Made by a program: the position numbers and the translations under genes
Part shown: positions 1 to 64,000 of the stretch, piece after piece
How positions within the stretch are numbered: position 1 is the stretch's first letter
How the letters are laid out: every line of letters starts with the position of its first letter
Origin: Nematostella vectensis
Taxonomy: Eukaryota
Reading direction: 5' to 3'
Assembly: GCF_932526225.1 (NCBI RefSeq)
Contig: NC_064047.1
Coordinates: 1,817,027-1,881,026 of the forward strand
DNA length: 64,000 nt
The notes under the pieces: generated by a model
What the model saw: the letters and a program-made list of their open reading frames with translations, nothing else
Databases searched by the model: none
What the model was told of the DNA's origin: nothing

Positions 1-303
1 GAAGACAAATGAGGAAGACAAGGAAGAAATAGAGAAGAACCAACATCGCCCACACCACATTCCTATAGTGGAGAAGACAAATGAGGAAGACAAAAAAGAG
101 ATAGAGAAGAACCAACACCGCCCACACCACATTCCTATAGTGGAGAAGACAAATGAGGAAGACAAGGAGGAGTTTTTCCAGGTGACTGCCAAAGGGTAGC
201 CTTCATGTAGCCCAACTCGCGAATAATATCCTCTCGTAGCAACTACCCAACGCTGGCGATAATCGTGTTCCATGACATCACGACTTAAGAAAACCTGAAA
301 AAA

Positions 304-875
304 TCAGGGCTTCTGGAATTACGCGGAAAAAAACTCAAAATTACGCGGGATTCTTTGCTAAATTACGCGGAAAATCAATCATTACGCGCTAAATTACGCG
401 GGATTTTGCAATACATTTTTCTTTAAAAATCAAAATTTTGCGATATTCTTTACTGAATTACGCGCTAAATTACACGGAATGTCAACTGTTACGCCCAAAC
501 TACATTTTGTACCGAAGGAAAGCACGAAATCTTGAAAAGGTTAATTTTTTGCGCGAAAATATCTTAGGCGAATTTTCATTGGCTCCAAGCCACCAACCAA
601 TTAAGCAAGGTATTTTATTATTAGTCCTAGGTCTTCGCGGTTTAGCAAAGAACGCCTAATCGTTTTATTTGTTTTCGAAATTCAGTTGGAAATATATCGC
701 ACTCTAACGAAGAATATGTCTTCTTTTACGAGAAATAGAGGTAAGAACCCTAAAAGAACACATTAGCTGTGCACTTAAATGTTTTGTCTTTCAAAATTTA
801 GCCAAATTACGCGGGATTACGCGGAGAAAGCCAAAATACGCGCTTCCGCACAAGCGCGTAATTCCAGAAGCCCTG
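304..875. mobile_element. MITE-like element with perfect 21-bp TIRs (CAGGGCTTCTGGAATTACGCG) and at least 9 internal sub-terminal AATTACGCG(G) repeats
   Basis: The 21-bp segment at 304-324 has its exact reverse complement at 855-875. The flanks are AT-rich (a likely short target-site duplication AAAAT/TAAAAT). There is no coding capacity. Confidence 0.6.
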
Positions 876-1439
876 TAAAATTATCTGATTGGCCACTCAC
901 TTGACAAAGTTCTTTCAAAGACTTTTATTGACTCACATGGAGAGATTCCCAAGCGCTTTGAACTAGTAATAAAAAACACATGTCCACAAATGCAAGTTTT
1001 TCACTTTCTCCTTTTCCTTAGGAGATAGTGACACATCTTCTGAAAATGAATTAATTTTTGTTTTTGGTTAGAAATTGGAGCAGCGCCTGGAAACAGAAAT
1101 TACCAGTATGGACCAGAAGCTTGTGCTTGAGCTCGACCAGATCGTCTGTGACCAGCAAGCAACATTAGAGGTAATGCATGTCAACCAGATAGTCTATGAC
1201 CTACAGGTATGACAAGATAATCTGGTCATTTTGTAACATATGTTGACCAGATAGTCTATGACCTTAGTGATAGATAACATAGATAACATACAGTATGACC
1301 AGATGGTCTATGTATGAGGCGGGGGGATGGGGGTACGGAAGCCCATGAGGGCCACTCAATGTTTTCGTTAACAACATCTCACCTTTCGGTCACGACTATG
1401 AACAATTTGCGTCACGACAACTCACTTTGAGTATCACGA

Positions 1440-2035
1440 CAAAGCACTATTTAATTATCGCTTAAAACATTGCAGGTTTAGTTCACAATATCGCACTTTG
1501 TGTCTCAAAACATCGCACTTTGTGTCTTAAAAAACTCATCATTTTGCCTTTGCTTAAAACATTTCAGTATATCGTTCACAACTTTCAGCTTTGTGCTTGT
1601 AACATAGCACTATTTGTCTATTGCATAAAATATTTGACTTTGTGTTTTATAACATGGGGCTTTGTGTCTTTAAAAATCTCGCGATTTGCCGAATGCGCAA
1701 ATTATTTCAGGTTTTGTCTATTGCATAAAATATTCAACTTTGTGTCTTAAAAATCTCGCGATTTGCCAAATGCGCAGATCATTCCAGTTTTTGTCTGTGT
1801 ATTAAATATTTAACTTTGTGCTTCATAACATAGTACTTTGTGTCTTAAAAATACCTCGCGATTTGCCGAATGCGCAAATCATTTCAGTTTTTGTCTATTG
1901 CATAAAATAATTAACTTTGTGCTTTATAACATGGTAATTCGTGTCTTAAAAAATATCGCGATTTGCCGAATGGCCAAATAATTTCAGTTTTTGTCTATGC
2001 ATAAAATATTTAACTTTGTGCTTTAGAACTTCATT
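1440..2035. repeat. Minisatellite, about 120-bp unit (cttaaaaatctcgcgatttgccgaatgcgcaaat...ttgtctattgcataaaata), about 5 copies
   Basis: Visible periodicity on direct reading. Confidence 0.7.
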
Positions 2036-3953
2036 TCACAAATTCGAAGAGAATTATCAAATAACTGGATTCTATACGAATGACCTGTGAGCTCCCTACA
2101 AGGACTAAAAACTAAACAGAACGTCAGGATAGGCGGAGGAAAAGAAGCCTTAGCGATACGGGATCAAAGGCTGAACTGGTTGAGTGCCCGCTCGAGCTTT
2201 ATTCAGTGTTCTACAGCTGTAGGTACCTCTAGCTCGCCTTGCGGGACTACGACCCCAATGATAACTCTACATCGGAAGCCTCTCCTCCAAACGATAAATC
2301 ACGGCATTTGACTTTGTTTATAACTTAGGCGGCTCATCGCATTAATGCTAATAATATCTAACTTTTTTGACAATCATTTACAGCATGCCATAATATCTTA
2401 GGCAACGACTCGCAATGGGTCGCAATGCTGAACTTTTTACTTTGTCTTATCAACAATGCTATTTATTTCACTGATCATTATGGCTTATAATCTTGATTTA
2501 ATATTTATATTAACTTTCTTAACATCGCCGCCACTGTATTTGTGGCCTCTTGGCTCATAGAGCTGTTGATTCTGTTGCAGAGAGCTGGGGTCCCCCTTTT
2601 CTTTGTCACCAATAATCCTGATGATGTCCGCCTGCAGATGTACTTATTGGAGTTCATACAACAGTTGATACCTGGCCCAAGCTGAACATATCATACAGAA
2701 TGTGATGCCTGTTTGATGACGTCATAAAAAGCTAGTACCTCAACCTGATTACGTAATATAGAAGATGATACAGAACCGAGTCAAGCTGATAACGTCTTAC
2801 AGATGATACCTCTCCAATGATGTCATAAGCAAGCTATTGTCTGGTCAGTGACGCCATAAAACAAATGGTACCTGGTTTTTAACGTAGTGCAACATACTGT
2901 ACAATGTTACATCGTCAGTGACGTTATACAACAGCTGATACCTTGTGTATTTTGTCATGAGCCAACACTACCTGGTCCAACAGATGACACCATGTAATTT
3001 TTTGTTGAAAGCTGTTTTACAGTATGTAATAGATAAATTTAAAATTCAAAGAAATCTCATCGTCCAGCAAGAGAAAAATGCAAGCAGCTTTTTTTTCTCT
3101 TGGCCAGATATTCAAAAGTTTCTTGATTTCTTAAATCCAAATGAGCGACTAAGAAGAATTTTTGGTTGTTGCACTGGAGTGTACTGGACAGATTGTTGTA
3201 GAAAATAAGATTTGCAAAGGAATATTTTTAAAAAGACTGCGTTCGGACATTTAGGCCTTAATGCCTTTTGTATTAGGGACCGTAAAGTTGTCAATCATGA
3301 AATTGAAAAAGAAGTTTAATGATCAAGAAGCAACTAATAATCGATACCAAATCCTGTCAATTGTACTACCGATCAGAAAATATTGAACAAATGTTTCTTG
3401 TTTTAGGCCTTTTCTTCAAAATGTTACCATATTTTATATGTTCTGCCTACATGTATAGTACAACAAAGAGCCTATCTTGGAAACATTGTGGATGATCACA
3501 ACTAAATCAAGTCACTCAACAAGTGTTAACGTCGACTTTATTAGGAGTTGTGAGTTTATTCGCTTGTGTTTATCAAAATTTAACAAATGAAGGTTGCACA
3601 ACTACTATAACTTGATAAATTTCAACATTGAATTAGTATCAGGATAATATATTATAACAATAATTATAATAATAGTCTATTGTCCTCTATAATTATATTA
3701 GTGTCCATTTATGATATCGATATGACACAGTTAACGTGTGGGAATTCGAGGGAACCACTTTGAATTCATACTGCCGGTCAAATCCACAGCGTGAACATAT
3801 ATTCTGTAATTGATCTTGTACTATGAAGAGTTATTTATTCACTTATGAGAGCGGGAGCAGTCATACTGCTGGTCTATTCCAAGACATAAGTCACCGAATG
3901 AGTAATGCTTGGTGATTCTCCGGCTTTCCTTCTCACGGGCGTATAGTATTACA

Positions 3954-4250
3954 TTATTCATTCACTTCTGTGAGAAACTGACTTTCAATACTAGAGGGAA
4001 TCACCTCGAAAAACAAGTCATACTGCTGGTCTATTCCAAGATACGAGTCACTCATTAAGTACACCGTTAGGATTTTCCTCCCTTCCTCCTCGGGCGTGTA
4101 GAAGGATAGTGTAGCGGTGGTTGTCCCCTGGACAGGCCCAAGTCTCTTCAAAGCCATCAGCTCGCCCGTGTCAGTGTCTCCAAGCACCAGCCACCATCCT
4201 TCAGTCTGCACCTTGGGGAAGCACGGCGCGTGGACCTTGGCATCGGCTCC
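3954..4250 (-). CDS. ASCC3: ASCC3 terminal coding exon (GADAKVHAPCFPKVQTEGWWLVLGDTDTGELMALKRLGPVQGTTTATLSFYTPEEEGRKILTVYLMSDSYLGIDQQYDLFFEVIPSSIESQFLTEVNE*)
   Basis: Acceptor cattacag|. The stop codon TAA is at 3954-3956 (minus). An AATAAA on the minus strand at about 3835-3840 is a candidate polyadenylation signal. Confidence 0.85.
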   Translation of the reverse strand, partial: GADAKVHAPCFPKVQTEGWWLVLGDTDTGELMALKRLGPVQGTTTATLSFYTPEEEGRKILTVYLMSDSYLGIDQQYDLFFEVIPSSIESQFLTEVNE

Positions 4251-4862
4251 CTGTAATGATTTATCCAAGAAGGCGAGTCACGCCGCCATTTTTCCCTCCC
4301 GCACAATACCTATACTCACTAAAACAATCCATTTCCATCGGCTAATTCAAGCAAGTTACTAAGATACTTTCCATAAAATATCGTTAATAAGGTATAAAAC
4401 TTAAATAATGGGTGGTCATTTTGAAGTTTTCTTGCAAATAAACCAATGTATTTTCAATTGTAAACAATAATCAAGGAGTGGTTGATCGACACTCTTGATA
4501 ACGTGGGCGACGACAGCAGAAACAATGGACTTGGATTGAGAACTCAACAGAAGCACTTGAAAATGCGTGGCGTATTATGGGTTCCAGCCCTTTTCCACCA
4601 AACCACAACACGAAAACTCCAAGTTTCACGGTCTATTGATGAGGTGGACGTTCCTACGTTCGCTCGTGTAGAAATAATGTTCTTTGGCAACAAGTTTGGA
4701 ATTGAAAGCCAATTTTTTCCCTTTTTTTCGATCCTAATCGTCTTAGCGGTCGTCGTCGTCGTCCTTGCTTAAGGCACCTAATGTCGATCAGCCACCCAGT
4801 TGTTATTGTTTACATCTGAATACACGACGTTGTTACAGGAACAACAACAAAACACTGGTTAC

Positions 4863-5066
4863 CCGGAAGGAGGCACTGAGCCGCTTCAAACTAACTTTCA
4901 TTGCGTACTCCTGGTCAGCGTGCACAGTTACCCAGTTGTCATGGAGACCGACAAGATCCGTTCTGACAGGCTTCTCTGCTTTCTTCGCACCATCCCCTTC
5001 TTCCCAGGCTCCTCTCAGCTTGATTGACAGAGCGAGCATGGGGAGACGTCTGAGGACACTATGTAT
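4863..5066 (-). CDS. ASCC3: ASCC3 exon 33 (IHSVLRRLPMLALSIKLRGAWEEGDGAKKAEKPVRTDLVGLHDNWVTVHADQEYAMKVSLKRLSASFR)
   Basis: LHADQEY motif. Acceptor ttccccatag| and donor CGG|GTAACC. Confidence 0.8.
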
Positions 5067-5773
5067 CTATGGGGAAAAACACATGATCGCCTAATGAGCA
5101 ACCTTGAAAAAGGTAAATCACGCCGCCATTTTATGCTTTCACTCAATGCCAAGTCACACAAAGCATCCACTTACCTCGGCTAATTCAAGCAACTGAGAAC
5201 CTCTCTCAATCAAGTATCATTTATATAGTATCAGACTACAATCGTGGATGGTTATTTCGAAGTTTCCTTACAAGTTATCCAAGTGTAAGAAAGTATCCAT
5301 CTGCTGATATGGGAGGCCTATCTGAGATTTTCGATTGAATTTGACGAAAGAAGTATACAACTTTGTTTTTAAAGTTACGGGTGCTTTCAGACCACGTGTT
5401 ATACAAGGCCAGATAAATAACAAAACCTTTTTCTTCTACGACCGTAGGAGCGTGTTATCGCAGTAGAGGGTGTTAGTCAGACTCTTTGCAACAACTCACA
5501 ACCACGTTGATGCCAAACCCACCGAGCTCCTAACTTACGTAACAACGTCAGAAAGGCACATACTGTAATGTGGTAAAATCTCGAGATAACCATCTAAAAA
5601 CAAAGGTTAATACTAAATTTACCGACTCCAATAAAAAATATTACATTGGCTTCCCCAATTTAGCCGATGGAAATGGATCCTTTTTTCACACTTGGTACTT
5701 TGATAGAAGGACAAAATGGCGGCTGACGAGGCAGTTTAACGGCATTGTATTTTTCTCATTTGTCATTGCAAAC

Positions 5774-6043
5774 CTGCTCTATCTCCTGACTGGACACCAT
5801 GCCTCTCAGAGCATTGTCCAGGATACTCTTCCTGGCAGATACCGCATGGACCAACTCAGGTAGGCTTTGTATCTGGTCACCATTTGGCCTCCTGAAGCCT
5901 GATAGGTGTTGCGCCTGAATACCAGGAAGGGTGAGAAGGGAGCAGTCGTGTAACCAGCGTGCCTGGACAACCATCTGCCCAACGTGCATGATGCGAAGGG
6001 CGGTGGCCAGCCAGCCCTCGTCTGCAGCCACGTCAATCATGGC
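5774..6043 (-). CDS. ASCC3: ASCC3 exon 32 (AMIDVAADEGWLATALRIMHVGQMVVQARWLHDCSLLTLPGIQAQHLSGFRRPNGDQIQSLPELVHAVSARKSILDNALRGMVSSQEIEQ)
   Basis: Acceptor ttcccaag|. The 3' boundary is the least certain of the set, with a weak donor CAG|GTTTGC. Confidence 0.65.
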
Positions 6044-6414
6044 CTTGGGAATAGAAAGATAAGGGGCAACTTATAAATTACTCGTCACTTGTTAAATCGG
6101 TAAAATGTCACCAGTTTTACTTTCGGTAATTTGCGTAACAATATCTGATAATTTTTAACGGAAAACGCGAAAAATATTTCAAAATTGTAAAAGCAGTGTG
6201 TCTATTGGAAGTTTCTTTGAGGATGTGATGTGATAATTTAGAAAGGATGGCCTGTTAATAGATTCTTGTCTCTTGAGGTTTTCGTCGGTCCTCCCGAAAT
6301 TAACTGGTGACAATGCCGCCGCTTTAATTACTCGTCACTTTTAAACTACTCGTTGTAAATAACTCGTTACCTGTAAATGACTCGTCACTTGTAAACTACT
6401 CGTTGCTTGTTTAC

Positions 6415-6583
6415 CTGTAAAATCCGGATGGCCTGGTCAAGCACAGACTTCTGGTCAGTAAAGTAGTCACTACTTGGTAGCGCGAGTCTGCTGAAGTGCG
6501 CCTGGAACAGTAGGTTGGTCTTGGTGTGCGCACTGTCGAACGTGTGCGGGTTCACCTCCAAAGGCAGCTCTTTAGCAAGATCA
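6415..6583 (-). CDS. ASCC3: ASCC3 exon 31 (S DLAKELPLEVNPHTFDSAHTKTNLLFQAHFSRLALPSSDYFTDQKSVLDQAIRILQ)
   Basis: Second Sec63 unit. Acceptor ccgttcag| and donor CAG|GTAAAC. Confidence 0.8.
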
Positions 6584-7465
6584 CTGAACGGTACACAGTA
6601 AGCCAGTAAGCACGAACGGAACAGGGGCTGATGCAGGAGTACCAGAAAGAGGGGCGAAGCAAGGGTTTCAAGAAAGGAGTGGTGGGCGGATTTATTGTCC
6701 TTCCATGGATTTCCTTACATTTCTTGTCAAAAAGCCAAATATCTGAAAATAGGGGAGAGGGAACGGAGCCGCTCGGCCAGCCCCTAGACCCGCCCCTGCC
6801 TGATTCGCCATTCTTGCGTTGCGTGCGCAGGGACGATTTTAGGGGACGCAAATCTGGTAAACGCGTTGATTTAATTTTGACAGAAAAATTGGTAGGTTTG
6901 GTTAATTTTGCTACCGGGATATCTTAGCTAGTTGGACTCACGACATCAATATTGACAACATTCGACGCCATGTTGAATTACGTGCCCTAAAATGCTGTTC
7001 GCGTATAAACTCAACTCGGTCCCCGCGCAAAGTAAGAATGGAAAATAGGATTGTATAAGGAAATCACAGGTGGCCCAGGGGAGCGCGTTAGTAGCGTTTA
7101 GGGCCTTTCAACTCAGCTGAAACGGGTTCTATTCCCGGTCGAGACATGGTTAGTATCTCTCTGTTTCTTAGACCCGATTTTGACTTCTTGAGCTAACTTG
7201 AAGCCTATGTTTCACGGGCAATGCGTATTAGGATTTAAATGTGAAGTGCTATATATATTTTTTTAAGACAAGGAACAAGTGTCGATGTATCAGCCTTTAT
7301 AAACGCATAGATGTGTTTGAATACCTTTCATGACTGTGTAGTGTATTCTCAGCACAGCTTTTGAATAGATAACGACCGAAACGTCCTTTTGATAGGTGTT
7401 TACTACAGTGTAAACACGCAGGACCTCACTGACTTGACTAAAAATACCTTCGACATTCTTTTCAC

Positions 7466-7521
7466 CTGTTAATAGCGTCCTCATTATGCCGCACTGGGAG
7501 CTCACTGTATTCGTGGGCTTC
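7466..7521 (-). CDS. ASCC3: ASCC3 exon 30 (EAHEYSELPVRHNEDAIN-)
   Basis: The LPVRHNED motif is conserved. Acceptor ttttccacag| and donor AG|GTGAAA. Confidence 0.8.
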
Positions 7522-7669
7522 CTGTGGAAAACAGTCAAGTGGGTGTCAATATTGAAATCAGTAGAAAGTATTAAATCCTCCTGTTGACGATTAGAGACAC
7601 GACAAAACATATTCCGTAAAAAAAATCCACTTTGTGTCACACAAATTTATAAAACAAAGCATTACATAC

Positions 7670-7804
7670 AGATAATACTTCCAAGAGGTCAGGAAGGCTG
7701 CAGTCAGCGTGCAACCGCTCCTTTAGCATGCGCAGGGTGAGGTGATTAAGGTAGTAGTACGACGCGATGTGCGCAGCGGTGGTTGGCGACAACGATACGC
7801 TATC
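7670..7804 (-). CDS. ASCC3: ASCC3 exon 29 (DSVSLSPTTAAHIASYYYLNHLTLRMLKERLHADCSLPDLLEVLS)
   Basis: IASYYYL motif. Acceptor cattag| and donor TCT|GTATGT. Confidence 0.8.
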
Positions 7805-7899
7805 CTAATGGGGAAAAAAATGAGGACCTTTAGCAAAGAAGATAACAACATTGACGATTACGGCAAAAAATAAATTAGAATTCAATAGCACCACGTGAT

Positions 7900-8340
7900 C
7901 AGGCGAAGGAAGGGAGATCCACTTGTACCCCCCCCCCCCCCCCCCAGTATCCAGGCACCCCGATATCTCCACCCATACCCCAAAAGATATCACCGTATGC
8001 TTAACTCCCGAGTATCGGGACAGACCGACAATTCCGGCTCCGCCCAAACCGAAAGCCAGATCCACTTATTCGAAATCCGTGCCCAAATGTGAAAGTGGGG
8101 TGTTTACCTGGACAATAAAAAGATAGCTAGACGCCTACTTCTCCAATATCGGGACATACCGACAATAACAGGTAAACATAAATAGCCCCCAACTCCAAAT
8201 ACCCCTATGTTAAAGTTGGGTTTCTATCTCAACCACAAAAAGATAGACAGACGTATGCCCATCTCCCCAGTAGTGATACACCGATAATTCCAGATCCACA
8301 AAAACCTAAAGACACGCCACCCACTTAATCGAACTCCATA
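7900..8340. repeat. About 135-bp tandem repeat, 3 copies (…gatatcaccg…ccgacaattccggctccgcc…); a fourth partial copy overlaps the 3' end of ASCC3 exon 28
   Basis: Direct reading. Confidence 0.55.
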
Positions 8341-8367
8341 CCCCTAACACTGTCATTCACGCCAAAC

Positions 8368-8590
8368 CATGTTTAGTTAAAAAGGTTTTTCTTTGCCTGA
8401 TAACTTGCCAAGTTTCTCATTGTGTTGAATCCTTACTAGTTAAATAATCACTTAGTAACATGTACAGCATAGTCTATTCAATTTTGTTCTTGGTTCTGTC
8501 ACTCTTGGGAGAATGAGATTTAAACCAGTTTAATTAAACCACCTTTAAACTGGTTTAAGTGCTGGTGTGAATGCGGTATAAGTTAATATG
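8368..8590 (+). repeat. Interspersed repeat family copy 1 (about 225 bp, with a palindromic core TTTAAACCAGTTTAATTAAACCACCTTTAAACTGGTTTAA)
   Basis: About 85% identical to 54733-54960 in the same orientation. Both copies end in GGTGTGAATGCGGTATAAG. Confidence 0.6.
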
Positions 8591-8631
8591 GGGCTTCTAC
8601 ACAAACCACACAGAAAAAGACGTATACTAAC

Positions 8632-8869
8632 CTCTCCAGTATTGAGACAGCCCGATAATTCCAGCTCCGCCGCAGCAGACTCTACTAGCCGGGACAGGTA
8701 CTTATTAACGCTGTCATGGTCCGTGTCCTGCAAGTCGTAGTATGTCGGGTTCATGACCAGGCGACGGAAAAAGTACGTCCAGGTCATATAGTCCATGGCG
8801 TCCTGTTTGGACGTGATTGTGCCGGCCACTACCTCGGCGTTGAGATGGTCTGCTAGCACCTCCAGTAAA
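8632..8869 (-). CDS. ASCC3: ASCC3 exon 28 (S LLEVLADHLNAEVVAGTITSKQDAMDYMTWTYFFRRLVMNPTYYDLQDTDHDSVNKYLSRLVESAAAELELSGCLNTGE)
   Basis: Acceptor ttttccag| and donor GAG|GTTAGT. Confidence 0.85.
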
Positions 8870-9342
8870 CTGGAAAATGGTGTCGGTAGACAAATGATAG
8901 TAATGGTATTGGTGGACAAATGTTAGTGCTAGGTGCTACATCGGCATTGAAAGGTAAACTGTAAAATGATGTAGGTAGACAATAGCTAGAGTACCACCTA
9001 GACGTTAACATGGTCTGCTTGTACAACTCCAATGAACTAGCTCGACTAAATCATCATTTCCGACAATCATTACTTTTTAACCTTTATTCTACAGGGAATA
9101 GCTATTACTAATAGAAATGCTTGGGGGTGTGGCCAGGGGGACGGCTCAGGGGGAGCCCCCCCCCTTCCAGCAGGCAAAAATACAGTAAATCTATGATACA
9201 TTACTACATTACTTAAATACAGGAACAATGCATAATCTGGGCCTTTTTAGGCCACCTCCTGTAATAAATCCTGGCTACGCCCCTGATGGTTTATAACCGC
9301 AGGCTTCCCAACCACGTCATAAGCATGACAATTTAACCATAC

Positions 9343-9596
9343 CTCGACTCCACAGGAAAGGGCTCGTACAGGAACTTCTTATAAAAATGCTTTTTGACGT
9401 CATGCACTAAGATAACCGCTTTTCCCTGGTCATCGTACTGCGGGCGCCCGGCTCGTCCCATCATCTGCAGTACGTCAGTAATGGGGAAATCCACGTAGCG
9501 GCATTTCTTGCCGTCAAAGTACTCCGTGCCCTTGATGACCACGAGGTGGGCGGGGAAGTTGACACCCCAAGCCAATGTACTGGTGGCGATCAGGAC
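9343..9596 (-). CDS. ASCC3: ASCC3 exon 27 ([84 protein letters not shown]-)
   Basis: The [11 protein letters not shown] and [10 protein letters not shown] motifs mark the second helicase C domain. Acceptor cctag| and donor AG|GTATGG. Confidence 0.9.
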
Positions 9597-9849
9597 CTAG
9601 CAGGGAGAGCGAATTGTGATCAGGAGTGTGTCAAAAGGCTACCAGAAAATCTGTTCACCGAAAATTTGTTTCCGACAACCTAGCTGTTTACACTGACGAC
9701 CTCCTTTGTTTTCCGACAAGTTTATCACACTTAAAAGATCAAATTTACTTTCATTTTAATTTGAGCAACTCATATTATATGGAAACCGTGATAGGCGAAT
9801 GAGTTGTTGGTTGATTGAAGCGAGTTGAGTAATCATTACGAGAGGATGA

Positions 9850-10220
9850 TTCCATAACGGACATAATAATCAGGATCACAATCATCATCATCACAATTTT
9901 CATCGTCATCACATCAATAATCATTTGTCATTATCACCACTCCTATCACCATCATCAGTACCATCATCATCACCACCGTCATCATGAATACCGCCATCGC
10001 CATCGTCAACACCATCAGCATCACCATTATCATCATCTTCACAACCATCATTATCATCTCAATCGTCACCATCATAAACGTTTACTATCAGCATCAGCAT
10101 CGCCATTATCATCATTTTCACAACCATCATTATCATCACCATCGTCACCTTCACCACCACCACCACCATGACCACCAACATTATCATCACCATCGTCACC
10201 ATCATGAACGTTGACTGTAA
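9850..10220. repeat. CAT/CAC/CGT-rich low-complexity tract in the ASCC3 intron
   Basis: Direct reading. The His-rich ORFs on both strands are artefacts. Confidence 0.85.
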
Positions 10221-10226
10221 TCTGAC

Positions 10227-10364
10227 CTGGATCTTCTGGTTGACAAAGAGCTCCTCCACGACACTCCTGTCTCTCTCGTGCAGGCCCGCATGATGGAGAC
10301 CGATACCAAACGACAACACGAGCTTAAGGTTACTGTCTCGCACAGCGTGGAGGACTTGCTCCAT
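10227..10364 (-). CDS. ASCC3: ASCC3 exon 26 (MEQVLHAVRDSNLKLVLSFGIGLHHAGLHERDRSVVEELFVNQKIQ)
   Basis: GIGxHHAGL motif. Acceptor ccatag| and donor CAG|GTCAGA. Confidence 0.85.
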
Positions 10365-10619
10365 CTATGGATCAATGTCAGTAATTAGTCATGGGGGTAC
10401 AAGGTCGTAGAGTAGAGTAGAGAGTAGAGCCCCGCCCTGGACTAGCATTATTAATTTATTGTTAAAAAACCGATAACTGCGGCATGGACACTGATGTCCG
10501 GAGAGGTTAGGTTAAAAGAAGAAGATGTTGAAAACCAATATGTATGCGCCACCGAAAGCCAAATCTGAATACGATCTATTCGAACACATGCTTGAAAGGC
10601 CATATCGCGTCACGCAAAA

Positions 10620-11115
10620 CCTACTTCCTCTTCCTGCATGTCACGTCACGTGATAGTAACCTCCTTTTTTGGGCGGTCACGTCACACAGTACTTACCTCC
10701 TCTCCTCCATTTCCGCCAGGTGATGTATACCCTCTCTCCACCATTTGACGTCACGTGATGATTACCTTTTCTTCCGGTAAGTGATGTCACGTGATTTTTA
10801 CCTTCTCCCTCTGAAGGTGACGTCACGTGATGCTTACCTCTCCTTCCGGCATGAGACGTCACGTGATGCTTACCTCCTCCCTCTGAAGGTGACGCCACGT
10901 GATGCTTACCTCCTCTTCAGGCATGTGATTCTAAACTCTTCTTCAGGCATGAGACGTCACGTGATGCTTATCTTCACTTTCTTAATGTGACGTTACATGA
11001 TGCTCACCTCCTTTTCCGGTAAGTGGCGTCACGTGATTCCTACCTCTTCTTCCAGTATGCGGTGTCACGTGATTTTGACCTTCACCCTCTGCATGTGACG
11101 TCGCGTGATGCTCAC
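10620..11115. repeat. About 60-bp minisatellite (about 8 copies) whose unit is the ASCC3 exon-25 donor junction (minus strand GAGGAG|GTAAGCATCACGTGACGTC)
   Basis: Every unit carries an AG|GTAAGC consensus donor plus a CACGTG E-box and a TGACGTCA CRE-like palindrome. The array abuts the real donor at 11115/11116. Confidence 0.8.
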
Positions 11116-11379
11116 CTCCTCTTCAGGCATGTGCAGCCATTGCTTGGGGTCATCCTGGGCGGCCAGGAAGGCGATCAAGTCCAGGGCTGTTAGTCTGGTC
11201 TGTCTTCTGGACGAGACGAAGACGAGGGTGGGCTTGGTCGGAGAGTGAATCCGGATCGCCTCGAAAGTTGGCTTGTTCATAGTAGCCATACGAGGGCAGT
11301 AATGCTTGCCGGGAAATCCTGTGATGTGAACCTCAAGAGGAACAGGGCGAACTGAAGGTCGGAAGTTGAACATACCAGC
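11116..11379 (-). CDS. ASCC3: ASCC3 exon 25 ([88 protein letters not shown])
   Basis: The [16 protein letters not shown] motif is conserved. Acceptor tccccaag| and donor GAG|GTGAGC. Confidence 0.9.
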
Positions 11380-11939
11380 CTTGGGGACGAAATAAGGTGG
11401 ATAAGTGGATGTCACTGACTGACAGGCGTGAAATGCATGTTTGTATTCACATACAAATCTGTAAACAACATGTTACCAAGAGAACTTGATATGTTCAATG
11501 TGATAATCATAGCTACGCCACAAGGGATAGAGAGCACCACCATCTAGCTCTCCCCAAAACTCGAACTGAATTTTATAAAAAAAATCCCTGCAGGTTAATG
11601 GAGCCAAATTGTATAATATTTAGCCTGCAGGGGTGATCACTTCTAGGTCGCTTAGGTCGTTTAATTACCAAGCAAAAACAAAATAAAAAATAAAAATACT
11701 TTTCAAAGCATATTTTCAGGTTAGATTTAGGTGTTAATTTAAAAAAATTATGTTGTTTTTATATCTTTAAATTTTAAAATTGTAGCATATACACATTCTA
11801 TTTTCTTTTAAATTTTGTTTTCCAGGTCACCCATTAATATCAGCTTTGCTGAAGATATTTAACTGGAAAAATATTTGTAAATAATAAATACAGTCGTTGA
11901 TACCAGATAAGAAATCACTGAATACATCCAAGTACTAAC

Positions 11940-12097
11940 CGATCCGATCCCGAGCCAATCCGCCAGGTCCCGAGCATTAGCGAGTGCAGTCGACAGGCCA
12001 ACGACACGGACCTTCTTGTCGGTGTGTGAGGAGATGAAGTTAGTTCTTGATACGATCACCTCAAGGACAGGACCTCGCTCATCCCCCAGCAGGTGAA
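11940..12097 (-). CDS. ASCC3: ASCC3 exon 24 ([53 protein letters not shown])
   Basis: Second DEIH box and STALANA motif. Acceptor ctgttccag| and donor TCG|GTTAGT. Confidence 0.8.
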
Positions 12098-12419
12098 TCT
12101 GGAACAGACAGGTTTAATACTGGTTACAAACAGGTTTGACCAGCCCCAACCTCACCTCAACATTGTTGGCTTCAACAATCAAGTGATTAGGCTAATTTGT
12201 GAGCTGCGACAGCTGCGTGGTACGGGCTTATAAAACAAGGGGTAGACCTGAGACAGCTACGTGGTACAAGGGGTAAAGCTGGTGACTTGATGTTTGTTGT
12301 TTTAGGAAAAGCACCAAGCCACTCCCTTCTTCCCCAATCTCACAGCATCGAACTGCATCAGGTGAATAATCATGTCTTCATTTTCCTACTCAAACCAGTC
12401 CACATACAAAGTCCATAGG

Positions 12420-12746
12420 GTCGACCACAAAGATAACTAGTATGAGATCTGCCAGCTCTGACTGACGCTCAGCCCAACAAACCAGTTGCATACTAGTTTT
12501 ACAGGTTAAAGAATCTACCTCTTTAATAATAACCAGATTGACTTGTTTGACATAGCTAAGCGTCTGCCAGCTCTGACTGATCCCAGCCCGACAAGCCAGT
12601 TGCATACTAGTTTTACATGTTTAAATATCTACTTCGTCAATAGTGAGCAGATTGAATTGTTTGACATAGCTACGCGTCTGCCAGCTCTGACTGATCCCAG
12701 CCCGACAAACAAATTGCATACTAGTTTTACAGTTTTAAGTATCTAC
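12420..12746. repeat. 120-bp tandem pseudo-copies (about 3 copies) of the 3' end of ASCC3 exon 23 plus its donor (…SWQTRSYVKQVNLLIIDE|GTAGAT)
   Basis: The minus-strand copies read SWQTLSYVKQFNLLTIDE|GTAGAT and ...IIKE|GTAGAT. Confidence 0.8.
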
Positions 12747-12900
12747 CTCGTCAATAATAAGCAGATTGACTTGTTTGACGTAGCTACGCGTCTGCCAGCT
12801 TCGACTGATGCCGTCCCACTTCTCCGGTGTCGTCACGATGAGGTCAGCCTGGCTAATGGAACGCGAGTCTGGTGTGACGTCACCCGTCAGTTCTATCACC
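12747..12900 (-). CDS. ASCC3: ASCC3 exon 23 ([52 protein letters not shown])
   Basis: Acceptor ccgttgccag| and donor GAG|GTAGAT. The downstream intron carries 2-3 pseudo-copies of this exon's 3' end plus donor. Confidence 0.85.
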
Positions 12901-13067
12901 CTGGCAACGGAATTATCTCATTATCCCATGATAAGGTTATTGCTTGCAGCGTACTCGGGAAGCAATTAAATGTAATTGTCCATTTCTTGGATGCAGTTTT
13001 TGTGCGTTAAACTGAAGAAAAATGGTATATAAGAAAACAAATCTCAGTTCTGGAATAAAAAACGTAC

Positions 13068-13153
13068 CTTTTGCCTAGCTTTCGTCCAAATCGCACTTTC
13101 CAGTCATCCATGCGCTCCCTCACGAGGGCCTTCAGAGGCGCAATGTAAACAGC
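13068..13153 (-). CDS. ASCC3: ASCC3 exon 22 (AVYIAPLKALVRERMDDWKVRFGRKLGK-)
   Basis: Acceptor ttttacag| and donor AG|GTACGT. Confidence 0.85.
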
Positions 13154-13439
13154 CTGTAAAAGGACAAAACAATTCATCTGACCTTTGATTCTTTAAAATA
13201 AAACCTCCCACATGATATGCTACCCAAAGGCCGGTTCCTAGATGGCAGGTTAGCCTTAACACACGGATAAATCGGCTATCCCGACATTTAATTGTACAAA
13301 AAGCGCATCCATCCCTGACTTAGCGTTAGCATGCTTTCTAGGAATCCGGCCCAGTACTTCTAGTGCCTCGGTCATTACTCGGCATAGAAGTAATTTGAGA
13401 TGTGCCTCGTTATTATGAGGGCATGACTGGGTACTGGGT

Positions 13440-14095
13440 TCGGGAGTGACTCGATACTATTCGGGTGTGACTCGATACTATTCGGGAGTGACTCGATACA
13501 ATTCGGGAGTGACTCGGTACAATTCGGGAGTGACTCGGTACAATTCGGGAGTGACTTGGTACTATTTGGGAGTGACACGGTACAATTCGGGAGTGACTCG
13601 ATACAATTCGGGAGTGACTCGTTACAATTCGGGAGTGTATCGGTACGATTTGGGAGTGACTAGGTACAATTCGGGAGTGACTCGGTACAATCCGGTAGTG
13701 ACTCGTTACAATTTGGGAAGTGACTAGGTACTATTCGGGAGTGACTCGGTACAATTCGGGAGTGACTCGATACAATTCGGCAGTGAATAAGTACAATTCT
13801 GGAGTGACTAGACACAATTCGGCAGTGAATAAGTACAATTCAGGAGTGACTCGTTACAATTCGGGGAGTGACTCGTTACAATTCGGGGAGTGACTAGGTA
13901 CAATTCGGGGAGTGACTCGGTACTATTCGAGAGTAACTCGAGTTCGTATTATTTGGGAGTGACACGGTATTATTCCGGAGTGACTTGGTACTATTCGGCA
14001 GTGACCCGGTACTATTCGGCAGTGACTCGGTACTATTCGGCAGTGACTCGGTACTATTCGGCAGTGACCCGGTACCATTCGTGTGCATTTAACTG
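13440..14095. repeat. 21-30-bp minisatellite (GGGAGTGACTCGGTACAATTC)n, more than 20 copies, starting just 3' of the exon-21 donor
   Basis: Direct reading. The unit does not contain the junction. Confidence 0.8.
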
Positions 14096-14106
14096 TTTAT
14101 GCATAC

Positions 14107-14229
14107 CTTTGCACCAGGATACTTGTCGAACAACCTGAATATAGCAAGCTCGGCGATGATGGTCTTGCCTGAGCCGGTGGGCGCCCCTAGCAGCACATTG
14201 TGGTCAGAGTTGTACACGGTGTGGAAAAC
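14107..14229 (-). CDS. ASCC3: ASCC3 exon 21: second cassette Walker A ([41 protein letters not shown])
   Basis: The [10 protein letters not shown]-loop is present. Acceptor cctttag| and donor AAG|GTATGC. Confidence 0.9.
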
Positions 14230-14399
14230 CTAAAGGAATAGTGTATATATGGTAAATTTCAACTGCGTCATTATAAATGCCAATTTGGACCTTAGCAACA
14301 ATGACGAAAACGTGGACGAAGACGGCAGAAAACAATGAAACGGGATTATGAATAGCAGCAGGTAAAAAGGCGTTCTGATAAATTTCAGTTGATGCTGTA

Positions 14400-15154
14400 T
14401 TGCGTGATTTCAAGTTGTGTCGCGTGATGTCACGGCCGTCTTACGTGGCCATACGTATCTGTACGAGGATTGGGTGCGTGGCTAGCTTTGTTGCGTGACG
14501 CAATGGCGTTGTATTGCGTTATTCCAAGCAATGTTGCGTGACGTCACAATGCTGTATTACGCAACCATATGTTGCGTGACGCCATGGTGCTGTATTGCGT
14601 GATTTCAATTAATGTTGCGTGACGTCACGGTATAGTATGGAATCACGGGTGGCCCTCTCAACCCTGAATTTCACTTGTTGGACGTATGTGAGCTTACTAG
14701 AAGCTCGTGTTCCTCAGTTCCAAGATGGGTCATTATTAATACATTAGGATTTTAAATGTGAAGCGCTTAGAACATGGTTGATATAAGCGCTACATAAATG
14801 TCAATTGAATTAATTAATTTAATTATTACGCGACCATACAGTGCCTGTATCTGTACGGGGTTATGTTGCGTGACGCCATGGTGCTGTATTGCGATGATTT
14901 TTAGTAGTGTTGCGTGACGTCACGGTGCAGTATTGCGTGACAATACAGTACCTGCATCTGCACGGGGTAGTGTGCGTGACGCCACGGTGTAATGTTTGAA
15001 TTCAAGTAGTGTTGTGTGACGTCACGGTGTAGTATTACGTGACAATACAGTACCTGTATCTGCACGGGGTTGTGTTGCGTGACCTAATGTTGCAGCATCG
15101 CGTGATTTCAAGTAGCATTGCGTGACATCACGGTGTAGTATTACGTGACCATAC
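14400..15154. repeat. 60/120-bp minisatellite (about 6 copies) built from the ASCC3 exon-20 donor junction (minus strand AACCCCGTGCAGATACAG|GTACTGTATTGTCACG, i.e. …NPVQTQ|GT)
   Basis: Each unit repeats the last 18 nt of the exon plus a GTA donor and a TGACGTCA motif. The array abuts the real donor at 15154/15155. Confidence 0.8.
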
Positions 15155-15421
15155 CTGTGTCTGCACAGGGTTGAAGTGCGTAAACTTGTAGAGCAGCTCG
15201 TAGCTGACATTGTGTAGCGCGCTGATGGGCAAGGGCTGTAGGTCTAGTAGCTCAGTGTGCGGTGGATGTCTCTCCGGGAGGATCAAGTGCTGGAAGGAGA
15301 TAGCGCACACAGTCTCCGCCCCAAGCCACCGGTCAGACACTGCGTGTACGTAGTACTGAGGGGGGAGGGGTTCGAAGATAGGGATGGTGAATACGAGACT
15401 CTGGGGCTCCTCTGATAAGAC
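15155..15421 (-). CDS. ASCC3: ASCC3 exon 20 ([89 protein letters not shown])
   Basis: Near-identical to ASCC3 residues around SDRWLGAE...[14 protein letters not shown]. Acceptor ccttgtcag| and donor CAG|GTATGG. Confidence 0.9.
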
Positions 15422-16136
15422 CTGACAAGGAAATAAAAAAGCGTATAAGGAAAGACAATGACATGCGGTGGCACACAACAATGGGGATACAATGCGTCAC
15501 GTACATCTTGGCCTTTTATCCCCCATCTTATCTCCGCCAAATCAAGGCGTATAAAATCTGACTTATCTAGAATGAGACCGATTGCGCCCTGGAAACCAAA
15601 GAAGGTTTTCAGCCCAAGGCTAATAAAATCTGCTTGACTATCTCTGAAATTAAATTAACCGTACTGGAAAAAACTCCATTTCACTGCTAAAGCATCAAAT
15701 AATAAATGTGAATTAAATTTCCATCATCATTCCAGATCATTTTAACGAAGCTGCCTACAGTTTTCAAGTAGCTATAGCGCTCATGTTTAAAGGGTCACAG
15801 TTTGCGCAAAGCTTGGAAGATTAAGTCCAATTTGTCAAGTGAAGGATTGAATTTTCGAAAATATGTGAAAGGTTGTTATTTGAGTTACCACAGCTGCCAA
15901 GAAATGGATAAAATTCTTTCCTAACCATACCCCTTTGACAAAATTAAGACGTCTCCACATATTTAAAACAACGGTGTTACGCCAGTCGAATCCAGATCCC
16001 CTGTTTACCAAGTCCCGAGTCCGTGTTTATCGAATCCAGATCCCATGTTTACAAAATCTCGAGTCCATGTTCACCGAATCCCGAGTCCATGTTTACCGAA
16101 TCCATATCCATCATTTACCAAATAGCCGCCGCTTAC

Positions 16137-16387
16137 CTGCTTTTTCTGCAGTAACAGGTACTCGGAATGATAGATGTGAGAGTTCTCCGGGTCCTCGACC
16201 CAGATCCACCACGGCTCACTGCTGCCATGAGCCCGGTCATTCCACTCGAACTCAGCGGTAATCGTAAGGCGCACGCGCAGAACTGTTCGTGTGATTGGCT
16301 GAATGCTCGCTGCTATGGAAATGGCGGGAAAACGATTGACGCAGCTCTTAACGGTATGCCCCATACGCACGTGGTGGACCAGGTGAC
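16137..16387 (-). CDS. ASCC3: ASCC3 exon 19 (GHLVHHVRMGHTVKSCVNRFPAISIAASIQPITRTVLRVRLTITAEFEWNDRAHGSSEPWWIWVEDPENSHIYHSEYLLLQKKQ)
   Basis: The EPWWIWVEDP motif is present. Acceptor gatctcag| and donor CAG|GTAAGC. Confidence 0.85.
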
Positions 16388-17560
16388 CTGAGATCATAAT
16401 GAAAGGGTGTATAATGTGAGATACGAACACATAATCAAGGGGTGTATAATGTGAGATACGAACACATAATCAAGGGGTGTATAATGTGAGATACGAACAC
16501 ATAATCAAGGGGTGTATAATGTGAGATACGAACACATAATCAAGGGGTGTATAATGTGAGATACGAACACATAATCAAGGGGTGTATAGTGTGAGATACG
16601 AACACATAATCAAGGGGTGTATAATGTGAGATACGAACACATAATCAAGGGGTGTATAGTGTGAGATACGAACACATAATCAAGGGGTGTATAGTGTGAG
16701 ATACGAACACATAATCAAGGGGTGTATGATGTGAGATACGAACACATAATCAAGGGGTGTATAATGTGAGATACGAACACATAATCAAGGGGTGTATAAT
16801 GTGAGATACGAACACATAATCAAGGGGTGTATAGTGTGAGATACGAACACATAATCAAGGGGTGTATAATGTGAGATACGAACACATAATCAAGGGGTGT
16901 ATAGTGTGAGATACGAACACATACTCAAGGAGTGTATAGTGTGAGATACGAACACATAATCAAGGGGTGTATGATGTGAGATACGAACACATAATCAAGG
17001 GGTGTATAATGTGAGATACGAACACATAATCAAGGGGTGTATAATGTGAGACACGAACACATAATCAAGGGGTGTATAGTGTGAGATACGAACACATAAT
17101 CAAGGGGTGTATAATGTGAGATACGAACACATAATCAAGGGGTGTATAGTGTGAGATACGAACACATAATCAAGGGGTGTATAATGTGAGATACGAACAC
17201 ATAATCAAGGGGTGTATAGTGTGAGATACGAACACATAATCAAGGGGTGTATAGTGTGAGATACGAACACATAATCAAGGGGTGTATGATGTGAGATACG
17301 AACACATAATCAAGGGGTGTATAATGTGAGACACGAACACATAATCAAGGGGTGTATAATGTGAGATACGAACACATAATCAAGGGGTGTATGATGTGAG
17401 ATACGAACACATAATCAAGGGGTGTATAATGTGAGATACGAACCCAAAATTAAAGGTTGTATAATGTGAGATACGAACACATAATCAAGGGGTGTAGAGT
17501 GTGAGATACGAACACATGATCAGGGATGTATGGTGTGAGATAGGAACTTAAGATCAGGGG
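16388..17560. repeat. 40-bp minisatellite (GGGGTGTATAATGTGAGATACGAACACATAATCAA), about 29 copies, filling about 85% of the intron between exons 19 and 18
   Basis: Direct reading. The unit resembles the last 20 nt of that intron (cattatgatctcag). Confidence 0.85.
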
Positions 17561-17738
17561 TGAATAGTGTCGAATACCGTCGGCGGAGGGGGCGGGAGAG
17601 AAGAGATAATAGGGAGAAGACGTCTTCTCACTCCTTTCCCTTCTCTCCACCCCCCCCCCCCCCCTTCCACCGCCCTTTTCAACCGGGACGCCCTGGGTTT
17701 CAGAGGATGAAGACATGTGGAGTCTGCTATTTTCCTAC

Positions 17739-17964
17739 CTATTTCCTCAGGCACCATATCTCGTAGTTTTTCTAATGAAGCTTTACGTCCTTCTAGTTTA
17801 TTGAGAATCTCGGGGCTTAAGGTGGTGAACTGTTTCAGCGGATGCTCCTCTGGCCATAGCCTCTTTTCGATGCATTTACTCAGCGTCAGTAGCCTGTTTG
17901 CTAACACAGGGTACCCACGCCTCAGAGCAATCTCGAATAATCCTCGAATCAGACGAGCGCCGTT
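17739..17964 (-). CDS. ASCC3: ASCC3 exon 18 (NGARLIRGLFEIALRRGYPVLANRLLTLSKCIEKRLWPEEHPLKQFTTLSPEILNKLEGRKASLEKLRDMVPEEIG)
   Basis: Acceptor ttacctccag| and donor G|GTAGGA; leaves in phase 1. Confidence 0.8.
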
Positions 17965-18636
17965 CTGGAGGTAAAGAGAGCAGTATTTAATAATAACATT
18001 TATAATTTATACCGCGCAATTTTTTTAAATTGAAATGTCAAAATATTTCAATATGTTCAAATGCACAAGGAGAGGTACAGAGCTTGAAAAGGGCAGCTTC
18101 ATGGTAAGAGCTTTGCAATAGCTCTCCGGCCCTGACACAAAGAATTTCAGCCAAATTCTAATATTGAGCCTTTGATATTATGTGGGAGACCTGAATTTAA
18201 AAATTCAAAGGAAATGACCACAAACTGTTAATAAACATAGTTTTCAATAAATTATTGCATATTATTTTACGAAGGCATTGACAGCTTAAAGTTTAAATGC
18301 TTGTAGACAATTAAAAGCCTAAAATAAACAGTGACCCAAGACATGCGCAGTACCTGACGCTGCCCCTTTAAAAGGTTTTTTATTTGATTTGCGTAAGAAG
18401 TTGTTGCCTTGTTTTAAATATTTGAAACAAATAATTCCACACATCTTCCCACAACTCTTAGCGGTGCGCGCGTGGAACTGAGGATAATTTTGACGCCTCG
18501 TTTTCACGCGCACGTCGCAAAGAGTTGTGTGGAGAGGTGGGGAGGGTGAACATAACTAAATCCTGCGAAAGCACAGGTAAGTACCTTTATCCATGAAGTT
18601 TAAGATAATCAGGTTATTTTGTGTTACGGTTTTCAC

Positions 18637-18816
18637 CTGCGCGACGTAGCCGAGGTCGGATACGAGGGAGAATGACTCTACCCTGCCACGGCTTATGTAG
18701 GTCTGCAGAAGAATGTTCACTTTGCCATAAGTATTCTCCACCCCTCCCTTGACGGGGATGACGACACAGTCCTCGTGGAGATGCTCCTCCAGCTCCGACA
18801 GCTCGTCCTCGCGCAC
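18637..18816 (-). CDS. ASCC3: ASCC3 exon 17, first Sec63 unit (VREDELSELEEHLHEDCVVIPVKGGVENTYGKVNILLQTYISRGRVESFSLVSDLGYVAQ)
   Basis: The GGVEN..GK.NILLQTYISRG motif is present. Acceptor tgacag| and donor CAG|GTGAAA. Confidence 0.85.
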
Positions 18817-19151
18817 CTGTCACGCAACACATGGTAAGGTCATGCTATACCCAAACGATCAGGTCACACAACAAAGCTACTGTTCAGTTGCGCAGTTCTT
18901 AAAATAGTCAGGGGGCAGATATAGGAAAATTCAGGTTTCGCTCAACCCTCACCACAGAAAACATATAAAGCTGAATCTTGTAGAACGAAACCCTTGAACA
19001 ATGCTAGCAAATATATAGTGTCAATAAAAAGATATGTGTTTTATTGCGTCACTCGTTGTCCTGCTTATTAACGAGTACGAAGTAGAAAACATAAATACGA
19101 TAAGGAAAGGGAACATTTTCCTTATAACGTTTCCTGATAAGTGACGTAAAT

Positions 19152-19437
19152 CAGGGGCGGATACAGGGTGGTGGATTGGGTGGATATCCACCCCCCCCTT
19201 TTTGAGTAGAAAAATTGAAAAATCACTTTGTTTAAAAAAATATATGTGCGATGGACAGGAGGAACTGTCCATGTTCCTTCGCCTGCTTGACTTTGCTGTC
19301 GCGACATATCCAATTCAGCGTAAAGTATTGTTAGATCCATGTGACCTACCATGTGAAGTACCACAGAATCAGTTATAAGCCGTCTAGCCGGCCATTATCC
19401 ACCCCCTATTTTGAAATTCTGGATCCACCCCTGTAAA
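19152..19437. mobile_element. Small MITE-like element with imperfect TIRs CAGGGG(C/T)GGAT..
   Basis: Left end aaatCAGGGGCGGATAC, right end GGATCCACCCCTGtaaatt, with an internal GGTGGATTGGGTGGATATCCACCCC palindrome. Confidence 0.35.
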
Positions 19438-19484
19438 TTAATATGTCACAGACCCAGATATCAGGCACATGTCTCAGGCCCTAC

Positions 19485-19571
19485 CTTAATTTGCTCAAAT
19501 TCGCCAGCGTGTGACAACATCTCCAGGATTTCTGGCATTGCAAGGTCTGGACGGAACCTCTCGTTGAATTC
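19485..19571 (-). CDS. ASCC3: ASCC3 exon 16 (EFNERFRPDLAMPEILEMLSHAGEFEQIK)
   Basis: Acceptor tgtgtag| and donor AAG|GTAGGG. Confidence 0.6.
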
Positions 19572-19625
19572 CTACACAGGAAATCACACATTAAAGGTGT
19601 GAACAAATAAAAGCTCAGCACAACC

Positions 19626-20040
19626 ACCACAAGTGGCGCGATAGCTCAGTGATACGGGCTTCGCTTCTCAAGCAAGAGGGCGGGGGTCCGAACCCTGGTC
19701 AGATCAACTGATCAAGGATTTTTTTCAGAGGTGTAAATAGACTTGGCTCTCTACACTGGTGACTGTGAATCCCTCATCTTCTTGGATAAGGACGTTAAGC
19801 CGGAGGTCCCGTCACTCATCGCACATCATTAACCTGTATTGGGAGACGTAAAAGAACCGCTGGGGACGCTGGCTCGTGGTACCATCTTCAGTGACAATGC
19901 TTACAAACTAACTCACTCATGATTGTAAACTGCGTGGAGCAGTCCGTATCTACACACTGACGAGTGTGAGCATTTGATCATTTCGTTTGTTAAAGTGCGC
20001 TATACAAATGACAAACATTTTAGCGAATGCTAAGAAACCT
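19626..20040 (+). mobile_element. tRNA-derived SINE (tRNA-like head with A/B boxes, a body, and a conserved GTGCGCTATACAAATG tail motif)
   Basis: GGCGCGATAGCTCAGTGATA...GGGTCCGAACCC resembles a tRNA A-box and B-box, but the acceptor stem does not pair, so this is not a functional tRNA. Tail motifs of the same type recur at 7225-7260 and 14745-14810. Confidence 0.45.
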
Positions 20041-20339
20041 AGATCAAACTTAAGGCTATATTTTTTTTATGACTCCCTCATTATCAAACAAATCTGTCAT
20101 CTTTTGTACAGTATGGTTTTAATGCTGTACAAAAAGTCAAAACAGCGACCGAAACCGATGTAAGCTATTCGTACCTTTACTCGAACGATTCAACACTGAG
20201 ATTTTGTTTGTTCTCGCCAGAACACGCGCATGCGCATACGTTATTAAGCACTGTCCGATAACATTATACTTGATGCAACACGGATGCGCGGTAGGTAATT
20301 CCTTATTTCCTAAAAAAATATCATACTTAATAAAGGAGT

Positions 20340-20882
20340 CGCCGTGTTAGTGAAGTTGGCTGGTCCTTACCTCGATAGTATCGAACTCGATGTAGAAGTG
20401 ACTGGTCGTGTTATCAAGGTCGGCTGGTCCTTACCTCAATAGTATCGAACTCGATGTAGAAGTTTCTGGTCGTGTTATCGAGGTCGGCTGATCCTTACCT
20501 CAATAGTATTGAACTCGATGTAGAAGTTACTAGTTGTGTTATCAAGGTCGGCTGGTCCTAACCTTAATAGTATCGAACTCGATGTAGAAATTTCTGTTTG
20601 TGTTATCAAGGTCGGCTGGTCCTTACCTCAATAGTATCGAACTCGATGTAGAAGTGACTGGTCGTGTTATCGAGGTCGGCTGGTCCTTACCTCAATAGTA
20701 TCGAACTCGATGTAGAAGTAACTAGTCGTGCTATCGAGGTCAGCTGGTCCTTACCTCAATAGTATCGAACTCGATGTAGAAGTTACTAGTTGTGTTATCG
20801 AGGTCGGCTGGTTTTTACCTCATTGGTATCGTACTCGATATAGAAGTGACTGCTCGTGGTCTCAAGGTCGCCTGGTCCTTAC
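20340..20882. repeat. 60-bp minisatellite (about 9 copies) built from the ASCC3 exon-15 donor junction (minus strand …TTCTACATCGAGTTCGATACTATTGAG|GTAAGGACCAGC)
   Basis: Units read FYIEFDTIE|GTAAGG, against the real exon end FYIKYDTIE|GTAAGG. Confidence 0.85.
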
Positions 20883-21047
20883 CTCTATAGTATCGTACTT
20901 GATATAGAAGTGACTGGCCGTTCTACCGAGGTCGGTGGCTGACAAGTAGCCTTGCTCCTCTGCAAATCTGATCATACGGGCCTTGTCCAGTTTACGAGCA
21001 GTCGACACTATCAGCTGCCGTCTGTAATTCTCGAGTGTCGGGTCATC
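20883..21047 (-). CDS. ASCC3: ASCC3 exon 15 (DDPTLENYRRQLIVSTARKLDKARMIRFAEEQGYLSATDLGRTASHFYIKYDTIE)
   Basis: Acceptor ttttcaag| and donor GAG|GTAAGG. The real donor is the first in a ladder of about 10 tandem donor copies. Confidence 0.75.
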
Positions 21048-21818
21048 CTTGAAAATAACAGAATGTTCAACAGGTGAATTTCTCTCATTTGGACGAGTTA
21101 GGCCTAGATTAAGCGGCCCACCAGATTCGCAACACCCTGATGCTCTAGAAAACGTTAGACAGGTTTATTGCACAGGAAATTGAGTCCATGAGGTGGTTTA
21201 TTGTCGTTTTGTGGGACCGGTCTATGGTCGGACAGAACGAAGCAGAACGGCACGACGCCTGGACATGCGACTCTGGTGCCTTGTTAAATCTAGGCGTTAG
21301 ATTCTTTATAGGCAAGGCAATCAAAACGTTGGATTTTTTCATACTAGCAAATACCAAGTTTGAAAGACTATTGCAATATTACGGTCGGGCTTGGTAAATG
21401 AAGAGTGAAACTTTGTTTCTAGATTAATATTTCAAAGTTTCATTACATAATTCATGTTGCTATGTTGGATGAAAAAGGTTTGGCCGAATTGGCCTATTTC
21501 TGTCAAACCCTCAAAAACCCTCTGCAGTCGGTATTACCCAAGTGATGGGGCTAAAACTGTGATTCGAATATGTTAGGAAAAAGGTATAATTATGCGATGA
21601 ATCTGCGATTTATTCTTAAAATATACAGTTTATATAGCGCGCAGAACCAAATGCTAAGACAGGTACTCATGATTCAAGTTGAACTAGTTTGAATATGAGT
21701 TTCACGAATGATCAAACTTGATCAAACTTTAAATGATTCAGTTTAAACTTGTTTCTTCAAATTTTACCAGCCTTGAAAAAAATACAGAACAAAAGTGAAG
21801 AAAGTTAATACAACGAAC

Positions 21819-21938
21819 CTCTTTATCCTTGTGAGGAATTCCATAGACTAGAGGGTTCTTGATCATTCGTATGTACAGGTAAGAGTAGCTCAGCCATTCC
21901 ACCGCTTCGTTTACATTAGTAACAGTACCAAGACAAAT
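21819..21938 (-). CDS. ASCC3: ASCC3 exon 14 ([40 protein letters not shown])
   Basis: Start of the winged-helix/Sec63 region. Acceptor cttgtag| and a weak donor GAG|GTTCGT. Phase 0 on both sides. Confidence 0.6.
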
Positions 21939-22400
21939 CTACAAGACAATGTATTACTTGAATGCGGCCTAGAAAGTCAAGTCTGAAAAAAAGGGGTGAT
22001 CATGGGATGTATAATAATCGTGTAGGGTCGAATAGTTATTCCACCGCTTCGTTTACATTAGTAACAGTACCAAGACAAATCTACAAGACAATGTATTAGT
22101 TGAATGCGGCCTAGAAAGTCAAGTCTAAAAAAAAAGGTTGATCATGGGATGTATACTAATCGTGTAGGGTCGAATAGTTATTCCACCGCTTCGTTTACAT
22201 TAGTAACAGTACCAAGACAAATCTACAAGACAATGTATTAGTTGAATGCGGCCTAGAAAGTCAAGTCTGAAAAAGGGGTGATCATGGGATGTATACTAAT
22301 CGTGTAGGGTCGAATAGTTATTCCACCGCTTCGTTTACATCAGTAACAGTACCAAGACAAATCTACAAGACAATGTATTATTAGTTTGGTGCGGCCCAAA
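21939..22400. repeat. 120-bp tandem repeat (about 4 copies) built from the ASCC3 exon-14 acceptor junction (minus strand ttgtcttgtag|ATTTGTCTTGGTACTGTTACTAATGTAAACGAAGCGGTGGAA)
   Basis: Each unit contains the acceptor plus the first about 45 nt of the exon. Confidence 0.85.
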
Positions 22401-22670
22401 ATAGAAAGATGATCGGATGTACTGATTGAGTAGGGGTACCATACCAACGAGAGTTGAAGGGAGAAGGAAATAAATAGGGATAATTCGAGTAAAGTACAGG
22501 AGGTGATAAACGAGGGAGAATGACACAGCAAGCACTGCGACAAAGTAAAAACGCTCAGACAATTCAAAGAGTGAACTTGGCGACATGGAAAAACATAGCG
22601 TGGGCAGGTGGTAGAGCAAAATAAAACCGAGAAGAAACATGACACACGGCACAAAGATTCCGAATATTAC

Positions 22671-22895
22671 CTCTGCATTAAGACTGTCAGTTAAGCTAGC
22701 GGTCAGCGTACTCTCGATTGGAGCCTGCCTGGTCAGCAGTGATAAGTAATGTGACAGTCTGTCATGCGCAGTGATGATTGTCCCTTCACCGAACTTGTCG
22801 AACTGCGGCCGACCAGCACGTCCAAAGATCTGTAGAACATCCAGGATGCCAAGATCCACGAACGAGCCCTTCTTTGCATCGTACACCTCTGTACC
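22671..22895 (-). CDS. ASCC3: ASCC3 exon 13 ([75 protein letters not shown])
   Basis: The [12 protein letters not shown] arginine finger is present. Acceptor ttttacag| and donor GAG|GTAATA. Confidence 0.85.
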
Positions 22896-23789
22896 CTGTA
22901 AAAAGATAGAAAACTCATTTGATACACCCTTTTTTATAAGACTTTATAAAGAACGCCCAGCCTAAGATTTCATCAAATTCTCAGAACATGCTTAGAACAT
23001 GTCGAGACAGTAACAAAATAGTATTTTGTTAGCATGTGGCTGTTATTGTTGTTATTGATCATGTGTGTAATTTTCTTTCTAGAATAATAGATATAAAATA
23101 CCAACAAATGATACACATCGATTATGTCAAATTTAGTCGTTATTAAGACTTTTCTGACCAACCCTCGACACTCTTAATGCATGCTTAACATCCTGGGCAT
23201 TCCCTGATTTTTTAGTGGGTGGACTGGGTTAGTCAATTCCACACACTTATTGCAGCAATTATTATTTTTCTTTTTCTAAAAAATCAATCAACCACATCAT
23301 AATCTTGGCAAGTTAGGCCTTTTCGGCAGAAAGCATTTTTAATTAAAAGAAAAGACTAAAGATTTGTCTGTACCAAAATAAATAATCTGCTAGTTCATTA
23401 GTTTATTAAATTTAAATTTTCTTCTTTTCGTTAACTTATCACAGGCGTAAAAGGCGCTTTAAAAACCAAATTGGGATTTATATTACAAGCGCAATATTGC
23501 GCAGATATACACTGCGAAAAACAGTAGTAATGAGATATAAATAATCAGAGGTGTCGAGTGATTGATCTAGAAAAAGTTTTGATCAAATGACTTAACAAAA
23601 CTCTGTTTTGATTAAACCTGTCGATCTTATTTCTCGAGTATCAGGCGGATGGTGAAAAATACATTTACTTAGCCTTTTCAGTTTCCGTGTTAGTTATCAA
23701 GAGTGGAAAGGGAATATTATTCGCTGTGTTCCTGAGAAAGACCTTTTAAAGACCCTCTGGTATTCGGTACACCAAGCAAAAATAATGGT

Positions 23790-24560
23790 AAATAAATAAG
23801 TCCACTCCCTCGCAGCCTACAAAAACCACTCGAACTATACAAGGCGTCGAGGGTATACTTATTGTGATCGTTAACTCGCTGGCGCTCGCTGATTTCCTGA
23901 GCAAGACTTTTCGCGTCAAGAAGTCGACTTATCTTCTCGTCATCCTGGCCGTGGCGGATCTGATGGTCGGGCAAAGCCTTACCATGGACTCCCTCTCAAC
24001 ATTAACAAAAGGGGTTGGCGCCGAGGAAGCCCGTATTTCATTCTATGTTATGAAGGTTTCGGTGAACGCGTCGCTGTTCTCGTCCACCTTCATAGCAATA
24101 GAAAGATCCTACGCCGTCCTGGTACCCTTTAGACATCGCCTTCTTACAAGCAAGCCGTACGGCGTAGCGATAACCTTGGTCTGGGTCCTGGCAATCATAA
24201 CCGAATTGTATAATGTACTTTAAAGGTCATTCCATCAAATCTTGACAGAGAAGGGTAAAATACTCTCCACAGTCAAAACAGGCCTGGCCCTCATTTCGTT
24301 AAAAGTAAAGTTCAGTTGCTATCTCGCTACTTGGTGCAGGGTGAAGTTTACTGTAAATCCAACAGCAGGGAGAGACAGCTCGTGAAATACAAACAAACTA
24401 ACGCAAACTTTATTCGTTACAACATTGGTGTCGTTTCTGCTGTTCTTTCCGTTGGCAATTGGTATTTTGTAATATGAATGGTAGAGGTTAAGGTGTCCCT
24501 TCTCGTAAACTTAGCGTGTCTTATGTACTTTAACTCCGCCGTTAACGTTCTGGTGTACTC
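23790..24560 (+). pseudogene. Intronless class-A (rhodopsin-like) GPCR pseudogene fragment inside an ASCC3 intron
   Basis: TM2 LAVADLMVG, TM3 IAIERSYAVLVPFRHR (an E/DRY-type motif), TM6 FLLFFPLAIGIL and TM7 NSAVNVLVY (NPxxY with P replaced by V) are recognisable. TM6 and TM7 lie in different frames separated by in-frame stops. No TM5 was found, and the N-terminus is truncated by a stop. Confidence 0.55.
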
Positions 24561-24989
24561 CCTGCGAATGGAAGAGTTCAAGAGGGAGGCGAAGAGGATC
24601 CTTAGGTGTGCTACCCTTAGCAAAGATTGCAAGTTTCATTCCTGCCGTCTGCAACAAGTGAAGAATACAATCACGAACACACTAGACAGGACAAACCTGT
24701 ACGACAAACGACGAAGAAAGGTGAAACCTCGACAGCCTTGGATACTGTTCCATCGACTAGACAAGACAACCTGACATTTACTGCATACAACGATTGGTAA
24801 GTCAACTTGAAAACAATGACTTTTTCATCCTCGGGAACCCAGGGCGTCGAGGCCACAGGCGCATGAGCGTGTCGGAACATGGCCGGCAGAGGGGTAGGGG
24901 ATAGTAGGCGGGAGAGAAGCGTTATCGCGCCTTCTTTCGCTGCCCTCAACGTCCTGGGTACCCGAGGATGTGACTTTTTCACTCAACTG

Positions 24990-25570
24990 TGTGCAAGACA
25001 CTTTCTGGCTTTAGCAGACCCAAGACAGTGGCGAGACCTTGAAGAGCGTGAGGAATGTGCCATCGACTAACCATGACAACTCTTGTTATTTACGATATGA
25101 CAAACAACGAAGGAGGTGTAACCTCGAACACCATGAGGAATGTGCCATCGACTAACCATGACAACTCTTGTAATTTACGATATGACAAACAACAAAGGAA
25201 GGTGTAACCTCGATCACCATGAGGAATGTGCCATCGACTAACAATGACAACTCTTGTTATTTACGATATGACAAACAGCGAAGGAAGGTGTAACCTCGAA
25301 CACCATGAGGAATGTGCCATCGACTAACCATGACAACTCCTGTAAGTCACGATACGACAAACAACGAAGGAAGGTGGAACCTCGAACACCATGAGGAATG
25401 TGCCATCGACTAACCATGACAACTCTTGTAATTTACGATACGACAAACAACGAAGGAAGGTGTAACCTCGAACACCATGAGGAATGTGCCATCGACTAAC
25501 CATGACAACTCTTGTAAGTCACGATACGACAAACAACGAAGGAAGGTGGAACCTCGAAAACCATGAATAC
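24990..25570. repeat. About 60-bp minisatellite (about 9 copies) derived from the 3' end of the adjacent GPCR pseudogene
   Basis: The unit gaatgtgccatcgactaaccatgacaactcttgt...acgacaaacaacgaaggaaggtgtaacctcga resembles 24700-24780 (…gacaaacgacgaagaaaggtgaaacctcgac…ccatcgactagacaagacaacct). Confidence 0.6.
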
Positions 25571-26279
25571 TGTACGGTAGATTGAACAAGGCAACCCATA
25601 TCACCTACAGCAAAAAAGAAAAAAATGGTGGTGGCTCGTATCTTGAAAAATATAGAAGTAATGTGATATCAACTACCAAAGGCAGTAAAACCTACATACA
25701 TACATACACAGAGGATAATCAACTAGGCAGATAGAGAAAATCCCTGCCGTTTACAGCGAGCAACAAAGGAAGAAGAAACCTCGAAGCAGTGATGGGTGTT
25801 TTGTTATCAGGTAAATAGACTAGAGGCACAACCGAACTGAATAAATGCTGCACATTAGCTCTACTACAGCTGGTTACAGAAGTCAGGGGTGGCAAGTACT
25901 CGATGATTTTCATAAAACTAGTCGAACAGGGTGAATGTAATTAACCCCTTATTATTATTCCCAGAATTTTGCCACACTACCTGAGGTCTGATTAAAACAG
26001 ATTTTAAGGCGATTTGCGCAAAATCAGAATCAGAATCGCTTGCTTTTGTCACTATGACATAATGACAGCGGTGAAAAGGTTTTCACTTCGACACACACGT
26101 CAAACCGTTATGAAATATTTTATGAACTAGTATAATAAACAGGGTATTATATCCTGAAAGCAACGGCATTAGACTGTAGTAAGTAATGAAAGAAATCAAA
26201 AAAACAATAGATCTTGTTATCGCTTTTGTTTCAAAGTTCTTTTTGATTTTTTTGAAGAAAGCGGCTCTGATCCACGGGT

Positions 26280-27071
26280 ATGTTGCCAACCCCCATCTCG
26301 CCTTCCGCTTCCTCTTTCCTGCTTCATTCCTCCACTTATCCCTCAGCTATACAGGTCCAGGTACTTGACGGCAGGTTGACGCCCAAAGCCAGACTGCCCC
26401 CCTCTTCCACCCTTCCACTCCCTTTGTCTCCCTCCAACCCCTTACACCCATCCATAGCAGACCAGTGCCTTGATGATGTCAGTGTATAAGACGACACTTC
26501 AACCCAGAGAGACGTTCAAACCCTCCCCCCTCCCTCACATCCCTTCCAAGCGTTTCACCTCTCCTGCCTAGAGGAAGGTTAAGAGTCTAAAGAGTCGATA
26601 CCTTTGATGACAGCATGTAAAAAGAGAGAGATGCTTCAAGCCAGAGACACTAACCTATCCCCCCACCCACCCATCCCTCGCCAATGTTTTATCTCCCAAC
26701 TGTACTTTGTGCGTCAGCGAAGAGGCCCCAACAAGACCCCAACTTCTCCATCTCTTATTTCCTTTTTTTTGTACTTAAGATCAGTACCTTAATAATGACG
26801 GTGAAGTGGGTAAGACGGGGCTGACGCTTCAAGCCTGATAGACGGCCACAGCTCCCCCCGTACCATCCCATCAGCATTTCACCTTCCTCATCTTTCCAAA
26901 CATAAAAGTCTGTGAACTGGGAGTCTGTGAACTGGGAGATCGACGCCCTAACATGACATTCCGTCCCTGCCCCCATTTTTCTCCCTTCCTCTCTCTTCCA
27001 ACAAAAACCTTCCTCCCTCTCTTCCTGGCTCCACTATCCCCACCCCTCCCTCACATGTATAGGATCAGTAC
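26280..27071. repeat. Degenerate, irregular (145-270 bp) tandem copies of the ASCC3 exon-12 donor junction (minus strand ..CGTCATTATCAAG|GTACTGATC), each preceded by a CT/proline-codon-rich stretch
   Basis: Copies at about 26470 (CATCAAG|GCACTG), 26615 (CATCAAAG|GTATCG), 26805 (CATTATTAAG|GTACTGATC) and the real donor at 27071/72. Confidence 0.5.
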
Positions 27072-27263
27072 CTTGATAATGACGGCGTGTGCAGGAAGGT
27101 TAACGCCCCAAGCAAGGGTCGCGGTACACACAAGCACCTTGATGAGTCCCTTAGCGAAGTACTGCTCGACCATCGTGCGATCCGTGCGAAGCATGCCAGC
27201 GTGATGAGTACCGAAGCCGTCAGGAAACAAGTCCCGCAGTTGCTTGTTACGAGACCTCATGAC
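27072..27263 (-). CDS. ASCC3: ASCC3 exon 12, helicase C ([64 protein letters not shown])
   Basis: The HHAGM and [13 protein letters not shown] motifs (helicase motifs V/VI) are present. Donor AAG|GTACTG. Confidence 0.85.
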
Positions 27264-27642
27264 CTGTCAATCAAGCATGCCAATCACAAGCCAAGTAATA
27301 ACTTCCCCAACACTAGCCAAACACATGACAATCAGCAACTTGCACTAGCAGATCACCTGACTTTTTGGGTTGTAACAAAGCGCGGGCTCAGGCTTTTAGT
27401 GGCAAAATACAACAATAAAAAGCAACTTATTTAGCGCTAACGTATAAGCCAGAGAGTTTATTTGTCAGAAAGGGTTTATTTTTATTTAAAGATTTTATTT
27501 TATCGTCGTTCTCTGGCGTGAAGGGCAAAGTCATTTCGTCGTTTTTTTGGGTTGAATTTGTCACTCATGAGGTAACGTGATTAGTTAGCGCAAGTCGCGG
27601 CGATGCTCTGTTTTAGCGCGATAAAATTAAGTGATACAGTAC

Positions 27643-27777
27643 CTGCTTGAGGGCGCTACCGTAGTCTGGGGCCTGCTCTGCCCTGAAGAGCATGGAGTCC
27701 CCCTGATTGGAAGCCATCTCTCTTAACGTCATGGCCGTCCGCACGGTGGCATTTCTAGCATGAACAAACACCATGAC
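27643..27777 (-). CDS. ASCC3: ASCC3 exon 11 (VMVFVHARNATVRTAMTLREMASNQGDSMLFRAEQAPDYGSALKQ)
   Basis: The VMVFVHARNATVRTA motif is conserved. Acceptor tctcttcag| and donor CAG|GTACTG. Confidence 0.85.
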
Positions 27778-27960
27778 CTGAAGAGACAAATAAATAATTA
27801 TAGAACGAACAAACACCATGACCTGAAGAGACAAATAATTCTAGCATGAACAAACACCCTGACCTGAAGAGACAAATAAATAATTATAGAACGAACAAAC
27901 ACCATGACCTGAAGAGACAAATAAATAATTATAGAACGAACAAACACAAACCTGAAAAGA
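27778..27960. repeat. 45-bp tandem repeat (about 4 copies) duplicating the ASCC3 exon-11 acceptor (minus strand ctataattatttatttgtctcttcag|GTCATGGTGTTTGTTC)
   Basis: Direct reading. Each unit has a full polypyrimidine-AG acceptor plus the first 16 exon nt. Confidence 0.85.
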
Positions 27961-28125
27961 TAAATGACTACGTAGATACCATTTTCGTAATCATCACTAC
28001 AATAATTATCATTATGATCACCGTCATCAAAATCGTTTTCTTGTATTCAGATCAGTATGTTTCCGGTATTTTCAGAACAATCACCGTCATGATGATCATC
28101 ATCGACGTGATCATGAACATTACCG

Positions 28126-28129
<4 letters not shown>

Positions 28130-28163
<34 letters not shown>

Positions 28164-28422
28164 CATTATCATTATCATTATCATTATCATTATCATTATC
28201 ATTATCATTATCATTATCATTATCATTATCATTATCATTATCATTATCATTATCATTATCATTATCATTATCATTATCATTATCATTATCATTATCATTA
28301 TCATTATCATTATCATTATCATTATCATTATCATTATCATTATCATTATCATTATCATTATCATTATCATTATCATTATCATTATCATTATCATTATCAT
28401 TATCATTATCATTATCATTATC

Positions 28423-28460
<38 letters not shown>
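28130..28460. repeat. (ATTATC)n hexanucleotide microsatellite, about 55 units, flanked by ATC/ATG-rich low-complexity sequence (27960-28530)
   Basis: Direct reading. Confidence 0.95.
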
Positions 28461-28469
<9 letters not shown>

Positions 28470-28559
28470 CGTCCTTGCTATCGTAATCATTATTGTTAAC
28501 ATTATTATCAACATTGTCGCCATCTTCAAGCGCAGATCAATTCCACCTGTTTACGTAAA

Positions 28560-28930
28560 CAGGTCAAAAGGTTTAGATTTATAACATTAAGAATGAGCTG
28601 CAAGTCTTGATTCTGTTAGTTAAGGCGACAGTGTTCAGCCTAAAAGAGGTCAGAAATTTTCGTAAACAAGTCAGAACTTTTAGTAAACAGCTCAGAATTT
28701 TTCGTAACAGCTCAAAAGTTTTCGTAACAGAACTTTTCGTAAACAGGACAGAACTTTTCGTAACAGGACAGAATTTTTTGTAAACAGGTCAGAATTTTTC
28801 GTAATAAGGACAGACCTTTTCGTAACAGGTCAGAGTTTTTCGTAACAGGTCAGAATTGTTCGTAAACAGGTCAGACATTTTCGTAAACATGTCAGAACTT
28901 TTCATAAACAGTTCAGAAGTTTTCGTTAAT
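28560..28930. repeat. About 30-bp minisatellite (TTTTCGTAAACAGGTCAGAA), about 11 copies
   Basis: Direct reading. It is not junction-derived. Confidence 0.8.
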
Positions 28931-28994
28931 ATGTCTGAATTTTTCCTGGACCCGCGCCGTCATTTTCTTGGAACTGTAGAATTGCCTGCTATAC

Positions 28995-29243
28995 CTGGTA
29001 GCCCTTCTCCACGTTTTCTGTGACCTTCTCATAGCAGATCTTATCCATCTCGTGCGCTTGCTGGAACGGGTTCAGCCCTTTCACCCCGATGAACGTCTGT
29101 CCGAGGGGGACTGGGCGAAAACGTGAGTCGAAGGCGAAAAGACCTTTGTACGGGTCCACCCTTAGGAAGTGTGCGACGTCCAGATAGTTAGGGAGAGTAG
29201 CAGACAGTCCGACAATGCGAATCATGGACTGCGAGGATAACAC
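28995..29243 (-). CDS. ASCC3: ASCC3 exon 10 (VLSSQSMIRIVGLSATLPNYLDVAHFLRVDPYKGLFAFDSRFRPVPLGQTFIGVKGLNPFQQAHEMDKICYEKVTENVEKGYQ)
   Basis: Helicase motif III (SAT) is present. Acceptor attgtag| and donor CAG|GTATAG. Confidence 0.85.
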
Positions 29244-30400
29244 CTACAATACATATTAAGATAAATTCCAACAGATGGTTAGGAAGAGTGGCAGATAGGC
29301 CGACAATGCAAATCCTAGACTGTGAGGACAAAACCTACAATACATATTAAGATAAATTCCAACAGACGGTTAGGGAGAGTGGCAGATAGGCCGACAATGC
29401 AAATCCTAGACTGTGAGGACAAAACCTACAATACATATTAAGATAAATTCCAACAGATGGTTAGGGAGAGTGGCAGATAGGCCGACAATGCAAATCCTAG
29501 ACTGTGAGGACAAAACCTACAATACATATTAAGATAAATTCCAACAGATGGTTAGGGAGAGTGGCAGATAGGCCGACAATGCAAATCCTAGACTGTGAGG
29601 ACAAAACCTACAATACATATTAAGATAAATTCCAACAGATGGTTAGGGAGAGTGGCAGATAGGCCGACAATGCAAATCCTAGACTGTGAGGACAAAACCT
29701 ACAATACATATTAAGATAAATTCCAACAGATGGTTAGGGAGAGTGGCAGATAGGCCGACAATGCAAATCCTAGACTGTGAGGACAAAACCTACAATACAT
29801 ATTAAGATAAATTCCAACAGATGGTTAGGGACAGTGGCAGATAGGCCGACAATGCAAATCCTAGACTGTGAGGACAAAACCTACAATACATATTAAGATA
29901 AATTCCAACAGATGGTTAGGGAGAGTGGCAGATAGGCCGACAATGCAAATCCTAGACTGTGAGGACAAAACCTACAATACATATTAAGATAAATTCCAAC
30001 AGATGGTTAGGGAGAGTGGCAGATAGGCCGACAATGCAAATCCTAGACTGTGAGGACAAAACCTACAATACATATTAAGATAAATTCCAACAGATGGTTA
30101 GGGAGAGTGGCAGATAGGCCGACAATGCAAATCCTAGACTGTGAGGACAAAACCTACAATACATATTAAGATAAATTCCAACAGATGGTTAGGGAGAGTG
30201 GCAGATAGGCCGACAATGCAAATCCTAGACTGTGAGGACAAAACCTACAATACATATTAAGATAAATTCCAACAGATGGTTAGGGACAGTGGCAGATAGG
30301 CCGACAATGCAAATCCTAGACTGTGAGGACAAAACCTACAATACATATTAAGATAAATTCCAACAGATGGTTAGGGAGAGTGGCAGATGGCCGACAAGGC
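29244..30400. repeat. 90-bp minisatellite (about 13 copies) built from the ASCC3 exon-10 acceptor junction (minus strand tatgtattgtag|GTTTTGTCCTCACAGTCTAGGATTTGCATTGTCGGCCTATCTGCCACTCTCCCTAACCATCTG)
   Basis: Unit = the last about 27 nt of the intron including the acceptor, plus about 63 nt homologous to the exon start (real: GTGTTATCCTCGCAGTCCATGATTCGCATTGTCGGACTGTCTGCTACTCTCCCTAACTATCTG). Confidence 0.85.
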
Positions 30401-30599
30401 AAATATTAAACATCCTCTGTCTTAGCCATTTTATCATCCTAGCAAAGCACCACTTTTATCGGCTAAATAAGGGGAATTAATGTCATATTTTAGATTGAAT
30501 TTGTTAAATAAAGAATCAAACTTTGTTTTTAGATGGCCTCTAGATGTCTTACTAACACATGAGAGATTAGCGAACAGCAAAACAAATAATGCAACGTCC

Positions 30600-30790
30600 T
30601 TGCTTAAAGCCTCAGGGATACTCGGGTTTTGCTCGGAAATGCCGATGATTTCCTGTTGTAACGTCCTCGCTATAAAAAGCCTCAGGGCTTTTCGGGATTT
30701 ACTCGGAAATGCCGATGATTACCTGTCGTAACGTCCTCGCTAAAAAGTCTCGGGACTAATCAGGGTTTACTCGGAAATGGCGATGATTAC
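30600..30790. repeat. 60-bp tandem copies (about 3 copies) of the ASCC3 exon-9 donor junction (minus strand GCGAGGACATTACGACAG|GTAATCATCGCCATTTCCGAG)
   Basis: Direct reading. One copy has its donor mutated to GAAATC. Confidence 0.8.
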
Positions 30791-30955
30791 CTGTCGTAAT
30801 GTCCTCGCCACAAGGCACTCAATGACGGAGCCACGGTCATCATGCAGCAAATGAACCTCGTCAATGATGAGTAGCTTGACAAGCTGAGCCAGCGCTACAT
30901 CTCCAGTGGACTTACGTGTGACAACATCCCACTTTTCCGGGGTAGTGACAAGCAT
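30791..30955 (-). CDS. ASCC3: ASCC3 exon 9, containing the DEVH box ([55 protein letters not shown])
   Basis: The DEVH motif and a TTPEKWD motif are present. Acceptor tgtcgcag| and donor CAG|GTAATC. Confidence 0.85.
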
Positions 30956-31103
30956 CTGCGACAGATCACGTGATTAGAGTGCTTGTCAATGGTTTTTGGA
31001 AAGCCTGAAAAATCAGGATTTGAAGAGGAGAATAGTATAATATGAAAGAGAGATGTAGACAATGTTTACATCTCTCATGACTAAAAAGGACGCTTGGTTA
31101 TAC

Positions 31104-31244
31104 CTGGGTTTTAAGGATTTCCATCTTCGTGAGCTGCATGTCGCCCGTAAGTTCCCGCACGGAAATCCCGAGACCCGCAAGCCTCTTACTGAAGTTGCGT
31201 ACCATCTCTGCAGCCAGAGCCTTCATGGGGGCTACATACACGAT
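31104..31244 (-). CDS. ASCC3: ASCC3 exon 8 ([47 protein letters not shown])
   Basis: Helicase motif Ia region. Acceptor tttcaccag| and donor CAG|GTATAA. Confidence 0.85.
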
Positions 31245-31570
31245 CTGGTGAAAAGGAAGGAATATATATTATATAATAATAAATAGTTTGTCACCATCAT
31301 AATTATTATCACCATCATCATCATCAAAACAAGAGGGGACTTGCGCTAAGAGATCACGTGACCTTTCTGAGTGGCAAATTCAAACCAAAATAATCACAGA
31401 AAATTCTTGGCTTTTCTGGTAAGCAAAGGATGAGCTTTTTGTTGCTTTTATTTTGCTGCTAAAGGCCTGAGCACTCGCTAGTTTGCCACCCAAAAAGTCA
31501 CGTGAACTATTAGCGCCCTATTGGCATCAAGGTAACAAAAAACACTATCAGTACCATGACCATGCGATAC

Positions 31571-31771
31571 CTTGAATTTATCTTTCTTGATGACCCCTTG
31601 TTCGATGTTCTGCTTGATCTCGCGCACGATTGTCATCATGGCGATGTTCGTCTTACCCGCGCCCGTGGGCGCACAGATCAGCAGGTTCTCATTGGTATTG
31701 TATGCGCTGTCATACACGATGGACTGAATCCTGTTTAGAGACTTTGTTCCTTGGAAGGCAATCTGACCGAT
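31571..31771 (-). CDS. ASCC3: ASCC3 exon 7: first DEAD-box cassette with the Walker A motif (IGQIAFQGTKSLNRIQSIVYDSAYNTNENLLICAPTGAGKTNIAMMTIVREIKQNIEQGVIKKDKFK)
   Basis: The APTGAGKT P-loop is present and the exon is near-identical to ASCC3 helicase motif I. Acceptor ttttgtacag| and donor AAG|GTATCG. Confidence 0.85.
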
Positions 31772-32260
31772 CTGTACAAAATAGTACAAAACAGCATCTA
31801 GACAAGTTCTTGTAGTTGGAAGGTTACATACCAGGATGGGGTCCACAGTAGTAATTCACTGACCATGGATCAAGTAAGTTCAAATCGACATCCTTAGCTA
31901 TGGTAATAGGTTACTAGATCCATCTAGAAACTTTTTCTATCCAAATACACCCTTAGAATTGACCAATCTTCTTAACTACCAACGAGGGCGCCAACCAGAG
32001 TCGAACTCATCCCCACACATGAGCAGGGTGTGGTCTAGACCTCGGACACCCCCTCTCGGACAGGCGTCTGCATACAAGATTAGTACAATATTTGCTTTAT
32101 ACTTGTATTGGCCCTATAATCAGATTCATGAGGTAGAAATATAATTTTTTTTTATTTTAAAATGGTGTCCTCTTTATTTTAGAAACTGACAGAAAGATGT
32201 GAACATGGTTGTGAGTTTATGCTTCTTTGGAAAACAGACTTTGGAAAACACTTATCTTAC

Positions 32261-32386
32261 CTCGTCAAGTTGTGATATGGGTACCCTGTGGTCCCCAGCT
32301 CCGGGCGGGGGACCTGTGGATGGAGGTATGCTGACCTCCTCGTATGATTTGGTGATCTTACGCTTGGCATCCGTGGGAAGAGCAAT
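32261..32386 (-). CDS. ASCC3: ASCC3 exon 6 (IALPTDAKRKITKSYEEVSIPPSTGPPPGAGDHRVPISQLDE)
   Basis: Acceptor ttaccacag| and donor GAG|GTAAGA. Confidence 0.6.
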
Positions 32387-32439
32387 CTGTGGTAACGGAG
32401 CGAGTGATCATAAAGAAGTGACCAACGGAAATAAATTAA

Positions 32440-33300
32440 AACACAGAACACGTGATCACAACAGAAGAACAATTGATCACAGCACAGAAAAAAGTGGTCA
32501 CAACGCAGAACAAGTCGTCATGACTTAAACAAGTGATCACAACACAGAACACGTGATCACAACAAAAACACGTGATCACAACAAAAACAAGTAATCACAA
32601 CAGAAGAACAATTGATCAAAACACAGAACAAGTGATCACAACAGAAGAACAATTGACCACAAAGCAGAAAAAGTGATCACAACACAGAATAATTCATCAC
32701 AAAGCAGAACAAGTGATCACAGCGCAGAAAAATACATTGGGTACAGTACAGGTTTGACTAAAAATCGCGCCATTTTCAAGTAATGTCGAGCTGTAGGAAG
32801 TTTTCATCACAGAGGGATCCATTCCACTGCCCGGAAACAAGTGGGCCAATCACGGCTAACATCATTTTAGCGGATTCCCTACCAGCCAATCAGGTTTCTT
32901 TACTGTCAAATGATTTGACAATTAGCTGTCATCGTGCACCCAAGAAATTTAAACAAATTTGCGAAGTTATTGGAAGTTTTGCTACAAAATTAGACTTTAT
33001 TTACTTGTTCTTTGTCTTTTTTTCGAAAAGTGCCGATGCCACAGAATTGTTTGGGGTGTAACTGCACAAGTGATCACTGGGCAGAAAAAGTGGTCACAAC
33101 GTACAAAAAGTGGTCACAACATAAGAACAAGTGATCACAATAAAAAAAAAACAAAGAAATCAGGATAAAGAAGCAAGTGATCAACACAGACACAGTAACA
33201 AGTGATTAACACCAAGTGATTACCACAGAGAACAAGGTGATTACCAGAGAACAAGGTGATAGCAACAAGAGAACAATTGATCATGATAAATAACAAGTGC
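32440..33300. repeat. Two blocks (32440-32720, 33060-33300) of about 30-bp repeats (ACAGAACAAGTGATCACAAC) around exon 6
   Basis: Direct reading. TGATCA-centred units resembling the intron 3' end tttatgatcactcgctccgttaccacag. Confidence 0.7.
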
Positions 33301-33339
33301 ACATCACAGAGAACACAATAGAATATCCAAATTCTTTAC

Positions 33340-33436
33340 CTTAGATCCTGCCACAAAGCTGGCTCCCATCTGTCTCTCTAACATGGTGTCATATACGTGG
33401 GGGTACCTCTCAACTGGGCGCACTAGCCGTGGTCTG
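33340..33436 (-). CDS. ASCC3: ASCC3 exon 5 (S RPRLVRPVERYPHVYDTMLERQMGASFVAGSK), with a tandem NAGNAG acceptor (tag|tag|CAGACC)
   Basis: Donor AAG|GTAAAG. Either AG of the NAGNAG pair keeps the reading frame. Confidence 0.55.
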
Positions 33437-59047: not shown

Positions 59048-61339
59048 GTAAGAGAAGTGGATTATAGGGAGCTTGAAGCTCGAATCTGGGTTCCACTCTT
59101 TGTGCCTGGGGCTATATTGTGTATGTTTGTGGTGATTTTTATTTCGTACATCCAGTACATAGAATGAAGTGATGGCAGAAAGTGTCGAAAATGTGGGGAT
59201 GAACATGGTGGGTGGGTGCTAGTGAAAAAAAGTCAGGATTTCCATGATAGCGACAGTGGATGGGGAAAACTGAAACGTTTGTAATAATTAGGGTAGTGAG
59301 AATATAAAGAATATGCTTCGTATGTACGTGACGATCTAACTTATCTAGAAACATCTCTGAAATTGTTTATAAACCTCTAGATCAAGAATTAATTAAATGC
59401 GTGTTTTGTTTTGTAATAGCACTAAAAAGAAAAATAAACAATTTTGTGAAGATCATCAATTTCAAGCCATAGTGTGATGGACAAGAACTTAAAAGCAACA
59501 CATCATCTTTTGTTTCAAAGCAGACGTAAAAATGACTATTTCTCTACTTCGGCTTATTTTAGACCTTTTGATACGTTTGGTAAGCTGGGGTCTGATAGAC
59601 ACACCTTTAGAAATGTTCCCGAAGAGAAGACAGAAATGTGATATGCCATTTGCCTTTAAAAGACCTATCATTCGTTTTGAAACATGAGGTGGGGAGGAGG
59701 GCTGATTAACACTCTTTAATAAACAAAAACAGGTATCAAGCAGATGCTTGTCAATGTACACTTACTCATTCCCTGTTTGGGTTGAGAGCGTAAAATTCAA
59801 TTAAAACCAGGAAGCTTAGCCCAAGTGTGCCCCCTTATGGTAATGTCAGCAGTCAAGATAGGGGCTACTAGGTTACGCTCGGACAGACAAAACAAAAAGA
59901 ATGGAGCAATTAATAAGTTTTTAACTCTTTAACCGATAAAAGGTCAGAGGTGAGCTCGAGCTTGTAGAGATATTTATTTTATTTTGAGGCATCGAGGGAG
60001 TAGTACGGATGATGGTCTACACTGTGTGGAAACCCCAAAAACAGTGAAGATAAAGAAAAGAAGAAAAAAAGCCGGGAATAGTTAAATGCAAACCGTTGAA
60101 AAATATCAATTGGAATAAAGCCGCTCAAAAAAAAATCTAGCTTAGAATATAACTCGATTCACAGACCCATTTGCCCCTTAAGCTTTTTTTTTTGGCAATA
60201 TAGTAATTCCTAGAAATGCCATATTTGCCATATTCGCGTGACCATTGAAGGGAGTTGGATATAGCAGCAACTGGATCATAAACAATCCAAGTGTCACAGC
60301 CAGGACAGAGCAGAAAAACTTGCACGAAACACGATTAAGCATTCTATTAGTGTCTTACATTCAGTTTTGCATAAATTCATTCTGATATTGCATAAATGAT
60401 CCACGATATGAAGTCCAACGGCTTGCTTAGTAACAGCCTCTGGCATAGCCTCTGAGAGAACAATCTTGTCTAGTTCTTCGTTACGTCATTTCCTGTTTAC
60501 GATTGCGTAGGCGTGCCCAGTTCTCCTCCGGTCTGCCCCAAGGATGATGGTCGACGAAACGGCTTGAAGACATTTGGAAGTCATCAAGCCTCTGTTAGCG
60601 GTTGAATATCCTAAACGGCACTAAAATCCTTCCTCTGCTCAATACCTTTTCTTTCGCTGTGTGTATCATTTCTTATTTGTTCAAACTACAAGCGCATCTC
60701 AATGTTCCTTTTTTAAAGTTTATTGGATTACGTCATCGTGTGGTAAAAAATTTGCCTTTCAGATATTCGAAACCTGGCTTTTAATGTTTTAAAAACATGT
60801 TTGATGAGTCCAAGAAGAAATGGTTAAATGTTAACTCAAAAGAAGAGCTACGTCTTTTTTCGTGACGTGCTGACCCTATTAGTAAGCATTGTTGTATGTA
60901 TATGCGCCATTTGGAAAGAGTTAGTGATGCCGGCATATTTACAGCCTTTGAAAGGCCCCGTTAGGGGCTTAACCAGACAAGCTCATCTATCATATAGCGA
61001 TTTGTACGTCTCATTACATGAATTACGCTCATTTAGTTTAAACCTTTCGGCGTCGGCCTTTTGGTCAGTTTAAACTACCGAAGACGGTTATTACAGCAAT
61101 TAGTAACCCAAAAAGCCGCAGATTGGAGCAGATAGTTCCACATGGATGTATTTTGTTTCCTTTTTTGAGAGTGATTACACTCTAATAAATAGCATATTTC
61201 TAGTTACAGGGGCGTTTAAGGGTCAATGGGTAAGAGGTAGTGAAAGGCAGTGTGGGGGGACTTCATGTAAGATGGTTTGACCATTTAGTCGTTCGGTATT
61301 TGAGCAAATGTGTGATAATTCTGTTAATGCTTGAGGGTG

Positions 61340-62132
61340 CATTTTTGCCGCCATTTGTTCTGACACCTCTGTTACCATGTTTGCAAGCGCATGTTTCCCG
61401 CCATTTGTTCTGACACCGCTGTTTTCTGTTTGCAGGCGCATGTTACCTGCCATTTGTTCTTGTACCGCTGTTTTCATGTTTGCAGGCTCATGTTTCCCGC
61501 TATTTGTTATGAAACCGCTGTTTTCATGTTTGCAAGCGCATGTTTCCCACCTTTGTTCTGACACCGCTGTTTTCATGTTTGCAGGCGCATGTTTTCCTCC
61601 ATATGTTTGATACCGCTGTTATCATGTTTGCAGGCGCATGTTTCCCGCCATTTGTTCTGATACCACTGTTTTCATTTTTGCAAGCGCAAGTTTCCCAAAA
61701 TTTGTTCTTATACCGCTGTTATCATGTTTGCAGGCGCATGTTTGCTGCCATTTGTTCTGACACCGCTGTTTTCAAGTTTGCAGGCGCATGTTTCCCGCCT
61801 TTGTTCTGACACCACTGTTATCATGTTTGCAGGCGCATGTTTCCCGCTATTTGTTCTGACACCGCTGTTTTCATGTTTGCAGGCGCATGTTTTCCACCAT
61901 TTGTTATGACACCGCTGTTTTCATGTTTGCAAGCGCATGTTTCCCGCTATTTGTTCTGACACCGCTGTTTTCATGTTTGCAGGCGCATGTTTTCCACCAT
62001 TTGTTCTGACACCACTGTTATCATGTTTGCAGGCGCATGTTTCCCGCTATTTGTTCTGACACCGCTGTTTTCATGTTTGCAGGCGCATGTTTTCCACCAT
62101 TTGTTATGACACCGCTGTTATCATGTTTGCAG
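61340..62132. repeat. 50-bp minisatellite (about 15 copies) built from the TBX20 exon-3 acceptor junction (unit GCGCATGTTTCCCGCCATTTGTTCTGACACCGCTGTTTTCATGTTTGCAG)
   Basis: Each unit ends in the acceptor tcatgtttgcag| and restarts with the first 19 nt of exon 3 (GCGCATGTTTCCCGCCATT). The last unit is the real acceptor and exon. Confidence 0.9.
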
Positions 62133-62249
62133 GCGCATGTTTCCCGCCATTCGCGTGAAGGTGTCTGGTTTGGATCCCCATGCGCACTACATACTAGTGA
62201 TGGATGTAATACCGCTGGACGGCAAACGCTACAGATACGCATATCATAG
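62133..62249 (+). CDS. TBX20: TBX20 exon 3 ([39 protein letters not shown]-)
   Basis: RMFP...VSGLDP...[12 protein letters not shown] is the TBX20 signature. Acceptor tgtttgcag| and donor AG|GTAAGT. Confidence 0.9.
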
Positions 62250-62279
62250 GTAAGTTCCTAAGGGCAGTCGTCACACTGC

Positions 62280-62525
62280 AGGGCCGTAGCCAGCAAAAGC
62301 CACGTGAGGCATTCGCCTCGGTAAAATTTTGATGTTTAGTGTTTCACAATTGAAAAGTATGAGATAAAATACCTGCTTTTGTTGGATTTATCATCCAGTG
62401 GGTAGCTTTGCCTCGGTAAAATTTTGATGTTTAGTGTTTCACAATTGAAAAGTATGAGATAAAGTACCTGCTTTTGTTGGATTTATCATCCAGTGGGTAG
62501 CTTTGCCTCGGTAAAATTTTTATTC
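62280..62525. repeat. 120-bp tandem duplication (2 copies: gcctcggtaaaattttgatgtttagtgtttcacaattgaaaagtatgagataaa…) just 3' of TBX20 exon 3
   Basis: Direct reading. Confidence 0.8.
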
Positions 62526-62653
62526 TGGCTACAGGCCTGCTCTGCGATGCATGTTCTGCACGGAAGCAGCTTCTTGGCACAAAATGAATAATTTTACTTG
62601 GTGGTTTCCGTGGTGTTCGGCATTACTTAAATCCACCTCTTGGTTTATGCCAG

Positions 62654-62810
62654 TTCCAAGTGGGTGGTAGCGGGGAATGCAGACGCTCCTATGCCCGGGC
62701 GGGTCTATATTCACCCGGACTCTCCGGCTCTTGGGGAGGAATGGATGAGACAGATCGTGTCATTCGATAAAGTCAAGTTGACCAATAACGAGCTGGACCA
62801 ACAAGGACAT
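62654..62810 (+). CDS. TBX20: TBX20 exon 4 ([54 protein letters not shown])
   Basis: [18 protein letters not shown] matches the TBX20 sequence [18 protein letters not shown]. Acceptor tgccag| and donor CAT|GTGAGT. Confidence 0.9.
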
Positions 62811-62869
62811 GTGAGTGTTCATTGATAGCTAGGCATGATGTCCGCATGACAATATATGCTGATGCTGAT

Positions 62870-63600
62870 GCTGCTGCTGCTGCTGCTGATAATGGTGGTG
62901 GTGGTGATGGTGGTGGTGGTGGTGGTGGTGGTGGTGGTGGTGGTGGTGGTGGTGGTGGTGGTGGTGGTGGTGGTGGTGGTGGTGGTGGTGGTGGTGGTGG
63001 TGGCGATGGCGATGGCGATGGCGATGGCGATGGCGATGGCGATGGCGATGGCGATGGCGATGGCGATGGCGATGGCGATGGCGATGGCGATGGCGATGGC
63101 GATGGCGATGGCGATGGCGATGGCGATGGCGATGGCGATGGCGATGGCGATGGCGATGGCGATGGCGATGGCGATGGCGATGGCGATGGCGATGGCGATG
63201 GCGATGGCGATGGCGATGGCGATGGCGATGGCGATGGCGATGGCGATGGCGATGGCGATGGCGATGGCGATGGCGATGGCGATGGCGATGGCGATGGCGA
63301 TGGCGATGGCGATGGCGATGGCGATGGCGATGGCGATGGCGATGGCGATGGCGATGGCGATGGCGGTGGCGGTGGCGATGGCGATGGCGATGGCGATGGC
63401 GATGGCGATGGCGATGGCGATGGCGATGGCGATGGCGATGGCGATGGCGATGGCGATGGCGATGGCGATGGCGATGGCGATGGCGATGGCGATGGCGATG
63501 GCGATGGCGATGGCGATGGCGATGGTGATTGTGATGGTGATGGTGATGGTGATGGTGATGGTGGTCATGTTGTTGATGATGATGATAATGATGATGATGA
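62870..63600. repeat. Compound microsatellite (GCT)n-(GGT)n-(GGCGAT)n-(GGTGAT)n-(GAT)n, about 730 bp, in TBX20 intron 4
   Basis: Direct reading. All four long six-frame ORFs here are artefacts. Confidence 0.95.
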
Positions 63601-63622
63601 TATGCTTTTTCTTTGCAAATAG

Positions 63623-63787
63623 ATAATCCTCCACTCAATGCACAAGTACCAGCCACGGATTCACATCATCAGAAAGAAAGACACGAGCGAAGCCAGTATT
63701 GACATCGATCGACCTTGCTCGGAGAGGAAAACCTTTACATTTTCCGAAACCATCTTTACCACCGTCACCGCCTACCAAAATCAACAG
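63623..63787 (+). CDS. TBX20: TBX20 exon 5 ([55 protein letters not shown]); the gene continues beyond the window
   Basis: The MHKYQPR.HII.KKD and TAVTAYQNQ motifs are present. Acceptor caaatag| and donor CAG|GTAACT. Confidence 0.9.
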
Positions 63788-63960
63788 GTAACTTTGACAA
63801 CATCTACCATATAAAAAATCTGCACCATCGCCAAATATCTAATATGTATTTATCACCTTCACCGCCTATCAGAATTAACAGGTAACCATGACAATATAGT
63901 CACAGAAATAAACTTTACCACTGTCACCGCCTATCAAAACAAAAGTGGCAACATTGTTGT
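63788..63960. repeat. Degenerate tandem copies of the TBX20 exon-5 3' end plus donor (real ACCACCGTCACCGCCTACCAAAATCAACAG|GTAACT; copies CACCTTCACCGCCTATCAGAATTAACAG|GTAACC and ACCACTGTCACCGCCTATCAAAACAAAAGTGG)
   Basis: Direct reading. The array extends to the window edge. Confidence 0.7.
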
Positions 63961-64000
63961 TTTCCATTCATTTTGATGTGGTGAGGAAATCTCCAAATAA

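What the first reader, a model, noticed from the sequence alone, without database searches (positions are those of the whole stretch)
10620..30800. Systematic tandem arrays of exon-intron junctions in the ASCC3 introns, ladders of cryptic splice sites
Nine of 34 ASCC3 exons are bordered by a minisatellite whose repeat unit straddles the splice junction: 15-65 nt of exon end or start plus the GT donor or polypyrimidine-AG acceptor and adjacent intron. Five are donor-side arrays (exons ending at 11116, 12747, 15155, 20883, 30791) and three are acceptor-side (exons starting at 21938, 27777, 29243). A degenerate older-looking series lies at 26280-27071. Copy number ranges from 3 to about 13 and unit length from 45 to 120 bp. 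Units are always in exon orientation, so every copy is a plausible cryptic donor or acceptor. Arrays are 80-97% identical internally but unrelated to each other. This argues for a locus-independent mechanism acting at splice junctions, such as slippage or repair initiated at junctions, or junction-primed reverse transcription of splicing intermediates. Insertion of a common element seems unlikely. To my knowledge this is not a general described feature of metazoan genes. I recall a single minisatellite in the amphioxus Adh locus that may span a splice site, but I am not certain of this. Consequences could include alternative splice-site choice, in-frame pseudo-exon inclusion and rapid indel polymorphism next to constitutive exons.
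Basis: seen in the sequence. Interest (0 to 1): 0.92.

Follow-up and report, generated by a model that had tools for sequence, protein, structure and literature searches.

The report
Splice-junction minisatellites ("mirages") in ASCC3
Nine exon-intron junctions of the ASCC3 gene, and two in a neighbouring T-box gene, are tandemly duplicated into intronic minisatellites; this is real and far above chance, but it is the "mirage" phenomenon already described in amphioxus genes.

Summary
Nine junctions carry a tandem array whose unit is 15-66 nt of exon plus the GT donor or the polypyrimidine-AG acceptor and adjacent intron. One of the nine is a degenerate series.

Two more such arrays lie in an unrelated T-box gene on the other strand, so the process is not locus-specific.

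Against a null of randomly placed founder duplications, 11 of 26 arrays span a junction where 2.3 are expected (P about 1e-6).

The phenomenon is not undescribed. Minisatellites spanning exon-intron boundaries were named "mirages" in amphioxus Adh3 and were later reported in troponin C, globin and PGBD5 genes. The human F7 intron-7 VNTR is a mechanistic precedent.

No unit begins or ends at a junction, which argues against reverse transcription of splicing intermediates. DNA-level tandem duplication and unequal exchange fit best. The arrays are probably tolerated because the exon-proximal site is chosen.

Why junctions are over-represented remains unexplained. The species could not be identified.

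The parts
3954..38921 (-). ASCC3 orthologue, 34 coding exons, 33 GT-AG introns (28,380 bp of intron, 6,588 bp of CDS).
   Evidence: Spliced alignment. Core exons reproduced with five other homologues. Best PDB hit is human ASCC3.
10640..11133 (-). Donor-side junction array at exon 25 (donor 11116). The 36-bp unit, with a 72-bp higher-order period, is 16 nt of exon end plus GTRAGCATCACGTGACGTCA. About 13 copies.
   Evidence: Pseudo-donors score up to 10.9 against 8.0 for the authentic site.
12448..12812 (-). Donor-side junction array at exon 23 (donor 12747). The 114-bp unit is 66 nt of exon end (...LLIIDE) plus GTAGAT and 48 nt of intron. 3.2 copies, 88% identical to the authentic copy.
14824..15173 (-). 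Donor-side junction array at exon 20 (donor 15155). The 102-bp unit is about 19 nt of exon end plus GTA and 83 nt of intron. About 3.3 copies. It is related to the 43-bp array at 14489-14624 in the same intron.
20343..20940 (-). Donor-side junction array at exon 15 (donor 20883). The 64-bp unit is 58 nt of exon end plus only GTAAGG. 9.3 copies; 6 of the 8 pseudo-donors keep the exact authentic 9-mer GAGGTAAGG and the other two are near-consensus.
21896..22380 (-). Acceptor-side junction array at exon 14 (acceptor 21938). The 142-bp unit is 99 nt of intron 3' end plus 43 nt of exon start. 3.4 copies; the exon part is 98-100% identical between copies.
26340..27115 (-). Degenerate donor-side series at exon 12 (donor 27072). 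Four decayed copies of about 40 nt of exon end plus GTACTG, at irregular spacing of 284, 186, 133 and 106 bp.
   Evidence: Read directly. Pseudo-donors at 26788 (8.2) and 26602 (7.7). Too diverged for the BLAST probe.
27753..27965 (-). Acceptor-side junction array at exon 11 (acceptor 27777). The 45-bp unit is 20 nt of polypyrimidine tract and CAG plus 25 nt of exon start. About 5 copies.
29181..30404 (-). Acceptor-side junction array at exon 10 (acceptor 29243). The 91-bp unit is 28 nt of intron 3' end plus 63 nt of exon start. 13.5 copies. Intronic copies are about 99% identical to each other but only 83-84% identical to the real exon part, while the 28-nt intron part is 100% identical.
30593..30815 (-). 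Donor-side junction array at exon 9 (donor 30791). The 68-bp unit is 24 nt of exon end plus GTAATC and 44 nt of intron. 3.2 copies. It shares its intron with the 29243 acceptor array.
61339..62151 (+). Acceptor-side junction array in a second gene, a T-box gene on the plus strand. The 50-bp unit is 31 nt of intron 3' end (…gttttcatgtttgcag) plus the first 19 nt of the exon encoding [15 protein letters not shown] (exon 62133-62249). 16 copies.
63740..63965 (+). Degenerate donor-side triplication in the T-box gene. The exon end ...[10 protein letters not shown]|GTAAC (exon 63623-63787) recurs at about 63848-63885 and about 63921-63950.
   Evidence: alignment A1, 74% mean column identity.
16395..17547 (-). 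A 35-bp x 33 intronic array that runs to within 8 nt of acceptor 16387 but contains no exon sequence. It abuts the junction without spanning it.

Best explanation
These are 'mirage'-type minisatellites.

Origin (inferred): a DNA-level tandem duplication, by replication slippage or unequal exchange, copied a 36-150-bp segment that happened to straddle an exon-intron junction. Unequal exchange and gene conversion then expanded and homogenised the copies.

Arrangement (shown): the copy contiguous with the exon body remains the functional junction. It is the first copy for donor arrays and the last copy for acceptor arrays. All other copies lie in the intron and evolve as non-coding DNA.

Tolerance (inferred from the human F7 experiments and from exon definition): splice-site choice favours the exon-proximal site, so the mRNA is unchanged although most copies keep competent GT or AG signals.

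Excess (shown in this window, cause not established): junction-spanning arrays are about five times more frequent than random founder duplications predict.
For: Anatomy: each unit is contiguous exon plus splice site plus intron, with the authentic copy at the array edge.

Local origin: units match only their own exon and are not found elsewhere in the window. Arrays are mutually unrelated.

Neutral evolution of pseudo-copies: differences from the real exon are 2 synonymous to 7 non-synonymous at 20883, and 7 to 3 at 29243. Pooled, this is about what is expected for a constrained exon set against an unconstrained copy.

Concerted evolution: the 29243 copies are about 99% identical to each other but about 84% identical to the exon. 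The 28-nt intron part is 28/28 identical. This is the boundary-exclusion pattern reported for globin mirages.

No junction breakpoint: the exon fraction of the unit ranges from 0.19 to 0.91 and is consistent with uniform.

Precedents: amphioxus mirages in Adh3, TnC, globins and PGBD5 are spliced normally and differ in copy number between haplotypes. Pseudo-donors of the human F7 IVS7 VNTR are functional but silent because the most upstream site is used.

Excess: 9 of 22 ASCC3 arrays span a junction against 1.96 expected (P = 1.7e-5; conservative binomial 0.005). With the T-box gene it is 11 of 26 against 2.26 expected (P = 1.1e-6).
Against: No RNA data were available, so silence of the pseudo-sites is inferred, not shown.

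Simple random duplication with purging of exon-internal events does not explain the five-fold excess at junctions. It also does not explain why non-spanning arrays lie nearer to intron ends than random placement predicts (Fisher combined p = 0.005). Something further, either mutational bias or retention, is needed.

The species could not be identified, so membership in the amphioxus phenomenon rests on anatomy alone.

Confidence: 0.8

Rival explanations
1. A junction-biased mutational process. Splice junctions or their immediate surroundings would be hot spots for the founding duplication. Possible causes are replication-fork stalling at RNA polymerase II or spliceosome pause sites, or aborted recombination where conserved exons meet highly polymorphic introns. 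This adds to the best explanation rather than excluding it.
For: There is a five-fold excess of junction-spanning arrays over a random-founder null. Non-spanning arrays also crowd intron ends. Both donors and acceptors, and two unrelated genes on opposite strands, are affected. Junction arrays are not older-looking than intronic ones (median identity 87% against 81%, p = 0.09), which does not favour pure long-term retention.
Against: The junction sits anywhere within the unit, consistent with a uniform distribution. A break exactly at the junction is therefore not indicated. The data come from one window only. No motif is shared between arrays. Protection of junction-adjacent sequence from neutral deletions could produce part of the excess.
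Confidence: 0.3
2. Reverse transcription or repair templated by splicing intermediates, or slippage initiated at the junction itself.
For: Only the association with junctions.
Against: All units contain uninterrupted exon-intron sequence. None starts or ends at a 5' splice site, branch point or 3' splice site. The exon part is 16-66 nt and the intron part 6-99 nt, with no regularity. Copies are strictly tandem and local, with no poly(A) and no dispersed copies.
Confidence: 0.04
3. Selected function. The repeated pseudo-splice sites would recruit U1 or U2AF, or act as intronic enhancers or decoys that tune splicing or expression. Selection would then keep them at junctions.
For: Pseudo-sites are mostly intact and as strong as the authentic sites. 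In the old 11116 array, 12 of 13 copies keep GT despite about 30% divergence. That unit also carries a conserved CACGTGACGTCA motif (E-box plus CRE). The F7 VNTR pseudo-sites are functional when tested.
Against: In the 20883 array the 9-mer donor motif is no better conserved than the rest of the unit (about 6% mismatch in both, read). Homogenisation alone explains intact motifs in young arrays. The arrays share no sequence. The literature reports no effect on mRNA.
Confidence: 0.1
4. Chance placement of abundant minisatellites, or an assembly artefact.
For: Tandem repeats fill 30% of ASCC3 intron sequence (8,451 of 28,380 bp) and introns are short (median about 700 bp), so some overlap is expected. 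The copy number of the near-identical 29243 array could be mis-assembled.
Against: About 2.3 junction-spanning arrays are expected and 11 are observed. Exon-end probes hit the adjacent intron far more often than any other intron. Most arrays have 3-35% divergence between copies, which collapsed or duplicated reads cannot create. Resequencing confirmed comparable arrays in lancelet PGBD5.
Confidence: 0.04

Closest known systems
Amphioxus 'mirage' minisatellites (Adh3: Canestro et al. 2002, Nucleic Acids Res 30:2871; also troponin C, globins BflGb6/BflGb9 and PGBD5)
   Same: Tandem arrays whose unit spans an exon-intron boundary, on either the 5' or the 3' side of an exon. Units are tens to about 160 bp and 81-100% identical. 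Many copies keep AG/GT signals. Evolution is concerted, with the boundary copy excluded from homogenisation.
   Different: Published cases are one or two arrays per gene. Here there are nine in one gene and eleven in 64 kb, with a quantified excess over a random null. The species of this window is unknown. Copy-number polymorphism, somatic instability and normal splicing were shown for the published cases but could not be tested here. The 2002 paper itself was not available to read.
Human F7 intron 7 37-bp VNTR (PMC1557585)
   Same: The first repeat unit spans the exon 7 donor, so the authentic 5' splice site is followed by identical pseudo-sites. The pseudo-sites are functional but silent because the most upstream site is selected. 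This is the experimental model for how donor-side arrays are tolerated.
   Different: It is a single locus in a mammal and only on the donor side. No comparable experiment exists for acceptor-side arrays.
Intron gain by tandem duplication of an AGGT-containing segment (Rogers model; Hellsten et al. 2011, PMC3265369)
   Same: A short intragenic tandem duplication carrying splice signals is spliced out and leaves the protein unchanged. Ebner et al. proposed that mirages could seed new introns in this way.
   Different: In this window the arrays extend pre-existing, conserved introns. No new intron position is created.
Intronic minisatellites linked to alternative splicing in C. elegans (CeRep25B; PMC4039745)
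   Same: Tandem repeats in introns next to regulated exons that carry splicing-regulatory motifs.
   Different: CeRep25B is one dispersed repeat family that is not derived from the neighbouring exon and does not contain the junction.

Membership tests
Mirage minisatellites (junction-spanning tandem repeats, as defined in amphioxus) | Head-to-tail tandem array of minisatellite-sized units. | tested here: met
   TRF gives periods of 36-142 bp and 3-16 copies.
Mirage minisatellites (junction-spanning tandem repeats, as defined in amphioxus) | The repeat unit contains exon sequence, the splice site and adjacent intron of a real exon-intron boundary. | tested here: met
   Gene model and register prints. 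Eleven junctions in two genes.
Mirage minisatellites (junction-spanning tandem repeats, as defined in amphioxus) | Both 5' and 3' exon boundaries can be affected, and many but not all copies keep AG/GT. | tested here: met
   Seven donor-side and four acceptor-side arrays. Most pseudo-sites are intact and a few are mutated.
Mirage minisatellites (junction-spanning tandem repeats, as defined in amphioxus) | Normal mRNA splicing is not disturbed. | not testable with these tools
   No transcript data for this species. There is only indirect support: using the exon-proximal sites gives an intact ORF collinear with homologues.
Mirage minisatellites (junction-spanning tandem repeats, as defined in amphioxus) | Copy-number instability or polymorphism between haplotypes. 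| not testable with these tools
   No second assembly or reads were found.
Mirage minisatellites (junction-spanning tandem repeats, as defined in amphioxus) | Host is a cephalochordate. | tested here: inconclusive
   No near-identical protein in any collection. The best full-length ASCC3 match is 55% identical. Named matches (bivalve 84%, fish 77% on conserved parts) do not discriminate.
Retroposed or RT-derived copies of splicing intermediates | Copy boundaries at the 5' splice site, branch point or 3' splice site; spliced or lariat-derived structure; dispersed insertion. | tested here: not met
   Units are contiguous unspliced DNA and the junction position within the unit is consistent with uniform. 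Copies are only local and tandem.
Insertion of a common repetitive or transposable element | Shared sequence between arrays, or copies elsewhere. | tested here: not met
   All-against-all comparison of units finds no similarity except between two arrays in the same intron. No copies lie outside each array.
ASCC3 (Ski2-like dual-cassette helicase) | Closer to ASCC3 than to the paralogue SNRNP200/Brr2, with two helicase cassettes carrying Sec63 domains. | tested here: met
   Human ASCC3 (8alz_B) scores 2313 bits and yeast Slh1 scores 1570, against 1550 for SNRNP200. Full-length collinear alignment to ASCC3-like proteins of 2172-2190 aa.

The most novel reading that the evidence does not exclude
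In this genome, splice junctions may be preferred birthplaces or refuges of minisatellites. A junction-associated process, either mutational or retention-based, would generate or preserve tandem duplications within about 100 bp of exon-intron boundaries genome-wide. Examples of a mutational process are transcription- or splicing-coupled fork stalling, and recombination aborted at the boundary between a conserved exon and a polymorphic intron. Such a process would make junction ladders a systematic source of intron growth, splice-site sliding and new exons or introns. It has been noted anecdotally as 'mirages' but, as far as the searched literature shows, never quantified or explained.
Probability: 0.3. 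Interest if true: 0.7.

Novelty: new member of a known kind. Interest (0 to 1): 0.4.

Why it matters
The arrays are a practical hazard. Gene predictors can turn repeat copies into false exons, as happened for lancelet PGBD5. Copy number is also likely to be mis-assembled.

Biologically, each array is a natural ladder of competent but apparently unused splice sites. It gives a ready-made test of how the spliceosome chooses among identical sites.

The density seen here is eleven junctions in 64 kb, and tandem repeats make up about 30% of ASCC3 intron sequence. The excess over a random-duplication null is about five-fold. Together these suggest that an unexplained junction-associated process shapes introns in this lineage, with possible consequences for intron gain, intron sliding and alternative splicing. 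A genome-wide count would settle this, and it appears not to have been published in the literature I could search.

Tried and rejected
Species identification failed.
- Homology searches with ASCC3 exons, the poorly conserved exon 2 and the MMP exon gave no near-identical protein.
- The representative-library search gave at best 55% identity over the full length.
- Cluster names were uninformative.
- Loci fetched through homologues are distant: a compact protist- or fungus-like ASCC3 locus and an MMP exon at 72% DNA identity.
- The metagenome scan gave at most 78% protein identity.
- Rfam found nothing in the window.

The original mirage paper (PMC117041, doi 10.1093/nar/gkf386) is not held.

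I considered whether the CA-rich arrays at 47-51.6 kb are mirages of the neighbouring MMP gene. No adjoining exon could be found, so they are not counted.

The 18-bp array at 6329-6410 next to donor 6415, and a 26-nt exon-28 match at 8019-8044, are too weak to count.

I did not pursue microhomology at unit boundaries, because the arrays are too remodelled for founder breakpoints to be read.

A column-by-column test for selection on the splice motif is confounded by higher-order repeat structure and homogenisation, so I report it only qualitatively.

Full report
OBSERVATION

Tandem Repeats Finder lists 63 rows of tandem repeats in the window (overlapping rows describe the same array).

To place exons, I obtained full-length ASCC3-like proteins from the representative library. 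I aligned the best one (P0125, 2172 aa) to the minus strand with a spliced dynamic-programming aligner of my own. The result is 34 exons, all GT-AG, and after extension to the ATG and the stop codon an intact ORF of 2195 codons spanning 3954-38921.

The gene lies on the minus strand, so the low coordinate of each exon is its donor and the high coordinate its acceptor. Five other homologues reproduce all nine of these junctions. Disagreements are confined to the poorly conserved N- and C-terminal exons and to a few acceptor or exon-boundary choices elsewhere that involve none of the nine junctions. The protein is an ASCC3 orthologue. Human ASCC3 scores 2313 bits and yeast Slh1 1570, against 1550 for the paralogue SNRNP200.

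ANATOMY OF THE ARRAYS

Printing each array in register, with exon bases in capitals, shows that every unit contains exon sequence, the splice site and intron.

Donor side:
- 11116: 36-bp unit, about 13 copies, 16 nt of exon.
- 12747: 114 bp, 3.2 copies, 66 nt of exon.
- 15155: 102 bp, about 3.3 copies, 19 nt of exon.
- 20883: 64 bp, 9.3 copies, 58 nt of exon plus only gtaagg.
- 30791: 68 bp, 3.2 copies, 24 nt of exon.

Acceptor side:
- 21938: 142 bp, 3.4 copies, 43 nt of exon.
- 27777: 45 bp, about 5 copies, 25 nt of exon.
- 29243: 91 bp, 13.5 copies, 63 nt of exon.

Four decayed copies of the exon end plus GTACTG lie at irregular spacing.

Most pseudo-sites score as well as the authentic site on a weight matrix built from the gene's own 33 introns. 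The units are unrelated to one another, except for two arrays within one intron, and none occurs elsewhere in the window.

IS IT MORE THAN CHANCE?

Three tests bear on this.

First, 70-nt exon-end probes find a same-strand match in the adjacent intron for 8 of 66 junctions. Only 3 of 66 find any match in all other introns on both strands, a search space about 64 times larger.

Second, I built a generative null. A founder duplication of the observed unit length falls uniformly in the gene, exon-internal events are purged, and intronic and junction-spanning events are kept. Summing the per-array probabilities predicts 1.96 spanning arrays among the 22 in ASCC3, and 9 are observed (P = 1.7e-5). 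Giving every array the large-unit probability still yields P = 0.005.

Third, arrays that do not span a junction still lie closer to intron ends than random placement predicts (Fisher combined p = 0.005). One of them, 35 bp x 33 copies, runs to within 8 nt of acceptor 16387.

A SECOND GENE

While checking the rest of the window I found a T-box gene on the plus strand. Its exons encode ...[26 protein letters not shown]..., [13 protein letters not shown]...[11 protein letters not shown] and [12 protein letters not shown]...TAYQNQQ.

The 50-bp x 16 minisatellite at 61339-62151 is 31 nt of intron 3' end plus the first 19 nt of the RMFP exon. The end of the TAYQNQQ exon with its donor is triplicated in degenerate form at 63740-63965.

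The process is therefore not specific to ASCC3 or to one strand. Pooling both genes gives 11 spanning arrays of 26 against 2.26 expected (P = 1.1e-6).

WHAT IT IS

The literature search shows that this is a named phenomenon. Ebner et al. [quoted passage not shown] They cite Canestro et al. [quoted passage not shown] They also report units 81-100% identical, AG/GT signals in many copies, normal splicing, different copy numbers in two haplotypes, and concerted evolution that excludes the boundary copy.

Pavelitz et al. 2013 (PMC3902484) add troponin C and PGBD5. They show different copy numbers in two lancelet assemblies (2 against 7, and 3 against 6). They also report confirmation by resequencing, and a gene model that wrongly turned repeat copies into an exon.

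The human F7 intron 7 VNTR is a mammalian instance with experimental dissection. Its pseudo-donors are functional but silent because the most upstream site is chosen.

The window's arrays meet every anatomical criterion of mirages. Splicing behaviour, polymorphism and host taxon could not be tested.

HOW IT MOST LIKELY WORKS

Shown:
- Units are contiguous genomic exon plus intron.
- The exon share of the unit ranges from 0.19 to 0.91 and is consistent with a uniform distribution (KS p = 0.80). The junction is therefore a passenger inside the duplicated segment, not a breakpoint.
- Pseudo-exon parts accumulate non-synonymous changes as unconstrained DNA does. The counts are 2 synonymous to 7 non-synonymous at 20883, and 7 to 3 at 29243.
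- The 29243 copies are about 99% alike but about 84% like the real exon. The 28-nt intron part is 28/28 identical to the authentic junction. This fits homogenisation that stops where conversion into the exon would be deleterious.
- The 11116 array has a 72-bp higher-order period, which is typical of unequal exchange.

Inferred:
- The founder event was replication slippage or unequal exchange at the DNA level.
- Tolerance comes from exon-proximal site choice. The F7 data support this for donors. Exon definition would explain it for acceptors, but no experiment exists for the acceptor side.

None is seen.

WHAT REMAINS UNEXPLAINED

The five-fold excess at junctions has no established cause. Junction arrays are not visibly older than intronic ones (median identity 87% against 81%, p = 0.09), so simple long-term retention is not favoured. 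Protection of junction-adjacent DNA from neutral deletions could still contribute. A junction-associated mutational bias remains possible. So does selection for repeated U1 or U2AF sites. I rate these at 0.3 and 0.1.

Two caveats apply. The window was flagged because of this feature, and the statistics rest on two genes.

SPECIES

I could not identify the source organism. No collection holds a near-identical protein, and exact look-ups failed. GC content is 36-51% across 2-kb windows, mostly 36-46%. Short introns and extreme minisatellite density also characterise the window. These features are compatible with a cephalochordate (my own knowledge), but this is not shown.

VERDICT

It is wrong on novelty and unsupported on the RNA-intermediate mechanism.

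These are new members of a known kind. Interest is moderate (0.4). The phenomenon was described about two decades ago. Its density here and the quantified junction bias point to an open, directly testable question.

Noticed in passing
window 58900-64000 (+): A T-box gene, which looks Tbx15/18/22-like from my recollection of the motifs [13 protein letters not shown] and [10 protein letters not shown]. Exons end at 59047 and lie at 62133-62249, 62654-62810 and 63623-63787. Two of its seven junctions in the window carry junction-spanning arrays.
   Followed up: yes
window 16395-17547 (-): A 35-bp x 33 array (95% identity) fills most of the intron and runs to within 8 nt of acceptor 16387. Its last unit supplies the polypyrimidine tract and AG, but it contains no exon sequence.
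   Followed up: partly
ASCC3 introns, e.g. 8876-8927, 9881-10205, 13439-14081, 15987-16104: Arrays that do not span a junction still sit closer to intron ends than random placement predicts (Fisher combined p = 0.005). The 26-bp unit at 8876-8927 duplicates a branch-site-like ACTAAC plus pyrimidine tract just upstream of acceptor 8869. The 22-bp unit at 15987-16104 contains GGTAAAC.
   Followed up: partly
window 29181-30404 (-): In the 91-bp acceptor array the 28-nt intron part is identical in the authentic and all pseudo-copies. The 63-nt exon part differs at 10 positions (7 synonymous, 3 non-synonymous). Homogenisation seems to stop at the splice site.
   Followed up: partly
window 10640-11133 and 14390-15154 (-): The 36-bp donor array keeps CACGTGACGTCA (E-box overlapping a CRE) in nearly every copy. 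The arrays in the next-but-one array-bearing intron carry TGACGTCAC and TTGCGTGACGCAA motifs. These could be clustered transcription-factor or recombination-hotspot-like sites, or coincidence.
   Followed up: no
window 27777-27822 and 11080-11116 (-): Two ladders could give in-frame products without a stop codon. Using the pseudo-acceptor 45 nt upstream of exon 11 would add 15 residues. Using the pseudo-donor 36 nt after exon 25 would add 12 residues. There are no RNA data to test this.
   Followed up: no
window 23790-24775 (+), inside the 4.2-kb ASCC3 intron 12: A rhodopsin-type GPCR-like reading frame on the opposite strand, broken by stops and frameshifts. It is probably a nested pseudogene.
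   Followed up: partly
window 46014-46376 (+) and 47079-51585: A matrix-metalloproteinase catalytic exon ([11 protein letters not shown]). It is followed by about 4.5 kb of strongly C-skewed CA-rich minisatellites (28-, 69- and 44-bp units; GC skew down to -0.65). Their 44-bp unit carries an acceptor-like ctgttccttccacag, but no adjoining exon was found.
   Followed up: partly
window 62857-63601 (+): A compound (TGC)n/(TGG)n/(TGGCGA)n microsatellite of about 750 bp occupies almost the whole T-box intron between exons 62654-62810 and 63623-63787.
   Followed up: no
window 38921-39600: ASCC3 starts at 38921 on the minus strand. An acidic ORF begins about 39600 on the plus strand, which suggests a short bidirectional promoter region.
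   Followed up: no

Follow-up and report, generated by a model that had tools for sequence, protein, structure and literature searches.

A splice-junction-spanning minisatellite in an ASCC3 intron of Nematostella vectensis, with E-box and CRE-like motifs as its probable passengers

Introduction

Tandem copies of a transcription factor motif inside an intron raise the question of whether the motifs were kept for binding or merely came along with whatever DNA was duplicated. The question is posed here by an array of E-box (CACGTG) and CRE-like palindromes in a helicase gene of the sea anemone Nematostella vectensis, found in a 64-kb stretch of DNA (hereafter the window) whose first-pass annotation proposed an intronic enhancer or a transcription factor sink. 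With a probability of about 0.8, the array is instead a near-neutral, junction-spanning minisatellite of the 'mirage' or F7 IVS7 type, in which the pseudo-donors are silent and the transcription factor motifs are passengers. The evidence comes from the anatomy of the array, from other arrays in the same gene and from comparison with known systems.

The array and its host intron

The host gene is the ASCC3 helicase, its exon translation matching proteins named ASCC3 in a protein search. It lies on the minus strand from 38921 to 3957, as delimited by tblastn with an intron-poor homologue. A crude spliced query, consisting of a 2012-aa translation assembled from the window, has its best match in N. 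vectensis EDO46714.1 / XP_001638777.1 (94% identity), followed by Actinia tenebrosa (72%). The locus DS469525.1 of assembly GCA_000209225.1 aligns to positions 954-41921 of the window at 99.6-99.9% DNA identity, and by coordinate conversion the array falls there at about 801,077-801,603. The ASCC3 span is ~35 kb in Nematostella vs ~18 kb in Actinia tenebrosa, and minisatellites make up a visible share of the extra intron length, with 63 TRF rows in the 64-kb window. Repeats also occupy an intron of a second gene in the window, a T-box gene (Tbx15/18/22-like) at 58800-64000 on the plus strand, where the sequence between two exons is mostly (TGG)37 and (TGGCGA)93 at 62893-63561. No Rfam match was found anywhere in the window, whose GC content is 42%, and no called gene was on record for the window ORFs looked up.

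The array occupies the donor-proximal part of a phase 0 intron (Table 1). The last 240 nt of this intron (10365-10604) are unique sequence, ending in the acceptor ...ttgatccatag/ATGGAG. Both EDO46714.1 and RefSeq XP_032219371.1 join HMPEEE to MEQVLH, which makes the donor of unit 1 the annotated donor, and the read-through peptide VSITRR is absent from both of these public gene models.

The first-pass annotation described a duplicated donor junction within a helicase intron, placed at 10620-11115 and built of units of about 60 bp. The duplication is borne out, unit 1 being the authentic ASCC3 junction, and a tandem array does stand at that place, but it extends from 10605 to 11131, reaching 16 nt into the exon, and its unit is 36 bp long. 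Fifteen such units, set in register in a unit table, run head-to-tail from 11131 down to 10605 on the minus strand, and their length falls inside the 10-160 bp range of the junction-spanning class. Exactly 36 bp are found in 12 of the 15; units 12 and 13 measure 35 and 34 bp, and unit 6 has suffered a 10-bp deletion that took out its E-box/CRE part. Motif spacings along the array, as given by a repeat search, are 36, 36, 36, 36, 62, 36, 36 and 36 bp, and the lone 62-bp spacing arises because one full unit adjoins the 26-bp unit 6.

Both exon and intron sequence are present in unit 1, which consists of 16 nt of exon (CATGCCTGAAGAGGAG) and 20 nt of intron (GTGAGCATCACGCGACGTCA). The exon-derived share, 11116-11131, is the end of the ASCC3 exon. 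This exon end is ancestral, as HMPE(E/A/T)E is followed by an intron at the same place in many metazoan ORFs and the orthologous junction of Actinia reads CACATGCCAGAAGAAGAG/GTGAG. Because the register begins in an ancestral exon, the array grew from the junction into the intron and was not inserted beside it.

The consensus of the 15 units is CATGCCGGAAGAGGAG/GTAAGCATCACGTGACGTCA. Its purine-rich half occurs in two alternating subtypes, A and B (CATGCC.GAAGAGGAG and CCTTCAGAGGGAGGAG), and the alternation gives rise to a 72-bp higher-order repeat. TRF accordingly reports both a period of 36 at 10746-11053 (65% matches, score 175) and a period of 72 at 10746-11133 (68% matches, score 293). Pairwise identity between units is ~65-77%. 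The most alike are units 7-10 (32/36 positions for 7 vs 9, 31/36 for 8 vs 10), the nearest unit to unit 1 is unit 7 (33/36), and the most decayed are the distal units 12-15. Such a similarity pattern is typical of turnover in which array edges are left out of homogenisation, and would suggest the same history here.

The array is absent from the orthologous intron of Actinia tenebrosa, whose 614 nt contain no tandem repeat, no CACGTG and no CRE. Two further metazoans with the same intron position likewise lack the array and its composite motif in the orthologous intron. In a metazoan with 90% amino-acid identity in the exon, the orthologous intron opens with (CTCACCTTAC)n right after the donor, a tract that is the reverse complement of GGTGAG/GGTAAG-like donor motifs. 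Within Nematostella, the window and GCA_000209225.1 do not differ over the 1.1 kb around the array, and no length variation of the array is seen between these two assemblies, whose near-identity makes the comparison a weak test.

Table 1. Positions of the gene features, motifs and junction-spanning arrays in the window. A slash marks the splice junction.
Feature	Position	Strand	Details	Evidence
ASCC3 exon (AGMFNFRPS...)	11116..11379	-	exon end conserved in Actinia	translation, tblastn, both gene models
Authentic 5' splice site GAG/GTGAGC	11110..11118, GT at 11115-11114	-	phase 0	
Intron, 751 nt	10365..11115	-	phase 0; array in first 511 nt	
Downstream ASCC3 exon (MEQVLHAVRD...VNQKIQ)	10227..10364	-		tblastn, translation, gene model
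Unit 6, shortened to 26 bp	10926..10951	-		unit table; TRF 26-bp row
Three consecutive pseudo-donors GAG/GTAAGC, units 7-9	10832..10912; G of GT 10909, 10873, 10837	-	each 7/9	
Strongest pseudo-donor GAG/GTAAGT, unit 13	10691..10699, GT at 10696	-	8/9	
Pseudo-donor GAG/GTGAGC, unit 4	11002..11010, GT at 11007	-	same 9-mer as authentic donor	
First in-frame stop, TGA inside unit-2 E-box (ATC ACG TGA)	11065..11067	-	ORF end	
Nine CACGTG E-boxes	11066-71, 11030-35, 10958-63, 10896-901, 10860-65, 10824-29, 10788-93, 10752-57, 10647-52	.	span 10647..11071	
Perfect CRE TGACGTCA	10818..10825	.	first of only two in array	
Perfect CRE TGACGTCA	10746..10753	.	second of only two in array	
Array A	12448-12809		114 bp x 3.2; donor ...IIDE/GTAGAT; 68 nt exon in unit	
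Array B	20343-20935		64 bp x 9.3; donor ...DTIE/GTAAGG; 36 nt exon in unit	
Array C	30593-30808		68 bp x 3.2; donor ...TLRQ/GTAATC; ~19 nt exon in unit	
Array L	6329-6410		18 bp x 4.4; donor TTTACAG/GTAAAC; ~8 nt exon in unit	
Array N	14824-15154		102 bp x 3.2; donor GCAGACACAG/GTATGG; exon sequence present in unit	
Array D	29181-30404		91 bp x 13.5; acceptor TTGTAG/GTTTTG; 63 nt exon in unit	
Array E	21896-22380		142 bp x 3.4; acceptor TTGTAG/ATTTGT; ~51 nt exon in unit	
Array F	27753-27965		45 bp x 4.7; acceptor CTTCAG/GTCATGG; 16 nt exon in unit	

Junction-spanning arrays elsewhere in ASCC3

Eight more ASCC3 arrays span a splice junction when read on the minus strand, with units of 18-142 bp in 3-13.5 copies and with unit sequences that are mutually unrelated (Table 1). 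Together with the flagged array they make nine, six at donors and three at acceptors, and both public gene models use the authentic junction at every one of them. Their number was compared with a null that places each seed duplication, of unit length u, with equal probability at any intronic or junction-spanning position, given ~60 junctions and 22.8 kb of intron. Nine of 19 arrays span a junction, where 1.96 are expected (~4.6x, P ~1e-5), and doubling every null probability still gives P ~3e-3. Because array formation at junctions occurs regardless of the sequence found there, the transcription factor motifs of the flagged array need no functional explanation.

Some of the arrays have features of their own. 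Array D holds ~12 extra upstream copies (98% alike) of an acceptor with 63 nt of exon, and the use of any of these upstream acceptors would shift the frame because 91 bp is not a multiple of 3. Its copy number is 13.5 in the window vs ~8.5 units in GCA_000209225.1 (455 bp). Array G (16395-17547) similarly has 33 units in the window vs ~18 in that assembly (~522 bp); the gap in both cases may be true VNTR variation or may come from collapse in the Sanger assembly of 2007. With its 35-bp units, array G adjoins an acceptor without including exon sequence, ending 7 nt before it. A comparable case is found in ASCC3 of Actinia tenebrosa, where a 22-bp x 11.5 array ends at ...GATTACTAG/G, again with no exon included, and the anchoring of arrays at intron ends may thus extend beyond Nematostella.

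The history that would best account for the flagged array begins with the tandem duplication into the intron of a 36-bp segment, 16 nt from the exon end and 20 nt from the intron start. Expansion would have followed by slippage or unequal exchange, in part as 72-bp double units, and then decay. The units would have inherited the content of the junction, namely a purine-rich exon end, a donor GT(A/G)AGC and an ACGT-rich, E-box/CRE-like stretch. The array would then be a tolerated by-product of a duplication process that recurs at the splice junctions of this gene; we infer both the slippage mechanism and the neutrality of the array.

E-box and CRE motifs

The proposal of an intronic enhancer or transcription factor sink holds that the eight to nine T-flanked E-boxes (TCACGTGA) and the overlapping CRE half-sites would recruit bHLH-ZIP/bZIP factors, either raising ASCC3 transcription or titrating the factors. 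Genic minisatellites that bind transcription factors are known from the INS VNTR, the HRAS1 minisatellite and SLC6A4 STin2, which have binding or reporter evidence and allele-dependent expression. The ASCC3 array resembles them in repeating a short factor-binding motif inside a genic minisatellite. It differs in offering motif presence alone, which the origin of the unit explains. For the array, this proposal is very unlikely, and each indirect test of it came out neutral or adverse.

The clustering on which the proposal relies is pronounced for E-boxes. The 527-bp array contains nine CACGTG sites, vs 12 in the other 63.5 kb of the window. Eight of the nine have the T-flanked form TCACGTGA, the type preferred by USF and MITF/TFE, which occurs only four times in those 63.5 kb. 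Allowing up to one mismatch, the composite CACGTGACGTC has 10 matches in 64 kb, all inside 10642-11107, where shuffles give 0.45 expected, and none in the window outside the array. The CRE component is weak, consisting of two perfect sites and half-sites; eight further perfect CREs occur elsewhere in the window, four of them in one other minisatellite.

Several particulars of the first-pass annotation change when the units are read individually. A 5' splice-site consensus is indeed joined in the consensus unit to an E-box that overlaps a CRE-like palindrome, but the 19-mer GTAAGCATCACGTGACGTC, said to be held by every unit, is exact in just two of the 15; it occurs with at most one mismatch in five units, at most two in six and at most three in nine. 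Where the annotation counted eight tandem sites, the array has nine CACGTG, eight of them TCACGTGA, and only two perfect CREs. The real donor context, GAG/GTGAGCATCACGCGACGTCAC, was quoted correctly and was thought to carry the motif already; unit 1 nevertheless reads CACGCG and CGACGTCA, and so has no E-box and a CRE at 7/8. That the array amplified a pre-existing site is accordingly doubtful, since the boundary units 1 and 15 both lack CACGTG, an absence that also speaks against the enhancer or sink. The change from CACGCG to CACGTG is a CpG transition, and the E-box may have originated within the array, spreading later.

Conservation within the array could favor a binding function, as the best-conserved 10-nt window of the unit is ATCACGTGAC, at 90% vs 71% for the rest (mismatch ratio rest/core 2.9). 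The same statistic, calculated for the eight other arrays of the window, is 2.5-6.6 in the seven with any best-window mismatch. A well-kept core is the norm for arrays of this window, including those without such motifs, and the argument that a conserved core implies selection was dropped because 2.9 falls inside this range. The best-kept cores of the arrays at 13439-14081, 32440-32729 and 10605-11131 (AGTGAC, TGATCA and ATCACGTGAC) are all TGA(C/T)-type half-palindromes. The idea that GTGAC/GTCAC cores are common to many arrays was also abandoned, ~6/30 consensus units against ~3 expected, counted by eye, not being significant.

Both CpG dinucleotides of the core rank with the best-kept columns (45/48 cells), and CpG o/e is 0.97 in the array vs 0.83 in the gene body. 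Protection or selection could explain why these CpGs persist in an old array far inside a gene body. This retention is the single observation that leans in this direction, and does so weakly; the whole window is only mildly CpG-depleted, and the CpG o/e profiles are not decisive about methylation. Methylation of the central CpG impairs binding by CREB, USF and Myc-type factors, and the binding of CREB or E-box factors would be impaired if gene-body methylation holds for this array. The array lies ~28 kb inside an active gene body, and CpG methylation is common at such positions in Nematostella, gene bodies of this species often being methylated (PMC3975063). Nematostella enhancers also favor developmental regulators as their targets, a preference described in the same report (PMC3975063), while ASCC3 is of the housekeeping type. 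The lack of any trace of the array in Actinia argues further against an enhancer or sink, and the eight sister arrays make a motif-based explanation unnecessary.

Motifs of the same kind occur elsewhere in the gene. A second array with an ACGT core, at 14489-15154, has units of 43 and 102 bp (TTGCGTGACG(T/C)CA(C/T)GGTG) and includes array N. It contains four perfect CREs, more than the flagged array, and a 12-nt palindrome, CGTGACGTCACG. A lone TCACGTGA is found at 30966-30973, 10 nt upstream of an ASCC3 exon acceptor, where it overlaps a branch-point-like CTAAT.

Pseudo-donors and splicing

Donor sites were scored over nine positions against the U1-complementary consensus CAG/GTAAGT and listed at 6/9 or above. 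The authentic donor, GAG/GTGAGC, scores 6/9. The array copies reiterate the splice-site consensus in 11 pseudo-donors that score at least 6/9, of which four exceed the score of the authentic site and one repeats its 9-mer. All 11 would introduce a premature stop, as would any donor from unit 3 on. The GT of unit 2 (AAG/GTCAAA) stays below 6/9, and as read from the sequence this site alone would give an in-frame insertion, of 12 aa.

A splicing-level element could be built from such sites. Pseudo-donors that bind U1, each with a GAR-rich, enhancer-like tract ahead of it, would raise local U1 snRNP occupancy, and the outcome could be a reinforcement of the weaker authentic donor, a suppression of premature polyadenylation or an NMD-coupled down-regulation through decoys. 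The number and strength of the pseudo-donors would suit this role, as would the premature stop in every decoy product, and the array RNA is more stably folded than shuffles (z = -3.8), which could modulate access to the sites. Copying a donor nevertheless yields such sites automatically, and the z-score is to be expected because self-complementary octamers stand in tandem. The acceptor-spanning arrays D, E and F cannot act in this manner, decoy use is not seen in the gene models, Actinia lacks the array, and in F7 the pseudo-sites are simply ignored (PMC1557585). Taken together, these points leave a splicing-level element very improbable.

For the junction-spanning minisatellite, the spliceosome would be expected to pick the most upstream donor, that of unit 1, with the downstream copies staying silent; the use of a pseudo-donor would add an in-frame stop and lead to nonsense-mediated decay. 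The gene models and the likeness to F7 both suggest that the pseudo-donors are silent in vivo. In F7 the most upstream donor alone is spliced, even where pseudo-sites have higher consensus values, a behavior described as an 'oriented scanning' rule, and in experiments on F7 perfect-consensus sites did start to compete (PMC1557585). Such competition speaks against silence in ASCC3, where four pseudo-donors match U1 better than the authentic donor. An antisense reading, in which the plus-strand unit resembles a polypyrimidine tract followed by a CAG/G acceptor, was discarded; it is merely the reverse complement of the purine-rich exon end and donor, and no evidence for an antisense gene was found.

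That the array derives from a dispersed repeat family or a transposable element, a piece of which inserted beside the donor, is scarcely credible: the 11-mer TTGCGTGACGC of the CRE-rich array at 14489-15154 does recur, on the other strand, at the distal edge of the flagged array (10607-10617), but the register starts inside conserved coding sequence and hence nothing was inserted, a repeat search found no terminal inverted repeats flanking the array, the composite is confined to the array within 64 kb, two exact-match scans of a metagenome collection, one with the junction 35-mer and one with the 20-mer composite, gave no match, and the 14.8-15.2 kb array itself copies its own donor junction.

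Comparison with known junction arrays

Minisatellites that span a splice junction have been described in F7 IVS7 (a 37-bp VNTR), IFI6 (6-16), CBS IVS13, LMNB2 and PDGFA intron 4 (Borensztajn et al., 2006; PMC1557585), precedents in which splicing is confined to the authentic site. The F7 VNTR is the closest in layout. Its first monomer spans the exon-intron boundary and its donor is reiterated down the intron, the unit lengths are 37 bp there and 36 bp here, and the most upstream donor is the one used, in the case of ASCC3 in the gene models. The two arrays differ in several respects: F7 monomers are near-identical and length-polymorphic, whereas the ASCC3 units are ~65-77% alike and show no polymorphism between two assemblies; the F7 pseudo-sites are identical to the real site, whereas those of ASCC3 vary from dead sites to ones that surpass the real site; and the exon contributes 4 nt to the unit in F7 and 16 nt in ASCC3.

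Amphioxus 'mirages' have been reported from Adh3, globins, TnC and PGBD5; they occur at 5' as well as 3' boundaries, and splicing apparently proceeds undisturbed (PMC3087553; PMC3902484). Each is a tandem duplication that repeats the junction at one or the other boundary, units measure 10-160 bp and a gene holds several such arrays, a description that fits the nine ASCC3 arrays. The Adh3 'mirages' show somatic and allelic length instability. The host there is a cephalochordate and here a cnidarian, and in the literature searched no paper was found that describes such junction arrays in Nematostella.

A related process is the Rogers model, in which introns are gained or extended by tandem duplication across an AG/GT proto-splice site (Hellsten et al., 2011; PMC3265369). 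The ASCC3 array shares with this model a tandem duplication that includes AGGT and a duplicated part that is spliced out. It differs in that no new intron was created; an ancient, conserved ASCC3 intron was instead lengthened from ~240 nt to 751 nt.

Implications

On its own the flagged array carries little weight, as it adds length to a single intron in a housekeeping helicase gene and carries E-box/CRE-like palindromes by chance. It does offer a caution, in that the DNA that was copied can account fully for tandem 'binding sites' in a minisatellite. The architecture is already known, and the clustering of arrays at junctions in a cnidarian appears to be the more interesting lead. That Nematostella has a process by which minisatellites are seeded or preserved at splice junctions, with the flagged array as one instance, can be put forward only tentatively and is rather less than an even bet.

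Nine splice-site-reiterating arrays in one gene confront the spliceosome with up to 13 extra acceptors (array D) and 11 pseudo-donors (the flagged array), and the gene models splice cleanly. ASCC3 is therefore a natural test bed for how the spliceosome of an early-branching animal chooses among identical or stronger sites, a choice that concerns 'oriented scanning' for donors and exon definition for acceptors. Array D in particular puts 3' splice-site and exon definition to a stringent natural test. The arrays also bear on how junction duplications lengthen or create introns. If the clustering is genome-wide, it would add a cnidarian to the hosts of the 'mirage' phenomenon, known to date from amphioxus and a few human genes, and its cause would be either a duplication coupled to transcription or to splicing, or retention, in which the selected junction unit re-seeds its array.

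Follow-up and report, generated by a model that had tools for sequence, protein, structure and literature searches.

When an exon is followed, within its own intron, by near-copies of its end and of its splice donor, does the transcript gain alternative exon ends, or are the copies a by-product of duplication that splicing has to ignore? The question is raised by one exon of a helicase gene in the window, by which we mean the whole 64-kb stretch of DNA that was analysed. To answer it we had to establish what the gene is, what the repeat consists of, what use of the copied donors would do to the protein, and whether this junction stands alone.

Database matches to the spliced peptide identify the host as an ASCC3-like gene on the minus strand, which bears out the assignment in an earlier note on this DNA. 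The matches are ASCC3/SLH1-type helicases with DEAD, Helicase_C, Sec63 and WHD_SNRNP200 domains, the homologues named ASCC3 carry PF00270, PF00271, PF02889 and PF23445, and the nearest named ASCC3 proteins in the spliced-peptide search were those of Lingula anatina (83%) and Dreissena polymorpha (84%). Exon mapping was seeded by tblastn with a human-ASCC3-like guide sequence, used for seeding only; the map itself is based on the window’s own uninterrupted ORF, its GT-AG sites and the retrieved homologues. The 29 mapped exons (32386..3954) join into an uninterrupted 1758-aa ORF that runs to the stop codon, with GT-AG at all 28 introns, and several further exons lie upstream. ASCC3/SLH1 Ski2-like helicases are recognised by two DExH cassettes with WH/Sec63 modules after each, and both helicase cassettes are present in the 1758-aa model, with DEVH and DEIH boxes.

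Intron 6 of the gene, 4.2 kb long, holds two plus-strand ORFs (23864-24223 and 24478-24774) that read LAVADL, ERSYAV and NSAVNVLVY, hallmarks of rhodopsin-type GPCRs. They could belong to an intronless receptor gene, or to a pseudogene, nested in the intron.

The exon that bears the array, numbered 23 in the earlier note, is the 18th of the 29 mapped, labelled e17. It and its neighbours are as follows, a slash marking a splice junction here and below.

12747..12900, minus strand: ASCC3 exon e17, coding (R)VIELTGDV...SWQTRSYVKQVNLLIIDE, placed by the 29-exon spliced model and ASCC3 homology
12099..12746, minus strand: intron after e17, 648 nt, phase 0, between the codons DE and IH
11940..12098, minus strand: ASCC3 exon e18, placed by the spliced model, beginning ATTCAC

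Exon e17 ends within helicase motif II of the second cassette, after the DE of DEIH. Its true end (...LLIIDE) is at 12747 and the G of the donor at 12746, and the reverse-complement reading directly after it is GTAGATACTTAA. The 648-nt intron has the donor GAG/GTAGAT and the acceptor ctgttccag/ATTCAC, and joining 12746 to 12098 in the 29-exon spliced model gives back the ..IIDE/IHLLG.. protein.

A tandem array with a period of 114 bp (38 codons) and 3.2 copies spans this junction on the minus strand (12448-12812). TRF called it at 12448-12809, with 87% matches, no indels and a score of 561, and the homology truly starts at 12812 rather than 12809. When the e17 intron was compared with the 64-kb window by blastn it gave self-matches with E = 2e-86 and 2e-61. 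The tandem repeat at the e17 junction is thus far beyond chance, and the pseudo-copies of exon end and donor described in the earlier note do exist. Each unit consists of 66 nt of exon end (GISRSWQTRSYVKQVNLLIIDE), GTAGAT and 42 further intron nucleotides.

12699..12812, minus strand: repeat unit 1, authentic, with 66 nt of exon (12747-12812), the real donor and the first 48 intron nt
12585..12698, minus strand: repeat unit 2, with pseudo exon end GISQSWQTRSYVKQFNLLTIDE and decoy donor GAA/GTAGAT, G at 12632
12471..12584, minus strand: repeat unit 3, with pseudo exon end GISQSWQTLSYVKQVNLVIIKE and decoy donor GAG/GTAGAT, G at 12518
12445..12470, minus strand: truncated unit 4, GAGCGTCAGTCAGAGCTGGCAGA, about 25 nt, placed by alignment

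Several dimensions in the earlier note have to be corrected. It spaced the copies at 120 bp, or 40 codons, where TRF gives 114 bp; it gave each copy the last 18 codons of the exon, where there are 22 exon codons followed by 48 nt of intron; and it ran the feature on to 12420, where the repeat stops at 12448. Its three in-frame pseudo-copies survive as a repeat but not as a number, the intron holding two full pseudo-copies and a stub of ~25 nt. The peptide it quoted, SWQTLSYVKQFNLLTIDE, fuses parts of two copies, the actual readings being SWQTRSYVKQFNLLTIDE in copy 2 and SWQTLSYVKQVNLVIIKE in copy 3.

Full units 1-3 are equidistant, with 14/114 differences in every pair (~12%). First, second and third codon positions are all affected in the pseudo-exons, with amino-acid replacements among the results (R>Q, V>F, I>T, R>L, L>V, D>K), and the pattern of substitution is, on this evidence, that of unconstrained sequence. 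All three units include the 48 nt of the intron side, and as every copy therefore has the donor and those intron nucleotides, the duplication must be younger than the donor. Repeat units make up the first ~300 nt of the intron; decayed remnants possibly reach ~12380, some 370 nt in, a weak and marginal signal in which 15/300 shuffles reach the unit-versus-tail score. No dispersed copies of the e17 intron were found by blastn in the 64-kb window. We rejected an introner or transposon as its identity, as that search of the window matched just its own repeats.

Decoy donors 12632 and 12518 lie 114 and 228 nt downstream of the real donor. The earlier note had offered them as alternative donors at 120 and 240 nt; the extra downstream donor motifs are real, the distances are not. 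We scored them with a PWM built from this gene’s 28 donors, which have a mean of 7.6 (sd 2.9) and carry G at -1 in 27 cases. The real donor, GAG/GTAGAT, scores 6.55. The decoy of unit 3 is the same as the real donor from -3 to +6 and also scores 6.55, while that of unit 2, GAA/GTAGAT, has lost the G at -1 to A and scores 0.35.

The spacing is a multiple of three, as the earlier note had emphasised, but the coding significance that it implied does not follow. Extensions of 114 and 228 nt keep the frame but read VDT-stop after three codons, at an in-frame TAA in intron positions +10 to +12 (12737-12735) that the earlier note had overlooked, and a further in-frame TAA, likewise overlooked, stands at the equivalent place after decoy donor 2 (12623-12621, reading VDI-stop). 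Because the first TAA is the fourth intron codon, any extension ends at VDT-stop and gives no protein isoform. Judged from the reading frame, use of a decoy would give either a protein truncated inside helicase motif II or an NMD-targeted message. The earlier note also held that the copies lack acceptors, and this stands: with a PWM from this gene’s acceptors, in which real sites average 6.5, no usable acceptor for the decoy donors was found, the best intronic AG scoring at most 3.7 and none being placed to pair with a decoy. A cassette exon made from the pseudo-copies was rejected because no acceptor in the e17 intron scored adequately. On its sequence, then, the array cannot be expected to yield a cassette exon or an in-frame isoform.

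The earlier note treated the array as a one-off, and it is instead one of about nine in the same gene. About 9 of the 28 mapped introns have junction-anchored arrays, at donor or acceptor, of up to 13.5 copies. Eight of the 17 TRF arrays within the gene overlap a splice junction (5 donor, 3 acceptor), and there is one decayed case besides. Probes of 24 nt from the exon edges, with up to 5 mismatches allowed, matched in the adjacent intron only, with 0 matches in the other 27 introns. The identities of the junction arrays span 65% to 98%, which indicates that the duplication process is ongoing. The others in this gene, and two in a gastropod orthologue, are listed here.

30593..30808, minus strand: donor-anchored array, 68 bp x 3.2, ..ARTLRQ/GTAATC, exon end 30791
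29181..30404, minus strand: acceptor-anchored array, 91 bp x 13.5, 98% identical
27753..27965, minus strand: acceptor-anchored array, 45 bp x 4.7, ttgtctcttcag/GTCATGGTGTTTGTTC, exon start 27777
21896..22380, minus strand: acceptor-anchored array, 142 bp x 3.4, 96% identical, ..cttgtag/ATTTGTCTTGGTACTGTTAC, exon start 21938
20343..20935, minus strand: donor-anchored array, 64 bp x 9.3, ..SHFYIKYDTIE/GTAAGG followed by 8 decoy donors
14824..15172, minus strand: donor-anchored array, 102 bp x 3.2, ..FNPVQTQ(V) CAG/GTATGG
10746..11133, minus strand: donor-anchored array, 36/72 bp, about 10 units of CATGCCTGAAGAGGAG/GTGAGCATCACGTGACGTCA, exon end 11116
L004 3365-4605 and 9987-11307: two junction-anchored arrays in the Lymnaea orthologue

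The largest of these, at 29181-30404, has a unit of 29 nt of intron 3' end (..ttgtag/) and ~62 nt of exon start, and its last copy runs on as the real exon from 29243. About 13 near-perfect decoy acceptors lie ahead of the real one, and by this arrangement only the last copy should be able to give correct mRNA. Six of the eight decoys in the array at 20343-20935 are identical to the real GAG/GTAAGG, and its period is not a multiple of 3. The copies at 14824-15172 read CAG/GTAC, CAG/GTAC and CAG/GCAC; TGACGTCA recurs in the 102-bp units there. Each ~36-bp unit at 10746-11133 contains CACGTGACGTCA, some 10 times in all, an E-box overlapping a CRE-like palindrome.

The exon end ..CTGGAATTATCGGGCTGTCTCAATACTGGAGAG/GTTAGT recurs in three diverged copies 300-600 nt into intron 22 (7995-8320, minus strand). 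They are not contiguous with the junction, and their donor positions are mutated (GAG/AT, GAA/GT, GAG/TT); from these remains they look like an old, decayed junction array. Neither of two long arrays, at 16395-17547 (35 bp x 33) and 13439-14081 (21 bp x 30), includes exon sequence; the first ends 7 nt short of an acceptor (exon start 16387), and the second begins 25 nt past a donor (14106). Minisatellites are dense throughout the whole window. The region upstream of the gene, 47000-64000, is almost all tandem arrays, among them 28 bp x 16, 69 bp x 10.5, 44 bp x 38, 50 bp x 16 and (TGGCGA) x 93 at 63001-63561.

In Lymnaea stagnalis ASCC3 (L004) one array, 95 bp x 13, carries ..VSDMAYVAQ/GTAAGT, each unit ending tttatttcag, and another, 58 bp x 23, carries CCTCACACAG/GTAGCA. 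Exon 8869-9042 of the Lymnaea sequence seems to be duplicated at 9828-9998. In Lingula anatina ASCC3 (L003) an exon with its upstream intron flank occurs twice, at 8656-8832 and 9577-9753, ~920 bp apart; the two copies are identical in the stretches inspected, and either the whole exon is truly duplicated in tandem or the duplication arose in the assembly.

Are splice junctions hotspots for these arrays? We compared their placement with a null model of random births, in ‘collapsed’ introns, of duplications with the observed periods. This model expects 2.8 junction-overlapping arrays against the 8 observed (P about 0.001). Setting the ancestral introns to 150-200 nt raised the expectation to 5.5-6.7 and the excess was gone. 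Overall the excess is 1.2-3 times, with P between 0.001 and 0.32 according to the ancestral intron length that is assumed, so that enrichment at junctions is suggestive and model-dependent. Under these models short introns and frequent minisatellite birth would explain most of the pattern.

The intron that holds the e17 array is in an unusual position. Lingula and Lymnaea have a phase-1 intron that splits the Gly codon of HLLG (TTA G/GTATGT and TTG G/GTAAAT), 13 nt downstream of the window’s phase-0 site, and the phase-0 position at DE/IH was found in no other sampled species. The sequence ..DEIHLLG.. is uninterrupted in 118 of the best 120 matches to the three-exon peptide, and the genomic fragments inspected among these, together with L001 and L002, are single exons with an intron at neither site. 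Among 93 short genomic matches to e17 alone, 75 stop right after DEIHLLG, where that phase-1 intron lies, about 12 break at YVQ/V and none has a DE/GT reading. P0315 was considered as a case of a break after DE and rejected, since the exon there has no intron and the apparent break is a frameshift of 1 nt. In L001, which at 90% aa identity in e17 is the closest relative found, both flanking introns are in common with the window and neither the DE/IH nor the phase-1 intron is present. The most economical reading of these alignments would be that the old phase-1 intron was lost and a new one then gained nearby in this lineage, and it is in this sense that we infer a polarity of loss then gain.

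The array itself does not explain such a gain, since every copy already has the donor and 48 intron nucleotides. Nor does the rest of the intron resemble exon. In the tandem-duplication model of Rogers the new intron repeats the neighbouring exon sequence in rotated order, and a duplicated AG/GT supplies its donor as well as its acceptor; the ancestral junction here, GAG/ATT, is without GT, and neither the 48-nt part nor the 350-nt 3' tail is exon-like. When these two were compared with the flanking exons, 92 to 418 of 500 shuffles reached the observed score, and in a further test 72 to 514 of 1000 did so; similarity to the flanking exons or the spliced junction was not significant. One candidate trace of exon in the tail, ATTCACCTGATG at ~12367, matches the next exon’s first 12 nt at 11/12 and was rejected as not significant under four scoring schemes.

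A coarse comparison of HSP boundaries touched on another junction, e14/e15 at 15155/15154 (..FNPVQTQ V/FHTVYN), where the intron seems to be absent in L002 and Lingula, and Lingula instead has an intron near ..HPPHT/E. This may be a second lineage-variable intron, also with a junction array.

We consider it probable, at about 0.78, that the e17 array is a ‘mirage’, a neutral product of slippage or unequal exchange whose decoys are ignored or cleared by NMD. Replication slippage or unequal exchange would have copied a 114-bp junction segment (the 66 exon nt, the 5' splice site, the 48 intron nt) head-to-tail at a time when the intron was already in place. Re-duplication would have brought it to about 3.2 copies, and the further copies would now be neutrally drifting intron sequence. 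The remainder of the exon adjoins the most upstream copy alone, so only the donor of that copy gives ...IIDE/IHLLG.... It seems likely that the decoys are normally skipped, the most upstream of identical 5' splice sites being chosen as in the F7 IVS7 VNTR, and it is from this analogy that we infer their silence in ASCC3. If a decoy were used, the TAA at intron +10 would make the transcript an NMD substrate. The array codes no isoform and needs no function. Very active minisatellite formation together with short introns would provide a background on which many junction-overlapping duplications arise and are tolerated. Against a neutral origin, decoy 3 is still a perfect copy of the donor despite ~12% divergence, which could hint at retention, in a sample of two decoys only; and the excess of arrays at junctions may mean that a model of purely random placement is incomplete.

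A different history would make the repeats a relic or agent of the birth or remodelling of the intron, the DE/IH intron being a recent lineage-specific gain made through break repair with templated copies of the flanks or through the ‘mirage’ model of intron creation. Its position, unique among the sampled species, fits such a birth, as do the flanking introns of L001 with none between them and the repeat units that fill the first ~300 nt, and Ebner et al. predict mirage-derived repeats in newly created introns (PMC3087553). Yet each copy already has GAG/GTAGAT and the 48 nt of intron, the 48-nt part and the tail are without significant similarity to the flanking exons, and the 3' end of the intron is not exon-like, contrary to the Rogers model. 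Loss in the relatives could also give their intronless site. The gene’s other arrays, in the coarse HSP-boundary comparison, appear at intron positions found also in at least one relative, which would mean that arrays arise without intron gain. We regard birth of the intron with its repeats as unlikely. A broader version is tentative and doubtful: the DE/IH intron would be a recent gain following loss of the ancient phase-1 intron, which is lost also in the closest sampled relative, and junction minisatellites, being over-frequent, would feed intron turnover (birth, shift and growth) in minisatellite-rich invertebrates including molluscs and amphioxus.

The decoys could also serve regulated unproductive splicing, decoy 3 and more weakly decoy 2 giving PTC transcripts through which NMD tunes ASCC3 expression. 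Decoy 3 matches the real donor from -3 to +6 and has the same upstream exonic context, and a TAA follows within 12 nt. However, this is one of about nine arrays of very different ages and periods, which argues for a mutational origin rather than a designed switch, and decoys are silent in the experimentally studied analogues, so we hold such regulation to be quite improbable. Exon-extension isoforms from the downstream donors, of the kind made by the IFI6 minisatellite donors, would need units that are a multiple of three and free of stops. The 38-codon unit has the first property, but the VDT-stop reading, with one TAA as the fourth intron codon and another following decoy 2, refutes them on sequence, and an insert here would break helicase motif II; we give them practically no chance. 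A repeat falsely expanded in assembly would be in keeping with how error-prone tandem repeats are, and four exact ORF look-ups matched neither a second assembly nor a transcript of this species. Artefactual expansions are near-identical, whereas these copies are 12% apart with private substitutions, and similar arrays of many identities occur across the gene and in Lymnaea; an artefact is very improbable.

Taken alone, the e17 array is one more junction-spanning minisatellite with no coding consequence; such minisatellites are already known and named, and this is another instance. Taken as a whole, this essential helicase gene puts splice-site choice to a natural test: where as many as 9 near-identical donors follow one another the spliceosome must take the first, and where as many as 14 near-identical acceptors do so it must take the last. 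The locus could be used to test the part of junction repeats in intron gain and growth, and to test ‘first donor / last acceptor’ rules beyond mammals. It is also a warning for annotation, as such arrays give many plausible but false splice sites and pseudo-exons. Three things are noteworthy: how many arrays this gene carries at donors and acceptors alike, the occurrence of such arrays in a mollusc, and the unique position of the host intron.

Among known systems, the creation of introns by internal tandem duplication (Rogers 1989; Gao and Lynch 2009; the potato RdRp case, PMC4974935) is alike in that splice signals are duplicated inside a gene and exon-derived sequence becomes intronic. In that model the new intron is a duplicated exon segment bounded by the duplicated AG/GT, whereas in ASCC3 the donor and 48 nt of non-exonic intron predate the duplication and the 3' end is not exon-like. 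The human F7 IVS7 37-bp VNTR is closer in form. Its first unit spans the exon 7/IVS7 boundary, and its identical 5' pseudo-sites are silent, the most upstream site being selected in a 5' to 3' choice (Borensztajn et al. 2006, PMC1557585). There, as here, a junction-spanning minisatellite puts 5' pseudo-sites after the authentic donor. The unit is 37 bp in F7 and 114 bp here, the F7 evidence is mammalian and from minigenes, and one ASCC3 decoy is already weakened in an array known from sequence alone. The minisatellite in exon 2 of IFI6 (6-16/G1P3) reportedly carries multiple splice donors (Turri et al. 1995, cited in PMC2572611 and PMC4526556). Its 12-bp units are said to be in frame and stop-free, the extra donors being used to give protein isoforms. 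Both repeats span a junction and multiply donors, but the stops in ASCC3 make extension unproductive.

The best match is with amphioxus, where minisatellite-like tandem duplications of exon/intron boundaries were named ‘mirages’ and described in the globins BflGb6 and BflGb9 (Ebner et al. 2010, PMC3087553); a further mirage, at Adh3, is cited there to Canestro et al. 2002. Both 5' and 3' boundaries are duplicated in mirages, with units 81-100% identical, copy number varies between haplotypes while splicing is undisturbed, and mirages were proposed as possible makers of new introns (PMC3087553). The same structures occur in lancelet PGBD5 and TnC (Pavelitz et al. 2013, PMC3902484). The e17 array has the three structural features of a mirage: head-to-tail units of minisatellite size (period 114, 3.2 copies, no indels), exon-derived sequence with splice signal and adjacent intron in each of units 1-3, and an authentic terminal unit, unit 1, that runs upstream into conserved exon. 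The likeness extends to unit length and identity (tens to about 160 bp and 81-100% in amphioxus), to the duplication of both boundary types, to the possibility of several arrays per gene and to the rule that the authentic copy is the one joined to the exon. That splicing is undisturbed and that length varies are amphioxus data, whereas the ASCC3 array is known from one sequence alone. With Lingula and Dreissena as the sources of the nearest named ASCC3 proteins, the present host may be something other than a cephalochordate. Junction arrays are also found in Lymnaea, beyond amphioxus, and their density in ASCC3, about 9 of 28 introns of one gene, is above that of the single-locus amphioxus reports.

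Follow-up and report, generated by a model that had tools for sequence, protein, structure and literature searches.

Minisatellite-like tandem duplications of exon–intron boundaries, termed mirages, have been described in amphioxus Adh3, the globins BflGb6/9, troponin C and PGBD5 (PMC3087553, PMC3902484). In the amphioxus globin mirages, homogenisation affects the interior units and leaves out those at the edges (PMC3087553). In human F7, the first element of the 37-bp VNTR of intron 7 (IVS7) spans the exon 7 donor and the tandem pseudo-donors are silent; experiments showed that, where several identical donors follow one another, a 5′->3′ scanning-type process picks the one lying furthest upstream (PMC1557585). 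Tandem genomic duplication across AG|GT also forms the basis of the Rogers model of intron gain and remodelling (Hellsten et al. 2011, PMC3265369). For CRE-like motifs the precedent is the M26/CRE system of S. pombe, where Atf1-Pcr1 binding turns ATGACGT(CA) sites into meiotic recombination hotspots; such sites are active in budding yeast too (PMC2396409, PMC9775316, PMC3534124). According to a preprint (10.64898/2026.09.07.749791), Nematostella vectensis has retained two full-length PRDM9 genes. The array described here lies in intron 20 of ASCC3 in a cnidarian, N. vectensis, and as a boundary minisatellite of the mirage type it belongs to a repeat class already known; we found no description of boundary minisatellites in Nematostella in the searchable literature.

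The window, the 64-kb stretch of DNA analysed, contains ASCC3 on the minus strand, a 35-kb gene with a two-cassette helicase product. When its exons are crudely joined, the product shares 97% identity with P0121 of N. vectensis; next come proteins from Actinia tenebrosa (72%), corals (66–68%) and Branchiostoma (60%). Amphioxus, considered as a source on account of the mirage papers, was ruled out by the same comparison (97% to N. vectensis vs 60% to Branchiostoma). The window matches scaffold DS469525.1 of the 2007 N. vectensis assembly at 99.6–99.9% identity. An exon map was obtained by threading P0121 codon by codon, which placed 32 exons exactly, with two more located by tblastn. The first-pass annotation had reported a donor array at 14400–15154, at an NPVQTQ|GT junction of exon 20, and the threading confirms both position and junction: exon 20 ends FNPVQTQ, with ACA CAG|gtatgg at the 15155/15154 boundary (Table 1). 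Intron 20 is base for base the same in the 2007 assembly, and the array is therefore no assembly artefact.

Table 1 Coordinates of the ASCC3 exon 20–21 region, the units of the intron 20 array and two other CRE-bearing arrays in the window. Positions are those of the window.
Feature	Position	Strand	Description
ASCC3 exon 20	15155..15421	-	267 nt, ends NPVQTQ, phase 0; exact P0121 threading
Intron 20	14230..15154	-	925 nt; donor CAG|GTATGG at 15154, acceptor cctttag|GTTTTC at 14230/14229
ASCC3 exon 21	14107..14229	-	Starts VFHTVYN; P-loop of second helicase cassette
U0, authentic junction unit	15070..15170	-	16-nt exon tail 15170-15155 CCCTGTGCAGACACAG plus first 85 nt of intron; TGATGTCA at 15130..15123 (gene strand)
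U1	14968..15069	-	Exon-tail copy CCCCGTGCAGATACAG; decoy donor GTACTG, G at 15053; exact TGACGTCA at 15017-15024
U2	14861..14967	-	Exon-tail copy; decoy donor GTACTG, G at 14951; exact CGTGACGTCACG at 14913-14924; second half-unit motif TGGCGTCA
U3	14568..14860	-	Exon-tail copy; decoy GC donor (GCACTG), G at 14844; exact CGTGACGTCACG at 14618-14629; 185-bp insertion inside
U4	14469..14567	-	Without exon-tail/donor segment; exact TGACGTCA at 14539-14546
U5, degenerate distal edge unit	14393..14468	-	CCTCGTACAGATAC|GTATGG; CRE variant TGACATCA at 14432..14425 (gene strand)
185-bp insertion in U3	14639..14823	+	SINE-like, A/T-rich tail, ATA at both flanks, outside the repeat; present in both assemblies
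Intron 25 junction array	10640..11133	-	About 14 units of 36 bp, each a 15-nt exon 25 tail (MPEEE) plus GTRAGCATCACGTGACGTCAC; MPEEE|GTRAGC
Decayed array behind neighbouring gene's stop	2640..3000	+	Direct repeats, 60-80% identity; copies last ~25 nt of DGCR6-like CDS, TGA at 2683-2685, and 3′ UTR start

Most of intron 20 is a degenerate minisatellite of ~102 bp, comprising six units (14393–15170) with a mean column identity of 70% when aligned. TRF assigns the 102-bp period a score of 421 at 14824–15154 (3.2 copies, 80% matches), and it also detects a 43-bp sub-period at 14489–14624. The array runs downstream from U0, the terminal unit, which is continuous with exon 20, and the intron ends with ~165 nt of unique sequence. 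The exon 20 tail, its last 16 nt or more, is re-copied at the start of four of the five downstream units, three of which keep a donor-like GT or GC. U1–U3 begin CCCCGT(G/A)CAGAT(A/G)CAG|G(T/C)ACTG, identical to the exon tail CCCTGTGCAGACACAG at 13–14 of 16 positions, and the 22-nt exon 20 junction probe has no match in any other ASCC3 intron. The proposed derivation of the array from the exon 20/intron 20 donor is thus well founded. The exon-derived stretch of the unit is at least 16 nt and possibly longer: an extension to 30–45 nt gave 9 of 14 matches in fixed register at one boundary (P = 0.004), 3 of 14 at another, and p = 0.16 by free local alignment.

Within each ~102-bp unit, TCACG(C/T)AA(C/T)A is present four times, and two longer half-unit motifs can be recognised, CACCGTGACGTCACGCAAC and CACCATGGCGTCACGCAAC; the exact CRE is the first, and the second is one base off CRE. 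A 5-nt insertion, GTACT, is common to the interior units U1–U3 and absent in U0 and U5, suggesting that the interior was homogenised or expanded from a variant unit and that the edges keep an older form. Faster CpG decay was not seen across the array, with differences at 10.9% of CpG and 12.8% of other positions; CpG transitions are confined to the two changes in the CRE core. The 185-bp insertion in U3 has no further copy in the window or in other Nematostella DNA (L006/L007). A tRNA-derived SINE or a known RNA family was considered and rejected: Rfam gave no match in the window, and the insertion contains no tRNA. The intron 20 and intron 21 arrays look alike by eye; their alignment did not rise above shuffles, and homology between them was rejected.

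Four exact copies of TGACGTCA (GTGACGTCAC) lie in the intron 20 array, at 14539, 14620, 14915 and 15017, together with five near CREs in the same ~750 bp, which substantiates the report of CRE-like palindromes in this array. Across the 64-kb window, TGACGTCA occurs 10 times vs 0.99 expected (0 of 100 shuffles), with four copies in intron 20 and two in the intron 25 array; allowing up to one mismatch, GTGACGTCAC occurs 21 times vs 1.4 expected, seven in intron 20 and 11 in intron 25. The excess over chance arises from tandem amplification, and independent events number one per array. The CRE copies fall in the same columns of the six-unit alignment, ~30 nt past the donor copy in U1–U3 and 25 nt past the authentic donor in U0, U4 having no donor copy. 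The four exact copies thus occupy homologous unit positions and count as one ancestral event. GTGA..TCAC is the longest invariant and best-conserved block of the unit. Within GTGAyrTCAC just two changes occur, a C>T in U0 (TGATGTCA) and a G>A in U5 (TGACATCA); each is a transition at the central CpG, and each lies in an edge unit. The palindromes exceed the 8-bp CRE, reading CGTGACGTCACG in intron 20 and CAyGTGACGTCACrTG in intron 25. A general excess of long palindromes is not striking, with 27 of at least 12 bp in the window vs 18 ± 5 in shuffles.

Reading in frame into intron 20 gives GTA TGG TCA CGT AAT ACT ACA CCG TGA, with a stop after eight codons; use of any downstream donor copy would therefore introduce a premature stop. 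Only the first donor joins directly onto the reading frame. A G at +5 is likewise present only in the first donor (GTATGG), and the decoys GTACTG and GCACTG are without it. The exon 20/21 junction peptide (NPVQTQ-VFHT) is contiguous in two species that lack this intron (L001, L003) and split at the same codon in Actinia. Since the annotated protein P0121 and these orthologues both call for this junction, the first donor is most probably the one used. As judged from these sequences, the decoy donors are probably silent and would be spliced out with intron 20. In introns 15 and 25, decoy donors are equal to or better than the authentic donor, so decoy weakness is not a general cause of silence.

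Junction copies were sought in ASCC3 with a 22-nt probe per junction, allowing up to five mismatches within the intron concerned. Donor-derived copies were found in introns 9, 12, 15, 20, 23 and 25 and acceptor-derived copies in introns 9, 10 and 13, giving junction-derived arrays at 9 of the 62 mapped junctions; against other introns the probes had 0–1 matches. Intron 12 has just two short isolated junction copies and no large direct repeats. TRF identifies 21 arrays inside ASCC3, of which 7–8 reach into an exon and 11 span or sit no more than 10 nt from a boundary. A neutral model, based on pre-expansion intron lengths and on random tandem duplication tolerated unless wholly exonic, expects 4.4 spanning arrays (P = 0.11 for at least seven; 5e-4 for at least 11, with abutting arrays counted). 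The association with junctions may be largely survivorship in short introns, with some excess remaining.

The 34 exons of ASCC3 are shared with Actinia tenebrosa, where the introns measure 76–757 nt and the gene spans 18 kb vs 35 kb in Nematostella; junction copies were found at none of 66 junctions. Intron 20 is present there at the same codon (580 nt), and its start resembles that of the Nematostella intron (GTATGTAATACTGTACAC vs GTATGGTCACGTAATACTACAC). Neither junction copies nor a CRE were found in this orthologous intron. Comparison of the window with the 2007 assembly revealed copy-number differences in four arrays: five copies of 91 bp in intron 9, two of 142 bp in intron 13, ~15 of 35 bp in intron 18 and one of 21 bp in intron 21. 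All four arrays are CRE-less. The intron 20 and intron 25 arrays showed no copy-number difference between these two assemblies, which are possibly from related animals. An exact look-up for population copies of the junction ORF found none.

The first-pass annotation counted intron 20 as the second junction array with CRE-like palindromes, and a counterpart does exist in intron 25. Its unit reads ATGCCGGAAGAGGAG|GTAAGCATCACGTGACGTCAC, and the array holds two exact and nine one-mismatch copies of TGACGTCA. The authentic copy carries CGCGACGTCA and no perfect octamer; the perfect octamer is found in interior copies. The only stretch shared by the intron 20 and intron 25 units is the 11-mer CGTGACGTCAC. 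A third CRE-carrying array, missed by that annotation, lies at 2640–3000, behind the stop codon of the neighbouring gene; TRF gives it no score. Its motifs are in register: TGACGTCA (2717), TGATGTCA, TGACGCCA and TGACGTTA. Here too the perfect octamer is in interior copies, and the authentic CDS copy reads GGAGTTCA.

We consider it probable that intron 20 contains an old, local mirage-type minisatellite whose CRE sites are passengers, copied with the unit, rather than the mark of a special mechanism. We infer the duplication mechanism and order of events as follows. A stretch of ~100 bp would first have been duplicated in tandem, running from at least 16 nt before the end of exon 20, across the 5′ splice site, to ~85 nt into the intron. 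Growth to about six units could then have proceeded through unequal exchange or replication slippage, with homogenisation of the interior units and retention of the older form in the two edge units. Later, a 185-bp retroposon-like element would have entered unit 3 and the distal units would have decayed. One intronic site, at about +25 to +30 from the donor, would thus have been copied with every unit, and the palindrome of intron 25 would represent an independent second event. Given 30 arrays in the window, chance together with post hoc choice of the motif could account for a CRE recurring in two further arrays.

The earlier annotation had left open whether the recurrence was coincidence or pointed to a shared sequence preference of the expansion mechanism. 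Coincidence with hitch-hiking is favoured: the motif is present in only two of the nine junction-derived arrays, k-mer sharing is at the level of chance, and the CRE arrays are the same in both assemblies. The preference half of the suggestion is weakly backed, by a post hoc P of 0.010. As a rival, it would hold that ACGT-core palindromes (GTGACGTCAC) raise the expansion of units that contain them, either via inter-copy hairpins that favour slippage or via an ATF/CREB-type protein that opens chromatin and attracts breaks. We regard this as unlikely. It can draw on a nominal enrichment of the motif in arrays, to which the array at 2640–3000 adds a third case: TGACGTCA is the sole palindromic 8-mer in three arrays, and the probability that at least two of 30 arrays hold it in one unit is 0.010 (0.00035 for at least three). 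These values are set against real non-array Nematostella DNA, which has five copies in 75.8 kb (~1 per 15 kb, four to five times the shuffle expectation), and treat the motif as pre-specified. The other Nematostella DNA in this background is one 28-kb locus (L006/L007) with few minisatellites and two singleton copies of TGACGTCA. The motif was chosen after it had been sighted, so that the enrichment figures are post hoc and suggestive only. Single-stranded DNA folding points the same way as the enrichment, CRE units giving z = -2.6 and -3.1 relative to shuffles and two CRE-less junction units z ~0, with hairpin stems formed by the palindromes of the CRE copies in adjacent half-units. The S. 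pombe hotspots supply a precedent. Against a preference, the motif is absent in seven of the nine ASCC3 junction arrays, including those of highest copy number (35 bp × 33, 91 bp × 13.5 and 64 bp × 9), every array that varies in copy number is CRE-less, and the CRE arrays are unchanged between assemblies and the most degenerate in the gene (65–80% matches). Array pairs share 10-mers and 11-mers about as often as expected from shuffled units (8 vs 6.4 and 3 vs 2.2 pairs, among 30 arrays), and 42 different 8-mers are found in at least three of 31 arrays. The M26 heptamer is ATGACGT, whereas the motif of introns 20 and 25 reads GTGACGT, and the two full-length PRDM9 paralogues reported for N. vectensis speak against hotspots defined by transcription factors (10.64898/2026.09.07.749791). 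Overall, the evidence for a CRE preference in arrays is weak. A more specific form, distinctly unlikely in our estimation, would make the palindromes GTGACGTCAC cis-acting cores of instability, such that units gaining a perfect palindrome become amplified through hairpins or bZIP-dependent breaks. If true, it would account for three separate arrays within 64 kb all having the perfect octamer in interior copies; in intron 25 and at 2640–3000 the octamer is perfect in the amplified copies and not in the authentic one.

Selection is a further candidate explanation, in which local duplication would have built a homotypic cluster of CREB/ATF sites serving as an intronic enhancer or an internal promoter upstream of the second helicase cassette. 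The density of exact and near CREs is compatible with such a module, as is the conservation of the core relative to the rest of the unit, and local duplication has been described as a way in which clusters of binding sites arise in regulatory evolution (PMC3188502). We nevertheless find this very unlikely, since each unit carries as its second motif TGGCGTCA, which is no CRE, two of the six units have lost the central CpG, the CRE positions of intron 25 are conserved no better than the rest of its unit, and the start of the orthologous Actinia intron is without a CRE. Nor are the sites promoter-proximal: they are intronic, >20 kb (~24 kb) downstream of the ASCC3 start codon and within the body of a housekeeping gene. 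It is scarcely credible that the array is a piece of some mobile element or satellite adjoining the exon, or an artefact of assembly. A retroposon-like insertion of 185 bp does sit within the array; the units themselves, though, begin with exon 20 sequence in register, Rfam and tRNA searches gave no match, and an artefact is contradicted by the base-for-base agreement of two independent assemblies. A transposon or satellite origin of the units was rejected: neither the rest of the window nor a further 28 kb of Nematostella DNA (L006/L007) contains another copy.

Compared with known systems, the intron 20 sites resemble CRE/M26 in the exact 8-bp palindrome TGACGTCA, present four times, and the hotspot precedent offers a possible route to raised recombination. 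They differ in their flanks, with which the sites of introns 20 and 25 read GTGACGT on either strand; ATGACGTCAT occurs in the window only at 2715–2724 and 54390–54399. Unlike known CREs, the intron 20 sites are intronic, amplified by descent and not kept in Actinia, and the sole proxy for recombination, copy-number difference between the two assemblies, is zero for both CRE arrays. On its own the CRE reading matters little, because the motif is probably a passenger.

As in the Rogers model, a duplicated segment with a splice signal is tolerated and one copy is spliced out, which explains why boundary-spanning duplications survive; unlike in that model, no new intron is formed, since the position is shared with Actinia and an existing intron has merely been lengthened. 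F7 offers the best model available for the probable use of the first donor in intron 20. The pseudo-sites of F7 are identical to the authentic site, whereas the intron 20 decoys have lost the +5G, and F7 is a single human locus, compared with nine junctions of one gene in Nematostella ASCC3.

The closest likeness is to the amphioxus mirages. In both, tandem units span the exon–intron boundary and carry copies of splice signals, the authentic junction is the first unit (donor side) or the last (acceptor side), and interior units are homogenised to the exclusion of the edges. Both also combine donor-side and acceptor-side arrays within one gene, some of which vary in copy number between haplotypes or assemblies. 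The differences are that the host is a cnidarian and not a cephalochordate, that the intron 20 array is old (80% matches) and interrupted by an insertion, and that CRE-like palindromes are not among the mirage features reported in PMC3087553 and PMC3902484. The length instability of mirages is not seen in intron 20, which has the same length in two assemblies, possibly from related animals. Junction arrays roughly double the length of ASCC3 relative to Actinia, in a repeat class so far described mainly in amphioxus and human F7. Should they prove to be genome-wide, Nematostella, with its transgenics, population samples and long-read assemblies, would be a tractable system for studying how the spliceosome neglects long series of equally good decoy donors and acceptors, and could reveal whether boundary-spanning duplications are merely the tolerated subset of tandem duplications or are actively favoured.

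Copies of the splice junction itself, in tandem or nearby, were found at nine splice junctions of the helicase gene ASCC3 (window 3954–38921, minus strand), and derive either from the donor or from the acceptor (Table). Within the intron 15 array, eight downstream donor copies (decoys) read GAG/GTAAGG, the same sequence as the authentic donor. The intron 25 decoys, GAG/GTAAGC, are closer to the donor consensus than the authentic GAG/GTGAGC. Because the decoys in these two introns equal or surpass the authentic donor, the spliceosome would have to choose the first among many equally good sites. Two further large arrays adjoin exon boundaries of the gene without including them.

Table. Junction-derived copies in ASCC3, arrays adjoining its exon boundaries, and a gene neighbouring other arrays (window positions).
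Feature	Position	Strand	Unit × copies	Location
Intron 9, donor-derived copies	30593–30808	minus		
Intron 9, acceptor-derived array	29181–30404	minus	91 bp × 13.5	
Intron 10, acceptor-derived copies	27753–27965	minus		
Intron 12, donor-derived copies	26788 and 26469	minus		
Intron 13, acceptor-derived array	21896–22380	minus	142 bp × 3.4	
Intron 15, donor-derived array	20343–20935	minus	64 bp × 9	
Intron 20, donor-derived copies		minus		
Intron 23, donor-derived array	12448–12809	minus	114 bp × 3	
Intron 25, donor-derived array	10640–11133	minus		
Adjoining array	16395–17547		35 bp × 33	8 nt from exon 19 acceptor
Adjoining array	13439–14081		21 bp × 30	26 nt from exon 21 donor
MMP-like gene	46074–46379			neighbours C-rich block/hexamer arrays

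A comparable arrangement is seen at 2640–3000 on the plus strand, where decayed repeats duplicate the 3′ end (~25 nt) of the DGCR6-like coding sequence together with its TGA stop codon (2683–2685) and the start of the 3′ UTR. Since these repeats span a stop codon, boundary-spanning duplication is not confined to splice junctions. The units carry TGAyGyCA, which resembles the cAMP response element (CRE), whereas GGAGTTCA stands at the same position of the authentic coding sequence.

Comparison of the window with the 2007 N. vectensis assembly (scaffold DS469525.1) revealed copy-number differences of whole units in introns 9 (5 × 91 bp), 13 (2 × 142 bp), 18 (about 15 × 35 bp) and 21 (1 × 21 bp), while the remaining ASCC3 introns are identical or a few SNPs apart. 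Either these arrays are polymorphic VNTRs, or their repeats were collapsed in the older assembly.

Two ASCC3 introns contain sequence of other kinds. Unit 3 of the intron 20 array is interrupted by a 185-bp insertion (14639–14823) with ATA on either side, a plus-strand (AATT)n tail rich in A/T and the sequence GCGCTTAGAACA...AAGCGCTACATAAATG; it has no second copy within the window and is probably a SINE-like retroposon. Intron 12 holds a rhodopsin-type GPCR reading frame (23864–24774, plus strand) with 37–45% identity to GPCRs of N. vectensis that bear apelin, S1P or LPA receptor-like annotations. As this frame is split over three reading frames, it is probably a nested pseudogene.

Across the whole window, ACGT forms the centre of 7 of the 27 palindromes of at least 12 bp, against ~1.7 expected if the 16 possible centres are equally likely. 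A perfect 20-bp palindrome, ACCTGTTTACGTAAACAGGT (core TTACGTAA), lies at 28545–28564, 80 nt from a 21-bp array (28643–28945) with whose unit it has AAACAGGT in common. Three ACGTCA half-sites fall within 40 bp at 54360–54410, one of them in the 12-bp palindrome CATGACGTCATG, and possibly represent an intergenic promoter CRE cluster. The window also includes a long C-rich minisatellite block (47079–51585), in which the repeat period is 28, 69 or 44 bp and a higher-order periodicity of 418 bp is present; its GC skew is as low as −0.65. Apart from this block there are two arrays (61339–63602), one of 50 bp × 16 and one of the hexamer (TGGCGA)93.

No junction copies were found in the Actinia tenebrosa ASCC3 orthologue (locus L005), which is half the length of the Nematostella gene. 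The orthologous intron there (L005 11998–12227) carries a 10-bp repeat, CAATACAGAT × 23, whose unit bears a loose likeness to the exon tail GTACAGACTCAG; this likeness may be due to chance.

Follow-up and report, generated by a model that had tools for sequence, protein, structure and literature searches.

A junction-spanning minisatellite repeats the exon 15 splice donor of ASCC3 in Nematostella vectensis

Introduction

When one splice donor stands nine times in a row behind a coding exon, the questions arise which copy marks the true exon boundary, what the other copies would do to the transcript, and how such a row of signals came about. A locus of this kind is present in Nematostella vectensis within the window analyzed here, i.e., a stretch of 64,000 nucleotides (NC_064047.1, positions 1,817,027 to 1,881,026) with a GC content of 41.9%. 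It had been pointed out by an earlier sequence-only reading, which saw in it a nine-copy ladder of the exon 15 donor of ASCC3. In the following, the gene model, the anatomy of the repeat, the strength of its donors, and the consequences of their use are described, followed by a comparison with similar systems. All coordinates refer to the window, and a slash marks the boundary between exon and intron.

ASCC3 gene model and the boundary of exon 15

The sequence-only reading had named ASCC3 as the host gene and exon 15 as the exon concerned, and both assignments agreed with a 34-exon model, a splice and frame search, and an alignment to human ASCC3. As guides for tblastn, we used human ASCC3 sequences, which served as scaffolds only, and combined them with a frame-aware search for GT/AG boundaries; a frame open throughout and, for exons 13–19, a comparison with PDB entry 8ALZ chain B served as controls of the resulting model. 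It revealed 34 exons on the minus strand, with the start codon ATG at 38921 and the stop codon TAA at 3954–3956, and a translation of 2174 residues without internal stop. For this translation, a look-up of exact sequence identity was negative. The best identities of the model in the protein database were 60% for a conserved region and 45% for the N-terminus, to unnamed or distant proteins. Translated exons 13–19 matched human ASCC3 (8ALZ chain B) with an E value of 4.5e-221, the main stretch comprising query residues 1–418.

Exon 15, numbered from the exon with the ATG, is located at 20883–21047 (minus strand), has a length of 165 nt with phase 0 at both ends, and encodes DDPTLENYRRQL...LGRTASHFYIKYDTIE, as supported by the splice and frame search, the open model, and the alignment to 8ALZ chain B. 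It is followed by intron 15 (19572–20882, minus strand, 1311 nt), of which the repeat array makes up the first c. 540 nt, and by exon 16 (19485–19571, minus strand; EFNERFRPDLAMPEILEMLSHAGEFEQIK) with the acceptor tgtag/GAATTC. At the junction of both exons, the deduced sequence tashfyikydtie-efnerf stands without gaps opposite human TASHYYIKYNTIE-TFNELF. Judged by the deduced protein, the first GT (20882) is the only donor predicted to give a product collinear with human ASCC3. The first site had also been taken as the productive donor in the sequence-only reading, and the open frame of 2174 codons together with the gapless alignment of exons 13–19 to 8ALZ chain B speaks for this choice. By gene model and homology, the terminal unit of the array is the genuine boundary, and the other units are intronic. 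Since the exon part of the unit encodes the conserved LGRTASHFYIKYDTIE segment, which aligns without gaps to the human protein, the exon copy appears to be ancestral and the intronic copies derived.

Anatomy of the array and its 64-bp unit

TRF revealed a tandem head-to-tail array on the minus strand at 20343–20935 with a period of 64, 9.3 copies, 87% matches, no indels, and a score of 841, and a second repeat search resulted in nine copies whose starts lie exactly 64 apart. A head-to-tail ladder of nine copies, as proposed before, was thus confirmed at its place, but the unit had been given as 60 bp and as a multiple of 3; the period of 64 obtained by both approaches equals 3 × 21 + 1 and is therefore not a multiple of 3. 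Each unit consists of the last c. 53 nt of exon 15 followed by the first c. 11 nt of intron 15 (GTAAGGACCAG). Unit 0 of this 64-bp minisatellite is the real junction itself, as indicated by TRF, the repeat search, an alignment of the units, and BLAST of exon 15 against the window. In the latter analysis, exon 15 with its flanks found 8 copies, which cover the 3' end of the exon and the adjoining flank. A donor-spanning core of 45 nt (TTCTACATCGAGTTCGATACTATTGAG/GTAAGGACCAGCCGACCT) occurred 7 times at up to 3 mismatches, with 0 occurrences expected from 100 shuffles. Within the window, this core was confined to the intron 15 array of ASCC3, and a dispersed element was rejected on these grounds. 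A search of the window against Rfam gave no match.

In the unit alignment, 8 of 64 positions separate unit 0, the exon copy, from the consensus built on the intronic units, and the unit of decoy donor 4 is nearest to the exon copy (56/64). The most diverged is unit 1, which adjoins the exon and has 48–53 of 64 positions in common with the other units, whereas the interior units 2–8 share 53–62 of 64 positions (83–97%). A possible decayed tenth unit was tentatively placed by alignment at 20296–20359 (minus strand), with its donor destroyed (GGAAATAAGG) and exon-like states kept (AAGTATGATA, cf. AAGTACGATA); its local alignment score of 22 is marginal, being equal to the maximum of 300 shuffles. 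The edge units, i.e., copy 1 and this possible copy 9, are thus the most diverged, in contrast to the alike interior units. Aged edges enclosing homogenised inner units are what minisatellite turnover usually leaves behind, and the same pattern of concerted evolution, with interior units alike and edge units excluded, is typical of the junction-spanning minisatellites known as mirages, though not strictly defining for them.

A ladder of this kind might also have been mis-assembled or over-expanded, as amphioxus mirage regions were mis-assembled in draft genomes (BflGb6, PMC3087553). Here, however, the units differ from one another at 2–16 of 64 positions and keep a constant register without indels, which is unlike collapse or stutter, and similar arrays with differing units are found across the gene. 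We therefore regard an assembly artefact as highly improbable, although the copy number could still vary between haplotypes.

Differences between units were less frequent in the 37 columns around the donor (11/296) than in the 5' 27 columns (24/216; Fisher p = 0.001), a split of columns that was chosen post hoc and compares units that are non-independent by common ancestry. Lower variation near the donor core could hint at constraint; because of the post hoc partition and the relatedness of the units, we do not rely on it, and selection on the donor core was set aside despite the p value.

Donor sites of the ladder

Nine donor-like GTs stand 64 nt apart on the minus strand, with their G at 20882, 20818, 20754, 20690, 20626, 20562, 20498, 20434, and 20370. 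The authentic 5' splice site, GAG/GTAAGG at 20877–20885 (minus strand, as are all sites of the ladder; G of the GT at 20882), was assigned by the splice and frame search and by collinearity with human ASCC3. Decoy donor 1 (20813–20821, GAG/GTAAAA) lost the G at +5 and +6 and belongs to the most diverged unit, and decoy 2 (20749–20757, GAG/GTAAGG) is the same as the authentic site over 11 nt. They are followed by decoy 3 (20685–20693, GAG/GTAAGG), decoy 4 (20621–20629, GAG/GTAAGG), whose unit is the one closest to the exon copy, and decoy 5 (20557–20565, AAG/GTTAGG), which is weakened at +3. Decoys 6 (20493–20501), 7 (20429–20437), and 8 (20365–20373) again read GAG/GTAAGG, the last of them being the last intact copy. 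A GTAAGG donor, which had been ascribed to each copy, is therefore present at seven of the nine sites, the exceptions being copy 1 (GTAAAA) and copy 5 (GTTAGG). Similarly, the peptide motif FYI[EK][FY]DTIE proposed for the copies was nearly right: it covers FYIKYDTIE of the authentic unit and FYIEFDTIE of five copies, but not FYIEYDTNE, FYIEFDTIK, and FYIEFNTIE.

On a scoring matrix derived from the remaining 32 donors of ASCC3, the authentic site reached 12.0–12.1, as did six decoys, all of them ranking above these 32 donors (median 8.7), while the two altered decoys scored 10.1 and 9.4. Six of the eight decoys match the authentic site over positions −3 to +8 (11 nt), and a further one was counted as matching over −3 to +6, which is the reiterated-donor feature of the F7 type. 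Since six decoys equal the authentic site in strength, the choice of the first donor cannot be a matter of site strength.

At each of the seven GAG/GTAAGG sites, 7 consecutive base pairs with the 5' end of U1 are possible. U1 bound within an intron can promote splicing upstream of it and prevent premature polyadenylation, and the strong donors of the ladder might in this way act as a landing pad for U1 snRNP that aids recognition of exon 15 or suppresses premature cleavage within the intron. However, no need for such a function is evident, as the authentic donor already is the best-scoring one of the gene, and other junction arrays copy acceptors or weak donors, so that a U1 role does not generalise. 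Recruitment of U1 as the reason for the array is thus very unlikely.

Recursive splice sites were rejected on the basis of the motif, taking as criterion a pyrimidine tract and a YAG set directly against the donor (YAG/GTAAGT). The junctions of the ladder read ...GATACTATTGAG/GTAAGG, in which the G at −3 results in GAG, a disfavoured acceptor, and no clear pyrimidine tract is seen.

Frame consequences of decoy use

Intron 15 starts with GTA AGG ACC AGG CGA CCT TGA, which translates to VRTRRP followed by a stop. Read-through from the authentic donor, for which a TAA after 8 codons had been claimed, thus reaches an in-frame TGA (20862–20864, minus strand) after 6 codons, concordant with an ORF end at 20862. 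Any mRNA spliced at a decoy carries this TGA as well: at all eight decoys, splicing adds a multiple of the unit (64k nt) including VRTRRP and the stop. For every decoy, the sequence-only reading was consequently right in that use of a downstream donor would bring in sequence with a stop and truncate the protein, and no productive alternative is possible among them.

Based on the collinearity with the human protein and on these premature stops, as well as by analogy with known arrays, we infer that the first donor is the one used in vivo. Some use of decoys is plausible by the same kind of analogy, because splicing of the human genes IFI6 and CBS employs, besides the authentic donor, also the two nearest pseudo-sites (PMC1557585). 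Decoys used at an appreciable and controllable rate could tune the level of ASCC3 via degraded transcripts. In addition to the IFI6 and CBS cases, the strength of six decoys, the premature stop resulting from all of them, and the lower variability of the donor-containing half of the unit would fit such regulated unproductive splicing. On the other hand, the nearest decoy, by analogy the likeliest to be used, is the degraded GTAAAA, and both the reported mirages and the F7 array are silent (PMC3087553, PMC3902484, PMC1557585). Moreover, about ten boundaries of the gene are affected alike, including acceptor sides and the stop codon, which is explained better by a mutational by-product. We therefore consider regulation by decoy use unlikely.

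RNA structure of the repeated unit

The unit is self-complementary, comprising ACCUCGAU, AUCGAG, and UAUUGAGGU, the latter of which pairs with a downstream ACCUCGAUA. Two units (20685–20812, as minus-strand RNA) are predicted to fold at −36 kcal/mol (z = −3.5). Such hairpins might hide the decoys and leave the authentic donor open, by which the first site would be chosen, and the complementarity of ACCUCGAUA and UAUUGAGGU, which lets each donor sit in a stem, as well as the z value of the two-unit fold would be in line with this. However, the predicted 9-mer opening energies amounted to 8–10.7 kcal/mol for the authentic donor and 4–11 kcal/mol for decoys 2–8, compared to a mean of 4.8 kcal/mol for the 33 donors of the gene, and revealed no consistent difference between authentic site and decoys. 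The authentic donor is even predicted to be among the least accessible of the 33, and all donors of the array, including the real one, would be unusually buried. Since the opening cost does not favour the authentic site, which appears as buried as its copies, hairpin masking of the decoys was rejected and is very hard to credit as the basis of first-site choice. Apart from that, the self-complementarity of the unit may favour slippage at the DNA level.

Other boundary-spanning duplications in ASCC3

Probes of 40 nt across each of the 66 splice junctions, with a match defined as at least 28/40, revealed copies in the own intron for 9 of the 66 junctions, and copies in any other intron of the gene were not found for any of the 66 at this threshold. 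The junctions with copies comprised, on the donor side, those of exons 9, 15, 20, 23, 25, and 28 and, on the acceptor side, those of exons 10 (91-bp unit), 11, and 14 (142-bp unit). BLAST of each exon with 15-nt flanks against the window was concordant with the probes and added exon 12 as well as a duplication across the stop codon. Altogether, about ten boundary-spanning duplications are present in one gene of 35 kb. Every exon-derived copy is made up of the end of an exon and its flank, keeps the orientation of the original, and lies on the side that is spliced out or untranslated, and the exon portion included per array never exceeds 63 nt. TRF arrays account for 7.9 kb of the 28.4 kb of intron in this gene (28%). 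Regarding their position, 7 of 21 arrays cross a junction compared to 9.2 ± 2.0 under random placement, so that there is no enrichment, and a targeting of junctions was rejected.

An acceptor-side counterpart of the exon 15 ladder, with copies more numerous and more alike, is located at exon 10 (acceptor at 29243), where 13.5 copies of a 91-bp unit share 98% identity (29181–30404, minus strand). Both the acceptor (tgtattgtag/) and the first 63 nt of exon 10 (VLSSQSRICIVGLSATLPNHL) are part of this unit, and 12 extra acceptors stand upstream of the real one. The intron concerned, intron 9 (29244–30790, 1547 nt), is flanked on its inner sides by two arrays, a donor array of exon 9 at its 5' end (68 bp × 3.2, 30593–30808) and the 91-bp acceptor array at its 3' end, and consists to c. 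88% of tandem copies of its own two junctions. Exon 14, which precedes exon 15, harbors at its acceptor (21938) a 142-bp unit repeated 3.4 times at 96% identity (21896–22380, minus strand), by which the acceptor is duplicated together with the first 43 nt of the exon, with three extra intronic copies just upstream.

Further boundary-spanning duplications were located at 12448–12809, 14824–15154, 10746–11133, 27753–27965, 26776–26801, and 8249–8297. Further donors duplicated are those of exon 23 (114 bp × 3.2), exon 20 (102 bp × 3.2), exon 25 (36/72 bp), exon 12, and exon 28, and a further acceptor that of exon 11 (45 bp); several of the periods of these further duplications are multiples of 3. 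In the last coding exon, the part at 4016–4101 (FYTPEEEGRKILTVYLMSDSYLGIDQQYD) is copied at 3859–3946 (minus strand), c. 155 nt downstream and just past the TAA. The arrangement resembles a tandem duplication spanning the stop codon, the extra copy of which is located in the 3' UTR.

Arrays confined to introns were seen as well. A 35-bp unit is repeated 33 times at 95% identity at 16395–17547, occupies c. 85% of intron 18, and stops 7 nt short of the acceptor of exon 19, and a 21-bp unit × 30 (13439–14081) starts 26 nt past the donor of exon 21. The region upstream of the gene (39000–64000) is also dense in minisatellites and microsatellites, e.g., 44 bp × c. 38 at 49909–51585, 69 bp × 10.5 at 47672–48400, 50 bp × 16 at 61339–62151, and (TGGCGA)n at 63001–63561, and some repeat units there hold GTAAGG-like motifs.

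These findings are most simply read as tandem duplication occurring everywhere at a very high rate, while selection purges changes to the mature coding sequence. Where a duplication spans a donor, an acceptor, or the stop codon, it would survive because its extra copies are spliced out or lie past the stop.

Discussion

We regard the ladder, a junction-spanning minisatellite of the "mirage" type, as most likely a near-neutral by-product without dedicated function, of which the first donor is used and any products of decoys would be cleared by nonsense-mediated decay. As to its origin, a 64-bp segment comprising the last c. 53 nt of exon 15 and the first c. 11 nt of intron 15 would have been duplicated in tandem, and the array would have grown by slippage or unequal exchange, its interior units being homogenised as the edge units aged. 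Such growth could be tolerated with the protein unchanged, since all extra units lie downstream of the first donor and would leave with intron 15. The splicing machinery would take the most upstream of equivalent donors, be it through exon definition from the acceptor of exon 15 or through a 5'-to-3' polarity as in F7 IVS7. Errors at decoys would add 64k nt with a TGA after 6 codons, and the resulting transcripts would be targets of nonsense-mediated decay because this TGA is located far upstream of the last exon junction. The array may thus be seen as one instance of the very high minisatellite load of this gene, in which selection would spare copies outside the mature coding sequence. Findings that speak against a silent ladder include the strength of six decoys, which equal the authentic site over 11 nt and score higher than all other donors of the gene, and a predicted RNA structure by which the authentic site gains no advantage.

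A farther-reaching interpretation would be that junction-seeded minisatellites are a main route of intron growth and of new splice sites or introns in this genome, with the decoys possibly acting as a low-level dosage valve via nonsense-mediated decay. It is prompted by the c. ten boundary duplications within 35 kb and by the one intron made up to c. 88% of copies of its own junctions, and we consider it a doubtful extension of the mirage interpretation.

For a minisatellite-rich genome, the ladder is ordinary, and as a single locus it adds little: its class is described, and a minigene series has a precedent in F7 IVS7 (PMC1557585). Its recommendation in the sequence-only reading as a good test case for the choice of the first of many identical donors therefore overstated the novelty. 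What the locus offers is a natural ladder of strong donors, by which the rule that the first site wins can be tested in a non-mammal and under conditions where all sites bind U1 well, whereas the donors of F7 are weak. Together with the other boundary duplications of ASCC3, it illustrates how a minisatellite-rich genome lengthens its introns as selection keeps the coding sequence intact. In practical terms, donor ladders can mislead gene predictors and assemblers.

Comparison with known systems

Duplicated splice signals are also known from intron gain by tandem duplication across AGGT, as formulated in the Rogers model (Hellsten et al. 2011, PMC3265369). As in that process, the duplications in ASCC3 result in extra, potentially usable sites; in contrast to it, an existing intron was lengthened and no new intron arose.

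Among human junction-spanning minisatellites, the 37-bp VNTR in intron 7 of F7 is the closest to the question of donor choice. Its first monomer spans the exon-intron boundary, 5–9 monomers occur, and of the 5–9 identical donors only the most upstream one is used, though the others are functional (PMC1557585, Borensztajn et al. 2006). The choice of the first of these identical 5' splice sites was dissected with 50 minigene constructs and attributed to a 5'-to-3' polarity (PMC1557585). Both arrays have in common that the first unit spans the boundary and that an authentic donor is followed by identical pseudo-donors. They differ in that the F7 unit includes only 4 nt of exon compared to c. 53 nt in ASCC3, that the F7 donor is weak (UGG/gugggu) while that of ASCC3 is strong (GAG/GUAAGG), and that some pseudo-sites of F7 keep the frame open, whereas all decoys of ASCC3 lead to a stop. 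Moreover, donor usage in F7 is experimental, while that in ASCC3 is deduced. Further human examples given in PMC1557585 are IFI6 (6-16) intron 2, CBS intron 13, and LMNB2, in the last of which the authentic site alone is used. Turri et al. reportedly described in 1995 a unit of 12 nt for IFI6, which accordingly gives rise to in-frame isoforms, whereas the decoys of ASCC3 leave no productive product.

The mirages of amphioxus were reported first in Adh3 (2002, NAR 30:2871) and then in the globin genes BflGb6 and BflGb9, in PGBD5, and in TnC, with units of 10–160 bp in Adh3 and the globins, according to PMC3087553 and PMC3902484. The same sources mention somatic instability of the Adh3 mirage and normal splicing left undisturbed in reports on Adh3, the globins, and TnC. 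Globin mirages affect both types of boundary, are polymorphic in length, keep their AG/GT signals, and form clusters with a homogenised interior and diverged edges (PMC3087553). No genome-wide survey of mirages was found in the literature searched. Unlike Adh3 and the globins of amphioxus, for which splicing and length polymorphism were shown, the arrays of ASCC3 are known from one sequence, and unlike the published mirages, they affect about ten boundaries within a single gene, a density above that of any published single-gene example we found. Like the amphioxus mirages, the units of ASCC3 comprise part of an exon plus a splice signal in tandem, 5' and 3' boundaries are both affected, and the 64-bp unit falls within 10–160 bp, with a homogenised interior and excluded edges. 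The copies likewise keep their splice signals, and mirage copies are presumed to be silent. In all structural features examined, the ladder at exon 15 of ASCC3 is thus a junction-spanning ("mirage"-type) minisatellite of a kind already described.

Follow-up and report, generated by a model that had tools for sequence, protein, structure and literature searches.

The tandem array described here lies in an intron of a minus-strand gene of Nematostella vectensis that is, judged by its protein sequence, the orthologue of ASCC3. The peptide encoded by the two joined exons matches Pfam PF23445, the SNRNP200-type winged helix, and the exons joined at 22671/21938 (SLNAE|...) align without a gap to residues 431 to 542 of human ASCC3 (PDB 8alz_B); on these grounds we regard both the gene assignment and the exon junction as secure. 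The gene was mapped within a stretch of 64,000 nucleotides (the window), which has 41.9% GC and is dense in minisatellites (63 TRF rows). Its minus-strand extent is about 36.3 kb to 4.0 kb. An exon map guided by the best full-length homologue, P0124, a Logan transcript (SRR19426867) that is 68% identical, allowed 23 donors and 24 acceptors to be refined. The exons are free of stop codons over 573 plus 700 codons (1,273 codons in 21 exons), and the protein is 68 to 74% identical to its snail, shark, and teleost orthologues alike. Homology searches with segments of 115 and 573 amino acids returned identities of no more than 78%, from an index seemingly limited to proteins of up to 1,000 amino acids, and the poorly conserved N-terminal exon had no match in the homology search; exact look-ups with two ORFs of the window likewise gave no match. 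Some 20 to 26 residues of P0124 (within 1003 to 1029) are unplaced between the exons at 20883 and 18816 on the minus strand; a small exon may be hidden where a weak HSP (20388-20350) falls on the far end of a 64-bp array.

The intron in question is 732 nt long in the splice model (21939-22670, minus strand). It follows an exon of 225 nt (22671-22895), which codes for ...SLTDSLNAE, ends in AATGCAGAG, and was placed both by the P0124-guided splice model and by the ungapped alignment to human ASCC3. The intron opens with a GT at 22669-22670 (GAG|GTAATA) that scores 9.3 bits with the gene's own donor matrix, and it is followed by an exon of 120 nt (21819-21938) with the donor GAG|GTTCGT (7.0 bits) at its end. 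For the latter exon the label "exon 14" used in the initial annotation is plausible. After about 215 nt of unique sequence (22456-22668, outside the TRF array), the unit TTGTCTTGTAG|ATTTGTCTTGGTACTGTTACTAATGTAAACGAAGCGGTGGAAT is read four times. TRF describes the array at 21896-22380 with a period of 142, 3.4 copies, 96% matches, and a score of 903, and a repeat search gave start-to-start spacings of 142, 142, and 140; such an array goes far beyond what chance would produce. Each unit comprises about 99 nt of the 3' end of the intron, the AG, and 43 nt of exon, and the 142-bp unit has no copies outside the array (blastn against the 64-kb window). This points to a local duplication, and on this search of the window the insertion of a dispersed repeat or transposon was rejected.

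Exact matching located four minus-strand acceptor cores, TTGTCTTGTAG|ATTTGTCTTGGTACTGTTACT, with the AG at 22364/63, 22224/23, 22082/81, and 21940/39 and the first exon base at 22362, 22222, 22080, and 21938, respectively. The exon body is attached to the last of these only. This authentic copy 4 (21896-22037) includes 99 nt from the 3' end of the intron, has its AG at 21939-21940, and covers the exon start at 21896-21938, from which it runs on into GGCTGAGCTAC/GGCTGAGC (EWLSYSYLY). The other three are decoys that continue after 43 exon-like nucleotides into AACTATTCG rather than into the exon body. Copy 3 (22038-22179, 142 nt) has its AG at 22081-22082 and its exon-like part at 22038-22080 (43/43 identical), and copy 2 (22180-22319, 140 nt) has them at 22223-22224 and 22180-22222 (43/43). 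Copy 1 (22320-22455), at the edge of the array, has its AG at 22363-22364 and an exon-like part at 22320-22362 with 42/43 identities; its diverged outer part extends to about 22455. The copy number, taken from one assembly, may be inexact.

The initial annotation had described four copies of a 120-bp unit at 21939-22400, each with 45 nt of exon. Four acceptors are indeed there, although one of them is the authentic site, so that three are decoys. The unit length has to be corrected to 142 bp (with one spacing of 140) and the exon portion to 43 nt, and the span given covered only the intronic side of an array that also takes in the exon bases 21896-21938. Its central observation, that the unit reaches from the end of the intron across the AG into the exon start, holds in all copies. 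That reading had been made to depend on the unit aligning across the acceptor, and it does so: positions -17 to +43 are identical in all four copies, apart from a single A>G at +22 in copy 1.

How does the spliceosome find the right acceptor among four? All four score 7.7 bits (rank 7 of 24) when judged by a matrix of the 24 acceptors refined in this gene. The decoys carry the branch-point motif CTAAT at -16 (-19 in copy 1), and the real copy has GTAAT. By their sequence, local signals would favor the real site not at all, and the decoys appear, if anything, slightly better. Since these signals give the real site no edge, discrimination would rest wholly on context beyond +43. Near the acceptor, a single base sets the real copy apart from decoys 2 and 3 (21957-21962, minus strand): some 20 nt before the AG, a C>G destroys CTAAT and creates CAA|GTAATA, the donor hexamer of the intron itself; the latter is probably a coincidence.

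Strong donors are limited in this region to the sites at 22671 (9.3 bits) and 21819 (7.0 bits). Within the array, no donor-like site exceeds 4.1 bits, whereas real donors have a median of 8.7 (leave-one-out). The authentic acceptor lies 120 nt from the donor at 21819, and the decoys lie 544, 404, and 262 nt from it; none of these three would-be exon lengths is divisible by 3. Moreover, each decoy reads ...NEAVE* in translation, with an in-frame TAA directly after the 43 nt. The stop codons fall at the unit junctions, at 22318-22320 (GTG GAA TAA) after decoy 1, 22178-22180 after decoy 2, and 22036-22038 after decoy 3.

Ligation of the upstream exon to a decoy creates GAG|ATTTGT, which scores 1.0 bit as a donor, compared with 7.4 bits for the 10th percentile of real donors. 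Recursive splicing through the 142-bp array is ruled out, as the decoys read AG|ATTTGT and the ligated junction has no GT; a decoy once chosen is therefore beyond recursive rescue. Masking of the decoys by RNA structure was likewise rejected. The fold of the intron with its array is less stable than those of shuffled controls (z=+2.5) and no relevant inverted repeats were found, so structure does not hide the decoys. Rfam had no match in the window, and the opposite-strand and alternative-frame ORFs matched no Pfam family.

The 142-bp array is one of many in this gene. Minisatellites make up 36% of the intron bases of ASCC3 (span 6043-33340) and cluster at intron ends. Among the 22 TRF arrays within the gene, 7 straddle a splice junction and include 18 to 63 nt of exon, compared with 1.55 expected if founding duplications fall at random in the gene and wholly exonic ones are excluded [P(>=7)=0.00035]. 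An array end lies within 7 nt of a junction in 11/22 cases and within 65 nt in 17/22, the latter against 8.5 expected from random placement of each array in its own intron (P<5e-5). Four arrays, at 6329-6410, 8876-8927, 14824-15154, and 16395-17547, stop short of the exon and end 0 to 7 nt from a splice site. The units at 10746-11133 and 14489-15154 are rich in TGACGTCA- and CACGTG-like palindromes (CRE- and E-box-like).

Four of the seven straddling arrays duplicate donors and three duplicate acceptors, which bears out the earlier suggestion that both ends of exons are affected. The donor-side arrays, all on the minus strand, are at 20343-20935 (junction 20883, 53 nt of exon, 8 intact decoys), 12448-12809 (junction 12747, 63 nt, 2 intact decoys), 10746-11133 (junction 11116, 18 nt, 6 intact decoys), and 30593-30808 (junction 30791, 18 nt, 1 intact decoy). 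Besides the 142-bp array, the acceptor side is represented on the same strand by 27753-27965 (junction 27777, 45 bp x 4.7, 3 decoys) and 29181-30404 (junction 29243, 91 bp x 13.5, 12 intact decoys). Altogether, 17 decoy donors and 18 decoy acceptors are intact; two further decoys, both in donor-side arrays, have lost their GT. At 27753-27965 and 29181-30404 the decoys read AG|GT, and ligation to them regenerates a 5' splice site, CAG|GT, of 6.8 to 9.3 bits, which is within the range of real donors. From these scores, stepwise recursive splicing through both arrays is conceivable. With no such rescue in the 142-bp array, an error would cost more there than in these two. An eighth boundary array lies on the plus strand in a T-box gene (61339-62151, 50 bp x 16), where the acceptor TTTGCAG| and about 19 nt of the exon at 62133-62249 are repeated and the real acceptor is preceded by at least 13 decoys.

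The copies of the 142-bp array differ in a way that hints at their history. Copies 2 to 4 are mutually 93 to 100% identical. Copy 1 matches the real copy at 63/68 positions in the proximal intron and exon but at only 47/87, with indels, in the distal part (Fisher P=5e-8). Copy 1 is thus a chimera, and the decay at its edge is what would be expected if the ends of an array escape homogenization by unequal exchange. The exon part of the decoys is not significantly better conserved than the intron part: copies 2 and 3 have 0/86 differences in the former and 9/198 in the latter (P=0.06). The unit breakpoints revealed no convincing microhomology (GGAAT|AACTAT compared with GGAAT|GGCTGA and CCCTTC|AACTCT).

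The intron itself is older than the array. Homology stops at LNAE|V in 55/120 homologous ORF fragments from genomic contigs of other organisms, which we take to mean that the reading frame there continues past a GT donor of identical position and phase. Because the position is common to other organisms, the intron was not created by the duplication, and birth of the intron by tandem duplication was rejected. By this comparison the intron position is ancient, and the duplication lengthened an intron that was already there.

Tandem repeats that span an intron-exon boundary are a known phenomenon, and to our knowledge the published cases are all from cephalochordates. By later accounts, the name "mirage" was given to such repeats in amphioxus Adh3 (Canestro, Gonzalez-Duarte & Albalat 2002). 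Mirages were subsequently described in the amphioxus globin genes BflGb6 and BflGb9, with units of 150 to 160 bp on the acceptor side in BflGb6 and of 157 bp on a donor side (PMC3087553), and in TnC and PGBD5 (PMC3902484); published unit sizes range from 10 to 160 bp. RT-PCR indicated normal splicing of amphioxus mirage genes (PMC3087553, PMC3902484), and haplotypes vary in copy number, with 6 versus 3 copies in one case (PMC3087553). The globin study also noted the "exclusion of cluster boundaries" from homogenization (PMC3087553).

The ASCC3 array resembles these cases closely. It is arranged head to tail, its unit crosses the intron-exon boundary and copies a splice site together with a piece of exon, and the authentic site is the terminal copy joined to the exon, with the other copies being intronic. 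As in amphioxus, acceptor- and donor-side cases occur, the decoys mostly keep their AG or GT, and inner copies are homogenized while edges have diverged; the unit of 142 bp is also close in size to that of BflGb6. On its architecture, then, the array has every structural feature of a mirage and is a further example of a known phenomenon. What differs is the host gene, ASCC3, and the fact that normal splicing and length polymorphism are established for the amphioxus cases. In contrast to the single-gene reports from amphioxus, the arrays are also far denser: one gene has 7 of them with 35 intact decoys, and its neighbor has another. The phenomenon has been known since 2002 in a handful of amphioxus genes, and its gene-wide density in ASCC3 is unusually high.

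A natural model for the choice among identical sites is the 37-bp VNTR in intron 7 of human F7 (Borensztajn et al. 2006, PMC1557585), in which the terminal unit of a minisatellite likewise holds the authentic site and identical pseudo-donors stay silent. There, the most upstream donor is selected by 5'-to-3' scanning (PMC1557585). The F7 repeat is on the donor side and its most upstream site wins, whereas the ASCC3 array is on the acceptor side and its most downstream site must win; plain 5'-to-3' scanning of the kind demonstrated for the F7 donors would pick decoy 1 here. The Rogers model of intron gain, in which a duplicated exonic AGGT segment gives a new intron (Hellsten et al. 2011, PMC3265369; Drosophila, PMC2891723), shares with our case a local tandem duplication that brings duplicated splice signals and an extra copy that is spliced out, but the ASCC3 intron is ancient and was merely lengthened. 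Recursive (ratchet) sites of the AG|GT type are resembled by the arrays at 27753-27965 and 29181-30404 and not by the 142-bp array with its AG|ATTTGT.

The last 99 nt or so of an ancient ASCC3 intron were duplicated locally together with the first 43 nt of the next exon and expanded to four copies, so that the intron holds three extra copies whose acceptors cannot be told from the real one. The decoys presumably have no function of their own and are tolerated since use of the copy with the exon body leaves the mRNA unaltered; the array as such would result from frequent minisatellite formation and be tolerated as its by-product. The gradient of divergence suggests that unequal exchange may homogenize the inner copies and leave copy 1 to decay at its outer edge. 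The copy attached to the exon is probably picked by cross-exon pairing, as no other acceptor is so close (120 nt) to the sole strong donor downstream, and the array seems to contain nothing that could close a decoy "exon." Transcripts spliced to a decoy would carry a TAA after 43 nt and a frameshift, and are predicted to be removed by nonsense-mediated mRNA decay (NMD). We infer the silence of the decoys, the cross-exon selection, and the clearance by NMD from sequence. Taken as a whole, the account of a mirage-type boundary minisatellite, a functionless and tolerated duplication in which the exon-proximal copy is chosen and NMD clears the errors, is in our judgment probable.

The case for cross-exon selection is strengthened by the occurrence of both types of array in one gene. 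The first copy is needed in a donor-side array and the last copy in an acceptor-side array, so that no rule of scanning in one direction can serve both. Pairing of nearest partners across the intron would make the wrong choice in both types, and pairing across the exon (exon definition) would make the right one in both.

The main alternative to a tolerated by-product is that the decoys have been selected for regulated unproductive splicing, which would divert a tunable share of the ASCC3 pre-mRNA to decay and thereby set the level of expression. In its favor, none of the three decoys is damaged or weaker than the real site, each leads immediately to a stop codon, and GT or AG is kept in 35 of the 37 decoy sites across the gene. 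Intactness, however, is expected anyway from young or homogenized arrays, and the identity of 93 to 100% extends over whole units, beyond the splice signals. Similar arrays are found at seven ASCC3 junctions on both sides of exons, with units of 36 to 142 bp, and also in a T-box gene that is unrelated to ASCC3; such recurrence across junctions and genes points to a genome-wide mutational pattern rather than to gene-specific regulation. The amphioxus cases, too, gave no aberrant mRNAs, and we regard a regulatory role as improbable. An effect of RNA structure or of coding on the opposite strand can be practically discounted as the reason for the repeat, given the poor folding (z=+2.5) and the lack of inverted repeats and of Pfam or Rfam matches reported above.

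It is also very improbable that the array or its copy number is an artifact of assembling a repeat-rich, heterozygous genome, even though one amphioxus mirage region was misassembled in the draft genome and haplotypes there had 6 versus 3 copies (PMC3087553). The copies of the ASCC3 array differ by substitutions and a 2-nt indel and the outer part of copy 1 has decayed, which is unlike the collapse or expansion of a repeat in assembly, and seven more independent arrays of similar architecture are present in the window. A last possibility is that the array is an intermediate in the birth of an exon or intron, with decoy exon pieces becoming mini-exons or the intron having been created by the duplication. 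A decoy acceptor combined with the donor GCG|GTGGAA would indeed give an in-frame cassette of 36 nt, and such a route was proposed in the globin study (PMC3087553). But that donor, the sole one that keeps the frame, scores 2.3 bits against the median of 8.7 for real donors (leave-one-out), the repetition of 12 residues in a conserved winged-helix domain is probably harmful, and the intron position is common to many other animals. Hence, we give this idea hardly any weight.

One observation does not fit the tolerated by-product preferred here: arrays are more frequent at junctions than a random origin combined with purifying selection would predict, and neutrality alone does not account for this. 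We can speculate, though we think it unlikely, that boundary-anchored minisatellites arise preferentially at junctions and are a main route of intron growth and turnover, and that the spliceosome follows a rule by which the exon-proximal copy wins. A preferential origin at junctions may come from replication slippage or from repair tied to exon edges, transcription, or splicing. If this were true, nonrecursive acceptor arrays would reveal a rule beyond 5'-to-3' scanning or nearest-partner pairing across the intron.

Irrespective of its origin, the 142-bp array is a clean natural experiment, with four acceptors that are alike in branch-point region, polypyrimidine tract, and AG and are followed by a common 43 nt of exon, without recursive rescue and with a stop codon per decoy as a built-in readout. 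The combination of donor- and acceptor-side arrays in one gene adds to its value, as it separates cross-exon pairing from any single scanning rule. The density of the arrays and their excess at junctions suggest that a genome-wide survey of junction-straddling minisatellites is worthwhile; we found none in the searchable literature. At such arrays, spliced aligners and gene predictors are likely to misplace junctions.

Several other features of the window were noted. A BLOC1S3-like ORF (Pfam PF15753, E=1.7e-11) at 39584-39913 on the plus strand is arranged head to head with a candidate first coding exon of ASCC3 at about 38619-38920 on the minus strand (MEVPRLTGSLRAFS...), and the two genes probably share a common bidirectional promoter. 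Exons of a matrix metalloproteinase at 44209-46376 (plus strand) encode a PG_binding_1 domain with the cysteine switch PRCGMPD and a Peptidase_M10 domain, and large C-rich arrays follow downstream of them at 47079-51585. On the plus strand, long (TGG)n, (TGGCGA)n, and (GAT)n microsatellites at 62857-63602 stop about 20 nt before a T-box exon whose start is near 63623.

Follow-up and report, generated by a model that had tools for sequence, protein, structure and literature searches.

Tandem copies of the exon 11 splice acceptor in Nematostella vectensis ASCC3: a candidate mirage minisatellite

Repeated splice signals in described systems and the ASCC3 locus

Close tandem acceptors, among them those of the NAGNAG type, are separated by 3-18 nt and make use of a common branch point and polypyrimidine tract. 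Larger repeats in which splice signals are multiplied have been described in amphioxus under the name of mirages (Canestro et al. 2002, as cited in PMC3087553). Mirages are built of units of 10-160 bp that carry splice signals, they come in donor and acceptor types, RT-PCR has demonstrated that splicing is normal, and the arrays are unstable in length (PMC3087553; PMC3902484). In human, the first unit of the 37-bp VNTR in intron 7 of F7 spans the exon 7 donor; the pseudo-donors stay silent, and the most upstream of the identical donors is chosen by 5'-to-3' scanning (PMC1557585). Tandem duplication of AGGT segments has also been linked to intron gain and intron sliding, as proposed in the Rogers model (presented in PMC3087553) and in the case of the potato RdRp gene (PMC4974935). 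The array described here, located in intron 10 of the ASCC3 gene of N. vectensis, is best explained as a young, lineage-specific minisatellite, that is, a mirage in the amphioxus sense and a near-neutral product of slippage, a reading to which we give a probability of about 0.7.

ASCC3 is a conserved ribosome-quality-control helicase. In the window (the whole 64-kb stretch of DNA that was analysed), a double-cassette Ski2-like helicase of the ASCC3 type is encoded on the minus strand between 38921 and 3954, and all ASCC3 exons, introns and junction arrays mentioned below are on this strand. Splice sites were fixed one by one by means of the reading frame and GT-AG, with a human ASCC3 sequence serving only as the tblastn guide, which gave collinear matches over the entire protein. 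The resulting model comprises 34 exons, all GT-AG, and encodes 2192 aa that are 59% identical to the human guide sequence. In the database, the matches to exons 10-13 bear the name "activating signal cointegrator complex subunit 3", and a protein search with ASCC3 returned only short fragments of other species, at most 81% identical. In the 2007 annotation, the product of the same locus has 2187 residues and contains ASCC3_N, DEAD, Helicase_C and Sec63 domains. Exon 11 (27643-27777, 135 nt, phase 0-0), so labelled already in the earlier note and confirmed as such by the splice model, encodes VMVFVHARNATVRT...SALKQ and maps to the beginning of the Helicase_C/RecA2 domain in the first helicase cassette (Pfam Helicase_C). 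It is separated from exon 10 (28995-29243) by intron 10 (27778-28994), whose 1217 nt are about 68% tandem repeat: the 45-bp array that concerns us here, (ATTATC)57 at 28129-28470 and a 21-bp array at 28643-28945. The (ATTATC)57 tract is one of the very long pure microsatellites of the window, together with (TGG)37 followed by (TGGCGA)93 at 62893-63561, near the window end. The exon 10 donor, TACCAG/gtatag (here and below a slash marks the splice junction), must pair with one of five acceptors.

Several other features surround or interrupt the gene. According to the 2007 annotation, BLOC1S3 (190 residues, 39602-42088, plus strand) lies head to head with ASCC3, whose start codon is at 38921. Intron 12 contains, on the plus strand at 23792-24771, a fragment of a rhodopsin-type GPCR (Pfam 7tm_1, positions 2-119 of 260, E = 8e-11) with further pieces in other frames after the 7tm_1 match, which is probably a nested pseudogene. 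In intron 15, just upstream of exon 16, a stretch resembling the 3' half of a tRNA (GGGTTCGGACCCC... on the gene strand; 19625-19700, minus strand) received no ARAGORN or Rfam call and may be a remnant of a tRNA-derived SINE; no Rfam family and no tRNA were found anywhere in the 64-kb window.

Anatomy and origin of the exon 11 acceptor array

The tandem array, including the real acceptor copy, occupies 27762-27965 (TRF period 45, 4.7 copies, 87% matches, score 317). Its repeat unit consists of the last 29 intron nt, gttctataattatttatttgtctcttcag, which hold the polypyrimidine tract and the AG, followed by the first 16 nt of the exon. When 27985-27740 is read in the orientation of the gene, five successive acceptor modules appear in the order E, D, C, B and A, each with its own polypyrimidine tract. 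Module A, ctcttcag/GTCATGGTGTTTGTTCATGCTAGAAATGCC..., from which an open reading frame runs on, is the 3'-most copy and the real acceptor of the splice model (intron side ttatttatttgtctcttcag, 27778-27797), which places the decoys B to E inside intron 10. The 24-mer CTCTTCAG/GTCATGGTGTTTGTTC is found exactly at 27762-27785 (the real acceptor, exon start 27777), at 27807-27830 (decoy B, pseudo-exon start 27822) and at 27893-27916 (decoy D, pseudo-exon start 27908), so that modules B and D both read ctcttcag/GTCATGGTGTTTGTTC; these two decoys match the real junction at 100% over at least 55 nt. Decoy C, also located by motif match (27848-27871, pseudo-exon start 27863), reads ctcttcag/GTCAGGGTGTTTGTTCATGCTAGAA and differs from the 24-mer by one substitution (GTCAGGG); it belongs to a 41-nt unit and carries 25 exon nt (..GTTCATGCTAGAA). 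Decoy E, identified by sequence reading and unit alignment (27938-27959, pseudo-exon start 27951), reads cttttcag/GTTTGTGTTTGTTC; this old copy has degenerated by a deletion of 2 nt and several substitutions, its AG being intact. Superimposed on these modules is a higher-order duplication of 86 bp at 27753-27924 (TRF 2.0 copies, 98%). It takes in one 45-bp unit together with the acceptor and 25 exon nt, and one or two positions distinguish its two copies. The 24-mer did not occur once in 100 dinucleotide-preserving shuffles, as against four occurrences in the real sequence, three of them exact. The array is real and far beyond chance. An ORF of 217 aa on the plus strand (27846-28499), which runs through the array and the ATTATC microsatellite, was dismissed as a by-product of the repeats.

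The earlier note had described four 45-bp copies of ctcttcag plus 16 exon nt at 27778-27960. Tandem acceptor copies are indeed present at exon 11, the motif and coordinates being reproduced on the minus strand by TRF and motif matches, and that interval coincides exactly with the decoys that precede the real exon. The number of four decoys stands as well. Their description as equal 45-bp units does not, the acceptor spacings being 45, 41 and 45 nt with about 43 nt to copy E; the figure of 16 exon nt is right for the 45-bp unit and wrong for the 41-nt unit, which has 25, and ctcttcag with its exon bases is letter-perfect in two decoys only, C having one substitution and E being degenerate.

The internal order of the array bears on the suspicion that one acceptor was spuriously expanded during assembly. 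The array measures only 204 bp and displays a structured history, with 45-, 41- and 86-bp events, a decayed copy and a point difference between copies, and this history makes an artefact unlikely. In addition, the 2007 assembly, which is based on Sanger reads, reproduces other arrays found in the window, and an assembly error is in our view scarcely credible. The comparison with that assembly covered window positions 34275-55807, that is, outside the exon 11 array. Over 11.4 kb (34275-45716) the window is 99.965% identical to N. vectensis scaffold DS469525.1 of GCA_000209225.1, and a 28-bp x 16 and a 69-bp x 4.1 array are reproduced exactly. A 44-bp minisatellite at 49909-51585 measures 1677 bp in the window vs 1439 bp in the 2007 assembly (L001, 16618-18056), a difference due either to copy-number variation or to partial collapse, and the 69-bp array at 47672-48400 corresponds to a run of N there. 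This comparison indicates that the minisatellites of the window are real and at least sometimes variable. Absence of the exon 11 array from another haplotype would mean only copy-number polymorphism, as expected for a minisatellite. Within the region compared lies a matrix-metalloproteinase gene (44209-47661, plus strand). Its product, which is 99% identical to an N. vectensis protein, has PRCGMPD as cysteine switch, a zinc site and, at the C terminus, a ShK-like domain. The 28-bp x 16 array (47079-47525) stops about 20 nt before the last exon of this gene and does not span the junction. An amphioxus source for the DNA, which the resemblance to mirages might suggest, was rejected on the strength of this protein match and of the near-identity to scaffold DS469525.1.

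With respect to the origin of the array, GTTC is found at both ends of the unit (...GTTTGTTC|GTTCTATAA...). The tail of the 45-bp unit, GTTCTATAA, which might be the trace of a longer exon copy, is identical at 6 of 9 positions to the next nine exon bases, ATGCTAGAA, for which a rough estimate gives a chance of about 0.03. Judging from the GTTC at the unit ends, the first 45-bp duplication would have arisen by slippage or unequal exchange between the two GTTC tetranucleotides that bracket the unit, and the older copy E would have decayed afterwards. A later duplication of 86 bp, comprising the 16-nt tract, 16 exon nt, 29 intron nt and 25 exon nt, would then have generated copies C and D as the most recent event. 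The array thus appears to record at least three duplication events in which one breakpoint fell among the first 25 nt of exon 11. The complete identity of B and D over at least 55 nt and the 98% identity of the 86-bp repeat show that the array is young.

A comparison with other species agrees with the youth of the array. Six orthologous loci, with 53-78% protein identity, were fetched through single-exon ORF matches from eukaryotic contigs of ENA/JGI metagenome assemblies. All six hold the intron at the same position (phase 0, before (V/A)MVFVHAR) and have a single-copy exon 11 acceptor, so that the array is confined to the Nematostella lineage. Intron gain by tandem duplication, as in the Rogers model, was rejected because the intron position is ancient and common to the six loci, and no new intron is present. 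Arrays do occur at other junctions of these orthologues. In L004, whose protein is 78% identical to that of N. vectensis vs 72% to the human guide sequence and which on these values is probably another cnidarian, a 78-bp x 6.3 array (11914-12403) combines the final 68 nt of exon 12 with gtaagtattg, its unit of 26 codons being open in frame across all copies, and a 142-bp x 2.7 array (13394-13771) lies across the exon 13 donor. In L005 there are about four copies of the exon 19 acceptor (tag/GTCACATGATYCATCAC) at 12790-12960. As far as these sequences indicate, it is the class of event that recurs across ASCC3 orthologues, and the individual arrays do not persist.

Splice-site strength and consequences of decoy use

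Acceptors were scored with a position weight matrix built from the gene's own 33 acceptors, and donors with a matrix that was likewise gene-specific. The exon 11 acceptor is the second strongest of the 33, with 14.6 bits. Decoys C and D reach the same 14.6 bits, B scores 11.6 and E 10.8, the median of the real acceptors being 6.2. Since the decoys score like the real acceptor, the splice motif is unable to tell one from the other. What distinguishes the real copy would have to be found downstream: only the 3'-most module leads into the rest of exon 11, with a purine-rich, enhancer-like stretch and a donor 135 nt on. Enhancer action falls off with distance, and exon definition together with enhancer proximity would be expected to pick the 3'-most acceptor. 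Against the neutral view it has to be said that the decoys are transcribed first, and that a first-come or 5'-to-3' scanning rule would favor them.

The consequences of choosing a decoy can be read from the splice model. Joining exon 10 to C adds 86 nt, to D 131 nt, each with a premature stop, and to E 174 nt containing a stop; in the three cases the stop is met within about 40 codons, and we infer that such transcripts would mostly be cleared by nonsense-mediated decay. Joining exon 10 to B adds 45 nt that are in frame and stop-free and encode 15 residues, VMVFVRSIIIYLSLQ, so that rare use of this decoy would lead to an in-frame insertion of that length. B being an exact acceptor copy with an open extension, it might be regarded as a genuine alternative 3' splice site, which would produce an isoform with VMVFVRSIIIYLSLQ at the start of RecA2. 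However, the insertion would double a conserved buried beta-strand motif (VMVFVHAR) and add hydrophobic junk, so that the product would probably misfold. It was found in no protein of the searched database, which contains no N. vectensis exon 11 product (best match 77%). The 2187 residues of the 2007 annotation, compared with the 2192 of the decoy-free model, leave no room for 15 more. A genuine alternative splice site at B is very unlikely.

The possibility that the copies behave as small exons of their own has to be considered too. The putative donor after the 16 exon nt, TTC/GTTCTA, scores -6.9 bits, which amounts to no usable donor, and for this reason the decoys are not mini-exons. Tandem exon duplication giving mutually exclusive exons was rejected on related grounds, given that the copies include no more than 16-25 of the 135 exon nt and that no donor follows. 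A different type of intermediate use would be recursive splicing, in which exon 10 joins a decoy, CAG/GTCATG is regenerated as a donor and the intron is removed stepwise to give the correct mRNA. AG/GT is present in every copy, and the regenerated CAG/GTCATG scores 6.4 bits with the donor matrix of the gene; this is low in the range of the real donors, 6 of the 33 scoring less, and lies beyond the 95th percentile of the gene's GT sites. The C at +3 and the T at +5 are nevertheless poor donor positions, and the same CAG/GTCATG constitutes the mature exon 10/exon 11 junction, which must not be spliced again. Moreover, the steps of 45-131 nt would lie at or below the usual minimum intron length, intron 10 measures only 1.2 kb, and the sibling acceptor array at exon 14 begins with AT. 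These features make ratchet points at the decoys highly improbable. On the reading of the array as a near-neutral slippage product, the copies would be without a function of their own and the array is probably harmless.

Junction arrays along ASCC3 and comparison with known systems

All 66 splice junctions of ASCC3 were scanned for extra copies, the copy counts given here including the real copy. At least eight junction-spanning minisatellites were found in the N. vectensis gene. On the donor side, arrays are located at exon 9 (30593-30808, 68 bp x 3.2, 3 copies), exon 15 (20343-20935, 64 bp x 9.3, 9 copies), exon 20 (14824-15154, 102 bp x 3.2, with degenerate copies), exon 23 (12448-12809, 114 bp x 3.2, 3 copies) and exon 25 (10746-11133, 36/72 bp, 4-7 copies). 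On the acceptor side, they affect exon 10 (29181-30404, 91 bp x 13.5, 13 copies), exon 11 (27762-27965, 45 bp, 4-5 copies) and exon 14 (21896-22380, 142 bp x 3.4, 4 copies). The exon 10 array repeats tgtattgtag/GTTTTGTCCTCACAG... with 63 exon nt in copies that are 98% identical; the real acceptor at 29243 is preceded by 12 decoys whose AG is intact. Throughout the ASCC3 junction arrays, the AG or GT is intact in nearly all decoys. The donor of exon 12 and the acceptor of exon 28 each have a single weak extra copy.

Two further observations were made at junctions of this gene. An isolated 23-nt copy (96%) of the exon 12 donor junction (GTCATTATCAAG/gtactgatc) is found at 26779-26801 (minus strand), 284 nt into intron 12, and the orthologous junction in L004 is the one occupied by the 78-bp x 6.3 array. 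A 35-bp x 33 array (16395-17547, minus strand) ends 8 nt upstream of the AG of the exon 19 acceptor, the same junction that is present in about four copies in L005. At the position where the real exon 19 site reads ...tgatctcaG, the units of the 35-bp array read ...gtatctcaC, and the resemblance suggests that this may be an old acceptor array in which the AG was lost in every copy.

The earlier note proposed that the duplicated segment is centered on the junction itself. The segment does span the junction, with its 29 intron nt and 16 exon nt; centering is loose, since the sibling units include 16-63 exon nt and 11-99 intron nt. The association of duplications with junctions in ASCC3 is upheld by numbers. 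By TRF coordinates, 7 of the 19 minisatellites with a period of at least 18 overlap a junction, the exon 20 donor array abuts its junction at 0 nt, three further arrays end 4-8 nt from one, and only 3 of the 19 are more than 100 nt from any junction. Under a rough null model, in which one unit per array was placed uniformly in the array-collapsed gene, 2.0-2.5 junction-spanning arrays were expected vs the 7-8 of 19 found, with P(>=7) of about 0.0015-0.0065 and an excess of about threefold. Pure neutral slippage does not account for this excess. A wider proposal would be that junction minisatellites occur systematically in the genes of cnidarians, and perhaps in many invertebrates whose genomes are rich in minisatellites, as the result of a bias of breakpoints to exon edges or of mild favoring of multimerized splice sites; we consider it tentative and rather doubtful. 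If it were true, acceptor arrays would show that the choice of the 3' splice site in cnidarians is set by downstream exon context and not by scanning or transcription order.

The enrichment of junction arrays in ASCC3 and their recurrence at other ASCC3 junctions of two other species also speak in favor of a regulatory role, in which the decoy array would be a cis-acting modulator of splicing whose polypyrimidine-AG modules recruit U2AF/U2 or act as a sink, the copy number tuning exon 11 splicing or ASCC3 mRNA. The decoys are intact and strong sites, and in the human F7 intron 7 VNTR the repeat number reportedly correlates with F7 expression. On the other hand, the array is absent from the exon 11 junction in six of six orthologues, and the exon 11 copies are too young for constraint to show. 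The sole array old enough to test, the 64-bp donor array at exon 15, is without extra conservation of the splice motif, with 0.44 mismatches per column in the motif vs 0.56 in the rest of the unit. The motif being as variable as the remainder, there is no sign of selection for or against decoys, which fits neutral drift, and a modulator is on balance unlikely.

In the literature searched, a limited set that gives no proof of novelty, no report of such arrays in Nematostella was found, and mirages have so far been described only in a handful of amphioxus genes; the present array would extend the phenomenon to a cnidarian. Five acceptors of equal or near-equal strength in a row, of which only the last would yield a working ASCC3, constitute a natural splicing experiment. 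They also raise practical problems: gene predictors may choose the wrong acceptor copy, and short RNA-seq reads may be misassigned because the real acceptor and two of the decoys give the same junction sequence, exon 10 joined to GTCATGGTGTTTGTTC. In evolutionary terms, junction arrays are raw material for exon extension, intron sliding and new exons. A single array is of modest interest, and it is the gene-wide excess and the predicted use of the last of several identical acceptors that merit more attention.

Compared with known systems, the exon 11 array is closest to the mirages of amphioxus. It consists of head-to-tail copies with a unit of tens of bp (45, within 10-160); this unit crosses a splice junction, splice signal included, and the genuine copy stands at the array edge, contiguous with the exon, the decoys lying in the adjacent intron. 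By these three structural features, read here from DNA, the array would be counted as a mirage, normal splicing and instability having been shown experimentally in amphioxus. In both systems acceptor and donor versions exist and several are possible per gene. The differences are the host, a cnidarian and not a cephalochordate, and the high density, with at least eight junctions involved in one gene. As in the Rogers model, splice signals are part of what was duplicated in tandem, and a new exon/intron boundary might in principle start from such a duplication, but no new intron was formed at exon 11. With NAGNAG sites the array has in common that several AGs compete for one upstream donor; it falls outside this class by its spacing of 41-45 nt and the separate tract of each site, and all decoys but one break the reading frame. 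The F7 VNTR likewise presents identical tandem pseudo splice sites beside a real one that is the exon-attached copy, and is a natural model of splice-site choice. It matches the sibling donor arrays of exons 9, 15, 23 and 25, in which the authentic copy is the most upstream. By contrast, exon 11 has an acceptor array whose authentic copy is the most downstream, so that a scanning rule would pick a decoy. By analogy, the F7 scanning rule would explain the donor arrays of ASCC3 and not its acceptor arrays. If RNA confirms clean use of the last copy, this would point to context-driven, exon-definition-like acceptor choice in a non-bilaterian animal, which would complement the donor-side rule derived from the human F7 VNTR.

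Follow-up and report, generated by a model that had tools for sequence, protein, structure and literature searches.

A probable mirage-type minisatellite spanning the exon 10 acceptor junction of ASCC3 in Nematostella vectensis

Intron 9 of the Nematostella vectensis gene for ASCC3 approaches its 3' end through a run of near-identical copies of its own acceptor junction, each followed by a copy of the start of the next exon. This raises the question of what kind of repeat the array is, how it came to occupy the intron, and how the gene lives with so many look-alikes of a splice site that it needs. We analyzed the array within the window, which is the whole 64-kb stretch of DNA that was studied (64,000 nucleotides), and compared it with an older assembly of the same species, with other sea anemones, and with junction-spanning repeats described in other animals.

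The host gene was modelled by tblastn together with a search for GT-AG boundaries. ASCC3 lies on the minus strand, with 34 coding exons between positions 38921 and 3957, and the exon that flanks the array is the 10th. The spliced 2187-aa model matches N. vectensis ASCC3 (P0241, UniRef A7RPC5) at 2186 of 2187 residues (the match was 96% when the query was a rough concatenation of all candidate exons), and it is 60 to 72% identical to the ASCC3 proteins of other animals (Actinia tenebrosa, 72%; Branchiostoma, 60%). An amphioxus source of the DNA, at first suspected because similar repeats are described there, is rejected by these values. The translation of exon 10 carries the SAT motif. The near-complete residue match bears out the original prediction, made from the letters of the DNA, that the array lies upstream, in the sense of the gene, of the SAT motif exon of ASCC3. 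The window also contains two genes on the plus strand, which encode a matrix metalloproteinase and a Tbx15/18/22-like T-box protein.

Tandem Repeats Finder (TRF), run on the whole window, reports a head-to-tail array with a period of 91, 13.5 copies, 98% matches, and a score of 2336 (for coordinates, see Table 1). No other junction-spanning array in the window is as long, which agrees with the original description of this array as the largest junction-derived one. In each 91-nt unit, the last 28 nt of intron 9 lead into a 63-nt copy of the start of exon 10. On the minus strand the motif TTGTAGGT occurs 13 times at a spacing of exactly 91 nt; 12 of these occurrences are pseudo-junctions and the 13th is the authentic junction. 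After the acceptor, the exon-like part begins with GTTTTGTCC in the pseudo-junctions versus GTGTTATCC in real exon 10. The array joins the authentic junction without a gap and in register, the last unit abutting the real intron tail and exon at 29271/29272. Matches at 28 of 28 tail positions and 53 of 63 exon-part positions uphold the proposal that the array was derived from the intron 9/exon 10 junction. The proposed dimensions need correction. The exon part is indeed 63 nt, but the intron part is 28 nt rather than 27, and the period is 91 nt in every copy rather than 90. Likewise, the count of 13 copies is right only if the real junction is included, as the extra copies are 12 full pseudo-copies and a 40-nt partial one.

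Together with a smaller donor-type array at the other end of the intron, the acceptor array brings the junction-derived share of intron 9 to ~88%. We considered DNA secondary structure as the driver of slippage and rejected it, as the unit folds no better than shuffled sequences (z = +1.17). A search of the whole window against Rfam gave no hits at gathering thresholds.

Table 1. Exon 10 acceptor array, its surroundings in intron 9, and other junction arrays in the window
Feature	Coordinates	Strand	Description
Exon 10 acceptor array	29181-30404		unit 91 nt; intronic portion 29244-30404
12 full 91-nt pseudo-junction units	29272-30363	-	28-nt intron tail (TTGGAATTTATCTTAATATGTATTGTAG), then 63-nt copy of exon 10 start; each 0 to 1 positions from consensus
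Boundary unit, gene-5' end of array	30364-30404	-	~40 nt of the end of the exon-like part left; 1 mismatch and 1-nt deletion
Authentic intron 9 3' end, including acceptor AG	29244-29271	-	28/28 positions shared with the tail of every one of the 12 units
Coding exon 10 of ASCC3	28995-29243	-	249 nt, phase 0, SAT motif III region; first 63 nt (29181-29243) gave rise to the unit's exon-like part
Coding exon 9	30791-30955	-	donor CGACAG/gtaatc; has to be spliced to the array's last acceptor
Exon 9 donor array, intron 9	30593-30808	-	68-nt unit: 18 nt of exon 9 end and ~50 nt of intron start; ~2 extra donor-site copies
Intron 9	29244-30790	-	1547 nt; acceptor array 1161 nt and donor array 198 nt
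Exon 11 acceptor array			unit 45 nt
Exon 14 acceptor array			unit 142 nt
Exon 15 donor array			unit 64 nt, 8 to 9 copies
Exon 23 donor array			unit 114 nt
Exon 25 donor array			unit 36 nt, about 10 copies
T-box gene acceptor array	61339-62151		50-nt unit; 15 pseudo-acceptors and the real one (16 copies)

The units are very similar to one another and much less similar to the exon from which they were copied. Identity among units is 97.8 to 100%, with a mean pairwise difference of 0.70% and a maximum of 2 nt; the original estimate of about 98% thus captured the high identity and missed its actual range. Eight of the 12 units are identical to the consensus, two have a C>G change at unit position 77, and the two nearest the exon have one private change each, while the distal copy at the boundary of the array is truncated and has 2 changes. 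In contrast, the unit differs from real exon 10 at 10 of 63 positions (15.9%, or 84.1% identity), which agrees with the predicted figures of about 10 differences and ~85% identity. The two-tier divergence noted at the outset, 15.9% between copy and exon and 0.7% among copies, is therefore real. The tail of the unit has 0 differences in 28 positions from the real intron tail, a distribution with a probability of about 0.025 given 10 differences over 91 nt.

Seven of the 10 differences between unit and exon are synonymous and three are nonsynonymous (M>R, R>C, and Y>H), which is a pN/pS of 0.17. At the three nonsynonymous sites, the residues of the real exon are those of Actinia and Actinostola. 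Neutrality of both lineages is rejected (P = 0.007), whereas a constrained exon with an unconstrained array is compatible with the data (P = 0.089), and selection on the pseudo-exon therefore need not be invoked. We rejected such selection as an explanation of the 7:3 synonymous excess, which is not significant once the constraint on the real exon is allowed for. The array is under concerted evolution: it contains an identical 5-unit higher-order block, and its tail is homogenized right up to the real exon. Because the array evolves in concert, dating its expansion by comparing divergence among copies with divergence from the exon, as had been proposed, is unsafe. A synonymous difference of pS = 0.40 suggests that the duplication that founded the array is old.

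An independent assembly had been named as the check on the reality of the array, and in the 2007 Sanger assembly GCA_000209225.1 the array is again present, with 7 full units versus 12 in the window. In that assembly P0241 is encoded exactly on DS469525.1, and the window differs from the 2007 record in one residue and in array lengths, and so stems from a different assembly or haplotype. The older array has a period of 91 and 8.5 copies; its units comprise the same two exon-proximal variants, four consensus units, and one unit with the C>G change, and it ends in the same boundary remnant, with the order and the variant positions kept. The surplus in the window is one exact extra block of 5 units, 455 bp long, consisting of four consensus units and the C>G unit. 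Such a block is the expected product of unequal exchange between misaligned units. The difference of 7 versus 12 could also reflect collapse of a perfect 455-bp repeat in the older assembly and not a true allele. Only two other arrays differ between the assemblies, a 35-nt array (33 against 18 copies) and an ATTATC array (57 against 19 copies), and the remaining junction arrays have equal copy numbers in both.

The original prediction held that a 90-nt unit would preserve the reading frame, so that each included unit would insert 30 aa, although the units contained an in-frame TAG. The 91-nt period contradicts the first part of this claim. When the array is read in the frame of the exon, unit 1 has no stop and continues through its tail (LEFILICIV), and the TAG of the next unit stops the frame after 36 codons. 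Since 91 is 3 × 30 + 1, reading of the next unit is shifted by one base, which brings its TAG into frame; the predicted TAG thus exists as a stop, although the first unit is free of it. There is no open frame beyond ~37 codons through the array. Because of the 91-nt period, use of any pseudo-acceptor gives a frameshift and a premature stop. Transcripts with such a stop would be expected to be removed by nonsense-mediated decay.

The 2007 JGI and the RefSeq (XP_032219371.1) protein models both join exon 9 to the last acceptor (...TLRQ/..., with the slash marking the splice junction here and below). The last copy alone runs on into the other 186 nt of exon 10 and must therefore be the acceptor used for the protein. 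To judge from the gene models, the 12 pseudo-acceptors appear to be silent. We scored the acceptors with a position weight matrix derived from the other acceptors of this gene. By this measure the pseudo-sites are no weaker than the real site (7.0 versus 6.5 bits), and the context upstream of real and pseudo-acceptors is identical over more than 90 nt. The discriminators that are left for acceptor choice lie downstream, namely the divergence of the exon sequence and the presence of the real donor 249 nt on. Under the exon-definition model, a downstream donor would help to mark the real exon 10. The internal GTs of the unit score -5.3 to 1.8 bits and the GT at the pseudo-junction scores 4.6 bits, compared with a median of 7.7 bits for real donors. 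Both the real junction and the units read AG/GT. When exon 9 is ligated to a pseudo-acceptor, a donor, CAG/GTTTTGTC, is regenerated, and at 6.7 bits it is within the range of real donors.

Repeats that cross a splice junction and multiply its signals have been described as "mirage" minisatellites in the amphioxus genes for Adh3, the globins BflGb6 and BflGb9, troponin C, and PGBD5 (Cañestro et al. 2002 NAR, via PMC3087553 and PMC3902484). As characterized in the relevant parts of those two papers, mirages are length polymorphic, evolve in concert except at the boundaries of the cluster, and leave splicing undisturbed; how they originate is described there as unclear (PMC3087553, PMC3902484). 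On that description, the likeness to the ASCC3 array is close. In both, the unit spans an intron/exon boundary, multiplies splice signals, and lies in the intron beside the authentic junction; copy number differs between haplotypes; and copies evolve in concert while those at the boundary escape. Both acceptor and donor types occur in amphioxus, where the units reported there range from tens to about 160 nt, and in Nematostella. The authentic site is used by gene models and mRNAs for mirages and by gene models for ASCC3. All structural features of the mirage class are thus present in the ASCC3 array. The differences are of host, number, and evidence. The ASCC3 array is found in a cnidarian and has 12 near-perfect copies, whereas mirages are from a cephalochordate and, in the globin gene as described, have 3 to 6; the density in Nematostella, with seven junction arrays in one gene, is high, unlike that of the amphioxus mirages in these accounts; and normal splicing was established by RT-PCR for mirages, while for ASCC3 it is deduced.

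A single human example is the polymorphic 37-bp VNTR of F7 intron 7, whose first unit spans the exon 7/IVS7 boundary and whose pseudo-sites are silent (PMC1557585). Like the ASCC3 array, it repeats a functional-looking splice site beside the authentic one. However, in F7 a donor is repeated and the authentic site is the first copy, which 5'-to-3' scanning selects, while in ASCC3 an acceptor is repeated and the authentic site is the last. The F7 scanning rule does not explain the choice of acceptor in ASCC3, and it could apply to the donor arrays at exons 9, 15, 23, and 25. The array also resembles the Rogers model, in which introns are gained or slide by tandem duplication across AGGT proto-splice sites (for examples, see PMC4974935 and PMC2891723), in that the duplication includes splice signals, a copy of the exon lands in the intron, and the ASCC3 junction reads AG/GT. 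Unlike in that model, no new intron or exon results; an existing intron, whose position is conserved across sea anemones, was lengthened. In the open-access literature that we searched, we found no report of junction-spanning minisatellites in Nematostella or other cnidarians.

An intron is present at the same position and phase (...TLRQ/VE...) in Actinia tenebrosa and in Actinostola sp., and in both species the exon starts with GT. The intron is therefore old. The array, which it had been suggested might be shared with sister species, is absent from both at this intron position. The orthologous intron of Actinia (228 nt) contains no junction copies, and that of Actinostola contains a 64-nt array with a consensus that, judged by eye, has no evident likeness to the junction. 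At the depth of this comparison, the array appears to be specific to the Nematostella lineage, in which intron 9 is inflated about five- to seven-fold relative to its Actinia orthologue. Actinostola does have an 85-nt junction array at the orthologue of exon 13, and the occurrence of junction arrays in both Nematostella and Actinostola indicates that the phenomenon is no cephalochordate oddity.

Based on these observations, we consider it very probable that the array is a mirage-type minisatellite, that is, a junction-spanning VNTR that was born by tandem duplication, expanded by unequal exchange or slippage, and evolves nearly neutrally. A 91-nt segment across the intron 9/exon 10 boundary would have been duplicated, leaving a second acceptor and a truncated exon start inside the intron. 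The 3'-most copy, as the sole one continuous with the rest of the exon, would have stayed the real junction under purifying selection, while the upstream copy, freed of coding constraint, would have accrued the M>R, R>C, and Y>H changes. Much later, unequal exchange or replication slippage may have amplified and homogenized this upstream copy to 7 to 12 units, and homogenization would have extended into the tail beside the real exon and ended at the exon boundary. We infer both this order of events and the neutrality of the array. Functionally, the array is most likely a tolerated passenger. The acceptor scores of the pseudo-sites were counted against this passenger reading.

Those same scores favor a regulatory role, in which the 12 acceptor look-alikes would divert a tunable share of ASCC3 pre-mRNA to degraded, stop-containing isoforms and copy number would set expression. 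The pseudo-acceptors score as high as the real one, the stop follows after 36 codons whichever of them is used, and the 28-nt tail with its candidate branch points is perfectly kept in all copies. We nevertheless regard such a decoy as unlikely. Recent homogenization explains the identity of the tails, and the exon-like part, which plays no part in splicing, is just as uniform; the two other anemones lack the array; amphioxus mirages, as far as those papers describe them, are reported to leave splicing undisturbed (PMC3087553, PMC3902484); and the 5-unit gap in copy number between the assemblies shows no sign of constraint. Less likely still is that the array is a ladder for recursive splicing, in which the regenerated donor CAG/GTTTTG would be spliced to the next acceptor and the array would be crossed stepwise and harmlessly. 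Recursive splice sites, or ratchet points, are single, conserved, used elements in very long introns, in which an acceptor followed by GT regenerates a donor. The ASCC3 array likewise reads AG/GT, and its regenerated donor scores higher than 10 of the 33 real donors and above the 95th percentile of the GT sites of the gene. However, it consists of 12 tandem copies in a 1.5-kb intron, its use in splicing is putative, and each step would be an intron of 91 nt. Furthermore, AG/GT is missing from other acceptor arrays (TAG/AT at exon 14 and CAG/GC at the T-box exon), so the feature is not needed for an array to be tolerated.

The remaining explanations are each very improbable. Unequal copy number in the two assemblies is what might be seen if, for example, a long-read assembler had wrongly expanded a short duplication, but an artefact of this kind is contradicted by the independent 2007 Sanger assembly, which has the array, its remnant, and the three variant units in order and differs by one clean 5-unit block. 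The exon-like part, read in the frame of the exon, still gives a recognizable peptide, as it would if the units were tandem alternative exons of a mutually exclusive cluster or frame-preserving extensions of the exon. Yet the units carry only 63 of the 249 nt of the exon and replace conserved residues, they have no internal GT of typical real-donor strength, and with a period that is no multiple of 3, every frame closes within ~37 codons. Capture of a gene fragment by a mobile element (for instance, a Helitron or a Pack-type transposon), with the array forming later, would have a setting in cnidarian genomes, where Helitron-derived arrays occur (PMC11934779); the analysis yielded no specific point in favor of such capture. 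Against it, the array runs without a break, and in register, into its source junction; outside the array, the 64-kb window contains no junction-spanning copy of the exon 10 junction; and each of seven arrays in the gene copies its own adjacent junction. A mirage-type minisatellite formed by local tandem duplication remains the reading that we prefer.

The observation that each array copies its own junction comes from a survey in which each of the 66 junctions of the gene was used as a query and the units were aligned. Junction-spanning copies were found at 7 junctions of ASCC3 (Table 1), and the arrays are 85% to 100% identical to their own real junctions, a range which suggests that they differ in age. 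One short extra copy of the exon 12 donor was also seen at about position 26801. Unit sizes (36 to 142 nt) and registers are all different, which points to a generic duplication process and not to a sequence-specific element. Minisatellites make up 27% of the intron DNA of ASCC3. Seven of the 21 minisatellites in the gene span a junction, compared with 1.3 to 2.1 (about 1.7) expected when the founding unit of each array is placed at random (P = 5e-5 to 2.5e-3). In addition, 4 of the 14 nonspanning arrays lie within 8 nt of an intron end, versus 0.49 expected (P about 0.001), and in all, 11 of the 21 arrays cross a junction or come within 8 nt of one, a several-fold excess over random placement. 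These tests were post hoc and were applied to one gene in a window picked for looking unusual, and the enrichment of arrays at junctions is suggestive, not conclusive. Random duplication and neutral retention alone do not account for this enrichment. It is conceivable, although we hold it doubtful, that minisatellites in Nematostella preferentially arise at splice junctions or find refuge there, as maybe in amphioxus.

A structure previously described for amphioxus, along with the single human example in F7, is thus found at high density in a cnidarian. The ASCC3 array is a natural experiment in acceptor choice, as only the last site fits the gene models and yields an intact protein, although 12 look-alikes precede it. 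More generally, junction arrays inflate introns, collapse easily in assemblies, and offer decoy splice sites to gene predictors. If the enrichment at junctions is general, it bears on intron growth and on the origin of new splice sites. If it holds genome-wide, it would point either to duplication coupled to exon boundaries, for example through breaks or template switches associated with transcription, splicing, or chromatin at exon edges, or to a bias toward retention near constrained splice sites. Either cause, if true, would drive intron growth in general and provide a standing stock from which new splice sites and introns could arise in early-branching animals.

Seven of the 21 ASCC3 minisatellites have a repeat unit that spans a splice junction, where approximately 1.7 would be expected. 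These are the exon-10 acceptor array and the six additional arrays listed below, which include both donor-type and acceptor-type junctions.

Junction-spanning arrays of ASCC3 other than the exon-10 acceptor array
Array	Window position	Strand	Repeat unit	Copies
Exon 9 donor	30593-30808	-	68 nt, across splice junction	
Exon 11 acceptor	27753-27965	-	45 nt, across splice junction	
Exon 14 acceptor	21896-22380	-	142 nt, across splice junction	
Exon 15 donor	20343-20935	-	64 nt, across splice junction	~9
Exon 23 donor	12448-12809	-	114 nt, across splice junction	
Exon 25 donor	10746-11133	-	36 nt, across splice junction	~10

Four further arrays (window 14824-15154, 16395-17547, 6329-6410, and 8876-8927) do not overlap an exon and lie 0 to 7 nt from an intron end, compared with 0.49 arrays expected under random placement of the arrays inside their own introns. 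One of the four, the 102-nt array, begins exactly at the first base of intron 20. In intron 12 (window ~26339-27033, minus strand), sequence from the exon 12 3' end recurs as dispersed, non-tandem and diverged partial copies, in which the peptide traces LALGVNLP... and ...VIIKVLIL can be read. These partial copies may be relics of an old donor-type junction array.

Apart from the 91-nt array at exon 10, there are just two arrays for which the window and the 2007 assembly give different copy numbers. The array with the 35-nt unit has 33 copies in the window (16395-17547) and 18 in L001, the ASCC3 locus of the 2007 assembly (31216-31843), and the ATTATC microsatellite has 57 copies in the window (28129-28470) and 19 in L001 (19996-20110). 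The gene models also conflict at the exon 4/5 boundary (window ~33340-34147), where the 2007 protein model P0241 reads …AAQRYLIVQNGQHYCILSGGAVVYIERYPHV and the RefSeq isoform P0361 reads …AAQRESALHLASITSSSNSLFSSRPRLVRPVERYPHV. The 2007 model, which is the source of the exon 4 and 5 coordinates used in our analysis, probably extends into intron sequence here.

A junction-spanning unit is also found outside ASCC3, in the Tbx15/18/22-like T-box gene, which carries a 50-nt, 16-copy array (window 61339-62151, plus strand). Its unit consists of the gene's own intron tail and the first ~19 nt of the following exon, such that 15 pseudo-acceptors precede the real acceptor at 62132|62133 (plus strand). 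An intron of the same gene (window 62857-63601) contains microsatellites that are both long and pure, (TGG)37 and then (TGGCGA)93. On the plus-strand side, the space between the metalloproteinase and T-box genes (window 47672-51585) is occupied by C/A-rich arrays with units of 44 nt and 69 nt, ~4 kb in all, and a 28-nt, 16-copy array (window 47079-47525) ends near the metalloproteinase exon that encodes a cysteine-rich, ShK-like peptide.

In other sea anemones, inspection by eye of the five tandem-repeat rows at the ASCC3 locus of Actinia tenebrosa (L002) found none that is obviously junction-derived, the junction tested being that of exon 10 alone. The ASCC3 locus of Actinostola sp. (GCA_033675265.1, L003 14497-15042) contains an 85-nt junction-spanning array, which is located at the acceptor of the exon orthologous to Nematostella exon 13, a different junction from that of the Nematostella exon-10 array.

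Follow-up and report, generated by a model that had tools for sequence, protein, structure and literature searches.

The window analyzed here, a 64,000-nucleotide stretch of Nematostella vectensis DNA, includes two genes on opposite strands, and tandem arrays make up 21% of it. The minus strand bears a complete ASCC3 orthologue: human ASCC3 (8ALZ) matches it with E=1.6e-175 versus 1e-128 for Brr2, its orthologues are named ASCC3, and the 2007 gene model P0325 is 97% identical to the predicted protein, with 28 exons mapped in the window. In the 2007 annotation, the neighbors of ASCC3 are a BLOC1S3-like gene on its upstream side and a DGCR6-like gene on its downstream side. On the plus strand lies a T-box gene, separated from ASCC3 by a cluster of large C/A-rich arrays (47079-51585) that includes units of 28 bp x 16 and 69 bp x 10.5, as well as a 44-bp array of about 38 copies with a 418-bp higher-order period.

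Five exons of the T-box gene were found by tblastn using a TBX20 probe, and their boundaries were then set from the sequence. Exon 1 (57722-57848) is followed by exon 2 (58861-59047), which ends with ITKAG(R) and the donor AAG|GTAAGA, the 5' splice site that has to be joined to one of the 16 acceptors described below; by exon 3 (62133-62249, 117 nt, from tblastn and splice modelling), whose donor TAG|GTAAGT scores 6.7 of 7.2; by exon 4 (62654-62810); and by exon 5 (63623-63787). Joining exon 2 (...GGA AG) to G CGC ATG TTT yields the KAGR| junction exactly as it stands in two RefSeq proteins, XP_048578081.1 and XP_032219494.2, to which the spliced product is 100% identical and which RefSeq names 'T-box transcription factor TBX15' isoforms X2 and X1, respectively. 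The TBX20 label initially attached to the gene was thus mistaken. Its T-box domain shares 82% identity with a coral 'TBX15-like' protein and 71-73% with vertebrate TBX18/TBX15, but only 62-64% with vertebrate and cnidarian TBX20. Cnidarians also own separate TBX20 genes, the best vertebrate matches of which are TBX20. On these domain comparisons, the gene is assigned to the TBX15/18/22 class.

Two other introns of this gene are repetitive or displaced. Intron 4 (62811-63622) is almost entirely microsatellite, with (TGC)n, (TGG)37 and (TGGCGA)93 tracts, and is represented in a 2007 draft assembly by a much shorter (ATGGTG)40-type tract. Intron 3 (62250-62653) contains a 95-bp repeat (62315-62520) that spans no junction and is present in 2.2 copies here versus 6.2 in the 2007 assembly (locus L001, 8222-8809). 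The boundaries of intron 3 read ...TACAGATACGCATATCATAG|gt ... ag|TTCCAAG in Nematostella and ...CGATACAG|gt ... ag|ATATGCGTATCACAGTTC in the coral Montipora capricornis (locus L002, 7766/9492). The intron sits 15 nt further downstream in Nematostella with an equal phase, an apparent intron slide between two anthozoans.

Intron 2 (59048-62132, 3085 nt, phase 2) is where the main feature is found. Its last 794 nt belong to a tandem array, called by TRF at 61339-62151 with a period of 50, 16.3 copies and 86% matches, and this was the only array called over the exon 3 junction. Unit dissection and unit alignment identify it as a 50-bp minisatellite spanning the junction, the kind of repeat for which Canestro et al. 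2002 coined the term 'mirage', as cited in PMC3087553 and PMC3902484. Cutting the array at the acceptor core produces 16 units, each 48-51 nt long, and leaves the first 19 nt of the exon as a final partial unit. Every unit ends with an acceptor-like motif, and the sixteenth of these motifs is the real acceptor (AG at 62131-62132, junction 62132|62133). The earlier note had described 15 upstream acceptor copies between 61340 and 62132, with the real exon as the last unit, and was accurate in all three respects.

Each unit corresponds to the last 31 nt of intron 2 joined to the first 19 nt of exon 3. In array order, the 19-nt exon part GCGCATGTTTCCCGCCATT, which encodes R-M-F-P-A-I, comes first and is followed by the 31-nt intron part TGTTCTGACACCGCTGTTTTCATGTTTGCAG, a complete 3' splice module composed of a branch motif, a pyrimidine tract and CAG|G. 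Units diverge by about 14%; the acceptor core is among the best conserved positions, the exon-derived positions are the most variable, and A and B unit types alternate at the 3' end of the array. When the 64-kb window was searched with a 35-nt probe allowing up to 3 mismatches, nine matches were obtained, all inside the array, versus none expected from shuffled sequences.

A second view of the locus was provided by the 2007 draft (GCA_000209225.1, scaffold DS469525.1), where the T-box region was reached through the model EDO46665.1. Over the flanking sequence this assembly is about 98% identical to the window, with about 2% of aligned positions differing. The earlier note had named absence of the array from other assemblies, together with signs of mis-assembly, as grounds for abandoning its reading; the array is present in the draft, with 13 units (13.3 copies) versus 16 in the window. 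The two alleles have their end units in common: numbering the units W00-W15 in the window and V00-V12 in the draft, W00-W02 equal V00-V02 and W15 equals V12 exactly, while the interior is rearranged and the 2007 allele contains a duplicated V01-V02 block. Shared ends around a rearranged interior are the classic structure of minisatellite alleles. Together, the alternation of A and B units and the duplication of the V01-V02 block point to a turnover of the array that is still going on.

These observations bear directly on whether the array was mis-assembled or artificially expanded. Tandem repeats are classic sites of assembly error, and the 2007 draft itself shows a suspicious 40-bp duplication in exon 3 adjoining the array. 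However, two independent assemblies or haplotypes, about 2% different, both contain the array with identical end units and interiors of a different length, and seven ASCC3 junction arrays that we probed are likewise reproduced in the 2007 assembly. Since the array occurs in both assemblies with a polymorphic interior, an artefact is essentially refuted and we regard it as very improbable.

The 40-bp duplication itself occurs in exon 3 of the draft allele (L001 8019-8099, corresponding to about 62149-62189 of the window), in two copies reading ATTCGCGTGAAGGTGTCTGGTTTGGA[TCCC/CCTC]CATGCGCACT. It begins exactly at the end of the 50-bp array and would shift the reading frame. As the first copy is the same as in the window allele and the second departs from it at 2 nt, the duplication looks like an artefact of haplotype merging, although it may alternatively be a real null allele.

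The Montipora capricornis orthologue gives the direction of the change. It keeps the intron at KAGR|RMFP, with an acceptor ...tttcgtttcag| and an exon start GCGCATGTTTCCGGCCATTCG, and no tandem array was found anywhere in that gene. Of the 19 positions in the exon part of the Nematostella unit, 18 are identical in the coral exon. Being present in an orthologue that lacks the array, this part of the unit is ancestral coding sequence; the junction was thus the source of the copies, and the array is an acquisition of the Nematostella lineage. The same comparison weighs against a dispersed satellite or transposon-borne repeat that would resemble the exon start by chance. Such an origin might be considered in a repeat-rich genome, where arrays occupy a fifth of the window, yet the unit is confined within the window to the T-box array, its 19-nt exon part is T-box sequence common to an array-less coral, and ten other arrays described below each copy a different local junction of their own. 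Its probability is practically negligible.

The 15 upstream motifs (61387-62082) were characterized as potential decoy acceptors by splitting at the acceptor core, by scoring, by searching for branch-site motifs and by modelling premature stops. Eleven are canonical and read TTTGCAG|G, with AGs ending at 61435, 61485, 61584, 61633, 61733, 61783, 61832, 61882, 61982, 62032 and 62082. The other four, ending at 61387, 61536, 61684 and 61933, carry a GCAAG variant and are weak because the AG has moved by 1 nt. The scoring matrix was built from 24 other real acceptors of the window, doubtful junctions being excluded (the ASCC3 model is imperfect at junctions 11-14). On this scale the real T-box acceptor lies near the median of real sites (6.6 versus 6.4 bits). 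The canonical decoys score 5.7-8.6 bits, 8 of the 11 lying above the real site, compared to 1.0-2.9 bits for the four CAAG variants and an average of -3.7 bits for background AGs in intron 2. As judged by this matrix, the canonical decoys have an ordinary, not exceptional, predicted strength, and the real site has no intrinsic advantage over them. The initial description of 15 strong acceptors consequently holds for the 11 sites with TTTGCAG|G and full signals but not for the four GCAAG sites.

Upstream signals do not favor the real site either. Most units have a branch-site-like CTGAC 22-24 nt before the AG, typically at -23, and pyrimidine tracts of 13-15 out of 20, whereas the last unit has a slightly poorer ATGAC motif and a tract interrupted by A. 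The earlier suggestion that branch-point position discriminates among the copies therefore fails, since each unit carries a branch motif of its own and that of the real unit is the weaker one.

Use of a decoy would nonetheless be costly to the message. All 16 acceptors were modelled, and 62132 is the only one that keeps the T-box frame open and yields the RefSeq protein. The decoys would add 50, 100, 150, 199, 250, 300, 349, 399 nt and so on up to 745 nt, and in the splice model all 15 run into an in-frame stop within 8-74 codons; the additions that preserve the frame (150, 300 and 399 nt) are no exception. The disruption that the earlier note expected from most decoys extends to every one of them, but the added lengths are not strict multiples of 50 because the units vary from 48 to 51 nt. 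The array holds no donor-like GT: its best candidate reaches 3.0 out of 7.2, whereas real donors range from 4.7 to 6.7. It follows that no pseudo-exon can form inside the array, and that the first usable donor past every decoy is the true exon 3 donor. That 62132|62133 is the acceptor actually used is supported, at the level of gene models, by RefSeq and the 2007 annotation and by protein conservation; the protein database yielded no Nematostella entries derived from transcripts.

Several known arrangements also place competing acceptor AGs within one intron. NAGNAG tandem acceptors lie 3 nt apart and give in-frame isoforms; with a spacing of 48-51 nt and a premature stop after every decoy, the T-box array does not fit this type, and NAGNAG-type alternative acceptors were rejected. 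Recursive splice sites, or ratchet points, need AG|GT. The units read CAG|GCGCAT, so that no donor is regenerated at the AG, and with no GT in the array above 3.0 this possibility was rejected as well. A GC donor regenerated at CAG|GCGCAT was discarded on its weak donor match, as was a distant branch point followed by an AG-free zone, every unit containing an AG.

Decoy sites created by junction duplication could also be steps in a change of intron position, and the array might then represent a stage of intron sliding or gain of the sort modelled by Rogers and by Ebner. This has been proposed in the lancelet literature (PMC3087553), and sliding and gain by tandem duplication are documented in Drosophila (PMC2891723). 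The 15-nt displacement of intron 3 relative to coral also occurs in this very gene. At intron 2, however, there is no sign of decoy use or of a shift, KAGR|RMFP being conserved in coral, and every exon derived from a decoy contains stop codons. The scenario moreover describes a possible evolutionary fate of the array, not its present nature, and as an account of the latter we find it improbable.

Junction-spanning arrays are not limited to T-box exon 3. Unit-by-unit inspection identified them at no fewer than 11 of the 62 mapped junctions of the window, nine in ASCC3 and two in the T-box gene. The second T-box array is on the donor side of exon 5 (63755-63955, plus strand; from alignment and donor scores) and is also present in the 2007 allele: after the real donor at 63787|63788 (CAG|GTAAC), a second copy retains an intact CAG|GTAACC at 63881 and a third has decayed. 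In ASCC3, all on the minus strand, three arrays lie on the acceptor side. That of exon 7 (29181-30404) has a 91-bp unit and 12 decoys, each with ttgtag| followed by 63 nt of exon-like sequence; those of exon 8 (27753-27965, 45-bp unit) and exon 11 (21896-22380, 142-bp unit) have three decoys each. Six arrays lie on the donor side: exon 6 (30593-30808, 68-bp unit, 2 decoys); exon 12 (20343-20935, 64-bp unit), with 8 decoys of which the majority retain GAG|gtaagg intact; exon 16 (14824-15170, 102-bp unit), where two further copies of CCCTGTGCAGACACAG|gta read ccccgtgcagat(a/g)cag|gta; exon 19 (12448-12809, 114-bp unit, 2 decoys); exon 21 (10746-11133, 36/72-bp unit, about 5-7 decoys); and exon 26 (6329-6421), with an 18-bp unit containing TTTACAG|gtaacgag. 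The earlier claim that the phenomenon recurs in ASCC3, on the other strand, is therefore well founded, and extends to a donor-side case in the T-box gene itself.

For the junction peptides of ASCC3, confirmation comes from the 2007 model and from an alignment with Actinia ASCC3 that has almost no gaps. Each of the 11 arrays copies its own local junction. The real site is invariably the last copy in acceptor-side arrays and the first in donor-side ones, an order that is a geometric necessity when a junction is duplicated. All seven ASCC3 arrays that were probed (A6, A7, A8, A11, A12, A19 and A21) recur in the 2007 assembly, six with an equal copy number, and exon 7 with 13 copies here versus 8. 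In the exon 7 array, the 12 decoy copies are about 98% identical to each other and 88-89% identical to the real junction copy, from which we infer that the boundary unit escapes homogenization and that the expansion is recent. The ASCC3 gene of Actinia tenebrosa measures 18 kb versus 34 kb in Nematostella. It consists of 4% tandem repeats, and none of its nine short-period arrays spans a junction.

Two further repeats of ASCC3 stop short of a junction. Before exon 15, a 35-bp x 33 array with 95% matches (16395-17547, minus strand) ends 7 nt ahead of the acceptor. As it contains no AG in the orientation of the gene, it supplies branch and pyrimidine regions but no decoys, and forms in effect an AG-free zone of 1.15 kb. 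The other, a 26-bp x 2 duplication (8876-8927), stops 6 nt short of the exon 24 acceptor; it repeats the pyrimidine-tract region but not the AG, and is an intron-only duplication abutting a junction.

To what extent junctions are over-represented was estimated with a null model in which the founder unit of each array is placed uniformly and duplications wholly within exons are discarded. For ASCC3, the nine observed junction arrays compare with 2.8 expected using present-day collapsed introns (P = 0.0005), 4.4 using an Actinia-like intron content (P = 0.015) and 6.1 using very compact introns (P = 0.10). Junction arrays in ASCC3 thus show a modest excess of 1.5- to 3-fold that depends on the null and comes from one window, which may have been noticed because it is unusual. 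An excess of this kind could accommodate an origin biased towards junctions, or a degree of selective retention, neither of which a purely neutral account would explain.

One form of the first idea is that exon-intron junctions are preferred birthplaces of minisatellites in Nematostella, through a mutational bias at exon edges related to chromatin or to transcription and splicing, as opposed to junction arrays being simply what remains after duplications at random positions. We hold this as a tentative possibility and rather doubt it. Should it be true, mirage arrays would be general in minisatellite-rich animal genomes, cnidarians as well as lancelets, and would provide a steady supply of decoy splice sites and of turnover in intron position. 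As a corollary, correct splicing past 15 equal-strength decoys would show strict exon-centered choice of splice sites in a cnidarian. The general mechanism invoked in the earlier note is justified insofar as the phenomenon recurs; beyond ordinary tandem duplication, it is suggested only by the modest, null-dependent enrichment.

Another reading is that the decoys are functional, either regulating the gene by sending a fraction of transcripts, dependent on copy number, into unproductive splicing targeted for decay, or forming a landing pad that concentrates U2AF/SF1 near the real acceptor. In favor of such a role, 11 decoys keep full-strength signals in spite of about 14% divergence between units, with the acceptor core among the best conserved positions and exon-derived positions varying most; junction arrays are over-represented; and the number of units differs between alleles. 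Concerted evolution alone, however, can conserve the core. The coral orthologue does without the array and Actinia ASCC3 without junction arrays, and the mirages of lancelets are reported to yield no aberrant mRNAs (PMC3087553, PMC3902484). The presence of similar arrays at many junctions of a housekeeping helicase gene also fits a mutational by-product better than a regulation specific to one gene. Functional decoys are, in our assessment, unlikely.

The reading that we consider likely is that the T-box array is a mirage minisatellite tolerated as a neutral-like by-product, and that its last acceptor is chosen by exon context. A 50-bp segment composed of the 3' splice module and 19 nt of exon 3 would have been duplicated in tandem in the Nematostella lineage, then amplified and reshuffled through slippage or unequal exchange. 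The array would have no function of its own and would probably be a slightly costly by-product of a minisatellite-rich genome. Duplication of the junction leaves a single intact exon, the 15 upstream copies becoming intronic decoys; as only the last acceptor is contiguous with the remainder of the exon, it alone gives a functional mRNA. Since the real site has no intrinsic edge over the decoys, correct splicing must rely on information outside the repeat. Exon context is the most likely source of this information: the last acceptor would be picked through exon definition, thanks to an intact exon body and a strong GTAAGT donor 117 nt downstream. Transcripts spliced at a decoy all carry a premature stop, and nonsense-mediated decay would presumably eliminate them. 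Both exon definition and this decay pathway are presumed to operate in Nematostella as they do generally.

Such loci amount to a natural experiment on splice-site choice, with 16 near-identical acceptors of which only the last is right, mirrored by donor-side arrays in which only the first is right. A rule favoring the shortest intron would select the wrong site in 11 arrays out of 11, which argues for exon-centered recognition in an early-branching animal. With at least 11 of 62 junctions affected, mirage arrays may be a regular product of minisatellite-rich genomes, with a bearing on the origin of decoy splice sites, on the inflation of introns (as in the 34-kb ASCC3 gene of Nematostella compared to Actinia) and on models of intron sliding and gain. 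They are also traps for gene predictors and assemblers.

Compared with known systems, the closest parallels are the mirages of lancelets, described in troponin C and the globins BflGb6 and BflGb9 (PMC3087553), in PGBD5 (PMC3902484), and in Adh3 by Canestro et al. 2002, as cited in PMC3087553. They may lie on either exon side, and their units include AG or GT signals; the number of units depends on the haplotype, and splicing is left undisturbed (PMC3087553, PMC3902484). The BflGb6 mirage joins the 3' end of an intron to the 5' part of an exon, exactly as in the T-box exon 3 array, and its unit number varies by haplotype (6 vs 3, compared to 16 vs 13 here); boundary units escape homogenization in lancelet and Nematostella arrays alike. 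In its sequence, the T-box array has all the defining features of a mirage: minisatellite-sized units are repeated head to tail, each joins an intron end with its splice signal to adjoining exon sequence, the true junction lies in the last unit, which runs directly into the body of the exon, and unit number varies between haplotypes with stable boundary units. The two sets differ in that lancelet mirages belong to Cephalochordata and had their splicing checked by RT-PCR, whereas the arrays of Nematostella, a cnidarian, are known here from DNA and gene models, and in that the latter have more decoys (15 before T-box exon 3) and a very high density, at least 11 junctions in 64 kb.

A human counterpart is the 37-bp VNTR of F7 intron 7 (IVS7), whose first unit spans the exon 7-IVS7 boundary and whose pseudo-donors are functional yet normally silent (Borensztajn et al. 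2006, PMC1557585). As in the Nematostella arrays, this is a run of splice sites of identical sequence, and F7 uses the one that adjoins the exon. The VNTR is directly comparable to the donor-side arrays of T-box exon 5 and of ASCC3 exons 6, 12, 16, 19, 21 and 26, where the real site is likewise the most upstream at a donor boundary. The exon 3 array differs in this respect: in F7 a 5'-to-3' scanning picks the first donor, but the exon 3 array, being an acceptor-side one, needs its last site, so that a scanning rule of the F7 type cannot apply. Intron gain and sliding under the Rogers model in Drosophila likewise involve tandem duplication at or near junctions with extra splice sites; those cases (PMC2891723) end in a new or shifted intron that is in use, whereas the T-box array keeps the ancestral junction and its copies remain intronic. 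Given these precedents in lancelets (PMC3087553, PMC3902484) and in human F7 (PMC1557585), the novelty implied in the earlier note was overstated. In the literature searched, we found no description of junction-spanning arrays in Nematostella or other cnidarians. Our analysis extends mirage minisatellites from lancelets to cnidarians, a known kind of element in a new phylum and at a striking local density.

Follow-up and report, generated by a model that had tools for sequence, protein, structure and literature searches.

Tandem repeats that span exon-intron boundaries are best known from amphioxus, where they are called 'mirages' and have been described in Adh3, troponin C, the globins BflGb6 and BflGb9, and PGBD5. 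Amphioxus mirages affect 5' as well as 3' boundaries, differ in copy number, in many cases retain the AG or GT dinucleotide, and reportedly leave splicing undisturbed; degenerate mirage remnants have been noted in amphioxus introns (PMC3087553, PMC3902484). In human F7, the first unit of a 37-bp VNTR in intron 7 spans the exon 7 donor; using 50 constructs, Borensztajn et al. (2006) showed that the pseudo-sites, which are identical to the authentic site, are competent but silent, with the most upstream site selected (PMC1557585). Tandem duplication of AGGT-containing segments has also been invoked for intron gain or sliding, in the Rogers model, by Hellsten et al. 2011 (PMC3265369), and in Drosophila (PMC2891723). 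Among open-access papers and preprints we found no report of mirages in Nematostella or any cnidarian, which counts as weak evidence that none has been described.

Here, we examine tandem copies of a donor junction in a T-box gene of Nematostella vectensis, which lies at the end of a 64,000-nucleotide stretch of DNA that we refer to as the window. Five + strand exons splice into a 251-aa N-terminal protein with a Pfam T-box match (E 1.2e-66):

57722-57848, + strand, exon 1 of the T-box gene (spliced model)
58861-59047, + strand, exon 2 (spliced model)
62133-62249, + strand, exon 3 (spliced model)
62654-62810, + strand, exon 4 (spliced model)
63623-63787, + strand, exon 5, the fifth coding exon of the TBX15-like gene, ending ...TVTAYQNQQ (model translation and match to XP_048578081.1)

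The initial annotation had labeled this gene TBX20, and that label is wrong. The protein encoded by exons 1-5 is 100% identical to the N. vectensis 'T-box transcription factor TBX15' (isoform X2, XP_048578081.1; isoform X1, XP_032219494.2), and vertebrate TBX15/18 proteins (E about 1e-85 to 1e-81, 71-72% over the T-domain) outrank TBX20 (E about 1e-77 or weaker), with cnidarian TBX20 proteins only ~50% identical to the window protein. On these matches the gene is best classed as TBX15-like, of the Tbx15/18/22 type. The same annotation had correctly placed the end of exon 5 at ...TAYQNQQ, with the donor CAG|GTAACT at 63787/63788, and splicing from 63787 to exon 6 reproduces XP_048578081.1 (...TAYQNQQ|ITRLK...).

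Downstream of this donor, a repeat finder applied to 63600-64000 detects one direct-repeat family, with three head-to-tail members:

63755-63803, + strand, reference copy: last 33 nt of exon 5, donor CAG|GTAACT and 16 nt of intron
63849-63897, + strand, copy 1 core: 41/49 identical (84%) to the reference, gap-free, CAG|GTAACC kept
63914-63962, + strand, copy 2 core: 61% identical ungapped, 84% in a gapped alignment from 63905

Two diverged copies of the exon 5 end past the donor, one with CAG|GTAACC, had been proposed from the letters alone, and the alignments bear this out. In local alignment to the reference, copy 1 scores 58 and copy 2 scores 48 (37 matching and 4 mismatching columns). When the whole intron was shuffled 1000 times with dinucleotides preserved, the best score averaged 17.2 +/- 2.4 and never exceeded 30. 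A 23-nt core motif, searched with <=3 mismatches, occurs at just three sites in 64 kb, all of them in the exon 5 array, with 0 expected. Wider alignment, the shuffle null and the motif search together reject chance similarity, the doubt that the initial annotation had itself raised, and we take the copies as confirmed, genuine duplicates. That they might instead be chance matches, an assembly artifact, or a fragment of a dispersed repeat or transposon has the short length of the copies in its favor and nothing else, and is exceedingly improbable given these scores, the restriction of the motif to three sites, and the agreement of two independent assemblies described below. A dispersed repeat or transposon fragment is further rejected by the lack of terminal repeats flanking the copies; the sole inverted repeat in the region is a 12-nt pair, 83% complementary, inside copy 2, and an Rfam scan of the window returned zero matches.

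The span that the copies share runs from the final 33-42 nt of the exon across the donor and into the intron for at least 16 nt, and the copies lie in direct orientation with start-to-start spacings of 94 and 65 nt and nothing between units. Homology to copy 2 begins at 63746 (GAAA...), which marks the start of unit 1, and copy 1 lies 94 nt on, start to start. The authentic exon 5 junction is the terminal unit of the array, with unit 1 continuous with exon 5:

63746-63839, + strand, unit 1, authentic junction, ~94 nt: last 42 nt of exon 5, donor, first 52 nt of intron 5
63840-63904, + strand, unit 2 (copy 1), 65 nt: core 63849-63897, exon part reading FITFTAYQN* with a stop codon
63905-64000, + strand, unit 3 (copy 2), about 100 nt: core 63905-63962, exon part still reading FTTVTAYQN

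Judged by an older assembly, unit 3 ends ~4 nt past the end of the window. Units 1 and 3 have similar tails: ATCGCCAAATATCTAA (63827-63842) in unit 1 and ATCTCCAAATAACTAA in unit 3 sit at equal distances from the unit start and agree at 14/16 positions (P about 0.02). This points to an ancestral unit length of about 94-100 nt, with ~30 nt since deleted from unit 2. The exon-derived part of copy 1 carries 5/33 mismatches and a TAA stop codon, counted from the alignment. In copy 2, the two changes specific to its own lineage in the first 27 nt are both synonymous and in third positions, with the frame lost right after; these could hint at constraint, with a chance probability that we roughly estimate at about 0.06.

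It had also been suggested that the array may continue past the end of the window, and the downstream sequence refutes this. We reached that sequence via the partial protein EDO46665.1 in locus L001 (DS469525.1) of the 2007 assembly GCA_000209225.1, which aligns to window positions 54370-64000 at about 98% identity (window 64000 = L001 9786). In L001, intron 5 occupies 9573-10000 (428 nt) with exon 6 from 10001, and beyond the three units the intron is free of copies: its best extra match scores 17, equal to the shuffle mean. A very degenerate fourth copy at L001 about 9815 (tttaccaaattcac...) was considered and rejected on that score. The array thus consists of exactly three units and ends within intron 5. 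The same three units are present in L001 with one SNP, in copy 1, and since the two independent assemblies differ by SNPs here and share the three-unit structure, the array is neither an assembly artifact nor recently unstable.

The older assembly differs from the window elsewhere in the T-box gene. Intron 4 (62811-63622) is almost all microsatellite, with (TGC)n, (TGG)37 and (TGGCGA)93 followed by a mixed TGA/TGG tail, and is 812 nt long in the window vs 308 nt, with (ATGGTG)n, in the older assembly. At L001 8019-8099 (window about 62150-62190), 40 nt of coding exon 3 are tandemly duplicated, with two inter-copy mismatches. The window lacks this duplication, which would cause a frameshift and represents either a haplotype mis-join in the older assembly or a real null allele.

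To compare splice-site strength across the array, we used a donor matrix built from the real donors mapped in the window (38 in all, mean 7.7 +/- 2.4 bits), with the authentic exon 5 site scored on the other donors:

63785-63793, + strand, authentic 5' splice site CAG|GTAACT, 9.48 bits
63879-63887, + strand, pseudo-donor CAG|GTAACC in copy 1, 8.74 bits, 94 nt downstream of the authentic site
63943-63951, + strand, destroyed donor AAG|TGGCAA in copy 2, -6.9 bits

The copy 1 site differs from the authentic one at +6 (GTAACC vs GTAACT), lies at the 99.2nd percentile of all + strand GT sites, and exceeds the mean of the window's real donors. In copy 2 the donor was lost because of a 7-nt deletion, seen as an alignment gap that takes out GTAACTT. 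Reading through from exon 5, a TAA is reached after 8 codons; a transcript spliced at the copy 1 pseudo-donor would thus be 94 nt longer and encode a truncated protein, which is also what retention of the intron would yield. A functional alternative 5' splice site in copy 1, acting through NMD down-regulation or producing a T-domain-truncated protein, would fit the strength of the site, its position just 94 nt from the authentic donor, and its intact state in both N. vectensis assemblies. We nevertheless consider such a role unlikely: the coral ortholog has no equivalent, the donor of the sister copy has been lost, the exon part of copy 1 is decaying through its mismatches and stop codon, and the NCBI isoforms X1 and X2 of the TBX15-like protein differ only at the N-terminus. 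The same architecture recurs at nine other junctions, including those of the unrelated gene ASCC3, which suggests a mutational process that acts generally, not a device specific to one gene, and the equally good pseudo-sites of F7 stay silent (PMC1557585). From annotation and homology, we infer that the authentic exon 5 donor is the one used; the copy 1 pseudo-donor is presumably silent. We also considered the copies as an alternative or mutually exclusive exon, and rejected this because no AG that could serve as an acceptor lies between the authentic donor and copy 1, which in addition has a stop codon.

In the Montipora capricornis ortholog (L003), intron 5 lies at the same codon (…YQNQQ|GTACGA) and contains no exon-end copies (best score 18, null 18.4); the 13.5-kb Montipora T-box locus as a whole contains no minisatellites. 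ASCC3 of Actinia tenebrosa spans 18 kb vs 35 kb in N. vectensis and has few small arrays, none of which overlaps the 24 tblastn exon matches, which cover part of the exons. From these comparisons, the junction duplications look lineage-specific rather than like conserved elements.

Junction arrays are common in the window. Guided by the N. vectensis protein P0243 and the Actinia ortholog P0244, we mapped 34 coding exons of the ASCC3 helicase gene on the minus strand, in a clean 2192-codon frame. TRF finds 22 minisatellite loci (period >=12) inside ASCC3 and 3 inside the T-box gene, and in 9 of these loci the unit contains an exon edge and splice site, with the real junction as the terminal unit. 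The nine sister arrays comprise eight in ASCC3, five at donors and three at acceptors, and one at the acceptor of TBX exon 3:

30593-30808, minus strand, ASCC3 exon 9 donor array, 68 nt x 3.2
20343-20935, minus strand, ASCC3 exon 15 donor array, 64 nt x 9.3
14824-15154, minus strand, ASCC3 exon 20 donor array, 102 nt x 3.2 (exon origin z = 6.4)
12448-12809, minus strand, ASCC3 exon 23 donor array, 114 nt x 3.2
10746-11133, minus strand, ASCC3 exon 25 donor array, 36 nt, about 9 copies
29181-30404, minus strand, ASCC3 exon 10 acceptor array, 91 nt x 13.5
27753-27965, minus strand, ASCC3 exon 11 acceptor array, 45 nt x 4.7
21896-22380, minus strand, ASCC3 exon 14 acceptor array, 142 nt x 3.4
61339-62151, + strand, TBX exon 3 acceptor array, 50 nt x 16.3

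Most pseudo-sites in these arrays retain GT or AG; the count is 12/12 among the full-length copies of the ASCC3 exon 10 array and 12/16 in that of TBX exon 3. We also tested for exon-derived sequence in 12 junction-proximal arrays that TRF put outside exons, and 11 had none; the sole exception is the array at the ASCC3 exon 20 donor. In all, 10 of the 75 modeled junctions (66 in ASCC3 and 9 in the T-box gene) carry such an array. The proposal that the exon 5 copies arose by the same junction-duplication process as other arrays here is therefore supported by nine window arrays built from exon edge, splice site and intron edge.

Our ASCC3 model departs from the old JGI model P0243 at exon 4, where the JGI model reads through the donor (…AAQRYLIVQNGQ…; 33944-34147 and 33340-33493, minus strand) and Actinia homology favors a junction at 34005/33493 (…AAQRESALHLAS…). 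Nested in the 4.2-kb intron 12 of ASCC3, on the opposite strand, is an ORF with a rhodopsin-family 7TM match (23792-24220, + strand; PF00001, E 8e-11). Between ASCC3 and the T-box gene, 44200-47660 (+ strand) encodes a matrixin (Peptidase_M10) with a C-terminal ShK domain exon, and the acceptor of that exon is preceded, at a distance of 23 nt, by the end of a 28-nt x 16 array. The sequence downstream of the matrixin gene (47079-51585) is occupied for about 4 kb by C-rich arrays, of 44-nt and 69-nt units, whose GC skew is strongly negative.

The annotation had further described the exon 5 array as an older, decaying version of this process, and the two halves of that description fare differently. 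Decay is evident from indels, low copy number and a dead site: indel erosion has left unequal units of 94, 65 and about 100 nt, the alignable core has shrunk to 49-52 nt out of about 94, and the array has two extra copies only, one with a dead donor. Greater age is not borne out by substitutions, as the mismatch to the authentic copy (16.2%) is level with that of the ASCC3 exon 15 (17.0%) and exon 25 (16.1%) arrays. The ASCC3 exon 9 array comes close at 13.6%; the other values are 11.5% for ASCC3 exons 10 and 23, 7.9% for TBX exon 3, 7.7% for ASCC3 exon 11, and 2.3% for exon 14, which places the exon 5 array at the old end of the range and not beyond it. The exon 5 copies themselves offer only 41-49 alignable sites, too few to rank them by age. 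In the ASCC3 exon 10 array, copies are 98% alike mutually and only 88-89% like the authentic junction, indicating that the founding duplication is old and that a unit already diverged was amplified recently; founding and amplification are thus separable events.

Homogeneous arrays vary in copy number between the two assemblies, as minisatellites do. Compared to the window, the older assembly is 5 units shorter in the ASCC3 exon 10 acceptor array, 15 units shorter in a 35-nt array and 1 unit longer in a 21-nt array; the TBX exon 3 acceptor array has 13.3 copies there and 16.3 in the window. A 95-nt repeat in TBX intron 3 (62315-62520), which begins 66 nt past the exon 3 donor and is not exon-derived, has 2.2 copies in the window vs 6.2 in the older assembly, where its copies are 99% identical. 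Some of these differences could reflect collapse in the older Sanger assembly. Diverged arrays show no copy-number difference between assemblies, and the exon 5 array is among them, with three units in each. Because loss of instability is expected once units diverge, we regard the exon 5 array as a decayed member of this class rather than a non-member.

These divergence data also bear on whether the copies serve as intronic splicing signals under selection, with a U1 snRNP decoy or enhancer, or duplicated exonic enhancers, helping to define exon 5. Their position <=175 nt from the authentic donor would suit such a role, as would the near-consensus U1 complementarity of one copy (7/9 matches to CAGGTAAGT). 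The ~16% divergence of the copies is however that of plainly redundant multi-copy arrays nearby, one of the two sites has been deleted, Montipora lacks the copies, and neither enrichment nor conservation supports constraint, making this role very improbable.

We instead propose, with a probability of roughly 85%, that the exon 5 copies are a neutral relic of slippage or unequal-exchange duplication across the donor junction, in which the authentic site is used and the pseudo-sites are tolerated. An ancestral unit of ~94 nt, in which some 42 nt from the end of the exon and some 52 nt from the start of the intron flanked the 5' splice site, would have been tripled head-to-tail, most likely by replication slippage or unequal exchange, as suggested by the tandem geometry and the local abundance of minisatellites. 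Selection would hold only the exon-contiguous unit, leaving the two downstream units to drift as presumably neutral intronic pseudo-junctions: unit 2 would have lost ~30 nt of its tail and kept a strong pseudo-donor, and unit 3 would have lost its donor to the 7-nt deletion. The upstream-most donor may be chosen by exon definition or by 5'->3' selection, by analogy with the choice demonstrated for the F7 intron 7 VNTR (PMC1557585), and any use of the pseudo-donor would probably yield an unproductive transcript with a 94-nt insert and an early stop.

Beyond this single array, junctions appear to be favored sites for such repeats. In a placement model in which arrays are collapsed to one unit and distributed uniformly among wholly intronic or single-junction-spanning placements, 10/26 arrays in ASCC3 (3954-38921) and the T-box gene (57722-64000) span a junction vs 2.45 expected (P = 1.8e-5). 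Leaving out the exon 5 array gives 9/25 (P = 6.8e-5), and under other choices of minimum overlap and permitted placements the expectation lies at 1.7-3.1, with P <= 2.4e-4; several other arrays end 1-50 nt from a junction. The expectation hinges on intron lengths at the time of duplication and would be higher if ancestral introns were shorter, and this apparent excess of about four-fold, drawn from one window and two genes, is a lead rather than a result. We tentatively raise the possibility, which we consider more doubtful than probable, that tandem duplication in Nematostella is preferentially seeded at exon-intron junctions by a general process common to cnidarians and cephalochordates. The cause could be a hotspot for breaks or replication stalling tied to exon chromatin, methylation or co-transcriptional splicing. 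If such seeding occurs, mirages would be products of a junction-targeted process rather than a random subset of intronic minisatellites, and the exon 5 copies would be an end-stage, with relics of this kind recording intron growth and the silencing or removal of surplus splice sites. If the four-fold excess holds genome-wide, it would point to an unrecognized mutagenic link between exon boundaries and tandem duplication, and a route of intron growth.

Taken alone, the exon 5 array is a small evolutionary scar that probably has no function, and its value lies in its context. The array and its sisters add a cnidarian, with a dense population of junction-spanning minisatellites, to amphioxus and the one human gene for which such repeats have so far been reported. 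Each junction array sets up to 16 good surplus splice sites beside the authentic one, thereby providing natural experiments on splice-site choice, and decayed arrays show the aftermath, with one exon 5 pseudo-site removed by a small deletion and the other still intact.

Among known systems, AGGT-duplication intron gain resembles the exon 5 array in that a short tandem genomic duplication yields extra splice signals beside a coding segment. In those cases, however, an exon-internal duplication gives rise to a new or shifted intron, whereas here a pre-existing junction was duplicated at an intron position that is ancestral, being common to Montipora, with no new intron or shift. As in the F7 VNTR, the authentic donor precedes tandem pseudo-5' sites; unlike those of F7, the exon 5 pseudo-sites are not identical to it, one differing at +6 and the other destroyed. 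The closest parallel is the amphioxus mirage, with which the exon 5 array shares a tandem arrangement, a unit that spans the junction, and one terminal unit that is authentic; amphioxus units of tens to about 160 nt are also comparable in size to the 36-142 nt units of the window arrays. Amphioxus mirages are mostly 81-100% identical and copy-number polymorphic, whereas the exon 5 array has two extra copies at about 84% identity over 49-52 nt, units that differ in length, and no structural difference between the assemblies. Of tandem arrangement, junction-spanning unit, authentic terminal unit and copy-number polymorphism, it lacks only the last, as expected of an array that has decayed, and in structure the exon 5 array is a decayed mirage.
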